Below are positions 1 to 64,000 of a DNA stretch of 64,000 nucleotides, one piece after another. Within the stretch, counting starts at the first letter, position 1. The number at the start of each line of letters is the position of its first letter. The notes under the pieces were generated by a model. That model was not told where the DNA came from. It saw nothing but the letters and a program-made list of their open reading frames with translations, and did no database searches. The position numbers and the translations under genes are program-made. The stretch covers positions 1,696,001 to 1,760,000 of the forward strand of contig NZ_JAQNDL010000001.1 of the NCBI RefSeq assembly GCF_028368995.1, written 5' to 3'. Source of the stretch: Nannocystis bainbridge (GTDB lineage Bacteria > Myxococcota_A > Polyangia > Nannocystales > Nannocystaceae).

Positions 1-1794
1 TTCATGCTGCAGCGGATCGAGCGGCGGCTGTTCACGCCGATGGCGTTCACGGTCAGCACGGCGCTGCTCGGCTCGCTGCTGCTGTGCCTGACGCTGACGC
101 CGGTGCTCGCCAGCTACCTGTTCCGCCGCCGGGTCCGGATCCGCGACAGCCGGGTGATGAAGGCCAGCGCCCGCGCCTACGAGCGGTGGATCGGCCGGCT
201 CGTCCGCCGCGCGCGGCTGGTGGTGATCGTGGCGGCGCTGGCGACGGTGGCGGCGCTGGTGGTCCTCGGGCGCCGCGTCGGCACCGAGTTCCTGCCGCAG
301 CTCGACGAGGGCTCGATCTGGATCCGCTGCAACTTGCCGCCCGGGCTGTCGCTGTTCAAGTCGGCCGAGGTCGCGTCGACGATCCGCGCGCTGGTGCTGC
401 AGTCGCCCGAGGTGCGGCTCGTCAGCTCGCAGACCGGCCGCAACGACTCCGGGACCGACCCGTACGGGCCCAACCGCAACGAGCTCCTGGTCGCGCTGCA
501 ACCTTATGACACATGGCCTAAAGGACAGATCAAGGCCGACCTGGTCGAGGCGCTGGCGGCCCGGCTGCGCGCGGCGATCCCCGGCGCGACGTTCAGCTTC
601 ACCCAGCCGATCCTCGACAACGCGACGGAGGCGGCGACCGGCTCGTCGGCCGACCTGGCGATCATCATCCGCGGCCCGGACCTCGGCGAGCTGCGTCGGC
701 TGGCGGTGCAGAGCCGCGAGGTGGTGGCGGGCATCCCGGGCGCGGCCGACACGGCGATCGAGCAGGAGGCGGGGCAAGAGCAGCTGCGGCTGCGGCTGCG
801 GCGGGCCGACATGGCGCGCCACGGGGTCGACGTCCGCGACGTGCAGCAGCTGGTGAGCCTGGCGATCGGCGGGCGCCCGATCGACACCGTCTACGAGGGC
901 TCGCGGCGGTTCGCGGTGGCGCTGCGGTTCATCCCGGAGGCGCGGGCCAGCGGCGACGCGATCGGCCGCCTGCTGATCACGCCGCACCGCGGGGGCCGGG
1001 TGCCGCTGGCCGAGGTCGCCGACATCGAGGTGGTCGAAGGCGCGACGATCATCGCCCGGCGCGAGAACCACCGCCAAGTCACGGTGCGCACCAACATCCG
1101 CGGGCGCGATCAGGGCAGCTTCGTGGCCGAGGCGCAGGCCAGGCTGCGGGCAGCGCTGCAGCTGCCGCCCGGGTACCAGCTCGAGTGGGGCGGGCAGTTC
1201 GAGAACCTCGAGCGCGCGCGCCGGCGCCTGGTGGTGATCCTGCCGCTGACGCTCGGCATCATCGTGTCGCTGCTGTTCTTCGCGTTCCGCTCGCTGCGCT
1301 GGGCGCTGCTGGTGCTGGCGTGCGTGCCGTTCTCGCTGCTCGGCGGGGTGTTCGCGCTGTGGCTGCGCGGGATCCACCTCAGCGTGTCGGCGGCGGTCGG
1401 GATGGTGTCGCTGTTCGGGGTGGCGGTGATGAGCGGGGTGCTGCTGGTCGAGTCGATCCGCACGGCCGAGGCGGACACGGCCGCGGAGTCGGCGGTGCGC
1501 GGGGCGACCCGGGCGCTACGGCCGCTGCTGCTGATGATCCTGGTGGCGCTGCTCGGGATGGTCCCGGCCGCTCGCGCGACCGGCATCGGCTCGGACGTGC
1601 AGCGCCCGCTGGCGACGGTGGTGGTCGGCGGGCTGCTCTCGACGCTGTTCTTGACGCTGCTGGTGCTGCCGTGTGCGGCCTCGCTGGTCCCGCGGACCAG
1701 GGCGGGGAAGCGGCAGGGTGGTGCATCGGACATGTCCCATGCGACATGTAAAGATGGACATTCCCCGTCGGACATGAGCGCTCCCGGCCCATGA
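1..1794 (+). CDS. CusA/CzcA-family heavy-metal RND efflux permease (5'-truncated by the window edge)
   Basis: Motifs LFTPMAFTV, GTEFLPQLDEGS, WGGQFEN, SVSAAVG..SLFGVAV and GIGSDVQRPLATVVVGGL are typical of HME-RND permeases. The frame is open from base 1, and the C-terminal tail runs through a palindrome array. Confidence 0.93.
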   Translation, partial: FMLQRIERRLFTPMAFTVSTALLGSLLLCLTLTPVLASYLFRRRVRIRDSRVMKASARAYERWIGRLVRRARLVVIVAALATVAALVVLGRRVGTEFLPQLDEGSIWIRCNLPPGLSLFKSAEVASTIRALVLQSPEVRLVSSQTGRNDSGTDPYGPNRNELLVALQPYDTWPKGQIKADLVEALAARLRAAIPGATFSFTQPILDNATEAATGSSADLAIIIRGPDLGELRRLAVQSREVVAGIPGAADTAIEQEAGQEQLRLRLRRADMARHGVDVRDVQQLVSLAIGGRPIDTVYEGSRRFAVALRFIPEARASGDAIGRLLITPHRGGRVPLAEVADIEVVEGATIIARRENHRQVTVRTNIRGRDQGSFVAEAQARLRAALQLPPGYQLEWGGQFENLERARRRLVVILPLTLGIIVSLLFFAFRSLRWALLVLACVPFSLLGGVFALWLRGIHLSVSAAVGMVSLFGVAVMSGVLLVESIRTAEADTAAESAVRGATRALRPLLLMILVALLGMVPAARATGIGSDVQRPLATVVVGGLLSTLFLTLLVLPCAASLVPRTRAGKRQGGASDMSHATCKDGHSPSDMSAPGP

Positions 1795-1830
1795 CATGTC
1801 CTCCACGACATGCCCGGAAAGACACCTTTG
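1728..1830. repeat. 14-bp-phased RRACATGTYY palindrome array
   Basis: CATG-type cores at 1731, 1745, 1759, 1773, then 1795, 1809, 1823. Lies between convergent gene ends. Confidence 0.85.
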
Positions 1831-1834
1831 TTCT

Positions 1835-4800
1835 TCACGGCTCCCGCGCCGCCAGCCACGCCTCTGCGCGCTGCAGCTCGCCCGCGCGCGACTTGTCGCG
1901 CCAGCCCGCGAGCGCCGCCGCGATCAGCGGGCGGGCCGCGGCCGGCACCTCGCGCGCCGCCCCTGTGAGGCCCTGCGCGCGCAGGAAGCGGGCCCGCAGC
2001 GCCGGCAAGTGGTCGGGCTCGGCGACCACCTCGTAGATCGCCAGCGCCTCACCGGCCAGCTCGGCCGTCTCCTCGAAGCGCTCGCGCGCCAGCGCCAGCC
2101 CGGCGAGCGCGACGATCGAGCCCGCGAGGATCAGGTTGTGCGGCGGCGCCAGGCGCTCGAGGTCGGCCCGCGCCTGTTGCAGGTCGGCTTCGGCCTCGTC
2201 GAGGCGCCCGAGCTTCACGCGGATCTCGCCGAGGATCACCGCGATCGCGGCGGCGTCGAGGCTGCTCTCGGCGGCAGCCAGGGCCGCGTGCATCTGCGCC
2301 AGCGGCCCTATCGCCTCGTCCGGGCGACCGATCGCGTCGAGGGCCCGGCCGCGGGCCGACAGCAGCCACTGGTATTTCGCCTGCGACGGCTCGGGCGTCG
2401 GCAAGCGAGCCAGCGCGCGCGCATACTCGGCCTCCATCCCCGCCGCGTCGCCCGCGAGCGCGAACAGCCGCACGCGCTCGCACAGCACCGCGTCGTACGT
2501 CATCGACGCCTCGGGCACCTCCGCCAGCGCCGCGTCGAGGTGCACGCGCGCCTCTGCCAGCAGCCCCTCGTCGAGCTCGACCAGCGCCATCCCGTGGCGG
2601 ATCATCCCGCGCACGTAGCCGTTGTCGAGGCTGTCGAAGCGCTGCTCGATCGACCGCATCGCCGCCAGCGCCTGCCGCGGCCGACCGAGGCGCCACAGCC
2701 CGTCGGCCAGCAGCCACGCGTGGCGCAGGTGCACCGCGTGGCGCGGCCCGAACAGCGCCTCCGAGGCCGCGGCGGCGCGGGCGTACAGCGCCACCATGTC
2801 CTCGTCGCGGTTCTGCTGGCGCGCCAGCAGCCCGAGGTTGGCGGTGGTCTCGAGGCCCTTCGGCGTGTCGCTGCGGCCGTGCCGCTCGCGCAGCGCCGCC
2901 GCCTGCTCCCAGTAGTCGCGGGTCGCCGGCAGGTCGCGGCTGGCGATCATCACCGCGCCCATGTTGTTGAGGAACTCGGCGTACAGATCGACGTCGCCCG
3001 CGACCCTGCGGTTGATCGCCGTCACCAGCGGGATCTCGGCGCGCGCCTCCTGCGGGCGGCTCAGCGGGATCGCCCGCAGATAGGCCCGCTTCGAGCTGGC
3101 CTGCGCCGCCACCGCGTCGTGCCCGGCTCCGATCGCGGCCAGCAGCGCCTCCGTGAACGCGCTCTCGGCCTCGGCGTGACGGCCCGCCTCCATCGCCAGG
3201 CTGCCGCGCTGCAGCAGCGCCTCGGCGCGCAGCGGCTCGTAGGTCAGCGCCGAGCTGTCCTTGAGGACATCTCCTACCAGCGCCTCGCCGAGCGCGTACT
3301 GGGCCGCGTCCTCGCGGACCTGCGCGCGCGCCAGGGCCTCGCGGTGGGCCTGCACGGCCACGCGCAGGTGCGGCTCGTCGGGCGGCGGGACCGCGGCGGT
3401 GAGCGCCTCGACATCGGCGCAGCGGGCCAGCGGCGGCAGCTCGGCGGTCGCCTGGACCACCGCCCCGACCCCGGCCGCGTCGACCTGCGTGAGCGCGAGC
3501 ACCAGCGCGTCGAGGCCGGCGCGCCGCTGGTCGAGGCACGCGGTGCGGAGGTCGAACAGCGGCGACGACTGCCGCGCCTCCACGTGGGCCACGCACGCCT
3601 CGTTGCGCATCTCGACCCATGAAGCCGCGTATCGATCGATCCGCCCCGGCACGCTCGCCAGCGCCTCCGTGGCCGCGGCCGTGCCCGCCTTCGTCAGCGC
3701 CGCGCGGACCGCCGCCGCGCGGGCCGGGTCCCATACGCCTGCCAGCTCGGCCTGCGCGTCGGGGCAGCGGGCTGCCTCCGGCCCGCGCTCCGCGGCGAAG
3801 AACGCCGCCGTCGCGGTCGCCACCGCCGTCAAGCCGAGCACCGCGAGGCGCCGGCGCGTCGCCCCCGGATCGTGCTCGAGCTCGGCCAGCAGCGCCGTCA
3901 TCGACGGGAAGCGCTCGTCTGGCGCGCTCGCCAGCCCGCGGCGCAGCGCCCGGAAGATCCGCGCCGGCACCGGCGTGCCCGCGGGCGGCGGCGCCACCTT
4001 GCCGCGCCGCAGCTCGGCCAGCAGCGTCGCCAGCGACGTCGTATCGAACGCCGGCTGCTTGTAGAGGCATTGATACAGCGACACGCAGAAGCTGAACTGA
4101 TCGCTGGCCGCCGTCGAGGGCTCGCCGCGGTGGGCCTCGGGCGACATATACGCCGGCGTGCCGAGGACCACCCCGGTGCGCGTCAGCGGGGCCAGGTGCG
4201 ACGCGGCCTGCTGGATGTGACGCGGCAGATCGGGCTCGGCCGGCGCCCCGTCGTCGGCCGCGCGGGCCAGCCCGAAGTCGAGCACCTTGACCGTACCGTC
4301 GTCGCCGACCATCACGTTGGCCGGCTTGAAGTCGCGGTGGATGAGGCCCGCGCGGTGGGCCGCCTCGAGCCCGCGGCCGGCGCGGACGAACACCGCCACG
4401 ATCTCGCGCCACGGCCGGTCCTGCTGGGCCCACGCGTCGAGCGACGCGCCGCGGACGAACTCCATCGCCACGAACACCTGATCGTCGTCGCGCCCGACCT
4501 CGTGGACCGTGACGATGTTGGGGTGCTGCAGCCGGGCCATCGCCTGCGCCTCGCGCATCAGTCGCCCGCGCGACAGCGAAAGGTCGCGCACCGACTCGGA
4601 GAGCAGCAGCTTGACCGCGACCTTGCGGTCGAGCAGGTCGTCGTAGGCCGCGTAGACCACCCCCATCCCGCCGCGCCCGATCACCCCCAGGATCTGGAAC
4701 CGCCCGATCTGCACCGGCGTCGTCCGGCGCGGGAACAGGGCCCGCTTGACCAGACGCTTGTCGAGCCCGACCTCGTCTGCCTCCGGCGTCGGCAGCCGCG

Positions 4801-4921
4801 GGATCGTGTCGCTATCGCCGCGGACGGACGGTTCGGACGGCTCTCCGCCCTCGTCCGTGCCTCCGTTGGTCTCGTCGGGCGTCATGGCCGGTGCGGACAG
4901 TGTGTCTGAATTCATGGCCAT
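1835..4921 (-). CDS. Hanks-type Ser/Thr protein kinase with TM segment and C-terminal TPR-like region
   Basis: GRGGMGVVY, VAVK, HRDFKPAN, DFG and GTPAYMSPE motifs, followed by a hydrophobic segment and helical repeats. Confidence 0.93.
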   Translation of the reverse strand: MAMNSDTLSAPAMTPDETNGGTDEGGEPSEPSVRGDSDTIPRLPTPEADEVGLDKRLVKRALFPRRTTPVQIGRFQILGVIGRGGMGVVYAAYDDLLDRKVAVKLLLSESVRDLSLSRGRLMREAQAMARLQHPNIVTVHEVGRDDDQVFVAMEFVRGASLDAWAQQDRPWREIVAVFVRAGRGLEAAHRAGLIHRDFKPANVMVGDDGTVKVLDFGLARAADDGAPAEPDLPRHIQQAASHLAPLTRTGVVLGTPAYMSPEAHRGEPSTAASDQFSFCVSLYQCLYKQPAFDTTSLATLLAELRRGKVAPPPAGTPVPARIFRALRRGLASAPDERFPSMTALLAELEHDPGATRRRLAVLGLTAVATATAAFFAAERGPEAARCPDAQAELAGVWDPARAAAVRAALTKAGTAAATEALASVPGRIDRYAASWVEMRNEACVAHVEARQSSPLFDLRTACLDQRRAGLDALVLALTQVDAAGVGAVVQATAELPPLARCADVEALTAAVPPPDEPHLRVAVQAHREALARAQVREDAAQYALGEALVGDVLKDSSALTYEPLRAEALLQRGSLAMEAGRHAEAESAFTEALLAAIGAGHDAVAAQASSKRAYLRAIPLSRPQEARAEIPLVTAINRRVAGDVDLYAEFLNNMGAVMIASRDLPATRDYWEQAAALRERHGRSDTPKGLETTANLGLLARQQNRDEDMVALYARAAAASEALFGPRHAVHLRHAWLLADGLWRLGRPRQALAAMRSIEQRFDSLDNGYVRGMIRHGMALVELDEGLLAEARVHLDAALAEVPEASMTYDAVLCERVRLFALAGDAAGMEAEYARALARLPTPEPSQAKYQWLLSARGRALDAIGRPDEAIGPLAQMHAALAAAESSLDAAAIAVILGEIRVKLGRLDEAEADLQQARADLERLAPPHNLILAGSIVALAGLALARERFEETAELAGEALAIYEVVAEPDHLPALRARFLRAQGLTGAAREVPAAARPLIAAALAGWRDKSRAGELQRAEAWLAAREP

Positions 4922-5141
4922 CGGGCGGACGCCCCGTCATCCCGCTTCGAGCATTCAGGTCACGCGCGCCGTCGGACCTCGCGGTCGCCGCCGGAGACGC
5001 CGCTCACGACGGAGACTTCCCGCTGCGGAGCGCTCGAACGGGCCCTGGAGGCCTATTTGCGCCGCCGCGACGGAAAGTTCCGGAGGCGGGCAATTGAAGC
5101 CGACACGGCGGTCACCTGCCGGATGTAGTTCGGGCACTACC

Positions 5142-6239
5142 ATGCACAAGACGACCCACAACCTCTTCCTCCTGGCTTCCACCCTTACCCTCGCCGTCGG
5201 TTGCGACGCGCCGCTCGCCGACGATTTCGCCGTCGGCTCCGAGTTCCGCTGCGTCGGCTCCGATTGCACCCCGCCGCCGGTCGGCAACACCTCCATGGTC
5301 GGCGACCACATGCTGTCGAACATCAAGGAGATCATCAACGGCGACGCCGCCAACTTCACCGCCGACATCCGGGTCACCGGCGGCTTCGGCCTCCACGACG
5401 AAATCCCGCGGGCGTTCACGGACTTCCTCGTCAAAGAGGACGGCCAGCTCCAGCTCGATCTCGGCTACTTCGGCATGCTCACCGGTGAAGCCGTCGAGGG
5501 CGCCGTGTTCGACCTCCTCGTCACCCCGTATGACCCGCTGGAGGCGCCGTTCACCGGCCAGCTGAGGATCGAAGACGTCGAGTGCGAGCCGGGCCTCTAC
5601 ATCTCGAGCGTGAGCATCTGCCGCTACGTGTTCGTCACCGACGTCGAGCCCAAGGACGACGAGCTCTACCCCGAGACCTCGAAGGGCTCCGGCTGGTACC
5701 ACGTCTGCCCCGACGACGACGACGGCGGCCTGCTCGCCGCCAACTACCGCTTCAGCTCCGTGCTGAGCCCCGAGGTCACCCTGGGCTACAGCCCCGCCGC
5801 CGGCCCGACGATCGACTTGGACAGCGGCTACTTCATCAACGGCTGCCTCAACGGCGCGGTGTCGAAGGGCCAGTACCGCCTCAACGCCTTCTACGACGCC
5901 AGCACCTACCGCGGCCTGAAGGCCAGCCAGCGCACCGCCATGCTGCGCATGTGGATGGCCTGGCACGACGACGCGCCGCGCACCGAGCCCGGCAACCTGA
6001 TCTCGCCGCACGACCCGCTCGGCGGCCTGTTCACCTGGACCTCCGCCTCGGGCTGGAACATCGAAGGCGGCTACGACGAGGACGGCGCCAGCTGCCGCGG
6101 CGGCTCGACCACCCACGGCAAGCACCGCGAGGTCGTCAACCCCGTGCTCAACCTGACCGGCTGGTCCTCGCTGCCCCATTGCAACACCGCCACCACGCTC
6201 GCCGCCAAGGCGGTGCTCGGCGTCAAGGTCAACAACTGA
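5142..6239 (+). CDS. Secreted lipoprotein with a divergent ADYC-like C-terminal domain
   Basis: Lipobox LAVGC after MHKTTHNLFLLASTLTL. The C-terminal FINGCLNGAVSK...RTAMLRMW...T.PGNLI..HD...IEGGYDEDGASC follows the ADYC-domain pattern. ATG 5142 preferred over the ORF-track start at 4746. Confidence 0.7.
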   Translation: MHKTTHNLFLLASTLTLAVGCDAPLADDFAVGSEFRCVGSDCTPPPVGNTSMVGDHMLSNIKEIINGDAANFTADIRVTGGFGLHDEIPRAFTDFLVKEDGQLQLDLGYFGMLTGEAVEGAVFDLLVTPYDPLEAPFTGQLRIEDVECEPGLYISSVSICRYVFVTDVEPKDDELYPETSKGSGWYHVCPDDDDGGLLAANYRFSSVLSPEVTLGYSPAAGPTIDLDSGYFINGCLNGAVSKGQYRLNAFYDASTYRGLKASQRTAMLRMWMAWHDDAPRTEPGNLISPHDPLGGLFTWTSASGWNIEGGYDEDGASCRGGSTTHGKHREVVNPVLNLTGWSSLPHCNTATTLAAKAVLGVKVNN

Positions 6240-6302
6240 GACGCGCGGCGACGGACCGCGCGCGGGCGGCCGCGCGCGGGCGGCCGTGTTAGCATCGAAC
6301 GC

Positions 6303-7547
6303 ATGTCGGCCCGCGAGCTCGCCCTCGCCTGCGCGCTCGCGGGCGCCTGCGCCCCGCATCAACCTGTCCCCGAGGACATCCAGGAGCCGCCGCCGCGCGA
6401 GGTCCCACCTGTCCCCAGGGACAGCGACCACTCGCAGCGCCCGCTCCGGCTGGCCGCCGTGTTCGCCGGTCCGCTGGGCGTGAGCCCGCTGGCCGGCGGC
6501 GCCGTCGCGGTCCACGGCCCCGGCGTGCTCGCGCTCGCCGAGGACCACGCCCCGCTCGCCAGCGAGACCCGCCTGCTGCGCGGCTGGCCGCGCGGGCCCG
6601 TGACGTACATCGGCGGCCGCTGGCCCGATCGCGCGTTCGTCGTCGCCCCGAGCGCCACCCGCCGCGACCTCGGGGCCGCGGTCCAGCGCTGGCACGATGG
6701 CGCGTGGGTCGGCGCACCACCGACCTTCGAGCCGCCGCAATTTTACAGCGCCTTCGCGATCGGTCACGACGGCGCGCTCCTCGGTCTGCGCGGGTCCCTC
6801 GAATCGTTGTTCGGCGACGCCCTCGGACCCCCCGCCCCGCTCGTGATCGATCGCCTCGACGACGGCCCCCCGCCGCCGTGGCCACCCTTGCCGCCGGGCC
6901 GCGGCGGCGAGCAACTCCTGACCTTCGCCGACGGCTCGGTCGTCGTCGTCGGCTTCGATCCCTCGTTCACCCTCGCGCTGCTCCGCTGGTCGCCGGGCGC
7001 CCCCGAATGGACCCGCCTGCCGCTCCCCGGACACGGCGCCCTCGACCTCACGCGCAGCCCGACGATCGTGGTCGGCCGCGACCCGTCCCTGCTCTACGCC
7101 CACCGCTGCCTGCCGGACGGCCGGCCTGCGCTCGAGCGCCTGTCGGGAGCGACCTGGCAGCCGTTCCCGCGCCCGGACGGCGGCTGCATCACCTCGCTGG
7201 CCGAGGCGCCCGACGGCACGCTGTGGCTCGTCGACGATCGCGGCCTGCACCGCCACCGCCCCGGCGCGCTGCAGTGGGAGGCGATCGCGCTCGCGCCGGT
7301 CGACGCGCCCGGCAAGCCGACCGCCGCGCTGCCTGGAGGCCCCGAGCTGCCGCCGCCAGGCCCCGAGCCGCTGACCCCCCGACACGTGCTGGCGCTCGAT
7401 CGCGGCGAGGTGTGGGTGGTCGCGGCGATCGGCGATCCCGACCTGCGACCCGCCCGCCACGCCGTGCTGACGACCCGCTCGGTGCTCCTGCCTTTGAACC
7501 TGAAGCCCCCGTCCGAAGGGACAGGCCAACCATCGAGCCCGCCGTGA
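6303..7547 (+). CDS. Hypothetical lipoprotein, probably beta-propeller-like
   Basis: Lipobox LAGAC, Trp-spaced beta-strand segments (ITSLAEAPDGTLWL) and GC3-rich codons. Confidence 0.7.
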   Translation: MSARELALACALAGACAPHQPVPEDIQEPPPREVPPVPRDSDHSQRPLRLAAVFAGPLGVSPLAGGAVAVHGPGVLALAEDHAPLASETRLLRGWPRGPVTYIGGRWPDRAFVVAPSATRRDLGAAVQRWHDGAWVGAPPTFEPPQFYSAFAIGHDGALLGLRGSLESLFGDALGPPAPLVIDRLDDGPPPPWPPLPPGRGGEQLLTFADGSVVVVGFDPSFTLALLRWSPGAPEWTRLPLPGHGALDLTRSPTIVVGRDPSLLYAHRCLPDGRPALERLSGATWQPFPRPDGGCITSLAEAPDGTLWLVDDRGLHRHRPGALQWEAIALAPVDAPGKPTAALPGGPELPPPGPEPLTPRHVLALDRGEVWVVAAIGDPDLRPARHAVLTTRSVLLPLNLKPPSEGTGQPSSPP

Positions 7548-7561
7548 CCGGCCCGGCGTAA

Positions 7562-7597
7562 AGACATGTCCCATGGACATGTCTTATGAATCACGGC
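7562..7597. repeat. Short RRACATGTYY array
   Basis: AGACATGTCC and GGACATGTCT with cores at 7565 and 7578, plus a degenerate core at 7592. Confidence 0.7.
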
Positions 7598-7847
7598 GGG
7601 CATATTTGTTCGTCAAAAATCGACACACCGTGATCCGAGCGTCGCGCGAATATCGAACAACCCGCGCCGGCATCGCTGCTTTCGGCGTCGCGCCCACCGA
7701 TTGTATCGCGTCCGTCACGCCCCCGCCGCTCGCGCCGCTCGGGCCCCCCGCAGCGCCCCGACCACGGCCGGGGAGGCCGCGCGCGAGGAGTTGTGCTGCC
7801 TCGCACGCGGAAGAGCGCGCCTGCTTGCCGGGTCGACGGCCTCTCCC

Positions 7848-8447
7848 ATGAAGCTGAATATGCTCCATCCGCACATTCTCGCCGCCGCGCTCGCCTTCCC
7901 CTACCCGGCGACGGCGCCCGACGCGGAGCCACCCTTCGCGGCCATTGCACCGACCACGATCCACATCGTCACCAATCCGGGCGAGGGCATCGACCTCGAG
8001 CTCTCCTATGATTGGCCGGACCTCGGCCGCGTCGGCCTCGAAGTCTTCGCCGGGGTCGACGGCACCGGCGCCCTGCTCGTCCTTCTTGACGAGGCGATGA
8101 TCGCCGCGATCGATCTCCACCGCGGCGAGCTCGCCGGCATCCATCCCGGCCTCGCCCTCGACCACGCCGACGTTCTCGCCCTCGCGGACAGCATCGTCCA
8201 GGTCGCGCACAGCCAGCCCGTCCAGGAGCTGCTCCTCGGCGACGAGCGCGGGTGGGGCTGCTGGCTCGCGGGCAAGATGGCAGGCGCCGCCGCTGGCGTC
8301 CTCGCCGCGGGCACCTGCGCCGCGGTCGCCGGCCCGCTCGCACCCGGCTGCGTCGCCCCCGGCAGCCTGAGCTTCAAGGGCGTCGATCAATACATCGTCG
8401 GCAAGTGCAACAAGGCGCAGAACGTCAGCCGGGAGCACCATGTCTGA
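7848..8447 (+). CDS. Hypothetical exported protein with a Gly/Ala-rich, 4-Cys C-terminal peptide (bacteriocin-precursor-like)
   Basis: ATG 7848. The C-terminus reads GWGCWLAGKMAGAAAGVLAAGTC...GC...KC and overlaps the next gene by 8 bp. Confidence 0.65.
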   Translation: MKLNMLHPHILAAALAFPYPATAPDAEPPFAAIAPTTIHIVTNPGEGIDLELSYDWPDLGRVGLEVFAGVDGTGALLVLLDEAMIAAIDLHRGELAGIHPGLALDHADVLALADSIVQVAHSQPVQELLLGDERGWGCWLAGKMAGAAAGVLAAGTCAAVAGPLAPGCVAPGSLSFKGVDQYIVGKCNKAQNVSREHHV

Positions 8448-9033
8448 CCTCGCCATTGTCGATACCAAACCGCTGCCGCCGCAGCGGTGGGGATTGTTGC
8501 CGACCCGACAATTCTGGGCCCGCGCTTGGCTCACCCCGATCGCCCTGGTCTACTGGCTCGGCTACATCGGCTTCTTCAGCCTCGCCGAGTCCCTGCAATC
8601 CAACTGGTGGCAGACCGCCCTCGGCGTCTGCATCTTCCACGCGCTGTGGGGCGGCCTCGTCGAGCGCCTCTATCGGCGACGCCTCGCGCGACGCGCTGCG
8701 AATCTGCTCGAAGCCACCGCCCCGGCCCCGGCCTTCCCCATGACCGGACTTCCCTCGCGGCGCGACGCCCCGGAGTTCTCGGTCGACGACTGGGAAGCCT
8801 TCGTCGCCCGCATCTTCGGCCGCGGAGCCGACGCCGTCCAAACCCTGGCCGCCGTGGGGCTGTGCCTCCTGTTCTTCTATCCCGGCTGGCCGGGCAAGCT
8901 CGTGGCCGTCGCCGCGATGCTCGCCTCGACGTGGATCGCCAGGACCTGCCTGCGGCGCTGGCGTCGCGAGGCCCTGCACGGCCCACGCCCCGCCATCGAC
9001 CCGCCCCGCGTCGAATGCCGGGCACGCCACTGA
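8440..9033 (+). CDS. Integral membrane protein with about 4 TM segments
   Basis: GGGAG RBS at 8431, start overlapping the upstream stop, and four hydrophobic Trp-rich stretches. Confidence 0.72.
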   Translation: MSDLAIVDTKPLPPQRWGLLPTRQFWARAWLTPIALVYWLGYIGFFSLAESLQSNWWQTALGVCIFHALWGGLVERLYRRRLARRAANLLEATAPAPAFPMTGLPSRRDAPEFSVDDWEAFVARIFGRGADAVQTLAAVGLCLLFFYPGWPGKLVAVAAMLASTWIARTCLRRWRREALHGPRPAIDPPRVECRARH

Positions 9034-9253
9034 CGACATTTTTTATTAAACGAATACCCGACGACTCGCATACGGCCCAGGGAATCATAGCAGCGACCTC
9101 CTCGTCGCTCGGCCCCACGGTCGTCGCGGAGCGCATGCGACCGGGTTATGGCCGCTCGATCGCTCCGGCTAAAAACCCGATCAATTCGCGGCCGAGCACG
9201 CTCGCCGGGTTACGAGCGCCCGCCATGCTTCGCGGCCCGAGTCGGAGGCTGTC

Positions 9254-10606
9254 ATGGTATTCATTCAAGCTCGCAAGCCCACGAATCCGCCGAACGGGCT
9301 CTTCCTTTCGTGCGCCGTGTTGGCCGCTCCTGGTCTCACCCTCGCCGCTCCCGTGCAGGCCGCGGATGGCGAGCCCGGCGCGGTTTCCTGGCTGAGCGCC
9401 GCGGACGACCCCGCCGCCGCAGACCCTTTAAAAAGAATCGTCGACTTCGACGGGGATGGTCGCTCCGACCTCGCGCTGACGGGGCCCAGCGGCTGGCAGA
9501 CCGTGCCGGTCGCCGCGTCCATCGGCGACGGCAACTTCACCGTCACCAACAAGGGCGTGGGCGACTTCGCCGTCTGGGCCGCCACCGGCGCCAGGGTCGT
9601 CCACGGTGATTTCGACCGTGATGGTCGCACCGACATCGTGCTGACCGGCACGAGCGGTTGGAGCACCCTGCCGGTCGCCTTCTCCAGGGGCGGCGGCGCC
9701 TTCGACGTCACCAACCGGACCATCGAGGACTTCGCCGTCTGGGCTGCCACCGGCGCCGAGGTCATCCCGGGCGACTTCAACCGCGACGGTCGCACCGATC
9801 TCGCCCTGACCGGCACGAGCGGCTGGAGCACCCTGCCGGTCGCCTTCTCCAGGGGCGATGGCAGCTTCGACGTCACCAACCGGGCCGTCGGTGACTTCGC
9901 CAGCTGGGCCGCCACCGGCGCCAAGGTCGTCCCGGGTGACTTCAACCGCGACGGCCGCATCGATCTCGCCCTGACCGGCACCCATGATTGGACCACCGTG
10001 CCGATCGCCTTCTCGCGGGGTAATGGCAGGTTCGACATCACCAACCAACTCGTCGGCGACTTTGCAGCCTGGGCCGCCACCGACGCCAGCGTCGTGCCCG
10101 GCGACTTCAACCGCGACGGCCGCACCGACATCGCCCTCGTCGGCGGCACTGGCTGGAGCACCGTGCCCGTCGCCTTCTCCCGCGGCAACGGCACCTTCGA
10201 CATCACCAACAAGCCCATCGGTGATTTCGCCACCTGGGCCGCCACCGGCGCCGAGGTCGTCCCCGGCGACTTCAACGGGGACGGCCGTACCGACATTGCC
10301 CTCACCGGCACGAGCGGCTGGAATACCGTTCCCGTCGCCTACTCGCGCGGCGATGGAACCTTCGAGGTCGCCAATACCGGCGTCGGCGACTTCGCCGCCT
10401 GGGCCGCCACCGGCGCCAGAGTCGTGCCCGGCGACTTCAACGGGGACGGCCGCACCGACATCGCGCTGACCGGCACGAAAGATTGGACCACCCTCCCGAT
10501 CGCCTTCTCGACCGGTGCCGGCTTCAACGTCACCAATCGCCCGATCACCGACTTCGCTACCTGGTCGACCACGCCGGGCGTCGAGGTCATCGGCGCCCTG
10601 CAGTAA
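9254..10606 (+). CDS. Secreted FG-GAP/VCBS-repeat seven-bladed beta-propeller protein
   Basis: Signal peptide followed by seven 55-aa repeats (GDFNxDGRTDIALTG...W.T.PVAFSRG.G.F) with a 165-bp DNA period starting at 9443. Confidence 0.88.
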   Translation: MVFIQARKPTNPPNGLFLSCAVLAAPGLTLAAPVQAADGEPGAVSWLSAADDPAAADPLKRIVDFDGDGRSDLALTGPSGWQTVPVAASIGDGNFTVTNKGVGDFAVWAATGARVVHGDFDRDGRTDIVLTGTSGWSTLPVAFSRGGGAFDVTNRTIEDFAVWAATGAEVIPGDFNRDGRTDLALTGTSGWSTLPVAFSRGDGSFDVTNRAVGDFASWAATGAKVVPGDFNRDGRIDLALTGTHDWTTVPIAFSRGNGRFDITNQLVGDFAAWAATDASVVPGDFNRDGRTDIALVGGTGWSTVPVAFSRGNGTFDITNKPIGDFATWAATGAEVVPGDFNGDGRTDIALTGTSGWNTVPVAYSRGDGTFEVANTGVGDFAAWAATGARVVPGDFNGDGRTDIALTGTKDWTTLPIAFSTGAGFNVTNRPITDFATWSTTPGVEVIGALQ

Positions 10607-10701
10607 TCAGGCGCTCGCACTCCCTCGCCGCCGCCCGTCGTTCGCCAGATCCTACGACGAATGCGTCAGCTCCTCTCGCGCGCCCTCGCTCGGGTCGCTT
10701 G

Positions 10702-11790
10702 TCACCCTGGCGGCCCCACGTAGCGCGACGCCGGGCGGATGAGGCGGCCCGTCGCGCGCTGCTCGAGCACGTGCGCGCACCAGCCTGCCACCCGGCCGAC
10801 CGCGAACGTCGGCGAGAATGCGGTGCGGCCCAGGCCCACCGCGTCGAGCAGCACCGCCGTATAGAACTCCACGTTCGCCGCCAGCGCCCGGTCGGGGTAT
10901 TTCGCGCGCAGGGCCCCCTCCGCCGCGCGCTCGACCGCCCGCGCCAGCGCCAGGCGGCCGCCGGTCACCCCCGCCTGCTCCAGCCGCCCCAGCGCCGCCT
11001 CGAGCACCGCCGCACGCGGATCGCGGACCCGGTAGATCCGGTGCCCCATCCCCATGATCCGGCGGCCCGCAGCCAGCTCCGCCTCGACCCATTGCGCCGC
11101 CTGGTCCGGCTCGCCGATCGCGTCGAGCATGTCCAGCACCGGCCCGGGCGCCCCGCCGTGGAGCGGCCCTTTCAGCGCCCCGATCGCCGCCACGATCGCC
11201 GACACCGGGTCCGATCCGGTCGACGCCACCACCCGGGCCGCGAACGTCGAAGCGTTCATCCCGTGGTCCGCCACCGTCACCAGGTACGCCTCCAGGGCCG
11301 CCGCCCGGGCCGGCGTCGGCGCCTCGCCCTCGATCATGCGCAGATAGTCGGCCGCGTGCGGCAGCGACCGATCGGGCGCCACTGGTCGCCCGCCTGCCCG
11401 CACGCGGGCCCACGCCGCGGCGAACACCGCCACCGCCCCGGTCAGCGCCGCCGGCGTATCGAAGCCGTCGTCCGCGGCCAGTTGGGCCGTCGTCGCTCGC
11501 AGCGCGTCCATCCCGTCGGCGAAGCGCCCCGGCCCGGCCGCCTCCAGCCGCGCGAACGCCCGCGCCCGGCCCTCCGCCAGCGCCTCCCGCGTCCTCCCCT
11601 GCGCACCCGCCTGCGGCAGCGCCCCTGTCCATAGCAGCTCTGCCAGCGCCTCGAACGACGTCCCTCCCGCCAGCCCCTCGATGTCGTGGCCGGCCACCAC
11701 CAGCCGCCCGCGCTCCCCGTCGACCTCGCTGAGCCGCGTGTCTGCCACCACCACCCCCTCGAGACCGCTCCGTGTCACCGTCGTATCCAT
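10702..11790 (-). CDS. Citrate synthase / methylcitrate synthase family enzyme
   Basis: GLEGVV, DHGMNASTF, GPLHGGA, MGMGHRIY and ANVEFY motifs. Confidence 0.92.
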   Translation of the reverse strand: MDTTVTRSGLEGVVVADTRLSEVDGERGRLVVAGHDIEGLAGGTSFEALAELLWTGALPQAGAQGRTREALAEGRARAFARLEAAGPGRFADGMDALRATTAQLAADDGFDTPAALTGAVAVFAAAWARVRAGGRPVAPDRSLPHAADYLRMIEGEAPTPARAAALEAYLVTVADHGMNASTFAARVVASTGSDPVSAIVAAIGALKGPLHGGAPGPVLDMLDAIGEPDQAAQWVEAELAAGRRIMGMGHRIYRVRDPRAAVLEAALGRLEQAGVTGGRLALARAVERAAEGALRAKYPDRALAANVEFYTAVLLDAVGLGRTAFSPTFAVGRVAGWCAHVLEQRATGRLIRPASRYVGPPG

Positions 11791-11835
11791 GCGTCCCTCC
11801 TGCCCGCAGCTTGGGCCGGCCCGCCATGTTGATCA

Positions 11836-11886
11836 ACGTTGATTCGACAATCCATCATTCACCGCAGACGTTGATTCGACAATCCA
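11836..11886. promoter_or_regulatory. Perfect 19-bp direct repeat (ACGTTGATTCGACAATCCA x2), candidate operator
   Basis: Copies at 11836-11854 and 11868-11886 in the AT-rich spacer between the divergent citrate synthase genes. Each copy has internal dyad symmetry (TGATT-cgac-AATCC). Confidence 0.7.
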
Positions 11887-11916
11887 CCCTCCGCCTGCCA
11901 TCTTGACGGCGGGACC

Positions 11917-13164
11917 ATGACCGACGCCCACGACGAGGCCCCACCATTCTTGAGCGGTGAGCAGGCCGCCGCGCTGCTCGGCGTCAAGCGGGCCACCCTC
12001 TACGCCTACGCCAGCCGCGGCCTCGTGCGCAGCGAGCCGGGCGGCCCCGGGCGCGGGCGCCGGTACAGCCGCGACGACCTCGAGCGGCTCAAGGCTCGCA
12101 GCGACGCTCGCTCCGGCCACGCGGCGGTCGCCGCCGGCGCGCTGCGCTGGGGCGAGCCCGTGCTCGAGTCGGCCTTGACCGCCATCGACCCGGCCGGCCC
12201 GCGCTATCGCGGCCGGCCTGCCGTCGACCTCGCGGCCACCTGCTCCTTCGAGGCCGTCGCCGAGCTGTTGTGGACGGGCGGCCTGCCCGAGCGCGCCCCT
12301 CAGTGGTCCGTCTCCGGCCTCGGCCTGCGGCTCGCCTCGCTCGGCGCCCTCCTGCCCGAGGCCGCCGCCCCGCTCGTCACCCTCGCCCTGGCCGTGCCGG
12401 CGCTCGGCGCCGCCGACCCCGATCGCTTCGACGCCACGCCCGGCCCCGAGCTCGTCCGCGCCCGCGCCTTGCTCGTGCGCATGGCGGCGCTCGCCGGCGC
12501 CGGCCAGGGCGACGCCCGGGTCCGACCCGCGCTGGCCGAGCGCGACGTCGCCGGCGCCCTCCTGGTCTCGCTCGGCGCCCCCGCGACCCCGCGCGCCCGC
12601 CAGGCCATGGCCCGCGCGCTGGTGCTCTCGGCCGACCACGAGCTCAACGCCTCGGCCTTCGCCGTGCGCGTCGCCGCCTCCGCCGGCGCCGACCTGTACG
12701 CCTGCGTCAGCGCCGGCCTGGCCACCCTGTCCGGCCCGCGCCACGGCGGCATGGGCGAGCGCGTCGAGGCCCTCGTCACCGAGGTCGGCAAGCCCGAGCG
12801 CGCGCGCGCCGTCGTGCGCGAGCGAGCCCGCCGCGGCGAAGAGGTGCCCGGCTTCGGCCACCCGCTCTACCCCGACGGGGACCCTCGCGCCGCCGCCCTG
12901 CTGGCCGCCGCCCACGAGCACGCCCCGCGCAGCCCGAAGGTCCGCGCCGTCCAGGCCATCGTCGACGCCATGCGCGACGCCGGCCGCGAGCCGGCCAACT
13001 TCGACGTCGGCCTGGTCGCCCTCGGCGCCGCCCTCGGCCTGCCCCCGCGCACCAGCGTCGCCATCTTCGCCGTCGGCCGCGCCGCCGGCTGGCTGGCCCA
13101 CGCCTTCGAGCAGCGCGCCGCCGGCTTCCTCCTGCGCCCCCGCGCCCGCTACGTCGGCCCGTGA
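11917..13164 (+). CDS. Citrate synthase-like protein with an N-terminal excisionase/MerR-type HTH
   Basis: LSGEQAAALLGVKRATLYAYASRGLV HTH, then DHELNASAF, GPRHGG, PGFGHPLY and NFDVG. Confidence 0.9.
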   Translation: MTDAHDEAPPFLSGEQAAALLGVKRATLYAYASRGLVRSEPGGPGRGRRYSRDDLERLKARSDARSGHAAVAAGALRWGEPVLESALTAIDPAGPRYRGRPAVDLAATCSFEAVAELLWTGGLPERAPQWSVSGLGLRLASLGALLPEAAAPLVTLALAVPALGAADPDRFDATPGPELVRARALLVRMAALAGAGQGDARVRPALAERDVAGALLVSLGAPATPRARQAMARALVLSADHELNASAFAVRVAASAGADLYACVSAGLATLSGPRHGGMGERVEALVTEVGKPERARAVVRERARRGEEVPGFGHPLYPDGDPRAAALLAAAHEHAPRSPKVRAVQAIVDAMRDAGREPANFDVGLVALGAALGLPPRTSVAIFAVGRAAGWLAHAFEQRAAGFLLRPRARYVGP

Positions 13165-13261
13165 GCGCGACCTCCGGCTGGCTGGCCCACGCCTTCGCGC
13201 AGCGCGCCGCCGGCTTCCTCCTGCGCCCCCGCGCCCGCTACGTCGGCCCGTGAGCGCGACC
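13085..13261 (+). repeat. Tandem duplication (89-bp period) of the gene's 3' end including its stop codon
   Basis: 13085-13172 and 13174-13261 are identical apart from one substitution (ttcgAgcag versus ttcgCgcag). Confidence 0.92.
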
Positions 13262-13263
13262 GC

Positions 13264-13371
13264 CAGCACGCTCGAAATAACATGCCCACAGGGACATGTT
13301 CTATATGACATGTCCATAATGACATCACCCAAGAGACATGTCCTCCATGACATGTCCCATCGAACATCCAA
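13264..13371. repeat. 14-bp-phased RRACATGTYY palindrome array (8 units)
   Basis: Cores at 13267, 13281, 13295, 13309, 13323, 13337, 13351 and 13365. Confidence 0.92.
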
Positions 13372-13457
13372 CCCCGGCCCCGCCGCACGGAAGCTCACTT
13401 CGCCGCGCCCTCGCCCCGCTTTGCCCGCGACGCCGCCGCGGCTACGCTCCTCCGCGC

Positions 13458-14282
13458 ATGCGCGAGGCAGCCGTCGTCCTCATCACCGGTGCGTCCTCCG
13501 GCTTCGGCGAGGCCGCGGCCCGCTCCCTCGCCGATCCGGGGCTCCGCGGCCGCTACCGGGTCTTCGGCGCCAGCCGCCGCGCCGCGCCCGACGACCCCGG
13601 CGACGGCCCCGTCATGGTCCCGCTCGACGTGCGCAGCGACGCCTCCGCGGCCGCCTGCGTCGACGAGGTCATGCGCCGCGCCGGGCGGATCGACGTCCTC
13701 GTCAACAACGCCGGCTACTCGCTGGCCGGCGCCGTCGAGGAGACCTCGCTCGACGAGGCCAAGGCCCAGTTCGAGACCAACTTCTTCGGCACCGCGCGCA
13801 TGATGCGGGCCGTGCTGCCGATCATGCGCGCCCAGGGCGGCGGCCGGATCGTCAACGTCTCCTCGCTCGCCGGCCTCGTCGGCGTCCCGTTCCACGCCTA
13901 CTACGCGGCCAGCAAGTTCGCCGTCGAGGGGCTGTCCGAGGGCCTGCGCCAGGAGGTGCGCCGGTTCGGCATCCACGTCTCGCTGATCGAGCCTGGCGAC
14001 TTCAAGACCGCCGGCACCGCCGCGCGCGAGCGGGCGGCCGCCGGTCTCGACGTTTATGCCGCCACCCGCGACCGCGCCGTCGCCGTGATGGAGCGGGCCG
14101 AGCAGTCCGGCCCCGACCCGATCGGCTTCGCGCGCCTGTTGCTGCGGATCCTCGCGGCGCCCCGACCGCGGCTGCGCTATCGCCTCGGCAGCGACGCCGT
14201 GTGGGTGCCGCGGGCGCGCCGGCTCGTGCCCGAGGCGCTGTTCGAGCACCTCCTGCGCGCCAACTTCGACATGGACGAGTGA
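13458..14282 (+). CDS. Short-chain dehydrogenase/reductase (SDR)
   Basis: ITGASSGFG, VNNAG and YAASK motifs. Confidence 0.93.
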   Translation: MREAAVVLITGASSGFGEAAARSLADPGLRGRYRVFGASRRAAPDDPGDGPVMVPLDVRSDASAAACVDEVMRRAGRIDVLVNNAGYSLAGAVEETSLDEAKAQFETNFFGTARMMRAVLPIMRAQGGGRIVNVSSLAGLVGVPFHAYYAASKFAVEGLSEGLRQEVRRFGIHVSLIEPGDFKTAGTAARERAAAGLDVYAATRDRAVAVMERAEQSGPDPIGFARLLLRILAAPRPRLRYRLGSDAVWVPRARRLVPEALFEHLLRANFDMDE

Positions 14283-14348
14283 GGCCGCGCGGCCCCCTGG
14301 CACCCCCCTCCGACGGCGCTACGCTTCGCCGAGCGCAGGAGCGTCACG

Positions 14349-14726
14349 ATGGCGATCACCCTCAATCACACGATCGTGCCGGCCCACGACAAGGTCGCGG
14401 CGGCCCGCTTCTTCGCCGAGATCTTCGGCGTCCGCTACGAGGGCCCGGTCGGTCCGTTCGCCGCCGTGCGGGTCAACGACACCCTCACCTTCGATTTCGG
14501 CGACGACGACGGCGGCTTCGAGGCCCACCACTACGCGTTCCACGTCGACGACGCCGAGTTCGACGCGATCTTCGCCCGCGTCCGCGCCGCGGGCCTGCCG
14601 TTCGCCTCGAGCCCGCACGGCGGGTTCGACGGCCGGATCAGCGAGTACGGCGCGGGCGGTCGCCGCGTCTACTTCCCCGACCCGAGCGGCCACGTGCTCG
14701 AGCTGATGACGCGCCTCGACAATTGA
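14349..14726 (+). CDS. VOC/glyoxalase family protein
   Basis: LNHTIV, HHYAFHV and GGRRVYFPDPSGHVLEL motifs, with an AGGAG RBS upstream. Confidence 0.92.
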   Translation: MAITLNHTIVPAHDKVAAARFFAEIFGVRYEGPVGPFAAVRVNDTLTFDFGDDDGGFEAHHYAFHVDDAEFDAIFARVRAAGLPFASSPHGGFDGRISEYGAGGRRVYFPDPSGHVLELMTRLDN

Positions 14727-14886
14727 CGCGACCCGCGCGGCGCAGCGGGCGCAGCCCGGGTGCATTCGCGCGCGACGATTTTGCAGCGAGCCGGCAATTT
14801 TCGGCCCGGCAGCGGCGACTCCATGGCCCGAGCGACCGGCGGCGAATGAACGCCAAGGGTTCGCTCCTCTTGCCAGGGACATCACC

Positions 14887-15627
14887 ATGCTGCGCTTCGA
14901 CCTTACTTCCCTTACGTTCGTCATCCTGTTCCTCACCGGCGCCTGCGCTCCGACCAGCGGGGAGTCCACCGGCTCCACCACCGAGTCCGGGACCGACGCC
15001 ACCGGCGCCACCACCGACGCCACCACCGACGAGCCGTCCAACCCCACCGGCGGCCAGGTCACCGGCGAGGACACCACCACCACGGAGGGCGGGGACCCGC
15101 ACACGACCTCCGCCACCGAGGGCGAGGACACCGACGGCGAGACCACCGAGACCCCCAACCCCGTGACTCCGGAGCAGGAGGCCGCCTGCGAGGCCGGCTG
15201 CCAGAAGGAGGCCATGTGCATCGGCGAGCCCGACGCTTCCGAGTGCGTGCTCGGCTGCATCGAGGAGTTCCAGTACATCGAGGAAGAGTGCGCCTCGCCC
15301 TACTTGAACTTCGTCCAGTGCATCGCGGAGCTCAGCTGCGCCGACCTGGAGGGCGACATCGAGGACACCGCGTGCGGCGACGAGCTCGCGGCGCTGGAGT
15401 CCTGCAGCGGCCCCGCCTGCGTCATCATGATGGAAGAGACCACCGAAGACTCCTGCGGGTTCGGCCGGAGCTGCCCCGAGCAGCCGACCCAGTCCATCTC
15501 CTGCGAGGGCGACACCTGCCGCTGCTTCCTCGAGGAGACCGAGGTCGCCCAGTGCGCGGCCGACGGCGTGTGCATGGACGGCGACGCGATCTTCGACAAG
15601 ATGGCGAGCTGCTGCCCGTTCGAGTGA
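14887..15627 (+). CDS. Cys-rich acidic lipoprotein with a Thr/Gly/Glu linker
   Basis: Lipobox TGAC, low-complexity T/G/E linker and many CxxxC motifs. Confidence 0.8.
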   Translation: MLRFDLTSLTFVILFLTGACAPTSGESTGSTTESGTDATGATTDATTDEPSNPTGGQVTGEDTTTTEGGDPHTTSATEGEDTDGETTETPNPVTPEQEAACEAGCQKEAMCIGEPDASECVLGCIEEFQYIEEECASPYLNFVQCIAELSCADLEGDIEDTACGDELAALESCSGPACVIMMEETTEDSCGFGRSCPEQPTQSISCEGDTCRCFLEETEVAQCAADGVCMDGDAIFDKMASCCPFE

Positions 15628-15654
15628 TGCCCGCGGACCGCCACCCCACCGCGG

Positions 15655-15717
15655 AGACCTATCCCGAAGTACATGTCCGTGGGGGCAGGTTAAAAACCTG
15701 TCCCTGCGGACATATAC
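15655..15717. repeat. Degenerate RRACATGTYY array
   Basis: Cores at 15658, 15672, 15686, then 15697 and 15711. Lies between convergent genes. Confidence 0.6.
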
Positions 15718-15718
15718 G

Positions 15719-16018
15719 CTATCGCGGCACCCACAAATAGTACGACAGCGGCCCCAGCGTCACCGCGATCACCGCGGCGAGGAAGAGGTGGAACACGCCG
15801 ACCACCACCGCGGCGGTCCCCTCGACCTCGCCGTGGAGCAGCCGCCCGGCCGCGCCGCGGCCGAAGATCACCGTGCGGCGCAGGGTCAGCCCGCGCACGC
15901 CCGAGCGGATCAGCAGGACCACGCCGGTCACCAGCAGCACCGGCATCATCAGCCGCAAGAACGCCACCGGGCGCAGCTGCTCGGCCGCGCCGGCGAAGGC
16001 CCGCAGATATCCGTCCAT
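15719..16018 (-). CDS. Small two-TM membrane protein
   Basis: Two hydrophobic helices, GC3-rich codons and TAGAGT 6 nt upstream of the ATG. Confidence 0.65.
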   Translation of the reverse strand: MDGYLRAFAGAAEQLRPVAFLRLMMPVLLVTGVVLLIRSGVRGLTLRRTVIFGRGAAGRLLHGEVEGTAAVVVGVFHLFLAAVIAVTLGPLSYYLWVPR

Positions 16019-16175
16019 CGCCGCACTCTACTGCGACCCGGCCCCGCCGGGCTGCCCGGGGCCTCCCGACCCGCGCCCGCGCGCCTGGAGCCTGACGCCG
16101 CGGAATCGCCCGCGCGCCGCCCGTGGCGGATTCACGCAATTGACCGCCCGGCGTCCGACACCGATCCTCCGCTCG

Positions 16176-19103
16176 ATGACCGGCGAGGACGACAGCCTGC
16201 GCGCGACCCTCGTCGCCGCCGATCACCAGGCCGCGACCCTCGACTCGGGCCAGGTCGAGCGCCACGCGCCGCCGGGCGCGGGCACGCCGGTCGACAAGGA
16301 GATCGTCAAGCGGGCGCTGTTCCCCCGCCGCGGCGGGCCGGTGCGCATCGGTCGCTTCACCGTCCTGGGCCAGGTCGGCCGCGGGGCCATGGGCGTGGTC
16401 TACGCCTGCTACGACGACCTGCTCGACCGCAAGGTCGCGGTCAAGCTGCTCAAGCACGCCGCCGCCGGCGACTCGACCGCGGCCCAGGTCCGGCTGCTGC
16501 GCGAGGCCCAGGCGCTGGCCCGGCTCGACCACCCCAACGTGGTCAAGGTCCTCGACGTCGGCACCTTCGAAGATCGCGTCTACCTGGCCATGGAGTTCGT
16601 CGACGGCCAGACCCTCGCCGCCTGGCTGGCCGCCGCGCCGCGCACGTGGCGGGACATCCTCACGGTCGTGCTCGCGGCCGGCGAGGGCCTCGCCGCCGCC
16701 CACGCCAAGGGCCTGGTCCACCGCGACATCAAGCCCGACAACATCATGGTCGGCGGCGACGGGCGCGTGCGCCTGATGGACTTCGGGCTCGCGCGCGCCG
16801 AGGCCGGCGCCGCGCCCGACGAGCTCGCCGGCCCGGTCGCCTCGCTGTCGGTCACCCGCACCGGCGCGATCATGGGCACCCCGGCCTTCATGGCCCCCGA
16901 GCAATTCCTGGGCGAGGCGATCGACGCCCGCTCCGATCAGTTCGCCCTGTGCGCCACCGCCTGGGAGGCGCTCTACCAGCAGCGGCCGTTCGCCGGCGAG
17001 ACCCTGGCGACGCTGATGGCCAGCGTCACCGCCGGCGCCCTGACCCCGCCGCCGCGCGCGAGGGCGCCGCTGTGGCTGCGGCGGGTGCTGGAGCGCGGGC
17101 TCTCGCGCGCGCGCACGGCCCGCTACCCCGACACCCGGGCCCTGCTGCAGGCCCTGCGCGCCGACCCGACCCGCCGTCGGCGCGCGCTCGCGGCCGTCGC
17201 CGGCGCGCTCGCGCTCGCCTCCGCCGGCTTCGGCGCGGCCACCGTCGCCGAGCAGCGCACGATCGCCGGCTGCGAGGCCGCCGGCGCGGCCGTGTTCGCC
17301 GACTGGGGCCCCGGCGCGCGCGAGGCCCTCGCCGCGGCCTTCGTCGCCACCGGGGCCGACCACGCCGCCGCCACCTTCGAGCGCACCACGCCCTGGCTCG
17401 ATCGCTGGGCCGACGCCTGGCGCGACACCGCCGACGCCGCCTGCCGCGCCCACCGGCTCGAGAGCACCTGGGACGGCGAGCAGTACGGCCGCGCCGTCGA
17501 CTGCCTGGCCGAGGCCCGCAGCAACTTCGCCGCCCTCGTGCGCGAGCTCGGGCGCGCCGACGCGGCCAGCCTCACCGAGGCCACCGCCGCCGCCGCCGCG
17601 CTCGCCGGTCCCGAGCTGTGCGCCGACCCGGTTCACCTGCGCGAGCGGCCGATGCTGCGCTTCGACCAGCGCGACCAGGTCCTCGGCGTGCGCGACCAAC
17701 TCGCGCGCGCCGGCTCGCTCGCCGCCGCCGCCCGCTACGCCGAGGGCCTGCCGGTCGCGCGCGAGGCCCTGCACGCGGCCGCGGCGATCGGCTGGCCGGC
17801 GCTGATCGCCCAGGCCGAGCTGCGCGCCGCGGGCCTGGCCGAAGAGACAGGAGCTTACCCCGCCGCCGAGGCCGGCCTGCTGCGCGCCCTCGCGGCCGCG
17901 CGTGCGGCCCGATCGGCCCGTCTGGCCCTGCAGGCCAGCACCGAGCTGATCTACCTGGTCGGCTACCGCGGCTCGCGGCTGGCCGAGGCCAAGGTGTGGG
18001 CCGAGTCGGCGCGGACCCAGCTGGCCCTGCTCGCCGGCGCCCACCCGCTCGAGGAGGCCGGCATCGAGAGCAACCTCGCCGGCGTCCTCTACGTCGGCGG
18101 CGAGCATGCCGAGTCGGCGCGCCTGTACGCCCGCGTGCTCGCGGCCCGCGAGGCGGCTCTCGGCCCCGACCACCCGCGCGTCGCCGACAGCATCAACAAC
18201 CTCGCCAGCCTGCGCTACGTCGCCGGCGCCGTCGGCGACGCCTCGCGCCTCTACCACCGCTCGCTGGCGATCTACGAGCAGGTCCTGGGCGAGCACCACC
18301 CGCAGGTCGCGACCACCCTCAACAACCTCTCGCTGGTCCACGAGGCCACCGGCGCCTACGACCAGGCGATCGCCGCGCTGGCCCGGGCCCTGGCGATCCG
18401 CGAGGCCACCTTCGGCCGCGAGCACTCCCTGGTCGCCACCTCGCTGTGCAACCTGGCGCTCGTGTACGAGGCCACCGGCGCCTACGACGAGGCCACGCGG
18501 CTGTTCGGGCGCGCCCTGGCGATCCAGGAGAAGACCTTCGGCCCCGACCACCCGGTCGTCGCCGACACCCTGCACAACCTCGCCACCGTCCGCTACGACA
18601 CCCGCGACGACGCCGAGGCCACGCGCCTGTTGCAGCGCGCCCGCGCGATCTACGAGCGCACGCTCGGCCCGGACCACCCCTCGACGATCTCGAGCGTGGT
18701 CGGCCTCGGCCTCATCCTCAACGCCACCGGCGCCCACGCGGAGGCGCTCGAGCTGCTCGCCCGCGCCCTGCCCCGCCAGGAGCAAGCCCTGGGCCCCGAC
18801 CACCCCGCCGTGGCCCACACCCTGCTCGGCCGCGGCGAGGCGCTGACCGACCTGGGCCGCCCCGCCGAGGCCGTGCCCGAGCTCGAGCGGGCCCTGGCGA
18901 TCCGCAGCGCCACCGAGGTCCAGCCCGAGGAGCTCGCCGAGGCCCGCTTCGCCCTCGCACGCGCCCTTTGGAGCAGCGGCGCCGACCGCCCCCGCGCCCG
19001 CGCCCTGGCCGAACAAGCCGAGGCCCCCCTGGCCGCCGCCACCGGCCAGGGCGCGACCCACGCCCGCCTCCGCGAGTGGCTGGCCGCCCACCCGGCGCCT
19101 TGA
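16176..19103 (+). CDS. Ser/Thr protein kinase with TM segment and kinesin-light-chain-type TPR repeats
   Basis: GRGAMGVVY, HRDIKPDN, DFG and GTPAFMAPE motifs, then repeated LGPDHPxVAxxLNNLA. Confidence 0.94.
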   Translation: MTGEDDSLRATLVAADHQAATLDSGQVERHAPPGAGTPVDKEIVKRALFPRRGGPVRIGRFTVLGQVGRGAMGVVYACYDDLLDRKVAVKLLKHAAAGDSTAAQVRLLREAQALARLDHPNVVKVLDVGTFEDRVYLAMEFVDGQTLAAWLAAAPRTWRDILTVVLAAGEGLAAAHAKGLVHRDIKPDNIMVGGDGRVRLMDFGLARAEAGAAPDELAGPVASLSVTRTGAIMGTPAFMAPEQFLGEAIDARSDQFALCATAWEALYQQRPFAGETLATLMASVTAGALTPPPRARAPLWLRRVLERGLSRARTARYPDTRALLQALRADPTRRRRALAAVAGALALASAGFGAATVAEQRTIAGCEAAGAAVFADWGPGAREALAAAFVATGADHAAATFERTTPWLDRWADAWRDTADAACRAHRLESTWDGEQYGRAVDCLAEARSNFAALVRELGRADAASLTEATAAAAALAGPELCADPVHLRERPMLRFDQRDQVLGVRDQLARAGSLAAAARYAEGLPVAREALHAAAAIGWPALIAQAELRAAGLAEETGAYPAAEAGLLRALAAARAARSARLALQASTELIYLVGYRGSRLAEAKVWAESARTQLALLAGAHPLEEAGIESNLAGVLYVGGEHAESARLYARVLAAREAALGPDHPRVADSINNLASLRYVAGAVGDASRLYHRSLAIYEQVLGEHHPQVATTLNNLSLVHEATGAYDQAIAALARALAIREATFGREHSLVATSLCNLALVYEATGAYDEATRLFGRALAIQEKTFGPDHPVVADTLHNLATVRYDTRDDAEATRLLQRARAIYERTLGPDHPSTISSVVGLGLILNATGAHAEALELLARALPRQEQALGPDHPAVAHTLLGRGEALTDLGRPAEAVPELERALAIRSATEVQPEELAEARFALARALWSSGADRPRARALAEQAEAPLAAATGQGATHARLREWLAAHPAP

Positions 19104-19115
19104 TTTCTCCTCGGC

Positions 19116-19221
19116 TCGCGTGTCGTCGAGGACATGTCCATAAGAACATGTCCTTCACGACATTTTCTTTTGGACATTCCCTCAAAGACATCTCCATTCG
19201 AGCACGTCCTAAAGATCACTC
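19116..19221. repeat. 14-bp-phased RRACATGTYY palindrome array (7-8 units)
   Basis: Cores at 19119, 19133, 19147, 19161, 19175, 19189, 19203 and weakly 19217, starting just after the kinase stop. Confidence 0.9.
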
Positions 19222-19524
19222 GCCCAGCGCCCGCGCCATCTCGAAGGCGCATCCCCGCGAGGACGTGGCCACTGCCCCAGCATCGAGCCGCGCCGCGCAC
19301 GACAGCCAGCGACCACGCAGTGGGATGCATCCCCGCGACGACATTGGCTCGCTCGTCCGCGACGCCTCGACGCTGAGGATTCCATGCCCGCGCCGTCGCT
19401 CGAACCCGCATGTCCGCAGCCCGGCCGCGCGAGCCCGCCTCGTCCCCGTCGTGCGCGACGCTGGGCCTCGTCGTCCGTCGCCGCGGCTTGCGCGGCCCTG
19501 GCGATCGCTGTAGACGGAGCCTCC

Positions 19525-20658
19525 ATGGCCCCCCGCCACTGCCTCGCCCTCCTGCTCCTCCTCGGCCCCGCCTGCGGCGACGACGGCCCCGAGCTGACCG
19601 GCGCCGTCGATCCCAGCGCCACCGGCACGCCCTCGACCACGCCCGGCCCCTCGACCACGCCCGGCGGCACCACCGACGACGACCCCACCGAGGGCACGGA
19701 CAGCGACGGTGAGCCCACGACCGGCCCCGGCACCACCGACGAAGGCACCACCGGCGAGCCCGGCACCGGCGAGGCCACCACCAGCAGCGAGACCGGCGAG
19801 CCGGCCGCGACCGCCCCGCTCGTCGCCTACCTCACCCGCAACGCCGCCGGCCAGACCCACCCCGAGGACGTGCCCGAGGAGGCCGACCTCTGCCCCGCCG
19901 GCTGGACCCACCTCGGCGGCTCGAGCTTCAGCGCCGTGTGCCTGCTCGACGCGCCCGGCACCATCGTCAACGTCACCCGCAACGCCGCCGGCCAGTTCTA
20001 TCCCGAGGACGTGCCCGAGGAGGCCGACCTCTGCCCCGCCGGCTGGACCTACCTCGGCGGCACCGGCTTCAACGCCGTCTGCATGACCGACCAGCGGCTC
20101 ACCGTCGCCTATCTCACCCGCAACGCCGCCGGCCAGTTCTACCCCGAAGACGTGCCCGAGGAGGCCGACCTCTGTCCCGCCGGCTGGGACTACCTCGGCG
20201 GCTCCGGCTTCGCCGCCGCCTGCAGCACCGCCGAGGCGCGCTCGATCGTCAACGTCACCCGCAACGTTGACGGCCAGTTCTACCCGGAGGACGTGCCCGA
20301 GGAGGCCGACCTCTGCCCCGCCGGCTGGGACCACCTCGGCGGCACCGGCTTCAACGCCGTGTGCGCCGGCGACGAGGGCCTCGCCCTCGCCTACCTCACC
20401 CGCGACGCCGAGGGCCAGACCTACCCCGAAGACGTGGCCGAGGAGGCCCAGATCTGCCCCGCCGGCTGGGACTACCGCGGCGGCTCCGGCTTCGCCGCCG
20501 CCTGCTCGCAGGCCAGCGCGTCGGCGATCGCCAACCTCACCCGCAACGCGGCCGGCCAGACCTACCCCGAGGACGTGGCCCAGGAGGCCCAGATCTGCCC
20601 CGCCGGCTGGACCCACCTCGGCGGCAGCAGCTTCGCCGCCGTCTGCCAGCAGCCCTGA
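19525..20658 (+). CDS. Lipoprotein with six 47-aa Cys-pair repeats
   Basis: GGAG RBS, lipobox GPAC, Thr-rich linker, then 6 x (LTRNAAGQxYPEDVPEEADLCPAGWxxLGGxxFxAxC) with a 141-bp period. Confidence 0.85.
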   Translation: MAPRHCLALLLLLGPACGDDGPELTGAVDPSATGTPSTTPGPSTTPGGTTDDDPTEGTDSDGEPTTGPGTTDEGTTGEPGTGEATTSSETGEPAATAPLVAYLTRNAAGQTHPEDVPEEADLCPAGWTHLGGSSFSAVCLLDAPGTIVNVTRNAAGQFYPEDVPEEADLCPAGWTYLGGTGFNAVCMTDQRLTVAYLTRNAAGQFYPEDVPEEADLCPAGWDYLGGSGFAAACSTAEARSIVNVTRNVDGQFYPEDVPEEADLCPAGWDHLGGTGFNAVCAGDEGLALAYLTRDAEGQTYPEDVAEEAQICPAGWDYRGGSGFAAACSQASASAIANLTRNAAGQTYPEDVAQEAQICPAGWTHLGGSSFAAVCQQP

Positions 20659-20662
20659 ATCA

Positions 20663-20743
20663 TCGCGTGCGCCTTCGGACATGCTCGAAAAAGCATGTCC
20701 GAAAGCACATTGTCCCGAAGACATGTCTTTTCAGGCATGTCCT
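20663..20743. repeat. 14-bp-phased RRACATGTYY palindrome array (6 units)
   Basis: Cores at 20666, 20680, 20694, 20708, 20722 and 20736. Confidence 0.9.
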
Positions 20744-20822
20744 TTTATTCCCGAGCAATCGGCGCCTGGCCCACCGCCCCGGCCATCGGCCTCAGCTCCG
20801 CGACCGCGCTCACGCCGGGCCA

Positions 20823-21148
20823 CGCCCGGCGACCCTGGAGCCTCCGAGCGTGCATAACCTCGACCGCGCTGACCCAGCGACGCGCACACGGGCGTCCGCG
20901 TCGAGCGCCCGCTTGATGGCGACGACCTCGACCTGTCGCATTCCCGCCCGGCGACCCTGGAGCCTCCGAGCTCGCATGCCCCGATCGCGCTGGCCCACCG
21001 ACGCGCCCACGGGCGTCCGCGTCGAGCGCCCGCCGCATGGCGACGAGCTCGCCGGCCACGACCTGTAGCGTTCCGCCGCCCGACGACACTGGAGCCTTCG
21101 AGCTCGCATGCCCCCGACCCGCGCCTGGCCCACCGACCTGCACGCACA
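20823..21148. repeat. Intergenic tandem repeat, about 2.5 copies of a 120-130-bp unit
   Basis: CGCCCGGCGACCCTGGAGCCTCCGAGC...GGGCGTCCGCGTCGAGCGCCCGC recurs at about 20823, 20945 and 21077 (partial). Confidence 0.8.
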
Positions 21149-21357
21149 CCTGACGGACGGCCTGCGGGCGCCCGCCTTCCCGTGACGCGGCGCCCGCGCG
21201 GTCCGGCGTGGGCGCGCCGGACCGCGCGGGCCGAGGATGCCGCGCGCCGCCGCCACCGGCCTGCCGCCTCGCCTCGCCGCGGCTCCAGAGCCCCCACGAA
21301 AAATTTCTCCGCCCTCGTGTAGGGTTCTTTCGGCTGGCGACACTCGAGCCCTGCAGG

Positions 21358-22533
21358 ATGAACGAACTGCTGCTCATCGACCTCACCGCCTGGATCGGCG
21401 AGAAGCTCTTACTGCTCGTGCTGGGGCTGGGGCTGCTCACCATGTTGGTGATGCCGGCGATGCGGCTGTCGGCGCTGGCGGTCGGCACGGCGCGCTGGCT
21501 GGCGCTGGCCGTGCCGCGGCTGCTGCGGCGCCGCGCCCTCGCCGGCGAGCCGTCGCGGCCGCTGCAGCTCGGCGGCCTCTCGGGCCCGCTCGCGCGGCTG
21601 ATCCGCCAGACCCGCACCCTCGCGCTCGAGCTGCGCCGCTCGAGCGACGCCGCCGTCGACTGGCCCGTCGAGCCGGCCCAGCCCGATCCGCCGCGCAGCG
21701 GCTGGCGCGAGCTGCTGCTCGGGGTCGCCGACGCCAACGCCCCGCTCACGGCGATCCGCGGCGACGTATTCGCCTGGATCGGCACGGTCGAGGCCATGTC
21801 GGCCAGCGATCGCCAGCTGCTGGTCGGGCTCGGCGTCGAAGTCGAAGCGGTCCGCCGCGCGCTGACCGACGAGGGCGCGCCGGTCGAGATCGTGCGGGCC
21901 CTCGCCGGCCTGCTGTGGAGCATCGACGAGCGGCTCGCCACCGTCGGCGCGTTCGGCTATCGCGGCACCAGCGTCGTCCAGGCCGCGCTGCCGGGCACGA
22001 GCGCGCGGGCGCTGACGACCGGCGGCGACGAGGACGAAACCCGGGCCCGCCGCGGGCGCTGGGCCGGGACGGTGGCCGAGCACGGCCCCGGGCTGTCGCA
22101 GATGGCCGCCAGCTACTCGCGCGGCGCGGCCGACCGCGCCGACCTCGAGCAGGACATCGCCCTCGCGCTGTGGCGCGCGCTGCCGCTGTTCCGCGGCGAG
22201 TCGTCGCTCAAGACTTTTGCTTATCGGGTCGCCCGCTACTGTTGTTTCCGCCACGTCCGCCGGCGCAAGGACTTCGACGCGAGCGTCGACCCGGCCAGCG
22301 TCGCCGACCCGGCCGCCAGCATCGAGTCGGCGATGCTGCGCGCCGACCAGCGCGCCCGCATCGAGCAGGCATTGACCGACCTGCCCGACAACCTCGAGTC
22401 GGTGATGACGCTGCACCTCTCCGGCCAGTCGTACGCGCAGATCGCCGAGACCCTCGGCATCACCGAGCGCAACGTCTCGGTCCGCCTGTCCCGCGCCCGC
22501 GCCCGCCTGCGCCGCCAGCTCGTCGCCGCCTGA
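21358..22533 (+). CDS. ECF (sigma-70 group 4) sigma factor with a long N-terminal membrane-anchored extension
   Basis: C-terminal region 2 (DLEQDIALALWRALPLFRGESSLKTFAYRVA) and region 4 (SYAQIAETLGITERNVSVRLSRAR). The N-terminus carries a hydrophobic helix. Confidence 0.85.
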   Translation: MNELLLIDLTAWIGEKLLLLVLGLGLLTMLVMPAMRLSALAVGTARWLALAVPRLLRRRALAGEPSRPLQLGGLSGPLARLIRQTRTLALELRRSSDAAVDWPVEPAQPDPPRSGWRELLLGVADANAPLTAIRGDVFAWIGTVEAMSASDRQLLVGLGVEVEAVRRALTDEGAPVEIVRALAGLLWSIDERLATVGAFGYRGTSVVQAALPGTSARALTTGGDEDETRARRGRWAGTVAEHGPGLSQMAASYSRGAADRADLEQDIALALWRALPLFRGESSLKTFAYRVARYCCFRHVRRRKDFDASVDPASVADPAASIESAMLRADQRARIEQALTDLPDNLESVMTLHLSGQSYAQIAETLGITERNVSVRLSRARARLRRQLVAA

Positions 22534-22534
22534 G

Positions 22535-22676
22535 CGCGAGCGCTGCGTCGCCCGCTCGGCGCAGCGCTGCGTCACCTGCTCGGCGCGCTGCACGAGCGCA
22601 GCGCAGCGTCACCCGCTCGTCGCCGCCCGAGCGCGGCCCGGCGCAGCGCCGCCCGCTCGTCGCCGCCCGAGCGCGA
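22535..22676. repeat. REP-like GC-rich palindromic repeats between convergent genes
   Basis: Repeated GCGCAGCGCTGCGTC-CCCGCTCG units and CCGCTCGTCGCCGCCCGAGCGCG x2. Confidence 0.5.
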
Positions 22677-24614
22677 TCAGAACGCCGCCTCCATCTCGAC
22701 CAGCCGCTCCTCGAAGTCCATCTGCTTGCGCGGCGCCGCGGGGCTCGGTGAGGCCGTCTCCTGCATCTGCTTGCGCTTCACGTCGAGCACCAGCGACGGC
22801 GGATACTCGACCTGATACGAGACCCGGAACGAGCGCTCCTCGCGGGCCGCGAGCGTCACCGTCCAGCGCACGATGCCCTTGACGTCGGCCTTCTCGCTCG
22901 GTCCAATGCGCACGTTGCTGACCCGCACGTCGCTGTTCTCCGCCACCGGGATGCGCTCGGCCAGCACCACCGTGACCGGCCGCTCCGACAGGTTGCGCGC
23001 CTTGCTGACGAACGACAGCTGCATGCGGTTGCGGGCGTTGCGTTGCAGCGAGCTCTGATGCCGGTCGAGCTCGCGCGCCAGCTTGACCTGATCGGCGACG
23101 CTGAAGAACAGCGAGAAGTCCTCGTCCCGGGCCACGAAGTCGATATCGGTCATGCCGAGGAACGCCCCGTCCTGGTAGCGGGCGACCCCGCCGGGCAGCA
23201 GCGCCTGCTCGGTCTTGTTGGTCATCTCGAGCGTGACCGCGGCGTTGAGTGATTCTTCGGGCGCGGCGATGATGCGGCGCTGGGCCTTGATCCGGCTGCT
23301 GCCGATGCGGACCCGGATCGATCTCCCGTCGGACCTGGCGATCACCGGGTCGCGGGCGACGAAGTGAGCCGTCGTCCCGCGCGTCTGCAGGCCCGCGAAG
23401 ATCTCGACCGTCTTGCTCTGCACCCGCTCCAGCAGCGCCAGGTTGCTCGAGTACGAGCGCTCGAACTGCTCGACCTCCGAGATGCGCTTCGCGGCCGCCT
23501 GGTTCATGCGGTTCCAGTGCACGTTCTGCTCGGCGAACTTCTGCTGCGCCGTGGTGAACGAAGTCAGCTCCCGCGTCACGCTGCGCGACACCTCCGGGCC
23601 CTTGCCCAGCGCCAGCATCTCGAGCTCCGGGATCCGCTCGCTGTCGGACGACGACTGGGTCGAGAACGACAGCTCCGCGTGACTCCAGTCCTCGCCCGTC
23701 GTCTGCGTGACCACGGCGAACGACGTCAGCTCCACCGCCTCGGGGTCGCTCGCGCCCGACCGCACCTCGTGCATCGGCTCCCACGTCGCCCCGGGCGTCG
23801 CGTAGGTCAGCGTCAACGTCGCCTCGCCCGCCGCGCTGCCCTGCACCGTCACCAGCACCATCGTCTCCTCGAGCCGGGTCAGGCGGCTCAGCTCCTCGAG
23901 GTTGCGCGCGCTGGCCTCGACGTCGGGCGCCAGCAGCTCGCGCGCGGCCCGGGCGTCGCGCCGCGACGACGCGGTCTTGCGCAGCGTGCCGGACACGAAC
24001 TCGATGACCTCGCCGTAGCTGTCGACCTTGATCTCGCGCTTGACCCCGTCGTCGCCGAGCTTCTCGAGCGAGAACACCTTGATGGACTCGACGTGCTTCT
24101 GCTGGGCGTCGAGGATCGCCAGCTCGTCGTCGAGCGCTTGCAACTTCTGCAGCAGCTCCTTGTGCCGCAGCTCGGCCTTGCGGAACCCCTCGTCGGTCGA
24201 GCGGGCCAGAAACCGCCGCTCGACGCTCACGTCGACGATCTTGCCGGCGCTGGTCGAGGCCCGCACCGAGCCCTCGTCGACCCACCCCGGCAGCTTCTTG
24301 AACCGAAACACCTTGGGCTCGTTCGTCAAGCTCACGCGGGCGTCGCGGCTGACCAGGGCGCGGTCCGAATACACGGTGACCCGGCCGATGCGCGAGGTCA
24401 CCCCGCGCTCCGCGGGGTCCTCGGGCCCGTCGGCGACCGCCGCCGCGAGGGCGAACACGGGCGGCGGGGGCTCCTCCGGCCGGCCCTTCGAGGGGACCGC
24501 GGCCCGGGTGGCGCACCCGGCGACGAGCGTAAAAAGGACGGTGAACGACTTCCAGACGAAGGGCCGCGGCAAAGTGGTCGATTGTACGTCGGACGGCCCC
24601 CGCCGATCTGCCAC
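22677..24614 (-). CDS. DUF4139/DUF4140 (mucoidy inhibitor MuiA-like) lipoprotein
   Basis: RIGRVTVYSDRALVSR and VTQTTGEDW..AELSFST motifs, a C-terminal GIVRWTVTL...VSYQVEYP, and lipobox VAGC. Confidence 0.85.
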   Translation of the reverse strand: MADRRGPSDVQSTTLPRPFVWKSFTVLFTLVAGCATRAAVPSKGRPEEPPPPVFALAAAVADGPEDPAERGVTSRIGRVTVYSDRALVSRDARVSLTNEPKVFRFKKLPGWVDEGSVRASTSAGKIVDVSVERRFLARSTDEGFRKAELRHKELLQKLQALDDELAILDAQQKHVESIKVFSLEKLGDDGVKREIKVDSYGEVIEFVSGTLRKTASSRRDARAARELLAPDVEASARNLEELSRLTRLEETMVLVTVQGSAAGEATLTLTYATPGATWEPMHEVRSGASDPEAVELTSFAVVTQTTGEDWSHAELSFSTQSSSDSERIPELEMLALGKGPEVSRSVTRELTSFTTAQQKFAEQNVHWNRMNQAAAKRISEVEQFERSYSSNLALLERVQSKTVEIFAGLQTRGTTAHFVARDPVIARSDGRSIRVRIGSSRIKAQRRIIAAPEESLNAAVTLEMTNKTEQALLPGGVARYQDGAFLGMTDIDFVARDEDFSLFFSVADQVKLARELDRHQSSLQRNARNRMQLSFVSKARNLSERPVTVVLAERIPVAENSDVRVSNVRIGPSEKADVKGIVRWTVTLAAREERSFRVSYQVEYPPSLVLDVKRKQMQETASPSPAAPRKQMDFEERLVEMEAAF

Positions 24615-24642
24615 CCCCGACGCGCGCCCCCGCTCGCCCCGC

Positions 24643-25728
24643 TCAGAGCTTCACGGTCGGCGGGACGATCAGCGGCACCGGCTCGGGCGCAGCCACGATC
24701 ACGTCCGGGTGGCGGAACGCCTCGAACAGCGACAGCGCCACCGCGATCACCACCGGCCCGAGGACGATGCCGACGAACCCGAACAGCCGCAGCCCGCCCA
24801 GCACCGCGAAGAAGATCAGCAGCTCGTGGAGCTCGGTCCGCTTGCCGACCAGGCGCGGGCGCAAAAAGTTGTCGATGAGGCCGATGGCGAAGATGCCCCA
24901 CACCGTGAGGAGGATCGCCTTGATCCAAGCGCCCTGGATCGCCAGGTAGATCGCCGCGGGTACCCAGACCAGGAACGCGCCGATCAGCGACATGAAGATC
25001 ATCACCACGCCCCACAGCAGCGCCGAGGGCACGCCCAGGACCCAAAACGCCAGCCCACCGAGCGTGCCCTGGATCGCGGCGACCACCAGACCGCCGTAGA
25101 TGCTCGCGGCCACGACCTCGCGCACGCGCAGCAGCAGCGCCCGCGTCGGCTGGTTGCGCAGCGGGATCGCCGTCGCCAGCGCGTCGCGGATCGTCAGGCC
25201 GTCGCGGAAGAAATAGAACATCACGAACAGCGCCAGCAGCGAGCCGACCAGCATCGTCGCGGCGTTCTGCACCACGTACAGCATGCGCGTCGCCAGCTCG
25301 CCGCCGAGGGTGCTCAGGTACTCGGTGACCTGGACCCGGATGTGCAGGACGTCCATGCGCTCGTTGAGCCAGCGGACGGCGGAGCCGGTGGTGGCCGACG
25401 ACGGATCGGTCAAGCTCGCCACTGCCCCCTGCAGGCTGCTGACGGCCGGGCCGATCTCGCGGAACATCGCCCAGCCGATCAGCGCCAGCGGCAGGCCGAT
25501 CAGCAGGACCACGATCAGGCACGCCAGCAGCGCGCTGAGGTTGGGCCGCCGCGTCCGTTGCAAGATCCGCCGATGCACCGGCTCGAGCGTGATCGTGAGC
25601 ACGCTGGCCCACGCCAGCACGTCGATGAACGGCACGAGCATCAGCCAGCACAAATAAAGCGTGCCGCTCAGGGCGGCGACGAGGATGATCCAGCGGGCCT
25701 TCTCGCGGTTGTCGATCGAGTTGTTCAT
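24643..25728 (-). CDS. AI-2E family transporter
   Basis: Multi-TM protein with IDNFLRPRLVG...LLIFFAVLGGL..FGFVGIVLGP. Start taken at MNNSID. Confidence 0.9.
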   Translation of the reverse strand: MNNSIDNREKARWIILVAALSGTLYLCWLMLVPFIDVLAWASVLTITLEPVHRRILQRTRRPNLSALLACLIVVLLIGLPLALIGWAMFREIGPAVSSLQGAVASLTDPSSATTGSAVRWLNERMDVLHIRVQVTEYLSTLGGELATRMLYVVQNAATMLVGSLLALFVMFYFFRDGLTIRDALATAIPLRNQPTRALLLRVREVVAASIYGGLVVAAIQGTLGGLAFWVLGVPSALLWGVVMIFMSLIGAFLVWVPAAIYLAIQGAWIKAILLTVWGIFAIGLIDNFLRPRLVGKRTELHELLIFFAVLGGLRLFGFVGIVLGPVVIAVALSLFEAFRHPDVIVAAPEPVPLIVPPTVKL

Positions 25729-26084
25729 CGTCGGGTGTCTGGCGGGGGGCGCGTCGCCAGGTCTCGCCTCGACCATCACCGTGATCGCGGTTGCACAAGT
25801 GCTCGCTCCGCCTAGCATCCACCCACGCGCCAGGAGCCCCGCGTCGGCCCACCCGCGCGCCGCCGGTCGGGGCTTGAAGTGGCGCCCCGGCCCGTCCGCG
25901 CACATCGCGGCGAGGCGAAGCCCGCGCTCCCGTCCCCGCGGCGTGCTCGACGACGTCGGCCCGCCCCGCGCCGGAGACCGGCGTTCGTGGCGACCGGCCC
26001 GCGGCGCCGATCGGGTCGCCCCTGGCCGACCCCGGCGACGGCGGGGCGTCTCCACTCGCCAGCCGCGCCGGCGACTGCCATCCA

Positions 26085-26852
26085 TCACAGCAGCGTCGCG
26101 TAATCGAAGCCCGACTCGGTCACGAGGTGCACGCCCGGCGTCACCTCCACGAGCGGCGTCTCGCAGGTCGCGTCGATCGCCATGCGCGCGCCGTACAGCG
26201 GACCGGGCACCATGAACGGCGCCGACACGTGGGTGTCGAGCCGGCCGGAGATCCACAGCGTCGCGCCGACGGTGGTCTTGACGATCACCAGCGGGCTGTC
26301 GGCCGGCGTCGAGCCCTTGTTCCACGACTCGCTCCACTTCGGGCTCGCCGAGCTCGCGCCGATCTGGACGCTACAGTTTGCCCGCCCGTCGTAGAGGCCC
26401 GACCCGTCCCACGCGACCGACAGCTCGGCGCGGAAGGTCAGCGTCACCGGCGTGTTCTTCGGCAAGCTGGCGGAGGCGACCACGAAGCGATCGACGAAGC
26501 GGTTGCTGGTGTTGGCCGCGACCGCGGCGGGGAAGCTGGTCGCCTGGACCCGCGCGGCCTCGGCGGAGACGTGGCTGGACAGCGAACCCAGGTCGCTCCA
26601 GGCGAACGCCGCCGCGTCGGAGTAGAGGATCTGCGTGGAGTAATAGGCCCAGGTGGTGCCGGCCGGGTCGTGCTGCGCGTCGGCCGAGGTCTGGCCCGTC
26701 AGCGGCCCGACATACGCGGCCCCGCTGCCCGGCATGCCGCCGGTGACCGCGTGCGCGGTGACCGAGTAGTTCGGGCCCGCCGCCCGCGCCGGCGCGGCCG
26801 CTGCGAACGACGAGAGACAGGCGACAGCCACCGAGGTCGTCCAAAAGTGCAT
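26085..26852 (-). CDS. Secreted hypothetical beta-rich protein
   Basis: Signal peptide (MHFWTTSVAVACLSSFAAAAPARA) and GC3-rich codons. Confidence 0.7.
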   Translation of the reverse strand: MHFWTTSVAVACLSSFAAAAPARAAGPNYSVTAHAVTGGMPGSGAAYVGPLTGQTSADAQHDPAGTTWAYYSTQILYSDAAAFAWSDLGSLSSHVSAEAARVQATSFPAAVAANTSNRFVDRFVVASASLPKNTPVTLTFRAELSVAWDGSGLYDGRANCSVQIGASSASPKWSESWNKGSTPADSPLVIVKTTVGATLWISGRLDTHVSAPFMVPGPLYGARMAIDATCETPLVEVTPGVHLVTESGFDYATLL

Positions 26853-27018
26853 GCCCGGTGAGCGCCGTCAGCCAGCCCCGAGGATCGCGCCGGCCGACGC
26901 CGTGTGAACGCACGCGGCACGCCGTGAACCGGTTTGCCGCGCGGCCTACATGGAAATCCCGCCCGCGACCCGCGAGGGGCGGCGCTCGGCGCTCACCCAC
27001 GACTGATTCTGCTCTCAT

Positions 27019-27071
27019 GGACATGTCCATGAGAGCATGTACTTTTAAACATGTTTAATACGACATGTCCT
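27019..27071. repeat. 14-bp-phased RRACATGTYY palindrome array (4 units)
   Basis: Cores at 27022, 27036, 27050 and 27064, including GGACATGTCC and AAACATGTTT. Confidence 0.9.
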
Positions 27072-27135
27072 ATCGTTTCAATCGTTATCATCGGCAGCGC
27101 ACTGCCGGCCTCATGCGAGGTTGGCACGCGGCCGC

Positions 27136-30030
27136 TCAGCGCTCCTGCCCTGCAAGCCACGCCTCGACCTCGCGCAGCTGCCCTTGCGCCGCCGCCCCGA
27201 TCTCCCGAAACCCCTCCGCCGCAGCGCCGGCCTCCGCGAGCGCGCGGCTGCGGTCGCCGCCGGTAGCGACCAGCGCCCGCGCCAGATCGAAGTGCGCCTC
27301 CGGCTCGAGGTACTGCCGGCCCGCGCTGTCCTCATAAAGCCTCACCGCTCGCTCGAGCAGCGCCAGCGCCTCGCCCGGTCGGTCCTGCAAGTACAGGCGC
27401 CCGAGGCTGGCCAGGCTGACCGCCACGTTCGGGTGGTCGCGCCCGAGCGCCTTCTCCTTGATCGCCAGCGCTCGCTCGACCAGCGCGATCGCCTTGCCCG
27501 GGTCGCCCGTGGCCGCGTACACATTGGCCAGGTTGCCCAGCACGCGGGCCACGTCCGGGTGTTCGGGCCCCAGGCTGCGGCTCCAGATGGCGATCGCGCG
27601 CTCGTACAGCGCCTTGGCCCGCGCGTACGCCTTCGCCTCCACGTACACGTTGGCCAGGCCGTTGAGGCTGAACGCGATGTCGACGTGATCGCGGCCGAGC
27701 GCCGCCTCCTTGAGCGCCAGCCCGCGCTCGTGCAGCGCCGCCGCGGTCGTCAGGTCGCCCATCTTCGACGCCGCGCTGGCGAGGTTGCTCAGGCTCTCGG
27801 CCACCGCCGGGTGGTCCGGGCCCAGCGCCGCCTCCTGGATCACCAGCGCGCGCGCGTACAGCCGGTGCGCCGCCGCCAGCTCGCCGGCCTCGATGTGCGC
27901 GTGGCCCAGGTGCTGCAGCGACGCCGCCACGTCCGGGTGGGCCGGCCCGAGCGCCGCCACCGTCAGCGCCAGCGCCCGCTCGGCCTGCTCGCGCGCCGCC
28001 GCGAACGACCCCGCCGCCTGGTTCGTCATCGCCAGGTTGCTCAGCGTCGTCGCCACGTCCGGGTGCTCGCGGCCCAGCGCCGCCTCGCGGATCGCCAGCG
28101 CCTGCTCGTAGGCGCCGCGCGCCAGCGCATAGTCGCCGGCGACGTAGTGCAGCGCCGCCAGGCTGTTGAGCCGCTGGGCCTCGCGCAGCCGCTCGGGGTC
28201 GCCCGCGTGGGCCGCCGCGACCTCGGCGTGCTGGGCCCACGCGCGCGCCTCGGCCGGGCGCCGCTGCTTGTAGCCGACCAGGAACGTCAGCTCGGCGGCC
28301 GCCTGCGCCGCGACGTCCCACGCCCCCGCGCGCGCCGCCGCGAAGTAGGCCGCCGTGTCGGCCGCCGCCGCCCGGTCCGGCAGCGCCAGGCCGCGCGCCA
28401 GCTCGCCCTCGGCCGCGCGTGCATCCGCCACCAGCGGCGGCCAGGCCAGCGCCTCCGCCCGCGCGCGCGCCGGCTCGAGCCTCGCCAGGCCCTCCACGTA
28501 GCGCCCGGCGAGCCCGAGCGAGCGAGCCCGGGCCAGCTCCGCGCGCAGCTCCCCGACCTCGGCCCGGCCCTCGGTCGGCGGCGCGGGCAGCCGGCGCAGC
28601 AGCTCCGGGTCGACGCACGCCTCCACCCCGCGCAGGCTGGCCGCGGCCGCCACCGCCATCTGCACCGCCGTCCGGTCGGCGCGGGTCAGCTCGCCGATCA
28701 GCGACTCGATCGCCGAGCGCCGCTCGGCCAGGCACCACTCCGCGCGGTCGAACGTGCCGGCGTCCCAGCGGCCCTCGACCTCGACGCGCACGCAGGCGCG
28801 CGCGCGCGCCGACTGCCACGCGCGCACCTGGTCTTCGAGCCAGGTCGAGGTCCGGATCGCCGTCCACTCCGCCTGCGGGAACCCGGTCGCGCGGAACGCC
28901 AGCCGCAGGCGCTCGCGCGCGGCGGGGTTCCAGGTCGCGTCGAGCTCGCCCGCCTGCGCCGCGCAGCCGGCCAGCCGCCGCGCGTGGTCCCACTGGCGCA
29001 GGCCGACGATCGCCGTCACCGCCACCGCCACCGCCACCACGGTCGCCCCGAAGGCGCGCCGGCGGGCCCGCGCCTGGCCGCGGTCGAGCGCGGCCAGCAG
29101 CGCCGTCATCGACGGCCAGCGCCGCCCCGGCTCGTTCGCCAGCCCGCGCGCCAGCACCTGTCGCAGCCACGGCGGCGCCCGGCGGCCGCGCGGGGGCGCC
29201 CGCAGCAGCCCCGCCATCACCTGCGTCGCCAGCTCGATCGGCGTCTCGCCGGCGAACGGCCGCTCGCCGTACAGCAGCTCCCACGCCGTCACGCACCACG
29301 CGAACTGGTCGACCGCCGGCGTCGCCTCCAGCCCCATCCACTGCTCCGGCGCCATGTACCCCGGCGTGCCCTCGAGCGCGCCGACCCGGGTCAACCGCAG
29401 CGTCAGCAGATCGAGCCCCGTCGGCGCCGTCGTGTGGTCCGACAGACCCGGCGAAAGCACCGTCGGCTCGGGCGCTCGCCCGTGCGCCAGCCCGAAGTCC
29501 ATCACCCGCACGCGCCCGTCGCCGCCGACCATCACGTTGTCGGGCTTCAGATCGCGGTGCACCAGCCCCGCCGCGTGGGCCGCCTCGATCCCGCGGCCCG
29601 CCTCTCGCAACACCCGGAGCGCCTCCGGCCACGGCCTCGTCCGGCCCGCCGCCCACGTCCGCAGCGTCTGGCCCTCGATCAGCTCCATCGCGATCCACAC
29701 CCGCTCGCCGTGCGTGCCGGTGTCGTGGACCGCGACCACGTTCGGGTGCGACAGCTTGGCCAGCGCCTGGGCCTCGCGCAGCAGGCGGATCCGGTCGACC
29801 TCCGCGCTCTCGCGCTGGGCCCCGGGGATCACCAGCTTGATGGCGATCTTGCGCTCGAGCTCGGGGTCCCGCGCGGCGTACACCACCCCCATCCCGCCGA
29901 CGCCGAGCCGCTCGAGGATCGTGTAGCGGCCGATCCGCGCGCCCCGCGGCAGCTCGTCCTCGGACGCGAGCAGGGCCGGCTCCGAACGCACCGGGCTGGC
30001 CGTGGCCGCGGCGGTGGTGTCGAGCTGCAC
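27136..30030 (-). CDS. Ser/Thr protein kinase with TM segment and TPR repeats
   Basis: GVGGMGVVY, HRDLKPDN, DFG and GTPGYMAPE motifs, then LGxxHPDVAxxLxNL repeats. GTG 30030 chosen as start; 30084 is also possible. Confidence 0.92.
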   Translation of the reverse strand: MQLDTTAAATASPVRSEPALLASEDELPRGARIGRYTILERLGVGGMGVVYAARDPELERKIAIKLVIPGAQRESAEVDRIRLLREAQALAKLSHPNVVAVHDTGTHGERVWIAMELIEGQTLRTWAAGRTRPWPEALRVLREAGRGIEAAHAAGLVHRDLKPDNVMVGGDGRVRVMDFGLAHGRAPEPTVLSPGLSDHTTAPTGLDLLTLRLTRVGALEGTPGYMAPEQWMGLEATPAVDQFAWCVTAWELLYGERPFAGETPIELATQVMAGLLRAPPRGRRAPPWLRQVLARGLANEPGRRWPSMTALLAALDRGQARARRRAFGATVVAVAVAVTAIVGLRQWDHARRLAGCAAQAGELDATWNPAARERLRLAFRATGFPQAEWTAIRTSTWLEDQVRAWQSARARACVRVEVEGRWDAGTFDRAEWCLAERRSAIESLIGELTRADRTAVQMAVAAAASLRGVEACVDPELLRRLPAPPTEGRAEVGELRAELARARSLGLAGRYVEGLARLEPARARAEALAWPPLVADARAAEGELARGLALPDRAAAADTAAYFAAARAGAWDVAAQAAAELTFLVGYKQRRPAEARAWAQHAEVAAAHAGDPERLREAQRLNSLAALHYVAGDYALARGAYEQALAIREAALGREHPDVATTLSNLAMTNQAAGSFAAAREQAERALALTVAALGPAHPDVAASLQHLGHAHIEAGELAAAHRLYARALVIQEAALGPDHPAVAESLSNLASAASKMGDLTTAAALHERGLALKEAALGRDHVDIAFSLNGLANVYVEAKAYARAKALYERAIAIWSRSLGPEHPDVARVLGNLANVYAATGDPGKAIALVERALAIKEKALGRDHPNVAVSLASLGRLYLQDRPGEALALLERAVRLYEDSAGRQYLEPEAHFDLARALVATGGDRSRALAEAGAAAEGFREIGAAAQGQLREVEAWLAGQER

Positions 30031-30144
30031 GCGCCACCGTATCGCCCCGGCCCGCGCAATTGAAGGCCCGTTTTCGCCCGTCACGGCGCCGCGAGAGGAC
30101 CCGCGTCGGCGGGAGAGCCCGCAGGACCCGCCGGCAGCGATTCA

Positions 30145-30222
30145 TCGCATGCCCTCTCGGACATGTCCCTCACGACATTTTCAAAAGGACATGTCCTCAT
30201 GAACATGTCCATCCGACCATAA
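30145..30222. repeat. 14-bp-phased RRACATGTYY palindrome array (6 units)
   Basis: Cores at 30148, 30162, 30176, 30190, 30204 and 30218. Confidence 0.9.
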
Positions 30223-30284
30223 ACTCGGATCCGCCGACAAGTCGACACGCAGGTCCCGTCACTCCCGGGCGAGCCACGCGAACC

Positions 30285-30375
30285 CGGCCCGGCGCGACGC
30301 CCTCACGTCTCCGGGCAGCACCCCGCACGAGCACGGCCCGGCGCGACGCCTTCGCGTCTCCGGGCAGCACCCCGC
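30285..30375. repeat. 42-bp direct repeat x2 (49-bp period)
   Basis: CGGCCCGGCGCGACGCCyTCrCGTCTCCGGGCAGCACCCCGC at 30285 and 30334. Confidence 0.75.
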
Positions 30376-30511
30376 CCACGTCCCGACCCTCACGAGCTCG
30401 GCCCGCGTCCACGAAGAACGTGCCGCCGTGGGCTCGCACGAACACGCCGTCGTGCTGGCTGACCGCGCCGGTGAAGGCGCCCTTCTCGTCGGATCCGTAT
30501 CGAGTCAGGCC

Positions 30512-30853
30512 TCACGCGCGACTCGTCGTCGTGAGCCCCGCCAGCGCCTCTGCCAGCTCCGCCCGCGACGGCCGCGCCAGCTGGCCGACCACCTCGCCGT
30601 CGCGCATCAGCACGAAGTTCGGCCACAGCTTGACCCGGAACGAGCGCCCCAGCGGTCGCCCCGGCCCGTCCTCCACCTTCACGTGCTCGACCTCGGCGTG
30701 CTCGGCCAGCAGCGACTTCACCCCCGGCGCCGCGGCCGAGCAGTGGCCGCACCACGCGGTCCCGAACTCGACGAGCACGAGCCCGCTCCGCTGGTTCAGT
30801 TGCTCGCGAGTCGGCGCTCGCTCGGAGTCCAGGTACTGGGTCGCAAAGGCCAT
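30512..30853 (-). CDS. Thioredoxin family protein
   Basis: EFGTAWCGHC active site and RVKLWPNFV cis-Pro loop. Confidence 0.9.
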   Translation of the reverse strand: MAFATQYLDSERAPTREQLNQRSGLVLVEFGTAWCGHCSAAAPGVKSLLAEHAEVEHVKVEDGPGRPLGRSFRVKLWPNFVLMRDGEVVGQLARPSRAELAEALAGLTTTSRA

Positions 30854-31125
30854 GGTGGTGGCATTGTGACCGCTTTCTCCGGCCCGGCACGCCCGCCACC
30901 CAGGGCCGCCCCCGCGCGCCCGCGCGGCTCCCGACGCGCCCGACCGGCCTCGTCGGCATCGCCCGCCCGCCGATGGCGCGCGCCGTCCATGGTGAAATCA
31001 TCGGACATGCCGCGCCCGCTCCTCCCACCCCGAGCGCGAGCGACCTCTCCCGAGTCGCATTCCTGCGAGCCTGGCTCGCACAAACGCGACGAGGTGCGCG
31101 CTTCGCCTCGCGTACCATGCTCCGC

Positions 31126-31860
31126 ATGGCCCTGCCAGCACGATCGCGCGCAACTCCTCCGACTCGTCGCCTCCCGTCGCGCCCCCTCGCGCCCGCGCTG
31201 GCGTGCCTGCTCGCGTTCGGCTGCGGCGGCTCTGGCACCCCCGACACCTCCGCGACCATCGAGCCGACCAGCAGCCCCGCCACCACCGACACCGAAAGCA
31301 CCAGCGGCACCAGCGGCACCCCGACCACTGGCGGCACCCCGACCACCGGCGGCACCGACGATACCGGCGCCAGCACCGGCGGCGAACCCGGCACCTGCGC
31401 CGCGCTGTGCCAGCGCACCGTCGAATGCGAAGTCCCCACCACCCCGGAGCAGTGCGAGGCCGACTGCGAGGCCGCCGACGCGACCCTGCGCGCCTGCGTG
31501 ACCGCCTGCGACCAGCCGATCTGCGACGACTTGCTGGACTGCACCAGCAACTGCGCGCACCAGGGCGACCCGAACGCCACCCCGTACGCCTTCTGCAACG
31601 AAGACGCCTCGACCTGCCAGCCCGGCGTCTACCTCTGCCTCCACAGCGCCCACGACGGCCTCGAGTTCTCGGTCTGCACCCCCTTCTGCGGCGACGACGA
31701 CAGCTGCCCGATCCCCGCCACCGGCACCGCCACCCCCGTGTGCGACCTCGACGGCGAGCCCAGCCTCTGCTCGCTCGATTGCAGCCAGGGCCAGCAGTGC
31801 CCGGACGACATGACCTGCGACCTCATGGGCTCCGGCATGTGCATGTGGCCGGTCGGCTGA
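31126..31860 (+). CDS. Cys-rich lipoprotein with a Thr/Gly linker
   Basis: Lipobox AFGC, GTPTTG repeats and about 20 Cys. The start could be 31117 or 31126. Confidence 0.78.
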   Translation: MALPARSRATPPTRRLPSRPLAPALACLLAFGCGGSGTPDTSATIEPTSSPATTDTESTSGTSGTPTTGGTPTTGGTDDTGASTGGEPGTCAALCQRTVECEVPTTPEQCEADCEAADATLRACVTACDQPICDDLLDCTSNCAHQGDPNATPYAFCNEDASTCQPGVYLCLHSAHDGLEFSVCTPFCGDDDSCPIPATGTATPVCDLDGEPSLCSLDCSQGQQCPDDMTCDLMGSGMCMWPVG

Positions 31861-31944
31861 CCCGCGCGACGCTTCACCGCGAGCCGCTCCGCGCACGGCG
31901 AGCCGCAAGCGACTCGCCGCCCGTCGGCGTTCACCGCCTCGCCG

Positions 31945-33264
31945 TCACCACGGCCACGGCAGCGAGACGCCGCACAGGAAGTTGTCGTCCCACGTATAGG
32001 GATCGGCGTACTCGTTCCAGTGCACGCAGCTGTTGCCGGCCGCAGGGCCGTCGTTCCGCCAGGTGAAGAGCCACTTGCTGTTCGTCGGCACGCACAGATA
32101 ATTGTCGGACCACGCATGCGGGTCGAGCGGCTCGACGATCTGCGTGCAGCGCATGCCGGCGATCGGCCCGGCCATCGACCACTGCGCGCCGATGTTCTGG
32201 TCGGAGCAGAAGTAGTTGTCTTCCCACGTGTGCGGGTCCGAGCCCTCGCCGATCTGGACGCAGTGCTTGCCCGCGAGCGGCCCCGACGACGACCAGGACA
32301 GCGTCTGGCGGTCGCCGTAGAGCCACTGGATCCCGAGCATGTCGTCGTACCGGAGGTTGGGCTTCGGATCGTTGTAAAAGGCGTACATCACCGCGTCCGT
32401 GTCGTCGGAGTGATTGAGCCCCAGCGCGTGGCCGATCTCGTGCAGCGCCACCGAGCGCAGATCGGTCAGCCCGGCGCCGCCGCCGAGGTTCCAGGTCTCG
32501 TCCTCGTCGAAGTGGACGTCGCCCAGGATGCCGTCGCCCGGCGGCCACGCGTGGGCGAGCACGCCGCCCGCGCCGTTGAACGGCCAGTTGTCGCCGTGAT
32601 TGCCGGCGCCGAAGCTGATCTCGATCTCGGCGTCGTTCTCCTCGTAAAACCGCAGGTTTGTCACCCCGCCCCAGCGCGCGAACGCCTCGGCGATGGCAGC
32701 CCGCGTGTCGGCCTGCGACAGGTCGCCGGTGAAGCTGCGAAAGCGATAACGGACCTGGTTGCTGCCCCAGGTGCTGCCGGACGTGTTGTAGTTGGAGCCG
32801 CCCTTCCGCGCGTGGGGAGTCTCGTAATAATCGGGGATCCCACACCGCGGAACGGCCATGAGCCGCTGGGTCTCGGCGTTCAGGGTGCCGTCGGCGACCA
32901 GCCCGTGGGCCTCCTGGAACCGCACGACGGCCTCGGCGAGCACTTCGTCGAAGACCTCGGGGTCGGCCGGCTCCTCGGTGAACACCGGCTTCCAGCCGGG
33001 CAGGTGCTCGAGCGCGGGGTTGGGGAAATAGCCGTAGCGCTTGAGGTAAGCGTGCGCCTGCGCGACCTCCTCGCCGCGATCGCCGAGCCCCGGCTCGGGC
33101 GTGGGATCGTCGGCGATGACATCGGCGACGGCGTCGAGGCCAGCGCCGTCGTCCTCGTCGATCGCGGGCAGCTCGCCCTCGGCGACGCACGAAACTGTGA
33201 GGCCAGCACACGCGAGCGCCACGAGACCACGCCGCGCAGGACTACCATGAATGAATGCATGCAT
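31945..33264 (-). CDS. Matrixin (M10, MMP-like) zinc metalloprotease with PG-binding-type prodomain and triple Cys/Trp C-terminal repeat
   Basis: Cysteine switch PRCGIPD, HEIGHALGLNH zinc motif, Met-turn AVMYA and GDVHFDEDETW. Confidence 0.92.
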   Translation of the reverse strand: MHAFIHGSPARRGLVALACAGLTVSCVAEGELPAIDEDDGAGLDAVADVIADDPTPEPGLGDRGEEVAQAHAYLKRYGYFPNPALEHLPGWKPVFTEEPADPEVFDEVLAEAVVRFQEAHGLVADGTLNAETQRLMAVPRCGIPDYYETPHARKGGSNYNTSGSTWGSNQVRYRFRSFTGDLSQADTRAAIAEAFARWGGVTNLRFYEENDAEIEISFGAGNHGDNWPFNGAGGVLAHAWPPGDGILGDVHFDEDETWNLGGGAGLTDLRSVALHEIGHALGLNHSDDTDAVMYAFYNDPKPNLRYDDMLGIQWLYGDRQTLSWSSSGPLAGKHCVQIGEGSDPHTWEDNYFCSDQNIGAQWSMAGPIAGMRCTQIVEPLDPHAWSDNYLCVPTNSKWLFTWRNDGPAAGNSCVHWNEYADPYTWDDNFLCGVSLPWPW

Positions 33265-33545
33265 GTCTAAAGTGTCTCTTTCTCAGGGTAAATGCCCCGA
33301 CAACGCCGGGGCCGAGTTCATGGAATATGCGGCGGGCCAGGGCGGTCCGGATCACCGCAGTCGCTGCAAGATCGACGCGAAGGCCCATCAAGGCAGCGAA
33401 CGGGCCGCAGCCCGGCGCAATCACCCCGTGGACAACCGCACGCCCGTCGGCTGCGTCGCCTGAAACCTCTCTGCGGCCCCCGGGTCATGCGGTTCGCCGA
33501 CGCGCCTCGCGCGGTGCGCGGTACGCCCGGCGAGCCACCGCCCAA

Positions 33546-36233
33546 TCATAGGACTGGCGATTGGCCAGAGCGCATGTCGCCCTCACCCCGCGTCGCGAAC
33601 TGGCGCCGCAGGTACGGCGCCGTGCGGCTGTCCTGCGCCTCGCACACGACCCGCGGCGGCCCGCTGGCGACCACCCGACCGCCGGCATCGCCCGCGCCCG
33701 GGCCGATGTCGATCACCCAGTCGCAGGCCGCGACGATGCGCAGGTCGTGCTCGACCAGCACCACCGTGTTGCCGCGATCGACCAGGCCCTGCAGGCGCGC
33801 CATCAGCTTGTCGACATCGGCCGGGTGCAGGCCCGTGCTCGGCTCGTCGAGCACGTACAGCGTGTCGCCGCGCTGCGCCCGCTGCAGCTCGGTCGCCAGC
33901 TTGATCCGCTGGGCCTCGCCGCCCGACAGCTCCGTCGCCGGCTGACCGAGCCGGAGATAGCCGAGGCCGATGTCATGAAGCAGCGCCAGCGGACGGTGCA
34001 CCACGGCCTCGTCGGCGAAGAACGCCTGCGCCTCGTCGACCGTCATGCGCAGGACCTCGGCGATGTTCTTGCCGCCCCACGTCACCTGCAGCGTCTTGTC
34101 GTTGTAGCGCGCGCCCTGGCAGGTCGGGCACGGCGCGTACACGCTCGGCATGAACAGCAGCTCGACGCTGACGAAGCCCTCGCCCTCGCAGGTGTCGCAG
34201 CGGCCGCCGGCGACGTTGAACGAGAAGCGACCGGCGTCGTAGCGGCGCGCCCGCGCCGTCGGCGTGGCGGCGAACAGCTTGCGCACGGCGTCGAAGAGGC
34301 CGGTATAGGTGGCGAGGTTCGAGCGCGGGGTGCGACCGATCGGCCGCTGGTCCACGCGCACGAGCCGGCGCAGAGCCTCGCCGCCGGCGTGGATCTTTCC
34401 GCTCGTGGCGCTCTTGACCTGCGGCCCCGCGGCGACGTCGTCCTCCTCCTCTTCGGCGCCGCCGGCCTGGCCGAGGTGCTCGCCGACCAGCTCGACCAGC
34501 GCCTGACTGACGAGGCTCGACTTGCCCGAACCCGACACGCCGGTCACCGCCGTCAACGCGCCGAGCGGGAATCGGACGTCGAGCCCGCGCAGGTTGTTGC
34601 GAGTGACGCCGCGCAGCTCGAGCCAGCCCGTCGGGGTCCGCGGCGCCCTCGTCCCGGCGACCGGCGGCGCGAACAGATAACGCGCCGTCTGCGAACCAAC
34701 CACGCCCGCGAGCCCCGCCGGCGGCCCGCTGTAGAGCACCTCGCCGCCGTGCTGGCCGGCCCCGGGCCCGACGTCGATCAGCCAGTCGGCGCGGCGCATG
34801 GTGTCGAGGTCGTGCTCGACCACGAACAGCGAGTTGCCGGCGCGCAGCAATTGCTCGAGCGCCCGCAGCAGCGCCTCGTTGTCGGCCGGGTGCAGGCCGG
34901 CGGTCGGCTCGTCGAGCACGTAGACCACGCCGAACAGGTTGGAGTGGAGCTGGGTCGCCAGCCGCAGCCGCTGCAATTCACCGGAGGACAAGGTCGGCGT
35001 GGTGCGATCGAGCGCGAGGTAGCCGAGGCCGAGCTGCTGCAAGGTGGCGATCCGCCCGAGCAGCTCGTGGGCGATGCGCTGGGCCGCGAGCTGCTTCTCG
35101 GGCGAGAGGTCGGGCGTGCGCCGCACGTCGGGCGCACCCGCGTGGGCCGAGCCGCCAGCCGCGACGCGACGGGCCCGATCGCGCTGCCCGGCGGTCCGAC
35201 TGCGCACCGCCTTGCCGCCCACGGCGGCCATTTCGAAGCGACCCTCGGCGGCGGGCTTCAGGACCTCGGCCAGGCGATCGAGCGGCAGCTGCGACAGCTC
35301 GCCGATGTCGAGCCCGGCGAAGGTGACGGCCAGCGCCTCGGGCTTGAGACGCTTGCCGTGACACACCGGACAGACGGTGCCGGTCATGAACCGGGCCACG
35401 CGCTTCTTCATCAGCGCGCTCTGGGTGGTGGCGAAGGTGTGAAGCACGTAGCGGCGCGCGCCCATGAAGGTGCCCTGGTAGCTCGGCTCGAGCTTGCGCT
35501 TGAGCGCCGCGCGCGTCTCGGCGGGCGTGAAGCCGGCGTACACCGGCACAGTCGGCTGCTCCTCGGTGTAGAGGATCCACTCGCGGTCCTTCTTCGGCAG
35601 CTCGCGCCACGGCCGGTCGACGTCGTAGCCGAGGGTCACAAGGATGTCGCGCAGGTTCTGCCCGTGCCATGCCGGCGGCCACGAGGCGATCGCCCGCTCG
35701 CGGATCGATTTGCCGTCGTCAGGCACCATCGATCGCTCGCTGACGTCGTAGACGTTGCCGAGGCCGTGACAGTTCGGACAGGCGCCCTGGCTGGTGTTGG
35801 GCGAGAAGTCCTCGGCGTACAGCATCGGCTGCTTGGCCGGGTAGCTGCCGGCGCGCGAGTAGAGCAGGCGGATCTGGCTCGAGAGGGTGGTGACGCTGCC
35901 GACCGAGGAGCGCACGCTCGGCGCGCCGCGTTGCTGCTGCAAGGCCACCGCCGGCGGCAGTCCGTCGATGCTGTCGACGTCGGGCACGCCGACCTGGTCG
36001 ATGAGGCGGCGAGCGTACGGCGCGACCGACTCGAAGTAGCGCCGCTGCGCCTCGGCGTACAGCGTGCCGAACGCGAGCGAGGACTTGCCCGAGCCGGAGA
36101 CGCCCGAGAACACGACAAAGGCGTCGCGCGGGACATCGACGTCGATATTTTTTAAATTGTGCTCGCGCGCGCCGCGGACGCGGACGCAGCGCATGGCGGA
36201 CGGGGCAGCAGCGGGGTCGTCGGACCGTTGCAT
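33546..36233 (-). CDS. uvrA: UvrA-family ABC ATPase (class II, UvrA2-like paralog)
   Basis: GAREHNLKNI, two GVSGSGKSS Walker A motifs, CxxC zinc fingers and LSGGEAQRIKLA. It is shorter than canonical UvrA in the UvrB-binding region. Confidence 0.88.
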   Translation of the reverse strand: MQRSDDPAAAPSAMRCVRVRGAREHNLKNIDVDVPRDAFVVFSGVSGSGKSSLAFGTLYAEAQRRYFESVAPYARRLIDQVGVPDVDSIDGLPPAVALQQQRGAPSVRSSVGSVTTLSSQIRLLYSRAGSYPAKQPMLYAEDFSPNTSQGACPNCHGLGNVYDVSERSMVPDDGKSIRERAIASWPPAWHGQNLRDILVTLGYDVDRPWRELPKKDREWILYTEEQPTVPVYAGFTPAETRAALKRKLEPSYQGTFMGARRYVLHTFATTQSALMKKRVARFMTGTVCPVCHGKRLKPEALAVTFAGLDIGELSQLPLDRLAEVLKPAAEGRFEMAAVGGKAVRSRTAGQRDRARRVAAGGSAHAGAPDVRRTPDLSPEKQLAAQRIAHELLGRIATLQQLGLGYLALDRTTPTLSSGELQRLRLATQLHSNLFGVVYVLDEPTAGLHPADNEALLRALEQLLRAGNSLFVVEHDLDTMRRADWLIDVGPGAGQHGGEVLYSGPPAGLAGVVGSQTARYLFAPPVAGTRAPRTPTGWLELRGVTRNNLRGLDVRFPLGALTAVTGVSGSGKSSLVSQALVELVGEHLGQAGGAEEEEDDVAAGPQVKSATSGKIHAGGEALRRLVRVDQRPIGRTPRSNLATYTGLFDAVRKLFAATPTARARRYDAGRFSFNVAGGRCDTCEGEGFVSVELLFMPSVYAPCPTCQGARYNDKTLQVTWGGKNIAEVLRMTVDEAQAFFADEAVVHRPLALLHDIGLGYLRLGQPATELSGGEAQRIKLATELQRAQRGDTLYVLDEPSTGLHPADVDKLMARLQGLVDRGNTVVLVEHDLRIVAACDWVIDIGPGAGDAGGRVVASGPPRVVCEAQDSRTAPYLRRQFATRGEGDMRSGQSPVL

Positions 36234-36403
36234 GTCGGGCGCAGCCTACCCCCGAACGGCGCCGACGCCGACATCCCGGCCAACACCGCCGCAGCCCCGC
36301 CCGCCCGCGCCAGGCCGGGCGACGGCGAAGCCAGCACGGCGGAGAACGCGGACGGCCGAGCCGGGGACCGCTGTCACGACCGGTCAGGCTCGCCGCGACT
36401 GGA

Positions 36404-36620
36404 GAACATAAACCATCGGACATGTTCTCATCAACATGTCCTCATGGCCATCCGTCGAGGCCATGCTCGCTCTGCGACGGACCGCCTCGGGCACATGTCC
36501 CCACGAACATGTGTTGAAGCACAACATCGAGGTCGTGCTGATGCCCTCATGAGGTCGCCCTGCACGGCGAAGGACCACGAAAATACATGTCCTCGGGGAC
36601 ATGTCTCATCGAGCATACAA
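36404..36620. repeat. RRACATGTYY arrays (three phased blocks)
   Basis: Cores at 36407, 36421, 36435, 36449; 36494, 36508; and 36586, 36600, 36614. Confidence 0.88.
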
Positions 36621-36671
36621 GAAGCTCGCTCCGCGGCGAAGCGGGCCGCAGCAGGTCGGTTACCCCGACGC

Positions 36672-38516
36672 TCACCGCCTGCGAGCACGCCGGCGCGGCA
36701 GCGCCGCCAGCACGACCAGCGTCCACAGACCCACCGGCCCGCCGGCGCTCGCGCAGCCGCAGCCGCCGTCGCCGGTCGCCGGCGCGCCGCTATCGCTCGC
36801 GCTCTCGCCCGTGCTCGGACCCGTCGTCGAGCTGCTGCCCTCGCCCGAGCTCGTGCCCGTCGTGGGCGCCTCGCCGGATTCGCTGCCTTCGCCGGTCGTA
36901 GGCGCGCACGCTGGGTCGCCCTCGCCGTCGCAGTCGTTGTCGACGCAATCCTCGGGCAGCTCGACCGCGCCCGGCCAGCGCGCCGGGTCGGCGTCGTCGC
37001 AGTCGCCCGCGCACAGGCGCACCCCGTCCCCGTCCCCGTCGGCCTCGTCCGCGGGCACTTCGCCGTCGCAGTCGTTGTCGCGCCCGTCGCACACCTCGGC
37101 CGCGCCGGGGTGACTGTTCGGATCGGCGTCGTCGCAGTCGTCGCCGCCGCAGTCGACCGCGAAGTGCTTGTCACCGTCGACGTCGACGCAGCTGCAGTAC
37201 AGCCCCGCCGCCGCCGGCCCGTCGACGAAGCCCCAGCCGAGGTCGTTGTCGGGCGCGTCGGGCTGGCTCGCGGTCGATCGCAGCAGCGCCCGCATGCCGG
37301 CCGGATCGAGCTCCGGATAGGCCTCGAGCAGCAGCGCGGCCACGCCGGCGACCAGCGGCGTCGAAAGGCTGGTGCCCTGCGACGCCTCGTAGGCGACCAG
37401 GCTGTCCGACCTGGCCATCCACACGTCCTGGCCCGGCGCCACCAGGTCGGGCTTGATCCGGTCGTCGGCCGTCGGCCCGCGCGACGAGAACGAGGTGACC
37501 ACGCCGTCGAAGTCGGACGCGCCGACGGCGATCACGCCGTCGACATCCGCCGGCGCGTTGAGGGTCTTCGGCCCCGGCCCCTGATTGCCGATCGCCGCGA
37601 ACATGATGAGCCCGTTGGCGACCGCCACCTTCGCGGCCTGCGACACCACCGCGGTCTCGCCGTCGAGCTGCTGCGGCTCGTACCAGTCGGAGTAGCCGAG
37701 CGAGGCGGTGAAGATGTCGGCGCCCATGCCCTCGATCCACTCGAGGCCGGCCACGTAATAATCCTCCTCGTACGGATCCTCGACGTCGATGCGCTCGGTC
37801 TTGGCGAGCAGCAGCGAGACCCCGGGCGCCACGCCGGTGAACACCTCGCCGTCGGCGGCGACGATCAGCGACAGCACGCCGGTGCCGTGGTGCTGCTGCC
37901 CGGGCGTATCGCCCGCCTCGTCGGCCACGACGTCGTCGCCCTGGACGAAATCGCGGGCCGCGAGCACCTGCACGCCCGCGAACGCCTGGTGCGCCAGCGT
38001 GAAGCCGGTGTCCTGCACGCCGACCACCACCCCGGCGCCGGTCAGCCCGCACGCGTGCAGCTCGGGCACGTGCAGCGCCGAAAGGTGCGGCCAAGACAGC
38101 CCTTTGGCTGGAACGGGCGTCGACTCGTCGGTCACGGGCAGCGGGTGCTGGTGCCGCCGCGAGCGCGCCACCGGCCGCACGCCGGCGACGAACGGCAGGC
38201 GGGCGATCGCGGCCCGCTGGGCGGCGTCGGCGTCGACGCTCACAGCATTGAGCCAGCGCGAGGTGGCACGAATGCGGGCGCCGGTGGCCGTCACCGATTG
38301 CACATAGTCCGCGGCCGGCGGGACGTCGCGGACATCGAGGCCCCGATCGCCGCGGACCCGCGCCCGCCGCTGCAACGCTCGCGGCGCCAGCTCCCGCGCC
38401 TGCCGCTCCAGCGCGAGCTCGAGGCCCGCCCCCGCGACCTGCTTGTCGCTGAAGAACACCCACGTCGGCGGCTCCACCAGGACCGTGGTGATGGCTAGCG
38501 CGGCGATCTGCAGCAT
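36672..38516 (-). CDS. S8 subtilisin-like serine protease with Cys/Asp metal-binding repeats and a MYXO-CTERM-type anchor
   Basis: QDTG, HGT and GTSLSTP catalytic triad, DCDDxD..HPGA.EVCDG.DNDCDG repeats, C-terminal GCGC-hydrophobic-RRR, and GAGGAGG RBS. Confidence 0.9.
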   Translation of the reverse strand: MLQIAALAITTVLVEPPTWVFFSDKQVAGAGLELALERQARELAPRALQRRARVRGDRGLDVRDVPPAADYVQSVTATGARIRATSRWLNAVSVDADAAQRAAIARLPFVAGVRPVARSRRHQHPLPVTDESTPVPAKGLSWPHLSALHVPELHACGLTGAGVVVGVQDTGFTLAHQAFAGVQVLAARDFVQGDDVVADEAGDTPGQQHHGTGVLSLIVAADGEVFTGVAPGVSLLLAKTERIDVEDPYEEDYYVAGLEWIEGMGADIFTASLGYSDWYEPQQLDGETAVVSQAAKVAVANGLIMFAAIGNQGPGPKTLNAPADVDGVIAVGASDFDGVVTSFSSRGPTADDRIKPDLVAPGQDVWMARSDSLVAYEASQGTSLSTPLVAGVAALLLEAYPELDPAGMRALLRSTASQPDAPDNDLGWGFVDGPAAAGLYCSCVDVDGDKHFAVDCGGDDCDDADPNSHPGAAEVCDGRDNDCDGEVPADEADGDGDGVRLCAGDCDDADPARWPGAVELPEDCVDNDCDGEGDPACAPTTGEGSESGEAPTTGTSSGEGSSSTTGPSTGESASDSGAPATGDGGCGCASAGGPVGLWTLVVLAALPRRRARRR

Positions 38517-38705
38517 CTCGGCGTCCCCTCCTCGGCATTGTCGCCGTGAACCTCCGCGAGCGCGGCCCGTCGCCTGCGCCGGCGGGTGAGGCAGGTCTCT
38601 GCAGCGCCGCGACGGAATCATCGCCGACCGGCGCCCGAGGATGCCGGACCGGGGAGCACCTGACTTCCCCGACCGCGCTCACCCGGGGCCCGACCGAAGA
38701 CGCAC

Positions 38706-38796
38706 CCACATGCTCGCAAGGACATGTGGATTCACCGACCGCGCGTACCCGGTGCCCGACCGGCGTCGCAAGGACATGTTCTAAAGGACATGTCTC
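38706..38796. repeat. RRACATGTYY arrays (two pairs)
   Basis: Cores at 38709, 38723 and 38775, 38789. Confidence 0.8.
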
Positions 38797-38927
38797 ATCC
38801 GTGCCCGGATCCCCGCGCGCCGCGGCCTACCCACGCCCACCTGCGCCGGTTACCTCGTCGTCCCGCGACCCCCCGCGCCCCATGCCCCTGCGCCGACCCT
38901 GGTCCGCCGATTCGCGCGATTCGTTCG

Positions 38928-38979
38928 CATCATGACTTTTTGGACATGTCTAATACAACATGTCCATAAGAACACGTCG
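38928..38979. repeat. 14-bp-phased RRACATGTYY array (4 units)
   Basis: Cores at 38931, 38945, 38959 and 38973, ending next to the GlxA-family stop codon. Confidence 0.88.
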
Positions 38980-38985
38980 CATCCC

Positions 38986-39933
38986 TCAGCCCCGCCCCGC
39001 GACCCCGAAGCGGCGGCGATATGCCCCCGGCGACAGCCCGAGAATTCTATTAAAAATCTTGCGGAACGCCCCCGGATCGCCGTAGCCGACCTTCCACGCC
39101 ACCTCCGCGATCGACAGGTCCGACCGCTCCAGCAGGTCGCGCGCCTTGCCGACGCGCAGGTGCTGTAAATACTGCGCCGGCCGCAGCCCCGTCGCCTTGA
39201 CGAACCGGCGCAGGAACGTCCGCTCGCCGAGGCCCGCGCAGGCCGCCATCGCCGGCAGCGCGATCGGCCCGCCGCTCTTCGCTTGCAGCAGGCGCTGGAC
39301 CTTGCGGATCGCCGCGTCGCCGTGGCCCAGCGCGGGCGCGAACACGCTGTAGAAGCGCTGCTCGCGGCCGCCCGGATCGACCAGGAAATAGCGCGCGATC
39401 GCCAGCATGATCGCCGGACCGAACAGGCGCTCGATCAGCTTGAGCCCGAGGTCGGTCCACGCCATCAGCCCGCCGGCCGTGATCACGTCGCCGTCGTCGA
39501 CCAGCAGGCGGTCGGTCGCCAGCGCGACCTCGGGGAAGCGGGCCGCGAACGCGCCGGCCAGCGCCCAGTGGGTCGTCGCCACCCGATCTGCCAGCAGGCC
39601 CGCCTCCGCCAGCAAGAACGTGCCCGCGCACACCGAGCACACCAGCGTGCCCTCGCCGTGACGCGCGGCGAGCCAGGCCGCCAGCGGGCCCGTGCCCTCG
39701 CGCGGGCTGCCCGCGAGGCTCGGCGGCACGATCACCGCCGCCAGCGGCCCGGTCGGCGGTCGCCCCTCCTCCGGCCGCCACGCCACCACCTCGAGCGGCG
39801 CGCGAGCGTCCGCGCCCTCGGCGGCCAGCCGGCTGGCGACCGTGAACATGTCGGTGAGCCCGTACACCGCCGACAGCTGCGCGCCCGGGTAGACGAGGAT
39901 GACGACGCGCCGCGGTCTCTGGCGAGCTGGCAT
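38986..39933 (-). CDS. GlxA-family AraC regulator with a DJ-1/PfpI domain
   Basis: SVCAGTFLLAEAGLL..RVATTHW and a C-terminal AraC HTH (VAWKVGY.DPGAFRKIF). Confidence 0.92.
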   Translation of the reverse strand: MPARQRPRRVVILVYPGAQLSAVYGLTDMFTVASRLAAEGADARAPLEVVAWRPEEGRPPTGPLAAVIVPPSLAGSPREGTGPLAAWLAARHGEGTLVCSVCAGTFLLAEAGLLADRVATTHWALAGAFAARFPEVALATDRLLVDDGDVITAGGLMAWTDLGLKLIERLFGPAIMLAIARYFLVDPGGREQRFYSVFAPALGHGDAAIRKVQRLLQAKSGGPIALPAMAACAGLGERTFLRRFVKATGLRPAQYLQHLRVGKARDLLERSDLSIAEVAWKVGYGDPGAFRKIFNRILGLSPGAYRRRFGVAGRG

Positions 39934-40005
39934 GTGTCAATTTTGCCACGAAGAAAGTCACTCCTGCCGCTCGTGGCGGGGTGACGCGCGGCCTATTTTT
40001 CCGCC

Positions 40006-40566
40006 ATGCCTCGTCGCGCCCTGATCGTCATCGACCTGCAGAACGACTACTTCTCCGGCGGCAATTGGACCCTCGTCGGCATCGACGCCGCCGCCGCCAA
40101 CGCGGCCCGCCTGCTCGCCGCGGCCCGCTCCGCCGGCGACCTCGTGGTCCACGTCCGCCACGAGAACCCGGCCCCCGACGCCCCCTTCTTCGTGCCCGGC
40201 ACCGCGGGCGCCGACATCCACGCCTCCGTCCTGCCGACCGCGGGCGAGGCCGTCGTGCTCAAGCACCAGATCAACTCGTTCCGCGACACCGACCTGCAGG
40301 CGATCCTCGATCGCCACGGCGTCCGCGAGCTCGTGATCGCCGGCGCGATGAGCCACATGTGCATCGACGCCGCCACCCGCGCGTCCGCCGATCTGGGCTA
40401 TGCGGTGACCCTGATCCACGACGCCTGCGCCTCGCGCGACCTCGAGTTCGGCGATGTCCGCGTGCCCGCGGCCCACGTGCACGCCGCCTTCATGTCGGCC
40501 CTCGGCTTCGCCTACGCGACCCTCGTCGCCACCGACGATTATCTCGCACGGACGCGCGCGACCTGA
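40006..40566 (+). CDS. Isochorismatase-like cysteine hydrolase
   Basis: ALIVIDLQNDYF, K..INSF and GAMSHMCIDAATR motifs. Divergent from the GlxA regulator, a common pairing. Confidence 0.93.
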   Translation: MPRRALIVIDLQNDYFSGGNWTLVGIDAAAANAARLLAAARSAGDLVVHVRHENPAPDAPFFVPGTAGADIHASVLPTAGEAVVLKHQINSFRDTDLQAILDRHGVRELVIAGAMSHMCIDAATRASADLGYAVTLIHDACASRDLEFGDVRVPAAHVHAAFMSALGFAYATLVATDDYLARTRAT

Positions 40567-40629
40567 GGACGAAGCGCCGGCGCTCGCTCGCCGGCACCGA
40601 CAAGACCTCGCCGCGCCATCGCTAGCCCG

Positions 40630-41481
40630 TCAACGCCGGCGCGGCTTCTTCTTCTCGATGATCGTCGTCATGCGCCCCGTCGCGCCGTCGATGCGGGTCC
40701 GGCCCGGCAGGGTCGCACGCACGTGCCGTCCCTCCCAACCGCCCTCGACGGCGACAAGCTCGAGCTCGCCGCGCGGTGGTTCGCTGCAGCTCGCGAGATC
40801 GAGCAAGCGCTGCTCGGCGCCCTCGTGGTCGACCGGTCCCGCGTCCGCGTGGCGACCGAGCCGCTCGAGGTACGTCGCAAGCTCGGGGGCACCGACCGCG
40901 CGGGCCTGCGGCGCCCAGGTGGCCGCGCGGCGCAGCGTCTCCTCGATCTGCACGCCGCGATAGACCGCATTACACGCGGCGTCGCGCGCGTGGTGGCCGA
41001 CGATCCTGAACATGTAAAGGCGCTTGGGCACCCGCGGCTCGGCGGCGACCGCCAGCAGCGTCGGCACCAGCGCGTCGAGCATCAGCAGCAGGTCCTCGTC
41101 CTGGCTCATCAGGCTCCACCGCGGCTGCCACGCCCAGCGCTTGACCAGCCCCGGGCTGACGCGCCCGAGGTTCTCCTCGGTGTGATGGAGCGGGACCAGC
41201 CCGGCCGCCGCGAACGCGTCCCACAGGCGCCGGATCGCGTCGTCGATCTCGCCGGCGACCTGCGGCGGCGCCCCGGTGAGCTCGGCCCACCGATTCGGCG
41301 ACAGCCGCCCGTGGCGATACAGCCGCAGCAGGCTGCGGGCGATCTGCGGCCCCTCATCGTCCGCCAGCCCGCGCAGCCGCTCGACCCAGGCCGCGATGCT
41401 GCCCTCGTCGCCGCGCCACGCCACGGGCCCCAGGATCTGGACGACCCGGGCGAACTCGGCGCGCTGGCGGGCACGGGCCAT
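40630..41481 (-). CDS. Hypothetical protein
   Basis: GC3-rich codons, protein-like composition (WAWQPRWSLMSQDEDLLL) and TACCGT 6 nt upstream of the ATG. Confidence 0.65.
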   Translation of the reverse strand: MARARQRAEFARVVQILGPVAWRGDEGSIAAWVERLRGLADDEGPQIARSLLRLYRHGRLSPNRWAELTGAPPQVAGEIDDAIRRLWDAFAAAGLVPLHHTEENLGRVSPGLVKRWAWQPRWSLMSQDEDLLLMLDALVPTLLAVAAEPRVPKRLYMFRIVGHHARDAACNAVYRGVQIEETLRRAATWAPQARAVGAPELATYLERLGRHADAGPVDHEGAEQRLLDLASCSEPPRGELELVAVEGGWEGRHVRATLPGRTRIDGATGRMTTIIEKKKPRRR

Positions 41482-41545
41482 CGCTCGACGGTACGACGGA
41501 GCGGGCGATCCGTCACCCATCCGGCCGCCGCTACCCCCATGCACC

Positions 41546-41998
41546 GTGCCCGTCCTCGCGCTCGACCTCGCCGTCTCGCCCGCCGTCGCAGTGGCCCACG
41601 CGGCCGAGCAATTCTCTGACCAGCCCGGCGCCGCCTGCCGGTTCCGCGCCCACGCCGAGCCGTGCTGCTTCTACCTCGACGCGCGCAAGCCCGGCGGCTC
41701 GACCAGCGCCTGGTTCGTGCTGCTGCGGCGCGACCGCGACGGCGCTCGCCTCGAGCTGGTGCCCACCGCCAGCGGCGCGCGGCTGCTGCAGCTGTTCGCG
41801 GGCGTGCTCGCCCTCGTCGGCGCGTGGCAGCGCGTCGACTGGTTCGCGCTGCTGGCGATCGTCCCGGTGCTGTTCCTCGCGCTGGCGTGCGAAGCCTATG
41901 TCCGCCGCGCCGAACAGGCCGAGGTCGTCGCCGCCCTCGTCACCGCGTTCGAGCCGCTGCGCCGCAGGGGCCTGCCTTACCGCGAGCCGGCTGGATGA
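41546..41998 (+). CDS. Small membrane protein (2 TM) ending in LPYR
   Basis: GTG 41546 inferred as start; two hydrophobic helices. Confidence 0.55.
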   Translation: MPVLALDLAVSPAVAVAHAAEQFSDQPGAACRFRAHAEPCCFYLDARKPGGSTSAWFVLLRRDRDGARLELVPTASGARLLQLFAGVLALVGAWQRVDWFALLAIVPVLFLALACEAYVRRAEQAEVVAALVTAFEPLRRRGLPYREPAG

Positions 41999-42397
41999 CT
42001 TCGCGAATGCGTGCAGTCGCCCACGCGAACCCGCCTGCGCGCGATCGCTTATGCGGAGGACATCGATGTCCCACTGGCCGATTGACCGGCGACACCACGT
42101 CACGCTGCTTCGCCCCGGTGCTCGGGCCCGACCAACCCGCAGGCCCTGGTCGACGCGATCGAAGCGTCCGACGACTGCGACTTTTTAAAAAGGGCCGCGC
42201 GCCGAATGGGTCATGCGCCCGGACTTCGTTTCACCTGTGGCCGCAGAGCCCCGGCCGGGGTTTGCCGATTCGGCGCGGAATCGCCAACCAAGAAATTCGC
42301 GGCACCTCGAACAATTCGTGAGCCGGTTCGCCGGCCCTTCTCGCCTTCCCCTGTGAGCGCGGCGATCGCCGCCGCGAACAACGGAAAGCGAGACACG

Positions 42398-42976
42398 ATG
42401 CGACGCATGATCTTGGGTTCGGTATTGATGATGACGTGGGCCAATTTCGGGTGTGACGTCGAGCCGCCGGAGGGCGAGGCGCTGCAGGTCGAAGGGGCCG
42501 CCGACGAGCTCGCGGCCGCCGAGGGCGACGATCCGGTCCAGGGCCAGCCCCTGCCCGGCCCCGTCGATTTGACCACCCCGGTGCAGGCCACGGGCGCCAA
42601 CTACTTCGTCCCTGTCGGCACCCACGAGACCTTCAACTGCAGCAAGATCGCCGGCTGGGTCAAGGACGGCGACACCACCGCCCCGACCTGGGTGACCATC
42701 CATCGCGACGCGCCCTATCCCTATGGCGAGCCGATCGCCACCGTCACCGCCGACCTCTATCGCAGCGACCTGCCGTTCGGCGACAAGAACCACGGCTTTT
42801 CCATCAACACCCCGGCCTCGCTCAAGACCGGTTATACTGAGACGATCTATATCCACGGGATCAACGTCGACGCCAACGGCGACTGGGACGTGACCGCCAA
42901 CAGCCCCCTGCTCAGCCAGACCGGCAAGAGCATCTGCTGCGGCGTCGGTTGCCTGAAGCCGGACGTGCAGAACTAG
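42398..42976 (+). CDS. Lipoprotein with a GW...ADxxRxD...HGF Ig-like module
   Basis: Lipobox NFGC, motif IAGWVKD...TADLYRSDL...NHGFSINTP and GC3-rich codons. Confidence 0.78.
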   Translation: MRRMILGSVLMMTWANFGCDVEPPEGEALQVEGAADELAAAEGDDPVQGQPLPGPVDLTTPVQATGANYFVPVGTHETFNCSKIAGWVKDGDTTAPTWVTIHRDAPYPYGEPIATVTADLYRSDLPFGDKNHGFSINTPASLKTGYTETIYIHGINVDANGDWDVTANSPLLSQTGKSICCGVGCLKPDVQN

Positions 42977-42982
42977 CCCCCG

Positions 42983-43018
42983 GCGGGCGATCCGTCGCAG
43001 CGGCGACGGGTCGCCCGC
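42983..43018 (+). terminator. Strong stem-loop downstream of the lipoprotein gene
   Basis: GCGGGCGATCCGTCGC-agcg-GCGACGGGTCGCCCGC, a 16-bp stem with one G-U pair and no U-tract. Confidence 0.55.
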
Positions 43019-43082
43019 GCTGTGGCCACCGCGTGATTCCCCTCTGGGGCCCTCGTACGTTTTCCCCCATGCTCATGCTGCG

Positions 43083-43652
43083 ATGCCGGACCGCGAGCCT
43101 GCGATGGACATGACGGTTTTGCTAAGGGCGTGGAGCTCGGGCGAGGAGCGGGCCCGCGAGGCCCTCATCGCCATGGTCTACGGTCAGCTGCGGAGCATCG
43201 CTCGCCGGCAGCTGCGGCGCGAGCGACACAATCACACCTTGCAGCCCACCGCCGTCGTCCACGAGGCCTACGCGCGGCTGATGGCCCACGACCCGATCGC
43301 CTGGCAGGACCGGCGCCATTTCTTCGCCGTCATCACCCGGGCCATGCGCCACGTGTTGGTCGACCACGCGCGGGCGCGCCTGGCCGGCAAGCGCGACGGC
43401 GGCGTGATCGAGGGCTGGGACGACGTCGCCACCGAGGTCGGCCTCGTGCGCGCGCCCGAGCTGCTGGCGATCGACGAAGCGCTGACCCAGCTCGCCGCCA
43501 TCGACCCGCACAAGGCCCAACTGGTCCAGCTGCGGTTCTTCGGCGGCCTCTCGCTCGAGGAGACCGCCGAGCTGCTCGGCTGCTCGCGCGCCACCGTGGT
43601 CCGCGACTGGCGGATGGCGCGGGCCTGGCTGTTCCGCGAGCTCGGACGGTGA
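43083..43652 (+). CDS. ECF sigma factor of the kinase-associated type (TIGR02999 / ECF43-like)
   Basis: HTLQPTAVVHEAY, WQDRRHFF and LRFFGGLS.EE.A..LG.S..TV.RDW..ARAWL motifs. A kinase gene starts 3 bp downstream. Confidence 0.92.
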   Translation: MPDREPAMDMTVLLRAWSSGEERAREALIAMVYGQLRSIARRQLRRERHNHTLQPTAVVHEAYARLMAHDPIAWQDRRHFFAVITRAMRHVLVDHARARLAGKRDGGVIEGWDDVATEVGLVRAPELLAIDEALTQLAAIDPHKAQLVQLRFFGGLSLEETAELLGCSRATVVRDWRMARAWLFRELGR

Positions 43653-43655
43653 GCC

Positions 43656-45884
43656 ATGAACGATCGCTGGCAGCAGCTCGAAGCGCTCGTGCAGGCCGCC
43701 CTCGATTGCTCCGTCGAGCGCCGCGGCGCCGTCGTGGCCGGCCTCACCGACGACCTCGACTTGCGCGCCGAGGCGCTCGAGCTGGCCGACGCCCACGACC
43801 GCGCCGGTGATTTCCTCGAGCCGTCGTCCGAGCCGCCGGACCCGACCGCCATCGGCCCCTACCGCGTGATCCGCCGCCTCGGCAGCGGCGGCATGGGCGA
43901 CGTCTATCTGGCCCGCCGCGACGACCAGGAGTTCGCGCGCGACGTCGCCGTCAAGCTGCTCGCGCCGGGGCTCTACGGCCGCGATTTCGTGCGCCGCTTC
44001 CGCGCCGAGCGCCAGATCCTCGCCCGCCTCGATCACCCCAACATCGCCCGCCTCCACGACGGCGGCGCCCACTTCGACGGCCGGCCCTACCTGGTGATGG
44101 AGCTCGTCGAGGGCGTGCCGCTCGACCGCTTCTGCGAGCAGCGGCGCCTCGGGCTGAGCGAGCGTCTGGGGCTCGTGCTCGCGGTGTGCGACGCCGTCGA
44201 CTACGCCCATCATCGCCTCGTCCTCCACCTCGATCTCAAGCCCGAGAACATCCTCGTCATGGCTGACGGCGCCCCCAAGCTGCTCGATTTCGGGGTCGCC
44301 AAGCTGATCGATCCAGCCAGCGCCGCCACCCTGCACACCACCCGTACCGGCCCGCGCCCGCACACCCCCCATTACGCCAGCCCCGAGCAGCGCGCCGGCG
44401 GCTCGCTCACCACCGCCAGCGACGTCTACTCGCTCGGCGTCGTGCTCTACCGGCTGCTCAGCGGTCGGCTGCCGCACCCCGAGGTCGGCGCGGGCGACAG
44501 CGCCTCCTCGCCCCTGCCGCGCCGGCCGAGCGCCCCCGATCCGCACGGAGCGATCCACGACACCGGCGAGCCCGAGCTCACGGCGCGGCTGCGTCGGCAG
44601 CTCGCGGGCGACCTCGACGCGATCGTGCTCAAGGCCCTGCGCCACGAGCCCGCGCTGCGCTACGACACCGTCGACAAGCTGGCCGAGGACCTCCGCCGCC
44701 ATCGCCGGGGCCTGCCCGTGCTGGCGCGCCAGGGCACCTTCCGCTACCGCGCCGGCAAGCTCGTGCGCCGGCACGCGCGCGCGCTGATCGTGGCCGCGCT
44801 GGGCCTCGCGCTGCTGGTCGGCTTCTCCGTCGCCATGACGATCCAGGCCGCACGGCTCGCGGAGGAGCGGCGCACCGCCGAGACCATCGGCGCCTTCCTC
44901 GTCGACCTCGTCACCCACGCGCCCAGCGACGACACCCTCGCGCGCGAGCTCACCGTCGGCCAGATCCTCGACTATGGCCGCAGCCTGCTCGCGCAGCCGC
45001 ACGTGTACGCGAGCCCCGAGATCGACACCGAGCTGCGCATCGTGCTGGCGCGGCTGCTCCGCAGCGCCGAGCAGCACGACGAGGCCGAGGCGCTGCTGCA
45101 GCGGGCGCTCGCCGATCGCCTGGCGCAGCGCGGCGAGGGTCATGGCGACGTCGCCGAGGTCCGGCTCGAGCTCGGGCGGCTGAGCTTCGAGCGCGACCGC
45201 GAGGCCGAGGCCGAGCGCGAGCTGGTGCCCGCGCTCGCGGTCCTCGAGCGTGAGCGCGACCTGGCCGACCGCGACATCGTCACCGCGCGGCTCCTCATGA
45301 CCCAGGTGTCGCCCCTGCAGCGGAACATGAACGACCCCGCGCCGCTGCTGGACCGCGCGCTCGCGCCATTGGCCGCCCGTGCCGTCACCACGCGCGACCA
45401 CCTCGACCTTTTGACGCTCCGCAACTTCCGCGCTCTGCTGGTCCGGCGCGTCGACCTCGAAGCCGCCATCCTCGAGCTCGAGGCGATCGTCGCCGAGTTC
45501 ACCGCGCGCGGCCTGCCGCCCTACCCCGGCCTCACCCAGTCGCTCATGGACCTCGGCACCTCGTACCGCTGGGCCGGTCGGCCGCGCGAGGCCATCGCCA
45601 CCTTCGAGCGCGCGCTGCGGATCCACGACGAGGGCCAGGACCTCCCGCCGTGGCACCGGCTGCCGTTCGAGATCGGCCTGGCCCGGGCCCACCGCGCCGC
45701 GGGCGATCGCGTCGCCAGCGAGCGCATCCTCCGGCGGGCGCTCGCGCTGTCGGTCGCCAGCCTCCACGAGAACCACGAGGAGACCCGCATCATCGCCAGC
45801 TACCTCGGCGACGAGCTGCGCGACGCGGGCCGCCTCGCCGAGCTCGCGGCCCACGAGCGCCGGTTCCCGCCGCGGGGGCATTGA
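43656..45884 (+). CDS. Ser/Thr protein kinase cognate to the ECF sigma factor
   Basis: GSGGMGDVY, RFRAERQILARLDHPNIARL, HLDLKPEN, DFG and TPHYASPE motifs, a TM segment and a TPR-like C-terminus. Confidence 0.92.
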   Translation: MNDRWQQLEALVQAALDCSVERRGAVVAGLTDDLDLRAEALELADAHDRAGDFLEPSSEPPDPTAIGPYRVIRRLGSGGMGDVYLARRDDQEFARDVAVKLLAPGLYGRDFVRRFRAERQILARLDHPNIARLHDGGAHFDGRPYLVMELVEGVPLDRFCEQRRLGLSERLGLVLAVCDAVDYAHHRLVLHLDLKPENILVMADGAPKLLDFGVAKLIDPASAATLHTTRTGPRPHTPHYASPEQRAGGSLTTASDVYSLGVVLYRLLSGRLPHPEVGAGDSASSPLPRRPSAPDPHGAIHDTGEPELTARLRRQLAGDLDAIVLKALRHEPALRYDTVDKLAEDLRRHRRGLPVLARQGTFRYRAGKLVRRHARALIVAALGLALLVGFSVAMTIQAARLAEERRTAETIGAFLVDLVTHAPSDDTLARELTVGQILDYGRSLLAQPHVYASPEIDTELRIVLARLLRSAEQHDEAEALLQRALADRLAQRGEGHGDVAEVRLELGRLSFERDREAEAERELVPALAVLERERDLADRDIVTARLLMTQVSPLQRNMNDPAPLLDRALAPLAARAVTTRDHLDLLTLRNFRALLVRRVDLEAAILELEAIVAEFTARGLPPYPGLTQSLMDLGTSYRWAGRPREAIATFERALRIHDEGQDLPPWHRLPFEIGLARAHRAAGDRVASERILRRALALSVASLHENHEETRIIASYLGDELRDAGRLAELAAHERRFPPRGH

Positions 45885-45924
45885 CTGCGACACCCACGAA
45901 TCGGGCCGCCGGCGGACGCCCCTT

Positions 45925-45962
45925 ATTTATGTCCCCCGGGACATGTCCGATCGGTCATCCAC
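45925..45962. repeat. Short RRACATGTYY array
   Basis: Cores at 45928 (TATG), 45942 (GGACATGTCC) and 45956. Confidence 0.7.
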
Positions 45963-46122
45963 GAAGCATGGCCCGCGGCTCCGCAAGCGCAGAGCAGGTC
46001 ACCCCCGAGCGCGCGGCCGCCGTGATGCGCGGCGCGGTCTCACGGGACGTCGCTCGCAATCGGCCATGGTCGCGCGATTCCGCGGCTTCGTCGCGCCCGT
46101 CGTTCTCGGGTATTTTGCCGCG

Positions 46123-47334
46123 ATGATCGTGCGCCTCCTCGGGCCCTCGTGCATCGCCGCCGGCCTCGTCCTCACCGGTTGCGGCGACGACGGCGGCCGC
46201 GGCGACAGCACCGCGACGACGCAGCCGGGCACCGCCTCGACCGCGAGCCCCACGAGCGAGCCGACGACCTCGACGTCCTCGACGTCTTCGACCTCCTCGA
46301 CCACCGCGCTGCCGACCGGCACCACCGACGACACCGCGACGACCGGGCCGGTCGCGACCACCACGACCGACGCGACCAGCACGACGACCACCGGCGCGAG
46401 CACGACCCTCGACACCGAGGGCACCACTGGCAGTTGCCTCGACGTCCTGCCGACCCCGGCCGGGCCCGAGGCCGTGCTCGCGGCCGAGTACGCCGCCGAT
46501 TACGTCGCCTACGACCTCGGCCCGGTGCCCAGGGACGGCGGCGGCGTGCTGCCGCGGCTCGGCGGCCTCGTCGTGTTCCCCGACGATCCGCTCATGGCCT
46601 ACGTCGTCGGTCCCTCGGAGGTCGACGCCGCCGAGCTGCACGTGGTGCCGCTCGAGCGTGGCCCGTGCGGCCACATCATCGGCTTCGGGGGCGGCGCGGT
46701 GAAGCTGCTCGGCTCGCCCTACCTCGACCTGATGACCAATGGCCCGAAGGGGGTCGTGTTCATCTCGCACTACCCGACCAACATGCTGTCGCAGATCGTG
46801 CCTGGCGCCCCGGCGCTGGCCAGCACCATCGATCTCGGGCCGCTCGGCGTCGAGGCCACGTGGAGCCCGGGCGGCCTCAACTTCGTGCCGCCCGGCTACC
46901 CCGACGCCGGCATGCTGCGGATCATGGGCTACCCGTACATGCAACAGAACTCGGTGATGGGCTCGTGGTACCGCGCCGACATCACTTACAACGGCACGTC
47001 CTACGACATCGCCCCGGTCGAGAAGACGGTCGAGCTCCCGGGCGGCCCCGGCGGGTTCGCGTACATCCCCGCGGGCTCGCCCGGGTTCCCCGAGCAGCGC
47101 ATCATGGTCACCGAGTGGCTGACCCAGCCGCGCCGCGTCTCCTCCTACGCTGTCGACGCCGAGGGCGACCCGATCGTCGACTCGCACAAGCCGTTCTTCG
47201 AGTCGTTCGTCAACCCGTGGGGCTCGTACTTCGAGCCCGAGACCGGCGATTACATCTTCCTGCAGTGGGAGGCCCAGCCGGACCACGTGTATATCGTCCA
47301 GGGCTTCGTGCCCCCGCCGCCGATCCCCGGGTGA
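46123..47334 (+). CDS. Lipoprotein with a Thr/Ser-rich linker and a probable beta-propeller domain
   Basis: Lipobox LTGC, about 80 aa of T/S linker and a globular beta-rich domain. Confidence 0.8.
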   Translation: MIVRLLGPSCIAAGLVLTGCGDDGGRGDSTATTQPGTASTASPTSEPTTSTSSTSSTSSTTALPTGTTDDTATTGPVATTTTDATSTTTTGASTTLDTEGTTGSCLDVLPTPAGPEAVLAAEYAADYVAYDLGPVPRDGGGVLPRLGGLVVFPDDPLMAYVVGPSEVDAAELHVVPLERGPCGHIIGFGGGAVKLLGSPYLDLMTNGPKGVVFISHYPTNMLSQIVPGAPALASTIDLGPLGVEATWSPGGLNFVPPGYPDAGMLRIMGYPYMQQNSVMGSWYRADITYNGTSYDIAPVEKTVELPGGPGGFAYIPAGSPGFPEQRIMVTEWLTQPRRVSSYAVDAEGDPIVDSHKPFFESFVNPWGSYFEPETGDYIFLQWEAQPDHVYIVQGFVPPPPIPG

Positions 47335-47440
47335 GCGGGCCGCAGCGATGACTCCGCGACGACTTCCGCGCGCCCTCCTGGCACAGTCCTGAAGTCGCGC
47401 CCCGCGGCGCCCGTCGGCCCGTGGTACAGTGCCTGCAATC

Positions 47441-47863
47441 ATGGCGTCGAGCTCGAGCGGGACCATGCGGCTGACGCGAGAGGGGGACATCGTCCATCTC
47501 CAGATCTGCGGCCCGCTCGACCTCGGCCGGGCCACGCAGATGCTCGAGCTCGTGGGCCAGGTCCAGCGCGAGACGGGCCGGGCCTACCTGCTCGCCGACC
47601 TGACCCAGCTCGAAGGCATCCCGGCCGATGCGCGGCGCGCCATCGGCGAGTGGAGCAAGACGAATATCGCCACCGCCGCCGCGCTGTACGGGGCCAACTT
47701 CGCCGCGCGCACGTTGACGAGCCTGCTGTACCAGGCGGTGCGGATAGTCGGCAACAAGCAGTTCGAGCTGGAGTTCGCCCGCGACGAGGCCGCGGGGCGC
47801 CGCTGGCTCGACGCCCATCGCGCCAGCCACGGCGGCGAAGGTCCACGAGGCGAGCCTGCCTGA
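47441..47863 (+). CDS. STAS/SEC14 (SpoIIAA-like) domain protein
   Basis: YLLADLTQL...ADARRAI...YGANFAAR...FARDEAAGRRWLD, a pattern common in myxobacteria. Confidence 0.8.
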   Translation: MASSSSGTMRLTREGDIVHLQICGPLDLGRATQMLELVGQVQRETGRAYLLADLTQLEGIPADARRAIGEWSKTNIATAAALYGANFAARTLTSLLYQAVRIVGNKQFELEFARDEAAGRRWLDAHRASHGGEGPRGEPA

Positions 47864-47991
47864 GATCGATGCGCGTCGGAAGACGCGGGGTCTGGAGAGC
47901 TGGGTGACGGCGGGCACGGAGCGGCGTAGCGGTCCCTCGCCACGGCGGGGCCCTCCCAGGCAACGTGCTCGGCGCCCTCGGGCTTCGATGG

Positions 47992-48016
47992 CAATATGTC
48001 TCTTGGGACATGTTCG
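47992..48016. repeat. RRACATGTYY pair
   Basis: Cores at 47995 and 48009, 14 bp apart. Confidence 0.6.
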
Positions 48017-48595
48017 TATGTGCTTCGGCGATTGAGGGGCATGCGCGCCGGCGTCGGCGTGCCCGCACATGAGAAGGCGTGGCGGCCGGCTCGCCTCGCT
48101 CGATGCTCGCGCGCTTGCGAGGACGCGGGTCGCCGCGCTCGCCTCGCGCGCTGTCATCACTCCAGCGCGCTGGTTCCGAGTCGCTCGCCCGCATCGTCAC
48201 ACGACCGACCTGGACCGTCCGAGTTTGTGATGAGCGGGACCCCCGCAGATCGGCCGACTCGCGTCAGTGTCCACGGCGCCGACTGGCACGATCTCGACTC
48301 ACCCCGGCAGCCTGCATCGGGCGGTGGATGTGGCATCGCGCTCGCGTACACTCGCCCGTGCTTCGCGTCTGCCGCGGTCCTGCTCGCTCGCGCGCGACAT
48401 GGTTCCATGGGCCCGTCTTGTGGTCGTGAAACCTCGCGCGGACTGGTGCGACATTTGTCCGATCAGGACCTCACGAGAGGCGTCGAGGAGCCGGTCATGC
48501 GAGGACCGAATGCACGCCTGCCGCACACCCTGACGTTTCGCCGTGACGAAGCTGCTTTCGGCTGGCGTCGCCTTTGTGGTATCTTTACGCAGTTC

Positions 48596-48946
48596 ATGGC
48601 CTCGGCCGCGGCTGCAAAGGGGAGATCGGTGTTGGCGCTGCTCATCGCAGCGTTCACGCTCCTGTTTTCTGCCGCGCCGGACTCGCTCTGGACGGCGGAG
48701 CACGGCGCTGATGACAGCACCGTCTCCGTCGCGGGGCAGCATGACGGCTCCCTGGTCTCGCGGCACGAGCAGTCCTCCGTGCCTTCGCCGCGCCGCGATC
48801 GGAGCAACCCGGACCCCGTGCGGTTCGACCCTGTCATGGTGGTCGATCACGCATGGGACCCGTGGCCGACGCCGATAACGAGCGTGACCGCCGGGATGCG
48901 CCGTATTCGCAGTCAGCACGCGCGTGGCCCGCCGGCCGTCGGCTGA
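48596..48946 (+). CDS. Small exported leader protein ending in RGPP (candidate ribosome-arrest peptide)
   Basis: Signal-like N-terminus (KGRSVLALLIAAFTLLFSAA), disordered middle, C-terminus RRIRSQHARGPPAVG-stop, and position directly upstream of a co-oriented operon. Confidence 0.68.
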   Translation: MASAAAAKGRSVLALLIAAFTLLFSAAPDSLWTAEHGADDSTVSVAGQHDGSLVSRHEQSSVPSPRRDRSNPDPVRFDPVMVVDHAWDPWPTPITSVTAGMRRIRSQHARGPPAVG

Positions 48947-49170
48947 CTTCGTGACGCTCGTGGAGCCCTACGCTCCGTGACCGCCGAAGTCCGCGAATCG
49001 CAGCCGACGACGACAGCCTGAGAACCAGGTCCCTGGCCACCCTTCGGGTGATACGCGCCATGCCGCATCGACGTGCCGTCGACAGCGCCTTGGGCCGTCA
49101 CCACTCCTGCGACAACGAGCCCCCCGACGCATGGGGCCACGCCCGAGCCTTGCCCGAAATCGACCCTTCG

Positions 49171-51242
49171 ATGACTGACCAAACGCGAGTGTCCGCCCGC
49201 GTGCTCGAGCTCCTCGCGGAGAGCGCCGGCCACGGACTGTCGCTGCACCTGGCCCACGAGGCCGCCCGCAGCGTCCGCTTCAACGACGGCGACTGGCTCG
49301 GGCCGGCGGCCAAGGCCCTGCGCCGGGCCGGGCTCAAGGCGTCTCGCTTCGCCTTCGACGGCCCGCGCGAGCTCCTGCGCCTGCGCACGCTCGAGACCCC
49401 GGCGGTCACCCGCGTCGGCAAGCGCTGGCTCCTGATGCTCGGCGAGCGCGCCGGCGTGCTCGACCTGCGCGTCGTCGACGACCTCGGCGAGCAGGTGCTG
49501 CCGCTGCGCGGGCCGGCGCTGGCCGGCTGGCTCGCCGACCACGGCGCGACCTGGCCGCTGACCTGGCTGGCGGTCGAGCCGCAGCTCATGTACGCCGCCC
49601 TGACGCAGGCGCCGACCGACGCGCGCCGGCTGCTGCGGGCCCTCCGGCTCGAGCGCCGCGGGATCTACGTCGTGCTCGTCTACGGCGTCGCCATCGCCGC
49701 GGCCTCGCTCGCCGTCCCGCTGGCCACCCAGGCGCTGGTCAACACGATCTCGGCCACGGCGATGCTCGACCAGATCGTGATCCTGGCGATCTTGCTGGCG
49801 TTGACGCTGAGCGCGGTCGCGTTCCTGCGGGTGCTGCAGCTGGTGGCCGTCGAGCGGATCCACCGCCGCTGGTGGGTGCGCGGCGCGACCGACTGGATCC
49901 GGCGCATGGGCCAGACGTCGCGCGCGGCCCGGCAGTCGGCCTCGACCCGCGACCTGACCAACCGCTTCCTCGACGTCGCCATGCTGCAAAAAGACGTCGC
50001 GGCGCTGCTGCTGAACGGCTCGTCGCTGGTGCTGGTGATGCTGGCCAGCCTGGTGCTGCTGGGCTTCTACCACCCGGTCCTGCTGGCCTTCGACGCGGTG
50101 CTGATCTTCAGCATCGGCGCCGTCCTGCTCGCCGGCATCGGCGCGACCGCCGGGGCCAAGCGCGAGGCCAGCGCGCGCTGGGCCGTGTTCGCGTGGATGG
50201 ACGAGGTCGCCGGCGGCCGCCTCACCTTCTCGAACCCCCGCGGCCGCGCCCTCGCCGACGGCCGCGGCGAGTTCCTGATCCGCGACTGGCTGGACGCGCG
50301 CGGCCGCTACTTCAAGCCGCTGCTCCGCCACGTGATCGCCGGCGCCGGCCTCGAGGTCATCGCCACCGTCGCGGTGCTGGCGATCGGCGGCTCGCTGGTG
50401 ATCCAGGGCGAGCTCGAGCTCGGCCAGCTGGTGGCGGCCTCGGTCCTGGTGTCGCAGATCGGCTCCGGCGTCGGCCGCCTCGGCCGCCAGCTCGACCCGA
50501 TCTACGAGGGCATCGCCTCGGTCGCGTCGATGGGCAAGGCCCTCGACGCCGACCTCGAGCCGAGCGGCGGCGAGGTCCTGCCGCGCCGCCCCGTCCCGCT
50601 CGGGCTCGAGCTGGTCGACGACGCCGGCACCGTGGTCCTGGCCCTCAAGCCCGGCGAGCGCGCGGCGCTGGTCGGCGCCACCGACAGCCACAGCCGCGTG
50701 CTCGACCTGATCTACGGGTTCTTCGGCCGCACCTGGCTGCCGAACCTGTCGGCCCGGCTCGACGGCCACGACGTGCACCTGCTCGAGCTCGAGAGCCTGC
50801 GCGACCAGGTCGCGCTGGTCCGCGGCGGCGAGATCGTGGCCACCACCGCGCTGCAGAACCTCGTCGGCGCCAACTGGACCGGCCACGCCTCCGAGCTCGA
50901 TACACTGCTCGACCTCGTCGACCTCCAGCCCGCGCTGCAGCGGCTCCCCAACGCCCTGCAAGAGGAGCTGCTGCCCGACGGCGACGCCGGTCCGCTGACC
51001 GAGACCGAGGTCCGCCGGGTCGTGCTGGTGCGAGCCCTGATCGCCGCCCCGCGGCTGCTGCTGCTCGACCTCGGGCTCGACCGCCTCGGCCTGGCGGCCC
51101 CGCGGCGCGCCGCCCTGCTCGACTGGATCTTCGACCGCCGCCGACCGTGGACCGTGCTCGTCGTCACCGACAGCGTCCACAGCCGCGACATCCTGGCCCG
51201 CTGCGACCAACAACAAGCGATCCGTATCGGAGGGAGCGAGCG

Positions 51243-51246
<4 letters not shown>
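49171..51246 (+). CDS. T1SS-type ABC transporter (C39-like domain, TMD, degenerate NBD)
   Basis: HlyB/PCAT architecture. Walker A reads GATDSHSR, signature LTETE, Walker B LLLLDLG and switch VVTD. Confidence 0.85.
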
Positions 51247-52565
<1,319 letters not shown>

Positions 52566-52566
52566 G

Positions 52567-54306
52567 ATGTCGACGCGAACCCTGCGACTCGCGAGCGCGG
52601 CCCTCCTGGGCGCCGGCCTGGTGGTGCCCGTCTCGGCAGCAGCCGCGGCGACCCCGCCCGCGACGGCCTCGACCCGGACAACCCCGGCCCCGACCCCGCC
52701 CCCCGGCCTCGCGCCGGCCCCGACCCCGACGGCCCCGACCCCCTCCCCGGTCCCGCGCGGCCGCACGCCGGCCACCATCCCTGAGAACCCGGTGCGAGAG
52801 GCCACCCGCGACCCCTCGCGCGACACCACACGCGACACCACGCGCGATCCGCCGCGGACCCCGGCGTGGGAGCCCGAGCCGCGCGAGCGGGCCGAGGAGG
52901 CCGCGCCGAAGGAGCGCCGCGGCCGGGTGCTGACATTGGCCGAGGTGCTCGACAGCGTCGAGCAACGCGACCCGCGGATGGAGGCCGCCGAGCTCGGGAT
53001 CCGCGGCGCGGAGGGCCAGGCCCGCTCGGCCCGCGGCACCTACGACCCGGTCCTGCGCGGCCGCGCCACGCTCGAGCCGATGTTCCGCAACGCCATCCTC
53101 GACACCCGCGTCGAGCAGCCGACGCCGCTGTGGGGCATGACCGCGTGGGTCGGCTGGCAGGTCGGCGTCGGCCGGCGGCCCTACTACAACACCACCCTCG
53201 ACAGCATCCTCGACATCGACGACCGCGTCGGCAGCCGCGACGTGCGCTCGACCGCCGGCACCCTGACGGCCGGGCTCACGCTGCCGCTGTGGCGCGACCG
53301 CAGCATCGACCGCCGGCGCGCCAACATCCGCCAGTCGAAGATGGAGACCGAGCGCATGCAGGAGGCCCGCGACGCCCGCCTGCTCGAGCTCGAGATCGAG
53401 GCGGCCACCAAGTACTGGACCTGGGTCGCCAACGGGCTCCGCCTCGAGATCGAGATGATGCTGCTCGACCTGGCGCAGACCCGCGACGAGGCGCTGCAGC
53501 GGCGCATCGAGCTCGGCGCCCTCGACCCGCTGGCCGGCGTCGACAACCAGCGCCTGATCCTCGACCGCGAGGGCCGCGTGGTCACGGCCGAGCGCGCGTT
53601 CCAGCAGGCCGGGCTCGAGCTGTCGCTGTACCTGCGCGACGCCAACGGCCAGCCGGTCGTGCCCGACCCCAACCGCCTGCCGAGCCGCCTGCCCGAGATG
53701 GTCAGCCCGGAGGCCGGCGGCAACATCGAGAGCGAGATCGGCGAGGCGCTCGAGCGCCGGCCCGACCGCAAGGCCCGCATGTTCCTCCGCTCGCAGGCCG
53801 AGGTCGAGCTGCGCTGGGCCAAGAACCAGCGCGCGCCGCGGGTCGAGCTGTCGGCCTGGGCCTCGCGCTACATGGGCCGGCCGCTGATCCCGGCCTTCAC
53901 CCGCAACGGCGCGGTAGTCTCGCTGCTGTTCGAGATCCCGATCCCGCTGCGAGCGTCCCGCGGCCAGCTCGAGGCGACCCGCGCGGCCGCCGAGAGCGTC
54001 GCCGCCGAGCTGCGCTTCCTCGACGACACGATCGCCGTGGCGATCCGCGACGGCCACTCCGCGCTGGTCGCCGCCTACCGCCGCGCCCGCCTGGCCAACC
54101 GCGAGGTCGAGCTGTCACGCCAGCTCGCGGCCTCCGAGTACCGCCGGTTCCAGCTCGGCGCCGGCGACCTGCTGCTCGTCAACCTGCGCGAGGTCGCCAG
54201 CGCCGACGCGGCCAACAACGAGATCCAGGCCGTCGCCGACTACTTCGTCGCCAAGGCGACGCTCGAGGTCTCGCTCGGGCGGGGCGTCCAGTCCGTGGCG
54301 CCGTGA
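52567..54306 (+). CDS. TolC-family outer membrane efflux protein with a Pro/Thr-rich N-terminal extension
   Basis: Signal peptide, LTLAEVL motif, two OEP helical repeats and RFQLGAGDLLLVNLRE. Confidence 0.9.
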   Translation: MSTRTLRLASAALLGAGLVVPVSAAAAATPPATASTRTTPAPTPPPGLAPAPTPTAPTPSPVPRGRTPATIPENPVREATRDPSRDTTRDTTRDPPRTPAWEPEPRERAEEAAPKERRGRVLTLAEVLDSVEQRDPRMEAAELGIRGAEGQARSARGTYDPVLRGRATLEPMFRNAILDTRVEQPTPLWGMTAWVGWQVGVGRRPYYNTTLDSILDIDDRVGSRDVRSTAGTLTAGLTLPLWRDRSIDRRRANIRQSKMETERMQEARDARLLELEIEAATKYWTWVANGLRLEIEMMLLDLAQTRDEALQRRIELGALDPLAGVDNQRLILDREGRVVTAERAFQQAGLELSLYLRDANGQPVVPDPNRLPSRLPEMVSPEAGGNIESEIGEALERRPDRKARMFLRSQAEVELRWAKNQRAPRVELSAWASRYMGRPLIPAFTRNGAVVSLLFEIPIPLRASRGQLEATRAAAESVAAELRFLDDTIAVAIRDGHSALVAAYRRARLANREVELSRQLAASEYRRFQLGAGDLLLVNLREVASADAANNEIQAVADYFVAKATLEVSLGRGVQSVAP

Positions 54307-54342
54307 GCCCTTCCGCCAATCCGCAAGTTCGAGAGGTCATCC

Positions 54343-56421
54343 GTGGAGCCGACACTGCAGACCAGCGTGGATGAAGCCGCACCGATCCCCGCGCGCGTGT
54401 TCCAGCTGCTCGCCGCGGCGACCGAGCAGAAGCTCGCGCCGCCGCCGACGCACGCGCCTCGCGAGGCGTTCGGGCTCGAGGCGTGGGACGTCGGCGCCGC
54501 CCGGGCGGTCCAGCAGGCGGGCCTCAAGGCCGCCCGCTTCAACATCGAGACCGCCGACGACCTGGCGCGCCTGTGCGCCCTCGATGCCCCGGCGTTCTCC
54601 CTGATCGGCGGCCGCTGGGTCGTGCTGCTCGGGACCCGCCGCGGCGCGCTCGACCTGGTGGTGATCGACGGCCGCAGCGAACGCCGCCAGCGCGTGCGCC
54701 CGGCCGAGCTGATGGCGTGGATGCAGCCCCGCGGAGCGCCGCGCCCGAGCCACCCGTGGCTGGCGATCGAGCCGCGGATGATGCTGGCGCCGCTGTCGTT
54801 CCCGCCGACCGAGTTCATCCGGTTGATGCGGACCTTCGTGCTCGAGAAGCGCGACGTGTACGTCATCAGCGTCTACGGCGCGGTCATGGCGGTCGTCTCG
54901 CTGGCGGTCCCGATCTCGGCCCAGGCGCTCGTCAACACCATCTCGGTCAACGCGCTGGCGCAGCCGATCTTGATGCTCTCGGTCATGTTGATGGTGGCCC
55001 TCGGCGCGATCGCGGTGCTGCGCGTGATGCAGTTCACGGTCGCCGAGCGGATCTACCGCCGCCTGTGGGTGCGCGGCGTGGCCGACTGGATCCGCCGCAC
55101 GTCCCGGGCCTCGCGAGAGTCGCGGCAGGAGATCTCGAACCGCGAGCTGTGCAACCGCTACATGGACATGCCGATCTTGCAGAAGGACTTCTGGTCGCTG
55201 CTGCTCGACGGCACCTCGCTGACGATGGTGAGCGGGGCCAGCCTGGTGCTGCTGGCGTTCTATCACCCGCTGCTGCTCGCGTTCGACGTCGTGCTGCTGG
55301 TCGGCATCGCCCTCGTGATGCTCGCGGGCCTCGGCGCCGAGGGGCGCGCGGTCTACGAGTCCCACACCAAGTGGTCGCTGTTCGGCTGGATCGACGACAT
55401 CGGCAACATGCGGATCGCGTTCTCGAACCCGCGCGGGCGGGCGCTGGCCGACGCCCAGGGCGAGGTGCTGGTGCGCAACTGGCTGCAGGCGCGCGGCAGC
55501 TATTACTCGACCCTGCTGCGCCACATCGTCACCGGCGCCGCGCTCGAGGTGCTGGCGACCGTCGGCGTGCTGGCGATCGGCGGCTGGCTGGTGATCTCGC
55601 GCGAGCTGACGCTCGGCCAGCTGGTGGCGGCGTCGGTGCTGGTGTCGCAGATCGGCGCCGGGGTCCGCGGCCTCGGGCAGCAGCTCGACCCGATCTACGA
55701 GGGCGTGGCCGCGATCGAGACCCTCGGCCGCACGCTCGACGCCAAGCTCGAGCCGCTCGGCGGCGAGGTCCTGCCGACGCTGGCGGGGCCGATGGCGGTC
55801 GACCTCAGCGTCGAACACACGCAGCTGGCGATCGAGCCCGGCCAGCGCGTCGGCCTGGTCGGCGGCAACGACGGCCACAGCCGCGTGCTCGACCTGCTCT
55901 ACGGGCTCTACGACCGCAAGCCGCCGGTGACGCTGGCGGGCCGCCTCGACGGCCGCGACGTCGCCCAGCTCGAGCTCGACAGCCTGCGCGGGCAGGTGGC
56001 CCTGGTCCGCGGCGGCGAGCTCGTGGGCGCGTCGCTGCTCGAGAACCTGGTCGGCCCCGACTGGCAGGGCGACCACACCGAGCTCGACGAGCTGCTCGAC
56101 CTCGTCGACCTCCGCACCACCGTGCTCGCCCTGCCCGGCGGCCTCGATCAAGAGCTGCTGCCCGACGGCGACGGCGGCCAGCTGAGCGAGGCGCAGATCC
56201 GCCGGGTGGTGCTGCTGCGCGCGCTGGTCACCCAGCCCCGCCTGCTGCTGATCGATCAGGGCCTCGACCGGCTCGACCTCACCCCGCCGCAGCGCACGGC
56301 CCTGCTCGACTGGGTCTTCGACCGCGCCCGCCCGTGGACCCTGCTCGTCGTCACCGACAGCGTCGAGAGCGACGAGCTGCTGGCCCGCTGCGACATGCAG
56401 CACGCGCTCGACGCGGCGTGA
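54343..56421 (+). CDS. Second T1SS-type ABC transporter, paralog of 49171-51246, with degenerate NBD
   Basis: Walker A reads GGNDGHSR, signature LSEAQ, Walker B LLLIDQG and switch VVTD. Colinear similarity to the first ABC. Confidence 0.85.
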   Translation: MEPTLQTSVDEAAPIPARVFQLLAAATEQKLAPPPTHAPREAFGLEAWDVGAARAVQQAGLKAARFNIETADDLARLCALDAPAFSLIGGRWVVLLGTRRGALDLVVIDGRSERRQRVRPAELMAWMQPRGAPRPSHPWLAIEPRMMLAPLSFPPTEFIRLMRTFVLEKRDVYVISVYGAVMAVVSLAVPISAQALVNTISVNALAQPILMLSVMLMVALGAIAVLRVMQFTVAERIYRRLWVRGVADWIRRTSRASRESRQEISNRELCNRYMDMPILQKDFWSLLLDGTSLTMVSGASLVLLAFYHPLLLAFDVVLLVGIALVMLAGLGAEGRAVYESHTKWSLFGWIDDIGNMRIAFSNPRGRALADAQGEVLVRNWLQARGSYYSTLLRHIVTGAALEVLATVGVLAIGGWLVISRELTLGQLVAASVLVSQIGAGVRGLGQQLDPIYEGVAAIETLGRTLDAKLEPLGGEVLPTLAGPMAVDLSVEHTQLAIEPGQRVGLVGGNDGHSRVLDLLYGLYDRKPPVTLAGRLDGRDVAQLELDSLRGQVALVRGGELVGASLLENLVGPDWQGDHTELDELLDLVDLRTTVLALPGGLDQELLPDGDGGQLSEAQIRRVVLLRALVTQPRLLLIDQGLDRLDLTPPQRTALLDWVFDRARPWTLLVVTDSVESDELLARCDMQHALDAA

Positions 56422-56699
56422 ACGACGGCGGCGCTGCCCCCGAGGCAGCGCCGACTTCGAGAGGCGCGACTGCTCGCGGTCTTCGGAGCATCGACCTGGT
56501 GACCGGCCTCGTCCCGGTCGGCGCGCCCGTCGCAGCCGTCGAAGCTCGGCGCAGTGACTCATCGCGCGGGTCGGGCCGGCTTCGCCGACCACCCTCCGGC
56601 GCGACGCTGATGGGTCGTCGAACGAGCGAGCAGCACCGAGCGCCGCGCCGCGCCGCCTGCAGGTTGACGGCGGGTCCGCGGGTCGCTCATCGTCGGAGC

Positions 56700-57113
56700 A
56701 TGGCTTGGATCGCGCTGCCCCTTGTCTTGTCCCTGGTCGCCCCCGCCCCGCCGCCGCAGGCCGAGGGTCCACCGCTCGACGCATGGGAGCTCGCGCAGCG
56801 CGACAAGCAGATCAAGCTCGGGTGGGAGCAGCGTGAGCGCCGGCTCAAGTTCGGGACCGGGCTTTTCGGCGTGTTGACGGGCGTGTCACTGGTCTCGGCC
56901 GCGGCGCTCATCCCGCTGTCGGGCAGCAGCGATCCCAGCTTCGATTGCGTCGGAAGATGCCCGCCAGATCCGATGATGACCACGGGCATCGTCATGGCGG
57001 TCGTCTGCACCGGCTCGATCGCGGCGACAGCCGTGCTCGGCGTCAAGCTGACCCGGCACCGACGCGCTCGCCCGGTCCAGGTCGGTCTCGGGGGCCTTCG
57101 CGTGGCGTTCTGA
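56700..57113 (+). CDS. Small exported/membrane protein with a terminal beta-strand ending in Phe
   Basis: GGAG upstream, signal peptide, two hydrophobic helices and C-terminal GLGGLRVAF. Confidence 0.65.
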   Translation: MAWIALPLVLSLVAPAPPPQAEGPPLDAWELAQRDKQIKLGWEQRERRLKFGTGLFGVLTGVSLVSAAALIPLSGSSDPSFDCVGRCPPDPMMTTGIVMAVVCTGSIAATAVLGVKLTRHRRARPVQVGLGGLRVAF

Positions 57114-57419
57114 GCATCGCCGACCGCCGTCGCCGCGCGAGTCCGTCGTCGCGCGCAGCTCGCTCGTCGCTCGCTGCAGCGGCCCGGGTCACGTCGAGCT
57201 CGGCGATTGCCGATGCAGTTGCGTGCGCCGGTCCGTCCTCGCGCACAGATCGACCCGGCGACGATCGCTGCCGAGGTTCGCGTTCGCTGAGGATCAGAGC
57301 GGGCTGCTTCGCCAGCGATGCGGCGGCTTCGCGCGACCGGATTAAATGCCGCGAGCCGGTCGCCCAGGGGTGAGGGGCGACCGGCTCGCGGTGGGGTCAG
57401 TTCGGCCAGGGAGTCTCGA

Positions 57420-58661
57420 TTACATCAGCTGGCGGCGCTCGAACTCCGAGCGGAGCTTGCGCAGGGCCTGCTCCTGGAGCTGACGGATGCGCTCGCGCGA
57501 CAGCGAGTAGTTGGCGCCGATCTCCTTGAGGGTGAGCTCGGGCTCGCCGTCCATGCCGACGCGCTTGCGCAGGATGTCGGCCTCCATCGGCGACAGCTTC
57601 TCGAACACCTCGAGCAGGGCGTCCTGGAGGACGGCCGAGTCCATCAGCTCGGACGGGGCGACCTGGGTCGCGTCGACCAGGGTGTCGGCCAGGCTGCCCT
57701 CGCCGTCGCGGGTGGCCGGCAGCGAGAGGCTCAGCGGCTGGTCGATCAGCGACCAGCTCATCCGCTGGATGCGCTCCATGCTGATGCCGGTGGCCGAGGA
57801 CAGCTCCTCGTCGGTCGGGCAGCGGCCGTACATCACCTCGTACTCGCGGCGGGCGCGGCTGACCTTCTTGCACGCGTCGATCATGTGCAGGGGCAGGCGG
57901 ACGCTGCGGTCGGTGTCGACGATGGCGCGGGTGATGGCGTAGCGGATCCACCAGGCGGCGTAGGTGGCGAAGCGGCAGCCGCGGGTCGGGTCGAAGCGGT
58001 CGACGGCCTTCATCAGGCCCATGTTGCCGTCCTGGATCAGGTCCTGCAGCGGGATCGAGCTGCGGGCGAAGCGGCGGGCGATGGCGACCACGAGGCGGAG
58101 GTTGGAGCGCACGAAGGCGTTCTTGGCCAGCATCACCGCGTTGTGGGCCCGGCGGGCGGCGGCGACGTAGCGGACGAACGGGGCGCTGTCGCGGTACGGC
58201 GGCTTGACCTTCATGTTGGTGGCGACGCCGCGGTCGCTCTCGAGCCCGGTGAGGTCGGCGAGGATCGAGTCAGCCACCACGCTGTCGACGTCGGCGAACA
58301 CGAGGCGCTCGATGAGGGCGTTGCGCGCGGCGGTGAAGGCCTCCTCGTGGCTCTTGAGGACGCGGTCGCGGAGGGCGCGCGAGGTCTTCTCGACCGCCTC
58401 GAGCACGGCCGGCGGGACCGACTCGGCCGACAGGCGCTCGGCCACCAGGGCGCAGATCGCCGAGACGAACGGCGGGTAGGCGAGGAAGGCGGCCCACATG
58501 GTCTTGCGCAGCTCGATGAGGCGCGTCGCGGCGACGAGCTCCTCGTCTTTACCCATCACCGTGACATCGGCGAGCTCTCGGAAGTACCGCGCGGTCGTGG
58601 CACCACCGAACGAAGAGGTGGAGGTGCTGGCATTCCCGGAAGTGGCGATTTGGTTGAGCAT
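57420..58661 (-). CDS. RpoD/SigA-family sigma-70 factor lacking region 1.1 (alternative, group 2-like)
   Basis: NLRLVVAIARRF, DLIQDGNMGLMKAVDRFD, FATYAAWWIR and TLKEIG..YSLSRERIRQL motifs. Confidence 0.92.
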   Translation of the reverse strand: MLNQIATSGNASTSTSSFGGATTARYFRELADVTVMGKDEELVAATRLIELRKTMWAAFLAYPPFVSAICALVAERLSAESVPPAVLEAVEKTSRALRDRVLKSHEEAFTAARNALIERLVFADVDSVVADSILADLTGLESDRGVATNMKVKPPYRDSAPFVRYVAAARRAHNAVMLAKNAFVRSNLRLVVAIARRFARSSIPLQDLIQDGNMGLMKAVDRFDPTRGCRFATYAAWWIRYAITRAIVDTDRSVRLPLHMIDACKKVSRARREYEVMYGRCPTDEELSSATGISMERIQRMSWSLIDQPLSLSLPATRDGEGSLADTLVDATQVAPSELMDSAVLQDALLEVFEKLSPMEADILRKRVGMDGEPELTLKEIGANYSLSRERIRQLQEQALRKLRSEFERRQLM

Positions 58662-58689
58662 GGTGGACCCCTCGGCTGGCTCGATAAGC

Positions 58690-58870
58690 TTCGCAATGAT
58701 CAGATCAAGAGGACGTCAGGAGAACGCTACAGGGCATCAAGATCCCGTAAAGAACGACGTTAACTGCGAACTATGCGCGGTTTTTCTTCGACTTTGACCG
58801 ACTGTGACCGACTGTCGACGATTTTCGTCTAACTAACAAAGCTATCGAGGCTCGTTAATTTCGAGTTTGC
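58690..58870 (-). promoter_or_regulatory. AT-rich upstream control region of the sigma gene with TGACCGACTG x2
   Basis: Clearly lower GC than the flanks, with a tandem 10-bp repeat at 58795-58814. Confidence 0.45.
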
Positions 58871-59314
58871 CTCCCGTGTTTGTGGCCCCTGCACCCCACA
58901 TAATCGGCGGGAGCCCCGAAAACCGACGCAAGCCCGCTATGCACAGTCCGACGCGGCCCACCTCGCGCCCACTCCTACGAGTCGACCGACGCGCCGCGAG
59001 CCGAATCTTCACAGCTGCCGCGCGACGACTCCCTGTGTCACGAGGCGATCGAGCTGGCCGCCCGTGATGCGCGAGAGGTCGCGAGCCGCTGGTGGCCGAC
59101 GCGAAGCACGGCGGGAGCGACGACATGTCTTCGGGCAGCGCGTCGACGCGTGCCAGCGAACCGCCGCTCGCGGCACGACGCGCGCACGTTCGCGGCGCGT
59201 CGATGGTTCACCGAGTCCGCGCCGGCGTGTCTTCCGACAGATCGTCGGCTCATGCCGGCGAGCCGCGCTCCAACACGGCACGTCGGGTCGATCAGTGAGA
59301 ACACGTTGCCCGTT

Positions 59315-60214
59315 TTATGGCCACTCGCGCGCGCTGTCGGGCGGCAAGACGTTGGTGAACACGCTGGCGCGCAGGTCGGCGATGCGCGCGGCGGACGGCC
59401 GGCCGCCGGTGCGCGTGGCGACCATCGAGCGGCGAAACAGGCAGCCGTCGGCGCCGAACAGGAGCGAGCCGTCGTGGTCCCAGTCGGCCCAGTCGAGCTG
59501 GCCCAGCGCCTCGGACGACCGCTCGATTGCGCCGCTGCGCTCGACCAGGCGATAGCTGCAGACGCTGCCCGGACCGTTGACCTCGAACATGCCGAGCCAG
59601 CTGCGCTCGAGGGTCAAGCGCCGATGCACCGGGTTTTGCTTCTCGAAGGTCCACGGCTCGGCGAACACGACGCGCATCGTCGAATCCGGGCCGGGCACGC
59701 CGTCGACGCCGCGATTTGTCAGCGTCCAGCCCTGCGACGACTCGGGGGTGTTCGCGCCGCGCCGTGCGCGATACTCCGTGATGTGACCGATCTCGAAGTC
59801 GGGCGGGACCGTGCTGTGGTCATGGAGCTCGGTGATCACCCGGCCATAGTTGAGGATCAGCCTGCGGTTGCCTTCAAAAAAACCGCCGCCGCCCCAGGTG
59901 CTGCCGTCGGGCCACAGGGCCAGCGCGGTGAAGTACGGCGGGCGGCTGACGGCCGTGAAGGTCGCTATCTTGGTCTTGAACTTGCCCGCGAAGTAGACGA
60001 CCAGCCGGCCGTCGGGCGAGATGCCGCAGCGCTCGTCGTAGATGCGACCCGAGAGCCACTGGCCCGGCGTGACCACGTCGCGCGCGAGGTCCCAGCGCAG
60101 CATCTGCACCTGCTTGCTCGGCCCGCGACGAAATACCACCGCCGTGCGCGCGGCGCCGGCGACCAGCGCGAAGGTCCGCGCGCTCGCCCGCGTCTGCTTG
60201 CTGCGTTCGGCCAT
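59315..60214 (-). CDS. Hypothetical protein, beta-propeller-like
   Basis: AVVFRRGPS...W...GQWL.GRIY...SPDG and WADWD..G.LLF motifs, with GC3-rich codons. Confidence 0.75.
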   Translation of the reverse strand: MAERSKQTRASARTFALVAGAARTAVVFRRGPSKQVQMLRWDLARDVVTPGQWLSGRIYDERCGISPDGRLVVYFAGKFKTKIATFTAVSRPPYFTALALWPDGSTWGGGGFFEGNRRLILNYGRVITELHDHSTVPPDFEIGHITEYRARRGANTPESSQGWTLTNRGVDGVPGPDSTMRVVFAEPWTFEKQNPVHRRLTLERSWLGMFEVNGPGSVCSYRLVERSGAIERSSEALGQLDWADWDHDGSLLFGADGCLFRRSMVATRTGGRPSAARIADLRASVFTNVLPPDSAREWP

Positions 60215-60727
60215 CGCGGGCGAGCGTACTGCGAATGCCCCGGCTTCGGGGTCTCACTCGTCGCGGCTGCGGCGTCTCGACCATCGTGGGCCGGCGGCGG
60301 ATGTCGAGTCGGCGGCCGTCGCCGCGGGGCTCGTCGACTTCGGTGACAGCGCGCACGGATGCATGGGCCCGCACCAACATGACCGGAACCATCACGCCGA
60401 ATTGGAAGACGAGGTCGAACTCAATGAAGACGATGGCTGCGTCAACGAGGCGTTCCCGGGCGCGCTGAACGTTGTGGACGAGTCGGAGTCTTGCGGCCGC
60501 GGATGAGGGCGTGGGTGCCATCAGCGTCGTCCTGATTGGATGGCCGTGTCCGCTGCTGCTCGAAGGGGCGGCCGCGCCTCCAGCTCTCACGCGCCGAGGG
60601 GCCCTCCTCACGCTCGCGGGCCCGCGTCGCGCTCCCCCCCCTCGCTCACCGGCGGCCGATCCGGACGAGATCCCCGCGGCGGCGCCATGCCGGTCGTACG
60701 CGGCGCGCGTCTCGCTCCGCGACGGCA

Positions 60728-60838
60728 CGACATGTCTCTTCGGACAGTTTTATATCTCCACAAGAACATGACGGCGCTCTCGACTCGCGGCACGGCGCGG
60801 CTGCTCGTCGCACTTCGGCATGTCTCTCGGGACAGATC
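60728..60838. repeat. Degenerate RRACATGTYY pairs
   Basis: 14-bp pairs at 60731/60745, 60753/60767 and 60819/60833. Confidence 0.6.
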
Positions 60839-63186
60839 GCATGCGCGACCTCGCTCGCGGCCGATCTCGCGGAAACGCGCACGGACGGCAGCCAGTGCCC
60901 CGTAGGCGCGGTATCGGCGATCGCGCCGTCGTCGACCACACGCGCGATTTCATGCGCTCGCTGTGCCCCGGCGCGCTCGCACGCGGGCCTTTGCGGCGGT
61001 GCGTCCCGCGGCTGCGCTGCGCGACAAGACTTCCGGCCGGATGGCGCGGGCGCGGGGGGCCAGGGGTCGGAATCGAGCGCGGGGCGGAGGTCGGCACGAA
61101 GGCTCCGCTCCCGCCCTCGTTGCGGCCGCAGCTGGCCACGGCCGTCACCGCGCCGCCCGCGGGCAGCGGCTGGATCTACGAGAGCAAGCTCGACGGATAC
61201 CGGATCCTCGCGCGGATCGCCGGCGACGACGTCCGGCTGTTCACCCGCAACGGCCACGACTGGACCGCGCGCATGGGCCCCTTGCGCGACGAGCTCGCGC
61301 GGCTCGAGCTCTCGGCGGCGTGGCTCGACGGCGAGATCGTGGTCCTCGACGCCAGGGGCAGGCCCGACTTCCAGCGGCTGCAGCGCGCCTTCGACGACGC
61401 CAGCGCCGACGACATCGTCTACTTCGCCTTCGACCTGCTCCACCTCGATGGCCACGACCTCCGCCGCGTGCCGCTCGTCGAGCGCCGCGAGCTCTTGCGC
61501 GAGCTGTTGCTGGTCCGCCGCCCCGGCGAGCACCTGCGGTTCAGCGAGACGCTCACCGGCCCCGCCCAGCGCCTGCTGGCCAGCGCCTGCGAGCAAGGGC
61601 TGGAGGGCATCATCGGCAAGCGCGCCGACAGCCTCTACACGTCGTCGCGCTCGCCGGCGTGGATCAAGCTGAAGTGCACGCTGCGCCAGGAGTTCGTGGT
61701 CGGCGGCTACACCGAGCCGAAGGGCAGCCGCACGGGCTTCGGCGGGCTGCTGCTCGGGGTCCACGACGACGACGGCCAGCTCGTGTACGCCGGCAGCGTC
61801 GGCACCGGCTTCGACGACAAGGCGCTGCGCACGATCTTCACCCGACTGCGCGCGCTCGCGGTCGACCGGTCGCCGTTTCATGACCGGCCGCGCGACGTCA
61901 AGGGCCACTGGGTGCGGCCGGCGCTGGTCGCCGAGGTGTCGTTCAGCGAGTGGACGAGCGACGGCCGCGTGCGTCACCCGGTGTTTCACGGGCTGCGCAC
62001 CGACAAGGACCCGGCGACGATCGTGCGCGAGCGGCCGCAGGCGAGCCCGTCCGGGCGAGCGCGTACACCCGCGAGAGGGGCTGCCGTCGCGGCGCGCGCT
62101 TCGAGCGAACGAGGGCAAGCCCGTGCCAGCGCAGGCCCGCCAGACGTTGCCCCGCGCGCTTCGAGCGAACGAGGGCGCGCTCGTGCCAGCGCTGGCTCGC
62201 CAGGTACCGTCGCCGCGCGCGCGACGAGCGAGCGAGCGCGGGCCCGTGTAAGCGCTGGCCCGTCAGGCGCCGCCAATGCGCGCGCGACGGCCGATTCCCC
62301 GCGAGCCCCCGCGATCAAGGTCACCCACCCCGAGCGGATCGTCGATGCGCAGAGCGGGGCCACGAAGCTCGACCTGGTCCGCTACTACGAATCAGTGGCG
62401 GCGGCCATGCTGCCCCACCTCGCCGCGCGCCCGCTGTCCCTGGTGCGCGCGCCGACCGGGGTGGCGGGCGAGCAGTTTTTTCAGAAGCACGGCGAGACCG
62501 GCTCGCTCCCGGGGTTTCGTCCGCTCGCGGCGCGTCGCCCGGGCCGCCCGGCGCCGCTCGAGATCGCCAGCGCCGACAGCCTCGTCGCCGCCGCGCAGAT
62601 GAACGTGATCGAGTTCCACACCGGCAACGCTTCCGCGCCGGACCTCGAGCGTCCGGACCGCGTCATCTTCGACCTCGACCCCGGCGAGGGCGTGCCCTGG
62701 ACGGTGATGCAGGACGCCGCGCGCCTGACCAAGGCGATCCTCGAGCTCCTCGGCCTGCGCGGCTTCCTCAAGACCAGCGGCGGCAAGGGCCTCCACGTGG
62801 TCGTGCCGCTGCGACCGACCTGGTCTTTCGACCAGGTCAAGGATTTCTCGCGCGCCGTGGCCGAGCACCTGGCCGCCACGCTGCCGGCCCTGTTCGTGGC
62901 GAAGAGCGGCGCCCGCAACCGCCGCGGGCGGATCTTCGTCGACTATCTGCGCAACGGGCAGACGGCGACCACGGTGGCAGCGTTCTCGGCGCGGGCCAGG
63001 CCGGGCCTCGGCGTCAGCGTGCCGCTGGCCTGGACGGAGCTCGACAAGCTCACCGCCGGCGACCAGTGGAATATTTTCAACGTGCCCGCCCGCCTCGATG
63101 CGCTGCGCAAGGACCCGTGGGCCGGCTACGGCAACGACCAGACGCTCGACGCCGCGGCCGAACGCCTGGCCGGCTCGAGCCGTTGA
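60820..63186 (+). CDS. ligD: DNA ligase D (ATP-dependent ligase plus primase-polymerase domains; no phosphoesterase domain; start uncertain)
   Basis: ESKLDGYR adenylation motif, EGIIGKR, WIKLK, then PDRVIFDLDPG, KTSGGKGLH and IFVDYLRN. Homology begins at about 61100. Confidence 0.9.
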   Translation: MSLGTDRMRDLARGRSRGNAHGRQPVPRRRGIGDRAVVDHTRDFMRSLCPGALARGPLRRCVPRLRCATRLPAGWRGRGGPGVGIERGAEVGTKAPLPPSLRPQLATAVTAPPAGSGWIYESKLDGYRILARIAGDDVRLFTRNGHDWTARMGPLRDELARLELSAAWLDGEIVVLDARGRPDFQRLQRAFDDASADDIVYFAFDLLHLDGHDLRRVPLVERRELLRELLLVRRPGEHLRFSETLTGPAQRLLASACEQGLEGIIGKRADSLYTSSRSPAWIKLKCTLRQEFVVGGYTEPKGSRTGFGGLLLGVHDDDGQLVYAGSVGTGFDDKALRTIFTRLRALAVDRSPFHDRPRDVKGHWVRPALVAEVSFSEWTSDGRVRHPVFHGLRTDKDPATIVRERPQASPSGRARTPARGAAVAARASSERGQARASAGPPDVAPRASSERGRARASAGSPGTVAARATSERARARVSAGPSGAANARATADSPRAPAIKVTHPERIVDAQSGATKLDLVRYYESVAAAMLPHLAARPLSLVRAPTGVAGEQFFQKHGETGSLPGFRPLAARRPGRPAPLEIASADSLVAAAQMNVIEFHTGNASAPDLERPDRVIFDLDPGEGVPWTVMQDAARLTKAILELLGLRGFLKTSGGKGLHVVVPLRPTWSFDQVKDFSRAVAEHLAATLPALFVAKSGARNRRGRIFVDYLRNGQTATTVAAFSARARPGLGVSVPLAWTELDKLTAGDQWNIFNVPARLDALRKDPWAGYGNDQTLDAAAERLAGSSR
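62090..62292 (+). repeat. About three 60-63-bp tandem repeats in the LigD interdomain linker
   Basis: Encodes ARASSERGQARASAGP / PRASSERGRARASAGS / ARATSERARARVSAGP. Confidence 0.8.
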
Positions 63187-63365
63187 GCGTTGACACTCGC
63201 CGGCCCCGGCTCTCCCGCGTCGCATGCATTCCGTCCGCACGCGGTCCGCGATGCATTGGCACCACTGCATGCGAACCCCGCCGCAGCGAGGTCATCGCCC
63301 CCACCAGGCCATCTCGAAGCCTCCGTATCTTCGCTATTGCACGCGGCACAGCGAACGCCCGACTC

Positions 63366-64000
63366 TCAACTGCCGAACAAGCAAACACATATTGGGTTGC
63401 CTCCTGCGTTCCCGCAGACGTCTCTTTGCACGACGCCCAGCTCGTCCAGTGCCAAATGGACGCTCTCCTCGGAGAGGAGCGCATTGTAGCGGATCGTCAC
63501 CCGGCTCGGCGCCGGAGCGCCATTCGCCACCAGCGCGTCGAGGATCTCCGCCGACATCAGCGCCTCGTTCCCATCCAGCGTGATCCGCTCGATCGCCCTG
63601 AGAGCGCCGAACCCGGCGAGGTCGCCAAGCGCAAGGTTGTTAGCGTCCGCGAACATGTCCGCGCAGACACCGATCCTGATCCAAACCAACGTCTCCAGCG
63701 CTTCAAGATGGATCGATTCGACTTTCGGGTTGTCGAAAAAAGAAATCCCGACGAGGTCACGCAGTTCGTCGAAACCAGCGACTGTCCTGAGATTCGTATT
63801 CCCCTGGACGATCATCGCACTAACCTCCCGAAGACTTCCGAGCCCTCGGTGGACTCCAGTTGTGTATTATACTGAACATCCAGCGATCCATCAATCGTAT
63901 GGATGCACTTCAGGAACGAGAGATCCCGCTGATCGCTCTCGTCGAAGAGGATGCGAAGGTCACCTTCGACGACACCGATATTCTCCAGGGCCGCCAAATC
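63366..64000 (-). pseudogene. Receptor-L-domain/LRR-like protein, frameshifted near 63843-63845 (5' part outside the window)
   Basis: ORFs 63812-63997 and 63366-63815 join into ...LESTEG-LGSLREVSAMIVQGNTNL... if one G is added to GAGGGCTC. Could also be a sequencing error. Confidence 0.6.

What the first reader, a model, noticed from the sequence alone, without database searches (positions are those of the whole stretch)
1728..60838. Dispersed intergenic arrays of a 10-bp palindrome (RRACATGTYY) on a 14-bp period
Seen in sequence: about 14 loci (near 1731, 7565, 13267, 15658, 19119, 20666, 27022, 30148, 36407, 38709, 38931, 45928, 47995 and 60731) carry 2-8 copies of GGACATGTCC-like palindromes separated by variable 4-bp spacers. 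In the long arrays the phase is exact (13267 to 13365 in steps of 14, likewise 19119-19203, 20666-20736 and 30148-30218). Spacers and outer bases differ between units, so these are not simple microsatellite expansions: the core and spacing are what is kept. The arrays are AT-rich islands, nearly all intergenic and mostly just after a stop codon, and they flank functionally unrelated genes, which argues against an ordinary regulon. Inference: 14 bp is about 1.33 helical turns and three units (42 bp) make four turns, so a dimeric protein would coat the DNA in a three-fold spiral. This suggests a chromosome-wide nucleoid-organising, insulator or roadblock system. Alternatives are clustered CATG/ACATGT methylation sites or RNA hairpin arrays, since any unit can pair with any other. 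I know of no described bacterial repeat family with this structure.
Basis: partly seen in the sequence, partly recalled or inferred. Interest (0 to 1): 0.9.

Follow-up and report, generated by a model that had tools for sequence, protein, structure and literature searches.

The report
Tiled palindrome arrays after Nannocystis genes
A soil myxobacterium carries thousands of copies of one short mirror-image DNA word, often tiled head to tail every 14 bases just after genes and also hidden inside genes, which looks like an undescribed genome-wide signal probably read by an unknown protein.

Summary
RRACATGTYY occurs 21 times in the window against 0.17 expected. Genome-wide, core distances peak at 14, 28, 42, 56 and 70 bp.

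The basic unit is not the 10-bp palindrome. It is a 14-bp interrupted palindrome, TGYCC-N4-GGRCA: 2828 copies against 93 or fewer at any other spacing. The "palindrome" is the junction of two abutting modules.

About 8300 units lie in about 3500 loci. They occupy 49% of convergent, 21% of tandem and 11% of divergent spacers.

Isolated modules also sit inside real genes, about 14 times more often than synonymous-codon shuffling predicts.

The module is abundant in the four Nannocystis genomes counted, weaker in two sister genera and near background in the other 14 genera sampled.

I found no RAYT transposase, enclosed enzyme gene, U-tract, Rfam match or paper.

Best reading (0.45): a double-stranded site read by a symmetric dimeric protein, tiled at transcription-unit ends. 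RNA-hairpin (REP-like) and uptake-signal-like readings remain open. Function is untested.

The parts
1728..1815 (.). Array between convergent ORFs. Good units start at 1728, 1770, 1792 and 1806; decayed in-phase units at 1742 and 1756.
7562..7584 (.). Two units 13 bp apart, 15 bp after the stop at 7547.
13278..13371 (.). Longest array in the window. In-phase units at 13278, 13292, 13306, 13320 (degenerate), 13334 and 13348, and a decayed one at 13362. It follows an 89-bp tandem duplication of the 3' end of the upstream gene. It is absent after the orthologous gene in three relatives.
15655..15712 (.). A unit at 15669 and two TGYCC-N4-GGRCA modules (15674, 15699), lying between the stop at 15627 (+) and the stop at 15719 (-). 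The 15699 module is followed on the minus strand by a T run.
19130..19195 (.). Five in-phase units (two good, three decayed), 27 bp after the stop at 19103. An array follows the orthologous gene in all four relatives compared, with different unit numbers and spacers.
20677..20742 (.). Five in-phase positions (20677, 20691, 20705 decayed, 20719, 20733), 19 bp after the stop at 20658. Arrays also follow the ortholog in both relatives that have it in the fetched stretch.
27019..27070 (.). Four in-phase units (27019, 27033, 27047, 27061), 66 bp after the stop (27136) of a minus-strand gene. 27010-27037 is a 28-base hairpin-forming palindrome (12-bp stem, 4-nt loop) centred on one unit.
30145..30210 (.). 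Five in-phase positions (30145, 30159, 30173 decayed, 30187, 30201) in a tandem spacer between minus-strand genes.
36418..36606 (.). Three doublets in one spacer (36418/36432, 36491/36505, 36583/36597). The last lies 66 bp after the stop at 36672 of a minus-strand gene.
38720..38979 (.). A single unit at 38720, a doublet at 38772/38786 and a triplet at 38942/38956/38970. The triplet ends within about 10 bp of the stop (38986) of a minus-strand gene.
45930..45948 (.). One module (45930) overlapping one unit (45939), between convergent genes with stops at 45884 and 45999.
47992..48046 (.). A doublet (47992 decayed, 48006) and a further unit at 48037, about 140 bp after the stop at 47863.
60728..60737 (.). 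A further single unit lies at 63651-63660.

Best explanation
The element is a hyper-abundant, clade-specific DNA word: the 14-bp interrupted palindrome TGYCC-N4-GGRCA, with weak extensions M and K on either side. I propose it is read as double-stranded DNA by a symmetric (dimeric), sequence-specific protein that has not been identified.

Single sites are kept throughout the chromosome, even at synonymous positions inside genes. In Nannocystis the sites have multiplied, partly by local tandem duplication, into head-to-tail tilings of up to about 7 modules. These accumulate where they are tolerated or useful: just after stop codons and between convergent genes.

Shown: anatomy, numbers, positions, distribution among genera, enrichment in coding DNA, and the absence of an associated transposase. 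Inferred: the protein, cooperative coating of arrays, and any role at the ends of transcription units such as boundary, roadblock, topology or nucleoid anchoring.
For: 1. Spacing is strict. TGYCC-N4-GGRCA occurs 2828 times, against 23-93 for N0-N3 and N5-N11. The everted N4 arrangement occurs 38 times and the reversed control 21 times.

2. Array ends keep only the half-unit next to the spacer (T .60, G .76, C .59, C .59; the outer half is at background; n=1126 ends). The dyad across the spacer is therefore the constrained unit.

3. The module is enriched in coding DNA against codon usage.
- 284 in 2632 confident CDS pieces, against 18.6 +/- 5.0 after synonymous shuffling.
- 127 against 9.3 +/- 3.7 for strictly isolated modules.
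- Controls N1, N7 and everted N4 are at or below expectation.
- 8 of 10 random module-bearing ORFs have Pfam domains, and in 4 the module lies inside the domain match.
- Modules in a purA-like gene and an S13 peptidase gene are present in all 5 relatives and use rare A/T-ending codons.

4. Coding modules show symmetric degenerate flanks (A/C on the left, G/T on the right) with no covariation: Watson-Crick 0.466 against 0.464 expected. This fits two independently read half-sites, not a stem.

5. The spacer centre avoids RY steps and does so symmetrically on both strands: CG 594, TC 395, GA 312, against GC 74, TA 42, AC 36, GT 21.

6. Spacer composition, flanks and A/T runs are mirror-symmetric relative to the direction of transcription.

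7. The sequence itself is conserved across genera. Counts against the reversed control are 2828/21, 2586/34, 661/20 and 410/10 in Nannocystis, 246-297/27-47 in genus g2 and 144-384/7-32 in g4. The other 14 genera sampled are near control. The 16-mer gives 323/2 and 112/1 in G060 and G011.

8. No mobilising enzyme was found.
- Y1_Tnp: 0 of 11 genomes of the genus.
- 160 array-gene-array cases enclose unrelated genes. The largest cluster has 5 members; the 2 sampled are glutathione transferases.
Against: No protein was identified. Of 20 genes beside divergent-spacer sites, 3 are regulators (1 ArsR-type, 2 TetR). The ArsR-type one does not follow the motif's distribution among genera.

The arrays fold very well as RNA: z from -3.3 to -6.5 in 7 of 8 window arrays.

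Intergenic modules show flank covariation: pair (-1,14) is Watson-Crick in 0.647 against 0.525 expected, with further pairs significant. Doublets show inter-unit covariation at z about 5. A mixture of array-interior and isolated sites could produce this without base pairing.

On the sense strand, G-U-compatible variants exceed A-C variants at one stem position (169 against 96; units 757 against 509). A purely double-stranded reading does not predict this.

Adjacent 16-bp sites overlap by 2 bp, so full occupancy of an array by bulky dimers may be sterically impossible.

My gene calls are crude (GC3 ORFs with over-extended starts), so the percentages by spacer type are approximate.
Confidence: 0.45

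Rival explanations
1. REP/BIME-like structured repeat that acts as nucleic-acid hairpins. Neighbouring half-units pair in the mRNA 3' end (or in single-stranded DNA) to protect transcripts from exonucleases or to stop transcription in both directions between convergent genes. The family spreads by slippage and an unknown copying mechanism.
For: - The position matches REP/BIME: hits per kb are 3.27 in convergent, 1.18 in tandem, 0.45 in divergent and 0.17 in genic DNA. Several hundred of 1816 arrays begin within 30 bp after a stop.
- Predicted RNA folds reach z -3.3 to -6.5 in 7 of 8 arrays, some with complementarity beyond the units.
- Intergenic flank covariation and doublet covariation are present.
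- Inverted spacers are in excess at offsets 1 and 2: 43 against 24, and 42 against 13.
- G-U-type pairs exceed A-C-type pairs on the sense strand at L3-R3 (169 against 96) and L4-R2 (153 against 113).
- Arrays are kept after the same orthologous genes while their sequence turns over.
Against: - There is no U-tract: 52 of 868 arrays have a T-rich run downstream, against 51 of 868 in the mirror control.
- Loops and flanks are mirror-symmetric with respect to transcription.
- A stem does not need one fixed sequence, yet CATG is 86-92% conserved in unbiased internal units and the same word is kept in three genera.
- Isolated 5-bp-stem modules are enriched about 14-fold inside genes, with no flank covariation and no 3' bias within genes.
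- No RAYT was found in 11 genomes, there is no enclosed enzyme gene, and there is no Rfam match in the window.
Confidence: 0.25
2. An uptake-signal-like or HIP1-like drive. The word is favoured by a process linked to DNA uptake, recombination or repair, so it accumulates wherever it is tolerated, mostly after stop codons and in permissive codons. Arrays are by-products of slippage.
For: - Density is about one unit per 1.3 kb: 8342 units in 11.05 Mb.
- There is a clade-specific 'dialect'.
- The word occurs inside genes with a strong codon-phase bias: phase 0 holds 27 of 322.
- There is no transposase, and spread along the contigs is even.
- Passages of PMC2397512 say that neisserial DUSs often form close inverted repeats acting as terminators, that most are intergenic, that many lie just after the stop codon, and that they are spaced about 1.1-1.5 kb.
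- The abstract of PMC5861425 reports HIP1 as 15- to 300-fold over-represented and conserved within and between ORFs.
- ComEC and DprA homologs are present. This is only permissive, since each also rings in 10 of 14 control genomes.
Against: - Half-sites alone are not enriched in coding DNA: TGYCC 5319 against 4024, and GGRCA 6972 against 9146. Only the N4 pair is enriched. By contrast, a single DUS suffices, and pairs were defined in that paper by a separation of up to 21 nt.
- Phased arrays of up to 7 units are not reported in the DUS passages or the HIP1 abstract that I read.
- The C5 methylase and Vsr search that I ran as a HIP1-style test found nothing in G000 or G005.
- Competence of Nannocystis is unknown to me.
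- Sister genera hold only about 150-380 copies per 7-12 Mb, which is sparse for an uptake tag.
Confidence: 0.2
3. Strong type II topoisomerase (gyrase) sites, analogous to E. coli BIME-2, placed where positive supercoils collect behind transcription units. The 4-bp spacer would be the staggered cut.
For: - The layout is a 5-4-5 dyad around a 4-bp centre.
- Arrays are enriched downstream of genes and between convergent genes.
- Passages of PMC6379681 report a symmetric gyrase motif around a 4-bp stagger, enrichment downstream of transcribed operons, and over-representation in BIME-2.
Against: - Fluoroquinolone-mapped sites prefer GxxC overhangs (79% in S. pneumoniae, consensus gGatCc; passages of PMC12630141). 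Here G at spacer position 1 and C at position 4 are each only about 0.2-0.3, and the flanks are C...G, not g...c.
- Known gyrase motifs are degenerate over about 130 bp with a 10-11 bp periodicity, not a sharp 14-bp word.
- Enrichment inside genes is not explained.
Confidence: 0.05

Closest known systems
HIP1 (Highly Iterated Palindrome 1, GCGATCGC) of cyanobacteria
   Same: A short palindromic word, hugely over-represented, clade-specific and found both inside and between genes. It appears to be kept by selection, has no transposase and has no agreed function (abstract of PMC5861425; listing and abstract of PMC4390886).
   Different: The word here is interrupted (5-4-5) and mainly intergenic after stop codons. 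It is tiled into phased arrays of up to about 7 modules. No C5 methylase or Vsr was found in G000, whereas HIP1 has two cognate orphan methylases.
DNA uptake sequences (DUS of Neisseriaceae, USS of Pasteurellaceae)
   Same: Density is about one per kb, with clade 'dialects'. Most copies are intergenic and often just after the stop codon, with inverted pairs that can fold. The word also occurs inside genes (passages of PMC2397512; listing of PMC3630211).
   Different: A single non-palindromic DUS suffices, and DUS pairs were defined there by a separation of up to 21 nt. Here only the exact N4 dyad is enriched and half-sites alone are not. Phased arrays are not reported in the DUS passages I read. 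Uptake bias is untested.
REP / BIME elements of enterobacteria and pseudomonads, with their RAYT transposases
   Same: Extragenic palindromic repeats present in hundreds to thousands of copies and avoided in divergent promoter spacers. They cluster in tandem (BIME-2) and can form hairpins. BIME-2 is bound and cut by gyrase (passages of PMC6379681).
   Different: No RAYT (Y1_Tnp) was found in 11 genomes of the genus. The unit is 14 bp rather than 20-40 nt (REP length recalled). The word is enriched inside genes. The exact tiling shares 10-bp junctions, instead of alternating REP orientations with linkers (recalled).
Tandem operator arrays of ribbon-helix-helix repressors (MetJ metboxes, omega heptads, ParR/parC).
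   Same: Short symmetric or repeated boxes tiled without gaps at a fixed period, bound cooperatively by dimers that spiral around the DNA.
   Different: Those are a few sites at promoters or centromeres. Here there are thousands of loci at gene 3' ends and inside genes, and no protein is known.

Membership tests
REP/BIME with RAYT | A Y1/HUH transposase gene (RAYT, Pfam Y1_Tnp) in the genome, flanked by the repeats | tested here: not met
   PF01797 gave 0 matches in G000 and in 0 of 11 genomes of the genus. The control rings in 6 of 14 known genomes.
REP/BIME with RAYT | Extragenic, absent from coding DNA, excluded from divergent promoters | tested here: inconclusive
   Promoter avoidance is met: 11% of divergent spacers against 49% of convergent spacers. 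Isolated modules are nevertheless enriched about 14-fold inside genes.
Repeat arms enclosing a small nuclease gene (lead from earlier notes of this scan) | Full-length copies whose two arms enclose one recurrent small gene | tested here: not met
   160 array-gene-array cases were examined. The largest protein cluster has 5 members; the 2 sampled are glutathione transferases. One member each of the next two clusters is a secreted repeat protein and a kinase.
Intrinsic (Rho-independent) terminators | Hairpin followed by a U-tract on the transcribed strand | tested here: not met
   52 of 868 oriented arrays have 5 or more T in an 8-nt window downstream, against 51 of 868 in the mirror control. 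Hairpin potential itself is met.
DNA uptake sequences (DUS/USS) | Hyper-abundant clade-specific word, about one per kb, in genes and after stop codons | tested here: met
   8342 units in 11.05 Mb; distribution among genera; coding enrichment.
DNA uptake sequences (DUS/USS) | A single copy of the word is the functional and enriched unit | tested here: not met
   Half-sites alone are 1.3-fold and 0.76-fold of expectation in coding DNA, while the N4 dyad is 15-fold. Other spacings give 93 or fewer against 2828.
DNA uptake sequences (DUS/USS) | Preferential uptake of DNA carrying the word by competent cells | not testable with these tools
   Only ComEC and DprA homologs could be shown.
HIP1-type iterated palindromes | Palindrome over-represented 15-fold or more and conserved within and between ORFs | tested here: inconclusive
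   Over-representation is met: 135-fold over the reversed word and 15-fold over synonymous shuffles. Conservation was checked in only 2 genes, with the module present in 6 of 6 genomes for each.
HIP1-type iterated palindromes | Cognate orphan DNA methyltransferases | tested here: inconclusive
   No PF00145 or PF03852 match in G000 or G005. N6/N4 methylases were not searched.
Any Rfam RNA family | Match at the gathering score | tested here: not met
   0 matches in the 64-kb window against 4227 families.

The most novel reading that the evidence does not exclude
Nannocystis and its nearest genera have a dedicated dimeric DNA-binding protein whose 14-bp sites are written across the whole chromosome. 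In Nannocystis, tiled arrays of these sites mark the ends of about half of all convergent gene pairs. This would be a sequence-programmed, protein-based boundary system (roadblock termination, insulation or supercoil barrier) unlike any bacterial termination or nucleoid system so far described.
Probability: 0.2. Interest if true: 0.85.

Novelty: new variant of a known kind. Interest (0 to 1): 0.7.

Why it matters
Hyper-abundant short words such as HIP1, uptake sequences and REPs are among the least understood features of bacterial chromosomes. This case is unusually informative for four reasons.
- The word has a sharp dyad structure that points to a dimeric reader.
- It is selected even at synonymous sites.
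- There is a natural gradient among genera: none, a few hundred single sites, or thousands of sites with arrays.
- Its arrays sit at the ends of transcription units in a genome where canonical U-tract terminators do not accompany them.

The motif also matters in practice. It will seed false terminator, sRNA and repeat predictions in Nannocystis genomes, and it may affect cloning and heterologous expression of their natural-product gene clusters.

Tried and rejected
- **p53-like reader.** GGACATGTCC is the textbook p53 half-site, and all 20 listed papers of the 47 that hold the string are eukaryotic work, with no bacterial study among them. No P53 domain was found in G000. I treat the identity as coincidence.
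- **RAYT.** Not found.
- **Enclosed enzyme gene.** None found.
- **Vsr and C5 methylase.** Not found in G000 or G005.
- **Regulator next to promoter-located sites.** 36 divergent spacers hold a 16-mer site. Of 20 flanking genes scanned, 1 is ArsR-type and 2 are TetR. The ArsR-type protein has paralogs in most genera and no close ortholog in g2 or g4, so I dropped it.
- **Analogous module with another sequence in another genus.** None stood out in 200 kb of G024. The 41 kb of G022 is too little to judge.
- **RNA evidence.** No RNA holder was listed, so transcript ends could not be examined and read laying was not used.
- **Earlier notes on this genome.** None exist.
- **Codon-level comparison in motif-free genera.** The S13 peptidase alignment failed. 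The region is a variable loop, and two ORFs were picked in the wrong frame.
- **purA-like protein in other genera.** Not found with this query in the 5 genomes searched.
- **Gyrase-site similarity.** The published overhang preference GxxC does not fit.
- **PadR (ATGT-N8-ACAT) and LacI-type (TG...CG...CA) operator resemblances.** Recalled only and not tested.
- **Supplementary files.** I did not open the supplements of any cited paper. The gyrase logos are in figures that I could not see.

Full report
**Context**

The window is G000:C1:1696001-1760000 of an 11.05-Mb, five-contig genome with 71.5% G+C. A citrate-synthase-like protein of the window is 90% and 88% identical to proteins of two Nannocystis records. 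The organism is therefore a Nannocystis, a myxobacterium of the family Nannocystaceae.

- RRACATGTYY occurs 21 times in the window, against 0.17 expected.
- Tandem Repeats Finder reports 14-bp periods at 13293-13357, 19131-19163 and 30148-30178.
- Genome-wide, distances between ACATGT cores give 557 pairs at 14 bp, 172 at 28, 141 at 42, 69 at 56 and 30 at 70. Other distances up to 35 bp give 0-6 pairs.
- Chaining in-phase units gives 8342 units in 4158 arrays and 3529 loci, about 100 kb of DNA.
- Array sizes are 1: 2026, 2: 1221, 3: 327, 4: 235, 5: 194, 6: 114, 7: 35, 8 or more: 6. The collapse above seven units is unexplained.
- Density is roughly even along all contigs.

**What the unit really is**

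An unbiased logo came from 90 units sandwiched between two perfect units. CATG is 86-92% conserved, the flanks G-G-R and Y-C-C are 62-81% conserved, and the 4-bp spacer is nearly free.

Three results move the symmetry centre from CATG to the spacer.
- The inverted repeat TGYCC-N4-GGRCA occurs 2828 times. The abutted palindrome GGRCA-TGYCC occurs 1771 times, and every other spacing N0-N11 occurs 23-93 times.
- At 1126 array ends, the position outside the last good unit keeps only the half next to the array (T .60, G .76, C .59, C .59). The outer half is at background.
- Only the N4 dyad is strongly enriched in coding DNA and in other genera (see below).

The arrays are therefore head-to-tail tilings of a 14-bp module that starts with TG and ends with CA. 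The period is the module length.

The window's own arrays are A/T-richer variants. Only 9 strict modules but 71 loosely defined units occur in it.

**Where the arrays lie**

I had no annotation. I called 7090 ORFs by length and GC3, with over-extended starts, so the figures below are approximate.
- Strict hits occupy 561 of 1153 convergent spacers (49%), 508 of 2444 tandem spacers (21%) and 92 of 838 divergent spacers (11%).
- Hits per kb are 3.27, 1.18 and 0.45 respectively, and 0.17 inside genes.
- Several hundred of 1816 arrays with 2 or more units begin within 30 bp after a stop codon.
- In the window, nearly all multi-unit arrays follow a stop codon or lie between convergent genes.

**Modules inside genes**

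- In 2632 non-overlapped ORF pieces (GC3 above 0.9, first fifth removed, 3.1 Mb) the module occurs 284 times, against 18.6 +/- 5.0 after shuffling synonymous codons within each gene.
- The 10-bp unit occurs 156 times against 37.4 +/- 5.6.
- The N1, N7 and everted controls are at or below expectation.
- Counting only isolated modules with in-frame GC3 support on both sides gives 127 against 9.3 +/- 3.7.
- Of 10 randomly drawn module-bearing ORFs, 8 have Pfam domains. In 4 of them the module lies inside the domain match: S13 peptidase, adenylosuccinate synthetase, HhH-GPD and GH15.
- Codon phase is biased: phase 0 holds 27 of 322.
- In the purA-like and S13 genes each of the five relatives also has exactly one module. 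In the correctly oriented alignments it is identical, including rare A/T-ending codons, while neighbouring codons vary.
- Modules show no 3' bias within genes.

**Distribution among relatives**

- The strict doublet pattern is found in 9 of 10 other genomes of the genus and in none of 30 genomes of other genera.
- The single module gives a finer picture. Counts against the reversed control are:
  - 2828/21, 2586/34, 661/20 and 410/10 in four Nannocystis genomes;
  - 246-297/27-47 in four genomes of genus g2;
  - 144-384/7-32 in four genomes of genus g4;
  - near control in 29 genomes of the other 14 genera.
- The 16-mer MTGYCC-N4-GGRCAK gives 323/2 in G060 and 112/1 in G011. Some G060 sites lie just after stop codons.
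- The word therefore predates Nannocystis, and the arrays are an expansion within that genus.

**Dynamics**

- After the ortholog of the gene ending at 19103, all four relatives compared carry an array about 25-35 bp after the stop, but with different unit numbers and spacers.
- After the gene ending at 20658, both relatives that have the ortholog in the fetched stretch carry arrays.
- After the gene ending at 13164, only G000 has an array. It lies next to an 89-bp duplication of the gene end.
- After the gene ending at 22533, G005 and G007 have arrays and G000 has none.
- Identical spacers are about four times as frequent as expected at offsets of 1-4 units (96 against 24 at offset 1). Inverted spacers are 1.8-fold and 3.3-fold as frequent as expected at offsets 1 and 2.
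- The largest loci are higher-order tandem duplications.
- Arrays thus grow by local duplication and turn over quickly, while tending to stay at the same gene ends.

**Double-stranded site or hairpin?**

For hairpins:
- RNA folds reach z -3.3 to -6.5 in 7 of 8 window arrays.
- Doublets show inter-unit covariation at z about 5.
- Intergenic modules show flank covariation, 0.647 against 0.525.
- On the sense strand, G-U-type pairs exceed A-C-type pairs at one stem position: 169 against 96, and units 757 against 509.

For a double-stranded, symmetric reading:
- Coding modules show no flank covariation, 0.466 against 0.464, while keeping symmetric degenerate flanks.
- The spacer centre avoids RY steps symmetrically.
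- Spacer composition, flanks and A/T runs are mirror images with respect to transcription, and there is no U-tract: 52 against 51 of 868.
- The sequence itself is conserved across genera, not merely complementarity.
- Covariation within larger arrays is weak.
- Intra-unit palindromy at positions 3/8 is lower than expected: 0.425 against 0.477.
- The intergenic covariation can arise from mixing array-interior and isolated sites.

I weigh this as moderately favouring recognition of duplex DNA by a dimeric protein.

**What it is not**

- It is not REP/RAYT.
- It does not consist of arms around an enzyme gene.
- It is not a canonical terminator.
- It matches no Rfam family in the window.
- I found no link to a C5 methylase or Vsr.
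- It is not read by a p53-like domain.
- Library searches for the 10-mer, for Nannocystis with palindromic repeats, and for myxobacteria with REP found no description. Subscription journals and supplements are not covered.

**Comparison with known kinds**

The element shares over-representation, clade specificity and presence inside genes with HIP1 (abstract) and with uptake sequences (passages). It shares its position and clustering with REP/BIME (passages).

It differs from all three in its strict 5-4-5 dyad, in the gap-free 14-bp tiling, and in combining arrays at gene ends with selected single sites in codons.

**Verdict**

This is a real, abundant and apparently undescribed repeat system. 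The most likely mechanism is a duplex site for an unidentified symmetric protein (0.45). The rivals are RNA or ssDNA hairpins (0.25), an uptake- or recombination-type drive (0.2) and gyrase sites (0.05). No function was tested.

Noticed in passing
window 13078-13264: An 89-bp tandem duplication (2.1 copies, 95% identical) of the 3' end of the citrate-synthase-like gene, stop codon included, lies directly before the 13278 array. Three relatives have a single copy and no array.
   Followed up: partly
G000:C3:552674-552938: Twelve head-to-tail copies of GAGCATGTCC plus TCG. This is a 13-bp-period microsatellite built from the same unit and is the largest locus in the genome (20 units).
   Followed up: no
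window 9442-10510, 18295-18680, 19817-20651, 27782-28162: Long in-frame tandem repeats inside genes, with periods of 165, 126, 141 and 126 bp. They look like repeat-domain proteins unrelated to the finding.
   Followed up: no
window 15699-15712 (minus strand): A single module TGTCC-GCAG-GGACA right after the stop of the minus-strand ORF 15719-16018, followed by GGTTTTT. It is one of the few copies that looks like a classical terminator.
   Followed up: partly
window 22521-22674 and 62084-62289: GC-rich tandem repeats (periods 24-40 and 60-63 bp) in spacers. At 22533 they occupy the position where G005 and G007 carry module arrays.
   Followed up: partly
G060:C1:95234-95333 (loci L153, L155, L157): In a genome of sister genus g4, the same 16-mer site recurs three times at a 42-bp (3 x 14) period inside a longer tandem repeat.
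   Followed up: no
genome-wide: Array length distribution has a shoulder at 3-6 units and a sharp cut-off above 7 units (about 100 bp).
   Followed up: no

Follow-up and report, generated by a model that had tools for sequence, protein, structure and literature searches.

Ribosome stalling on a drug-sensing leader peptide controls efflux/ABC genes in the BmrB-bmrCD system. RAPP/RGPP upstream ORFs (uORFs) that precede non-Sec genes have already been described by Fujiwara et al. (2025, EMBO J; PMC12992588), where the class consists of small SP/TM proteins with RAPP or RGPP near the C-terminus and diverse downstream genes on the same strand. As reported there, seven of seven tested S. lividans examples showed motif-dependent stalling, and RGPP was the most context-tolerant arrest. 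The motif alone is described as insufficient: the residues just upstream of it also count, and arrest can depend on the source of the ribosomes. With E. coli ribosomes six of the seven S. lividans peptides yielded mainly full-length product, while for the seventh arrested and full-length product were about equal. RGPP-bearing members of the RQH family are reported to arrest on ribosomes from E. coli as well as from B. subtilis (Fujiwara, 2024; PMC10987492), and the release of RAPP/RGPP arrests outside Sec/YidC is a stated open question (PMC12992588). For CruR, the tested route from the stall to the downstream genes is the blocking of Rho (PMC9426467). TnaC, which stalls beside its own stop codon, also blocks Rho, and CutF-like leaders have been described upstream of RND components (both in PMC9973294). 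Here we describe a leader gene with an RGPP ending in a 64,000-nucleotide stretch of Nannocystis DNA (the window), where it stands ahead of an exporter-like operon.

A small gene heads an exporter-like operon

The original prediction placed a 116-aa ORF with RGPP codons at 48923-48934 some 224 nt ahead of the first ABC gene, and both coordinates and sequence agree with this. The unit comprises the following genes:

48596-48946, plus strand: leader ORF, first gene of the unit, 116 aa (ATG at 48596, TGA at 48944-48946)
49171-51246, plus strand: ABC-exporter-like protein 1, 691 aa, with an N-terminal extra domain and degenerate nucleotide-binding motifs
51243-52565, plus strand: HlyD-type periplasmic adaptor (HlyD_3, Biotin_lipoyl_2, HlyD_D23)
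52567-54306, plus strand: TolC/OEP-type outer-membrane factor (Pfam OEP, E = 1.9e-25)
54343-56421, plus strand: ABC-exporter-like protein 2, 692 aa, with degenerate ATPase motifs

Between the leader stop and the start codon of the first ABC-like gene (ATG at 49171) lie 224 nt, and the genes inside the operon overlap or stand 1-36 nt apart, the start of the HlyD-type gene overlapping the stop of ABC-like protein 1 (ATGA). ABC-like protein 1 gives weak ABC_membrane and ABC_tran matches, and its best NCBIfam match, NHLP bacteriocin export ABC2, falls far under the cut-off. The closest solved relatives of ABC-like protein 2 are ABCB1-type exporters and HlyB, in the NBD region only. The ABC_tran scores of the two proteins are 19 and 38 bits, and a pattern search found neither the Walker A Lys, nor LSGGQ, nor the Walker B Glu in either of them. 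A type I secretion-like operon, as originally proposed, is therefore upheld in its HlyD adaptor and TolC-type factor, but not in its ABC-like proteins, which have no competent ATPase motifs. What follows the leader is thus a set of ABC-like, HlyD and OEP genes, with no gene for SecA, SecDF or YidC among them.

The frame around the leader is open for 316 codons, already from 47996, but GC3 of 0.82-0.88 and GC2 of about 0.5 set in only from about 48600, and the first part is without coding signal. The public gene call (P0005) begins 33 codons further upstream, whereas conservation in the leader family sets in at the ATG at 48596 and not at that upstream start. For annotation, the gain is a corrected start for the leader gene and a name for a family hitherto labelled 'hypothetical protein'. 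Purifying selection (dN/dS <1) acts along the entire ORF, with dN/dS of 0.13-0.47 between close homologues (six close pairs); the window leader evolves fast relative to its own orthologues (0.64-0.91). In a screen of RNA-library data only one run contained 5% of the sampled words, and it yielded a 319-nt contig that maps to 48778-49095 with four differences and one gap, both contig-versus-window differences within the leader ORF being at third codon positions. Coming from a single run in which DNA carry-over is possible, this contig is weak evidence, and the other listed RNA-library pieces from that run are short and diverged. Near-identical pieces are missing over 48300-48777 and over the first ABC-like gene, which carries no evidential weight. 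Judging from the GC3 signal, the dN/dS values and the genus-restricted family, the leader ORF is a real, translated gene; the GC3 frame, the homologues and the dN/dS range among them counter the objection, raised with the prediction itself, that it might be untranslated. The leader protein matched no Pfam or NCBIfam family, and none of 14 members (0/14) matched the DUF2946 profile at E up to 10.

The leader family is confined to Nannocystis and always ends in RGPP

Thirteen places across six same-genus genomes match the leader at E 1.7e-6 or better, and the full-length homologues share 34-45% identity with it. Over 14 aligned loci, overall identity to the window protein is 27-45% and length 113-120 aa. 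The family profile gave 21 matches among 1.84 billion proteins, including 18 representatives with an intact C-terminus, and metagenome contigs, scanned with one divergent member as query, contributed five loci. The same profile matched in 0 of 62 genomes from 16 other genera in the order. The leader family is confined to the genus Nannocystis, and the expectation that RxPP leaders would recur at homologous operons in other myxobacteria, Planctomycetes and beyond did not hold (0/75 non-Nannocystis HlyD loci; 0/68). At the 75 loci, R[AG]PP ORFs gave 17 plus-strand matches, none with a hydrophobic segment and none credible, against a strand control of 24 minus-strand matches over all 80 loci; at 68 homologous loci, an ORF combining a hydrophobic segment with a Pro-Pro tail was absent. 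At one sister-genus locus (L053) a divergently transcribed LysR-type gene occupies the leader's expected place, as could be the case if the leader serves a regulatory function.

The leader protein ends in ...ARGPPAVG-stop, so that the tail after RGPP is AVG:

48923-48934, plus strand: Arg-Gly-Pro-Pro codons CGT GGC CCG CCG, presumed arrest site

Taken alone, a single RGPP ending is not beyond chance in this genome of 72.5% G+C, in which 621 six-frame ORFs of at least 40 aa have an R[AG]PP within the final 14 residues. It gains its significance because the motif is invariant in all 14 aligned members. A C-terminal [A/P]RGPP followed by 1-5 residues is found at 14/14 genomic loci, in 18/18 intact database representatives and at 5/5 metagenome loci, and the codons differ synonymously among members (CGC/CGT, GGC/GGT/GGG, CCG/CCT/CCC). 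Outside the helix RGPP is the sole invariant block, and it is the most constrained feature of the leader. The RGPP near the stop was borne out, and it is retained at all 14 loci within Nannocystis. In the confident coding ORFs of the genome RGPP is depleted (32 seen versus 71 expected from composition), whereas the reversed control, PPGR, occurs 75 times; this scarcity matches the proteome-wide avoidance reported in PMC12992588.

A hydrophobic helix and two motifs lie at fixed distances from RGPP

Three further features are conserved within the leader:

48620-48676, plus strand: N-terminal hydrophobic helix, residues 9-27, with Lys/Arg ahead (hydropathy, AF2)
48734-48802, plus strand: conserved mid-region, residues 47-69, HD.P..SRQQE ... 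S.RRD (alignments A1 and A5)
48863-48874, plus strand: WP(L/T)P motif at residues 90-93, 22 aa ahead of Pro-Pro

All 14 members reach a Kyte-Doolittle 19-residue maximum of 1.85-2.43, with 1-3 K/R ahead of the helix. AF2 of the leader gives a helix at residues 4-24 as the only confident segment and predicts the remainder to be unstructured (pLDDT block means 48-67), in keeping with the basic-hydrophobic N-terminus and disordered spacer that had been read from the window. The helix residues ALLIAVxTALLF are nearly invariant in the alignments, and the helix is likely a signal-anchor or signal peptide, as the predictions suggest. Spacing is rigid: from the helix end to the Arg of RGPP there are 81-83 aa in 13 of the 14 members, and from the invariant Arg67 to Pro112 there are 45-47 aa in 13 of 14 and 53 in the remaining one. 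Trp90 is present in 13/14, its aligned column standing 22 aa before Pro112 in 13/14, without indels. The 14-member alignment A5 has neither a conserved Cys column nor a His cluster. Prediction of a leader-HlyD complex from both alignments returned a score of 0.00 and no answer, which counts neither for nor against binding.

Leader relatives precede several kinds of envelope transport gene

Leader relatives always precede envelope transport genes, across an untranslated spacer of 99-440 nt, and at every locus examined the genes that follow share the leader's strand. A HlyD homologue stands downstream at 12/12 loci, at some of them without any ABC gene. The genome encodes two HlyD paralogues of this subfamily, each preceded by a leader. 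More divergent leaders are followed by a CusA/CzcA-family RND pump, by a CzcB-like adaptor with an RND pump, by OEP genes and by an OmpL-like porin. Because relatives head CzcA-type RND pumps and a porin, the leader module is not specific to the ABC-HlyD-TolC machine; from the original idea of a leader for that machine, the conserved, membrane-targeted first gene survives, but export monitoring of the machine itself is not supported.

A promoter-like element and the 224-nt spacer

The flanks of the leader ORF contain three candidate elements:

48577-48585, plus strand: extended -10-like element TGGTATCTT (TGnTAnnnT), 10 nt before the leader ATG
48945-48991, plus strand: stem-loop starting within the leader stop codon (-25.9 kcal/mol, z = -2.75)
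49068-49096, plus strand: second hairpin and conserved tail, degenerate in the window copy

When the -10-like element was aligned across loci by eye, TGNTANNNT was found to end 10-15 nt before the ATG at 12 of 14 family loci; its background is 33 in 20000 random 35-nt genome stretches. The position of this putative promoter element implies a leader mRNA that would be leaderless or nearly so. Neither a sigma-70 consensus promoter nor an intrinsic terminator was found in 48300-49300, no Rfam family matched in 48400-49300 at E up to 1, and no clear Shine-Dalgarno sequence precedes the first ABC-like gene.

A stem-loop begins within about 13 nt of the leader stop at 14/14 loci, with z ranging from -3.09 to +1.79 across them (5/14 at -2.4 or below), so that its energy beats that of shuffled sequences only at some loci. 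The second hairpin has the family consensus GACACGCG..CGCGGTGTC, then AGGCCGCGCCTTGGG, and reads TCGACG-TGC-CGTCGA, then CAGCGCCTTGGGCC in the degenerate window copy. It begins 114-138 nt past the leader stop at each of the 11 ABC/HlyD-type loci besides the window's own, where it begins at about +136; its 20-mer, with up to 3 mismatches, occurs in the genome only at the paralogous locus, and in per-locus folds the paralogue groups align in different registers around it. Run on five orthologues, RNAalifold proposed long-range pairing whose covariation term, +7.84, was unfavourable; for 12 loci the term was -0.01. The 12-locus fold pairs the Arg-Gly-Pro codons (CGCGGnCC) with the GGCCGCG in the conserved element of the spacer in 10-12 of 12 sequences per pair, a pairing that is uninformative because both sides are invariant and that the window copy disrupts at three of seven pairs. 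With these covariation terms and mixed hairpin z-scores, the proposed RNA hairpin hiding the RBS found no statistical support. Nothing in the base composition points to a Rho loading site: for C over G, the best 78-nt segment ranks at the 27th-75th percentile of stretches drawn at random from the genome. A second small ORF from a spacer TTG or ATG was considered and rejected, its length varying from 14 to 718 codons with an inconsistent frame relation to the next gene.

Alternative readings of the leader gene

We think it probable that this ORF regulates in cis, as a leader belonging to the RAPP/RGPP class of arrest peptides. Among the alternatives, the one that survives best is a small single-pass membrane or periplasmic protein acting in mature form, either as an accessory subunit or as a trans-acting regulator of tripartite pumps, much as has been proposed for CzcI and czcCBA, with RGPP as a structural or recognition motif; AcrZ, a small pump-binding helix, is a possible model. 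The conserved helix and mid-region and a whole-protein dN/dS below 1 also suit a protein working in mature form: ALLIAVxTALLF and the mid-region are conserved well beyond what an export signal needs, and selection acts on the whole ORF. In a language-model look-alike search, CzcI-family and DUF2946-named clusters were among the nearest named (0.90-0.91), which we treat as a lead only, and CzcI, encoded upstream of czcCBA, is a suggested metal-sensing regulator in PMC9973294. A mature function fits poorly, however, with RGPP as the only invariant block outside the helix: it always stands within 1-5 residues of the stop, and proteomes avoid this motif on account of the stalling it causes. The chain is moreover predicted to be unstructured past the helix, leaders typically come first in their operon with a long spacer behind them, as here, and the same small protein precedes three kinds of transport gene. 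We consider this reading unlikely; a mature protein and an arrest leader can both hold.

Considerably less probable is that the ORF encodes cargo of the exporter, a type I substrate or bacteriocin-like precursor with its secretion signal at the C-terminus. Type I secretion substrates carry C-terminal signals, to which the conserved C-terminus here would be parallel, the gene lies directly upstream of the exporter, and the operon's best, if weak, NCBIfam matches are NHLP bacteriocin export components. Yet a hydrophobic helix after K/R indicates Sec/SRP and not type I or a Gly-Gly leader, relatives precede RND pumps and a porin or stand at loci with HlyD but no ABC gene, and both ABC-like proteins are missing ATPase motifs. 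A chance open frame in G+C-rich DNA with a coincidental RGPP ending, for which the 621 R[AG]PP ORFs and the 316 open codons with their non-coding first part might speak, is refuted by full-length homologues and paralogues of conserved length, dN/dS <0.5, RGPP invariance with synonymous motif codons and the 21 profile matches with their database representatives.

A proposed mechanism

Returning to the arrest-leader reading, the RGPP ending kept in the relatives likely marks a candidate self-stalling leader that would switch the exporter genes on or off. The scheme we propose builds on what is directly seen here, namely conservation, geometry, gene order, selection and a hydrophobic N-terminus. 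The leader would be translated from the 5' end of its leaderless or nearly leaderless mRNA, and the N-terminal helix would bring the ribosome-nascent-chain complex to the Sec/YidC pathway. With Pro112 presumably in the P site and Pro113 in the A site, an assignment made by analogy with CruR toeprinting (PMC12992588), peptide-bond formation would fail and the ribosome would stall. During the stall WP(L/T)P would, from the established tunnel length, lie inside the ribosomal exit tunnel, and the invariant S-x-R-R, about 45 residues back, would be at or just beyond the translocon. Because the stall would occur 2-4 codons before the stop, the ribosome would sit over the last codons of the leader and reach into the start of the spacer. 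A pulling or holding force on the exported chain could then set the duration of the stall, and this duration would decide expression of the ABC-like/HlyD/TolC/ABC-like genes, either because the stalled ribosome blocks Rho-dependent termination in the spacer, as in CruR, or alternatively because spacer RNA structure is remodelled, as in SecM or CutF.

A more tentative extension, which we regard as possible but rather doubtful, is a portable co-translational envelope sensor. HD.P..SRQQE ... S.RRD would lie at the periplasmic mouth of the translocon during the stall, a ligand, membrane potential or a partner protein would set its duration, and the module would have been copied before three unrelated transport classes. 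These classes are the tripartite exporter with ATPase-motif-less ABC-like subunits, the CzcA-type RND pumps and the OmpL-like porin. If true, no earlier regulon for envelope efflux would be governed by arrest peptides.

If stalling holds, RGPP arrest peptides extend to tripartite envelope exporters, and the loci form a natural series in which one sensor module is joined to ABC-like/HlyD/TolC, HME-RND and porin outputs. Its rigid spacing (22, 45-47 and 81-83 aa) makes the series useful for studying RAPP/RGPP release outside Sec/YidC, and it would likewise serve to address the route that couples stall to gene, Rho versus RNA structure, and the function of an odd exporter whose ABC subunits lack ATPase motifs.

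Comparison with known arrest systems

The leader has the sequence-level traits of the RAPP/RGPP (RQH) class: a C-terminal motif, a predicted SP/TM, fewer than 300 aa and same-strand genes. As in the class described in PMC12992588, the Nannocystis leaders combine an N-terminal SP/TM and RGPP by the C-terminus with a narrow, patchy taxonomic range and motif avoidance. The main text of that paper lists as downstream groups TonB-dependent receptors, YcnI, PCu(A)C, PepSY, DsbA/thioredoxin, ECF sigma factors and sec genes; the terms ABC transporter, HlyD, TolC, efflux, RND, porin, transporter and Nannocyst are absent from it. The conserved helix and mid-region here differ from the pattern of the secDF-linked S. 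lividans example of that paper. SecM, VemP, MifM, ApdA and ApdP share with the Nannocystis leader the order of export signal, spacer and arrest motif near the stop, but these Sec/YidC monitors precede secA, secDF or yidC, which the Nannocystis leaders do not.

CruR (DUF2946) of Bordetella pertussis (Roy et al., 2022; PMC9426467) is, like the leader described here, the first gene of its operon and is followed by a long G+C-rich spacer (162 nt in CruR, 224 nt here). Both proteins are poorly structured, and in both a second conserved motif keeps a constant spacing to the arrest motif, presumed here, close to the stop codon. As described in that paper, CruR has RAPP and an invariant copper-sensing CXXC and precedes a TonB-dependent importer, whereas the Nannocystis family has RGPP and no conserved Cys and precedes exporters; it also has no DUF2946 match and no C-over-G region above background.

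CutF-like proteins (CopL, CzcI; Ozturk et al., 2023; PMC9973294) are exported, carry a C-terminal Pro-rich stalling-like motif and stand at the operon head, as here. In that account OEP, ACR_tran and HlyD_D23 RND genes are frequent neighbours, as they are beside divergent Nannocystis members, and 45 aa separate the sensing motif of CutF from its C-terminal one, matching the distance of the invariant Arg here. CutF-like proteins are, however, defined by Cys-rich/His-rich metal motifs that the Nannocystis leaders lack, and their spacers are mostly <100 nt with an RBS-hiding stem-loop, compared with 224 nt here; C. metallidurans CzcI is without a Pro motif, and an ABC-like/HlyD/TolC context was not found for CutF-like proteins in the passages of PMC9973294 considered here.

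Drug-sensing leaders and TnaC resemble the putative role here in that a ribosome stalled on a leader ORF governs transporter genes further along the operon. The drug-sensing leaders are short and cytosolic and require a small-molecule effector, whereas the Nannocystis leader has 113-120 aa, is membrane-targeted and carries an intrinsic arrest motif. The original claim of an uncharacterised context therefore stands for the family and its genomic setting but not for the general idea, which is in print as far as PMC12992588 and PMC9973294 describe it. Because it fits the published RAPP/RGPP class, CruR and CutF, the Nannocystis leader is a new family in a new context and not a new principle.

Leader gene and operon in the window

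The original prediction had described a short ORF ending in RGPP, a 224-nt gap between its stop and the next gene start (49171), and an operon in the order ABC/HlyD/TolC/ABC, a description that proved right in coordinates, sequence and domain matches:

48596-48946, + strand: leader ORF (ATG 48596, TGA 48944-48946), 116-aa product with C-terminus ...RIRSQHARGPPAVG
48923-48934, + strand: RGPP codons of the leader
49171-51246, + strand: ABC-exporter-like gene (ABC1), first downstream of the leader
51243-52565, + strand: HlyD-type adaptor, sharing an ATGA overlap with ABC1
52567-54306, + strand: TolC/OEP-type gene
54343-56421, + strand: second ABC-like gene

The leader frame is free of stops from 47996 onward, and its GC3 reaches 0.82-0.88 only from about 48600; together with a G+C content staying near 0.5 at second codon positions, this profile fits a gene read in that frame on the plus strand. 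Its coding signal (GC3) is below that of the neighbouring genes (~1.0). No coding signal was found in any frame over the ~730 nt 5' of the leader (window 47864-48595). The public gene call is 149 aa long, its start placed 33 codons too far upstream. The leader-operon unit lies between a Ser/Thr protein kinase gene with TPR repeats upstream (43653-45884, + strand) and a full-length sigma-70-family factor gene (regions 2, 3 and 4) downstream on the opposite strand (57420-58661, - strand).

RGPP is the hallmark of a leader family

A single RGPP ending means little in this genome (11 Mb, 72.5% G+C), since 621 six-frame ORFs carry R[AG]PP within their last 14 residues. Searching 61 related genomes in translation yielded 13 matches at E <= 1.7e-6, all within six Nannocystis genomes; one is a paralogue that lies on a different contig of the source genome. 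[A/P]RGPP followed by 2-4 residues and TGA closes all 12 homologous frames retrieved. In the L031 copy the N-terminal part is gone through a frame break, and that species' copy still ends in ARGPPADRC (L031/L052). Among 1.84 billion representative proteins, a profile search found 21 family matches, called 'hypothetical protein' wherever the source databases name them; [A/P]RGPP plus 1-5 residues ends each of the 18 with an intact C-terminus, the other three being cut or frame-broken. RGPP also closes two divergent members found by profile, and the leaders of all five metagenome loci. RGPP appears 32 times in the confident coding ORFs of the genome, fewer than the 71 expected from composition; the counts there are 75 for the reversed PPGR and 129-141 for permuted tetrapeptides.

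Across 14 aligned leaders, Met1, three residues of the helix, Arg67 and Arg-Gly-Pro-Pro never change; the other members share only 27-45% identity with the window protein, and the RGPP codons differ synonymously among members. The dN/dS ratio is 0.13-0.47 in six closer pairs and 0.56-0.91 in four more distant ones (window versus orthologues, 0.64 and 0.91). From these sequence comparisons we conclude that the leader ORF is a gene, with RGPP as its hallmark.

Every one of the 14 members has a hydrophobic stretch of 19 residues with 1-3 Lys/Arg ahead of it. AlphaFold2, run on the leader with the family alignment, predicted one helix (residues 4-24) as the only structure; past the helix, block averages of pLDDT were 48-67. 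The distances are well kept: 81-83 aa from the helix end to the RGPP Arg and 45-47 aa from Arg67 to the first Pro of RGPP, each in 13 of 14 members, and an indel-free 22 aa from the Trp of WPLP to that Pro.

The genes downstream of the leader vary

An HlyD homologue (76-93% identical) lies downstream of all 12 genomic leader homologues, and the source genome carries two HlyD genes of this subfamily, both with a leader. Between leader and HlyD, a full-length ABC1 homologue is present at seven of the 12 loci and only a remnant at one. At the paralogous locus of the source genome (L025), the leader precedes an orphan HlyD gene and then unrelated class-3 lipase and Ser/Thr kinase genes. The loci of divergent relatives carry other machines:

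Genes following the leader at divergent loci
L128: CusA/CzcA-family RND pump (score 913 bits, cut-off 701), 99 nt past the leader stop
L129: CzcB-like adaptor, then RND pump
L130: OEP gene; farther on, an ORF with an RND-pump-like N-terminus (judged by eye)
L131: OEP gene
L133: OmpL-like porin
L134: ORF sharing its N-terminus with the L133 porin

The ABC-HlyD-TolC arrangement is common outside the genus, an ABC gene standing ahead of HlyD in 76 of the 80 best loci. The original prediction had proposed looking for leaders at such homologous operons in other bacteria; none comparable was seen in scans of 75 and 68 loci outside Nannocystis, and the family profile had no match in 62 genomes from 16 other genera of the same order. 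At the closest sister-genus locus (L053, HlyD 63% identical), a divergently transcribed ORF (1796-2704, - strand) occupies the leader's place; visual inspection of its N-terminal helix-turn-helix region suggests a LysR-type regulator.

A pattern search found no Walker A lysine, LSGGQ signature or Walker B glutamate in either ABC-like protein of the window (49171-51246 and 54343-56421), whose P-loop positions read VGATDSHSRV and VGGNDGHSRV; no ATPase is thus recognisable in the tripartite system. Of the ABC genes at 76 related loci, 37 retain the Walker A pattern and only five the LSGG[Q/M] signature.

Elements flanking the leader

Upstream, the -10-like element TGNTANNNT ends 10-15 nt before the leader ATG in 12 of 14 loci, against a background of 33 in 20000 random 35-nt genome stretches, which suggests a candidate promoter giving a leaderless or nearly leaderless mRNA. 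The conserved unit starts at this element, because the genes flanking the leader upstream in the window do not adjoin it in homologous loci. A CTCACG/CTCACA motif, which may be a regulator site, lies ~40-45 nt 5' of the -10-like element (about -60 to -70 relative to the ATG) in 11 of 14 loci, the window version being loose only.

Downstream, the L021-L032 spacers and the window (49068-49096) share an element made of a hairpin and a conserved stretch of ~20 nt, AGGCCGCGCCTTGGG following the hairpin. It begins 114-138 nt past the leader stop however far away the next gene lies, occurs in the source genome at leader loci only, and varies between paralogue groups in its inner stem; the window copy is degenerate. 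A TTG/ATG within it was rejected as an ORF start, being inconsistent among loci. In a soil RNA library one contig matched 48778-49095 at ~98% identity, from the leader 3' half to the conserved element, which weakly suggests that this region is transcribed.

No particular route from the leader to the downstream genes finds support in the spacer, where neither a C-over-G bias nor covariation support for RNA folds was detected. A hairpin adjoins the leader stop in all 14 loci, and only some of these beat shuffled sequences.

A putative arrest leader and its signal

RGPP conservation, geometry and layout give good comparative support to the predicted arrest peptide, and we consider the leader probably to be of the RAPP/RGPP type. 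It would stall the ribosome 2-4 codons ahead of the stop, and the lifetime of the arrest would gate the downstream exporter genes; a ribosome halted there, with its usual footprint, would sit over the stop codon and the first part of the spacer. The dimensions of the ribosomal exit tunnel are established, and by these the WPLP segment would at that moment sit inside the ribosome and the S-x-R-R segment at or just beyond the translocon.

As to what is sensed, the originally proposed export monitoring was not supported. The downstream machines vary among relatives, which disfavours monitoring of one particular exporter. In the 14-leader alignment neither Cys nor a His cluster is conserved, so this is no copper site of the CruR/CutF type. 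That the helix hardly varies and the exported motif is conserved speaks for some specific interaction of the leader rather than plain Sec monitoring. A leader-HlyD complex prediction returned no answer and counts neither way.

Comparison with known arrest peptides

According to the text of Fujiwara et al. 2025 (PMC12992588), arrest at RGPP tolerates sequence context best and resists EF-P, many phyla avoid RGPP more than any other tetrapeptide, and all seven S. lividans examples tested stalled, each depending on the motif; exporter terms occur 0 times in its main text. In CruR, ribosomes stalled at RAPP keep Rho from terminating transcription in a 162-nt spacer, and copper ends the stall (text of PMC9426467), and in CutF a stall prolonged by copper opens an RBS-hiding stem-loop (text of PMC9973294). 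The latter text places the CutF sensing motif 45 aa from the C-terminal motif, like Arg67 of the leader, argues that this motif too would be at or just beyond the translocon during the stall, and already catalogues small exported leaders with Pro-rich ends ahead of RND components. Text searches for Nannocystis with arrest peptide matched nothing; those for translation arrest, HlyD and upstream ORF matched only the CutF study, and those for arrest peptide, efflux and RAPP matched the CruR study and a review. In the searchable literature texts, figures and supplements aside, we found no mention of an RGPP leader ahead of an ABC-like/HlyD/TolC operon.

Because its downstream genes differ, the leader falls outside the Sec/YidC monitoring substrates, and because it has neither a metal motif nor a profile match it falls outside the DUF2946/CutF-like sensors. 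It shares the layout and the sequence-level features of the RAPP/RGPP arrest peptides, and in an ABC-like/HlyD/TolC context unmentioned in the texts searched it is a probable further member of that class.
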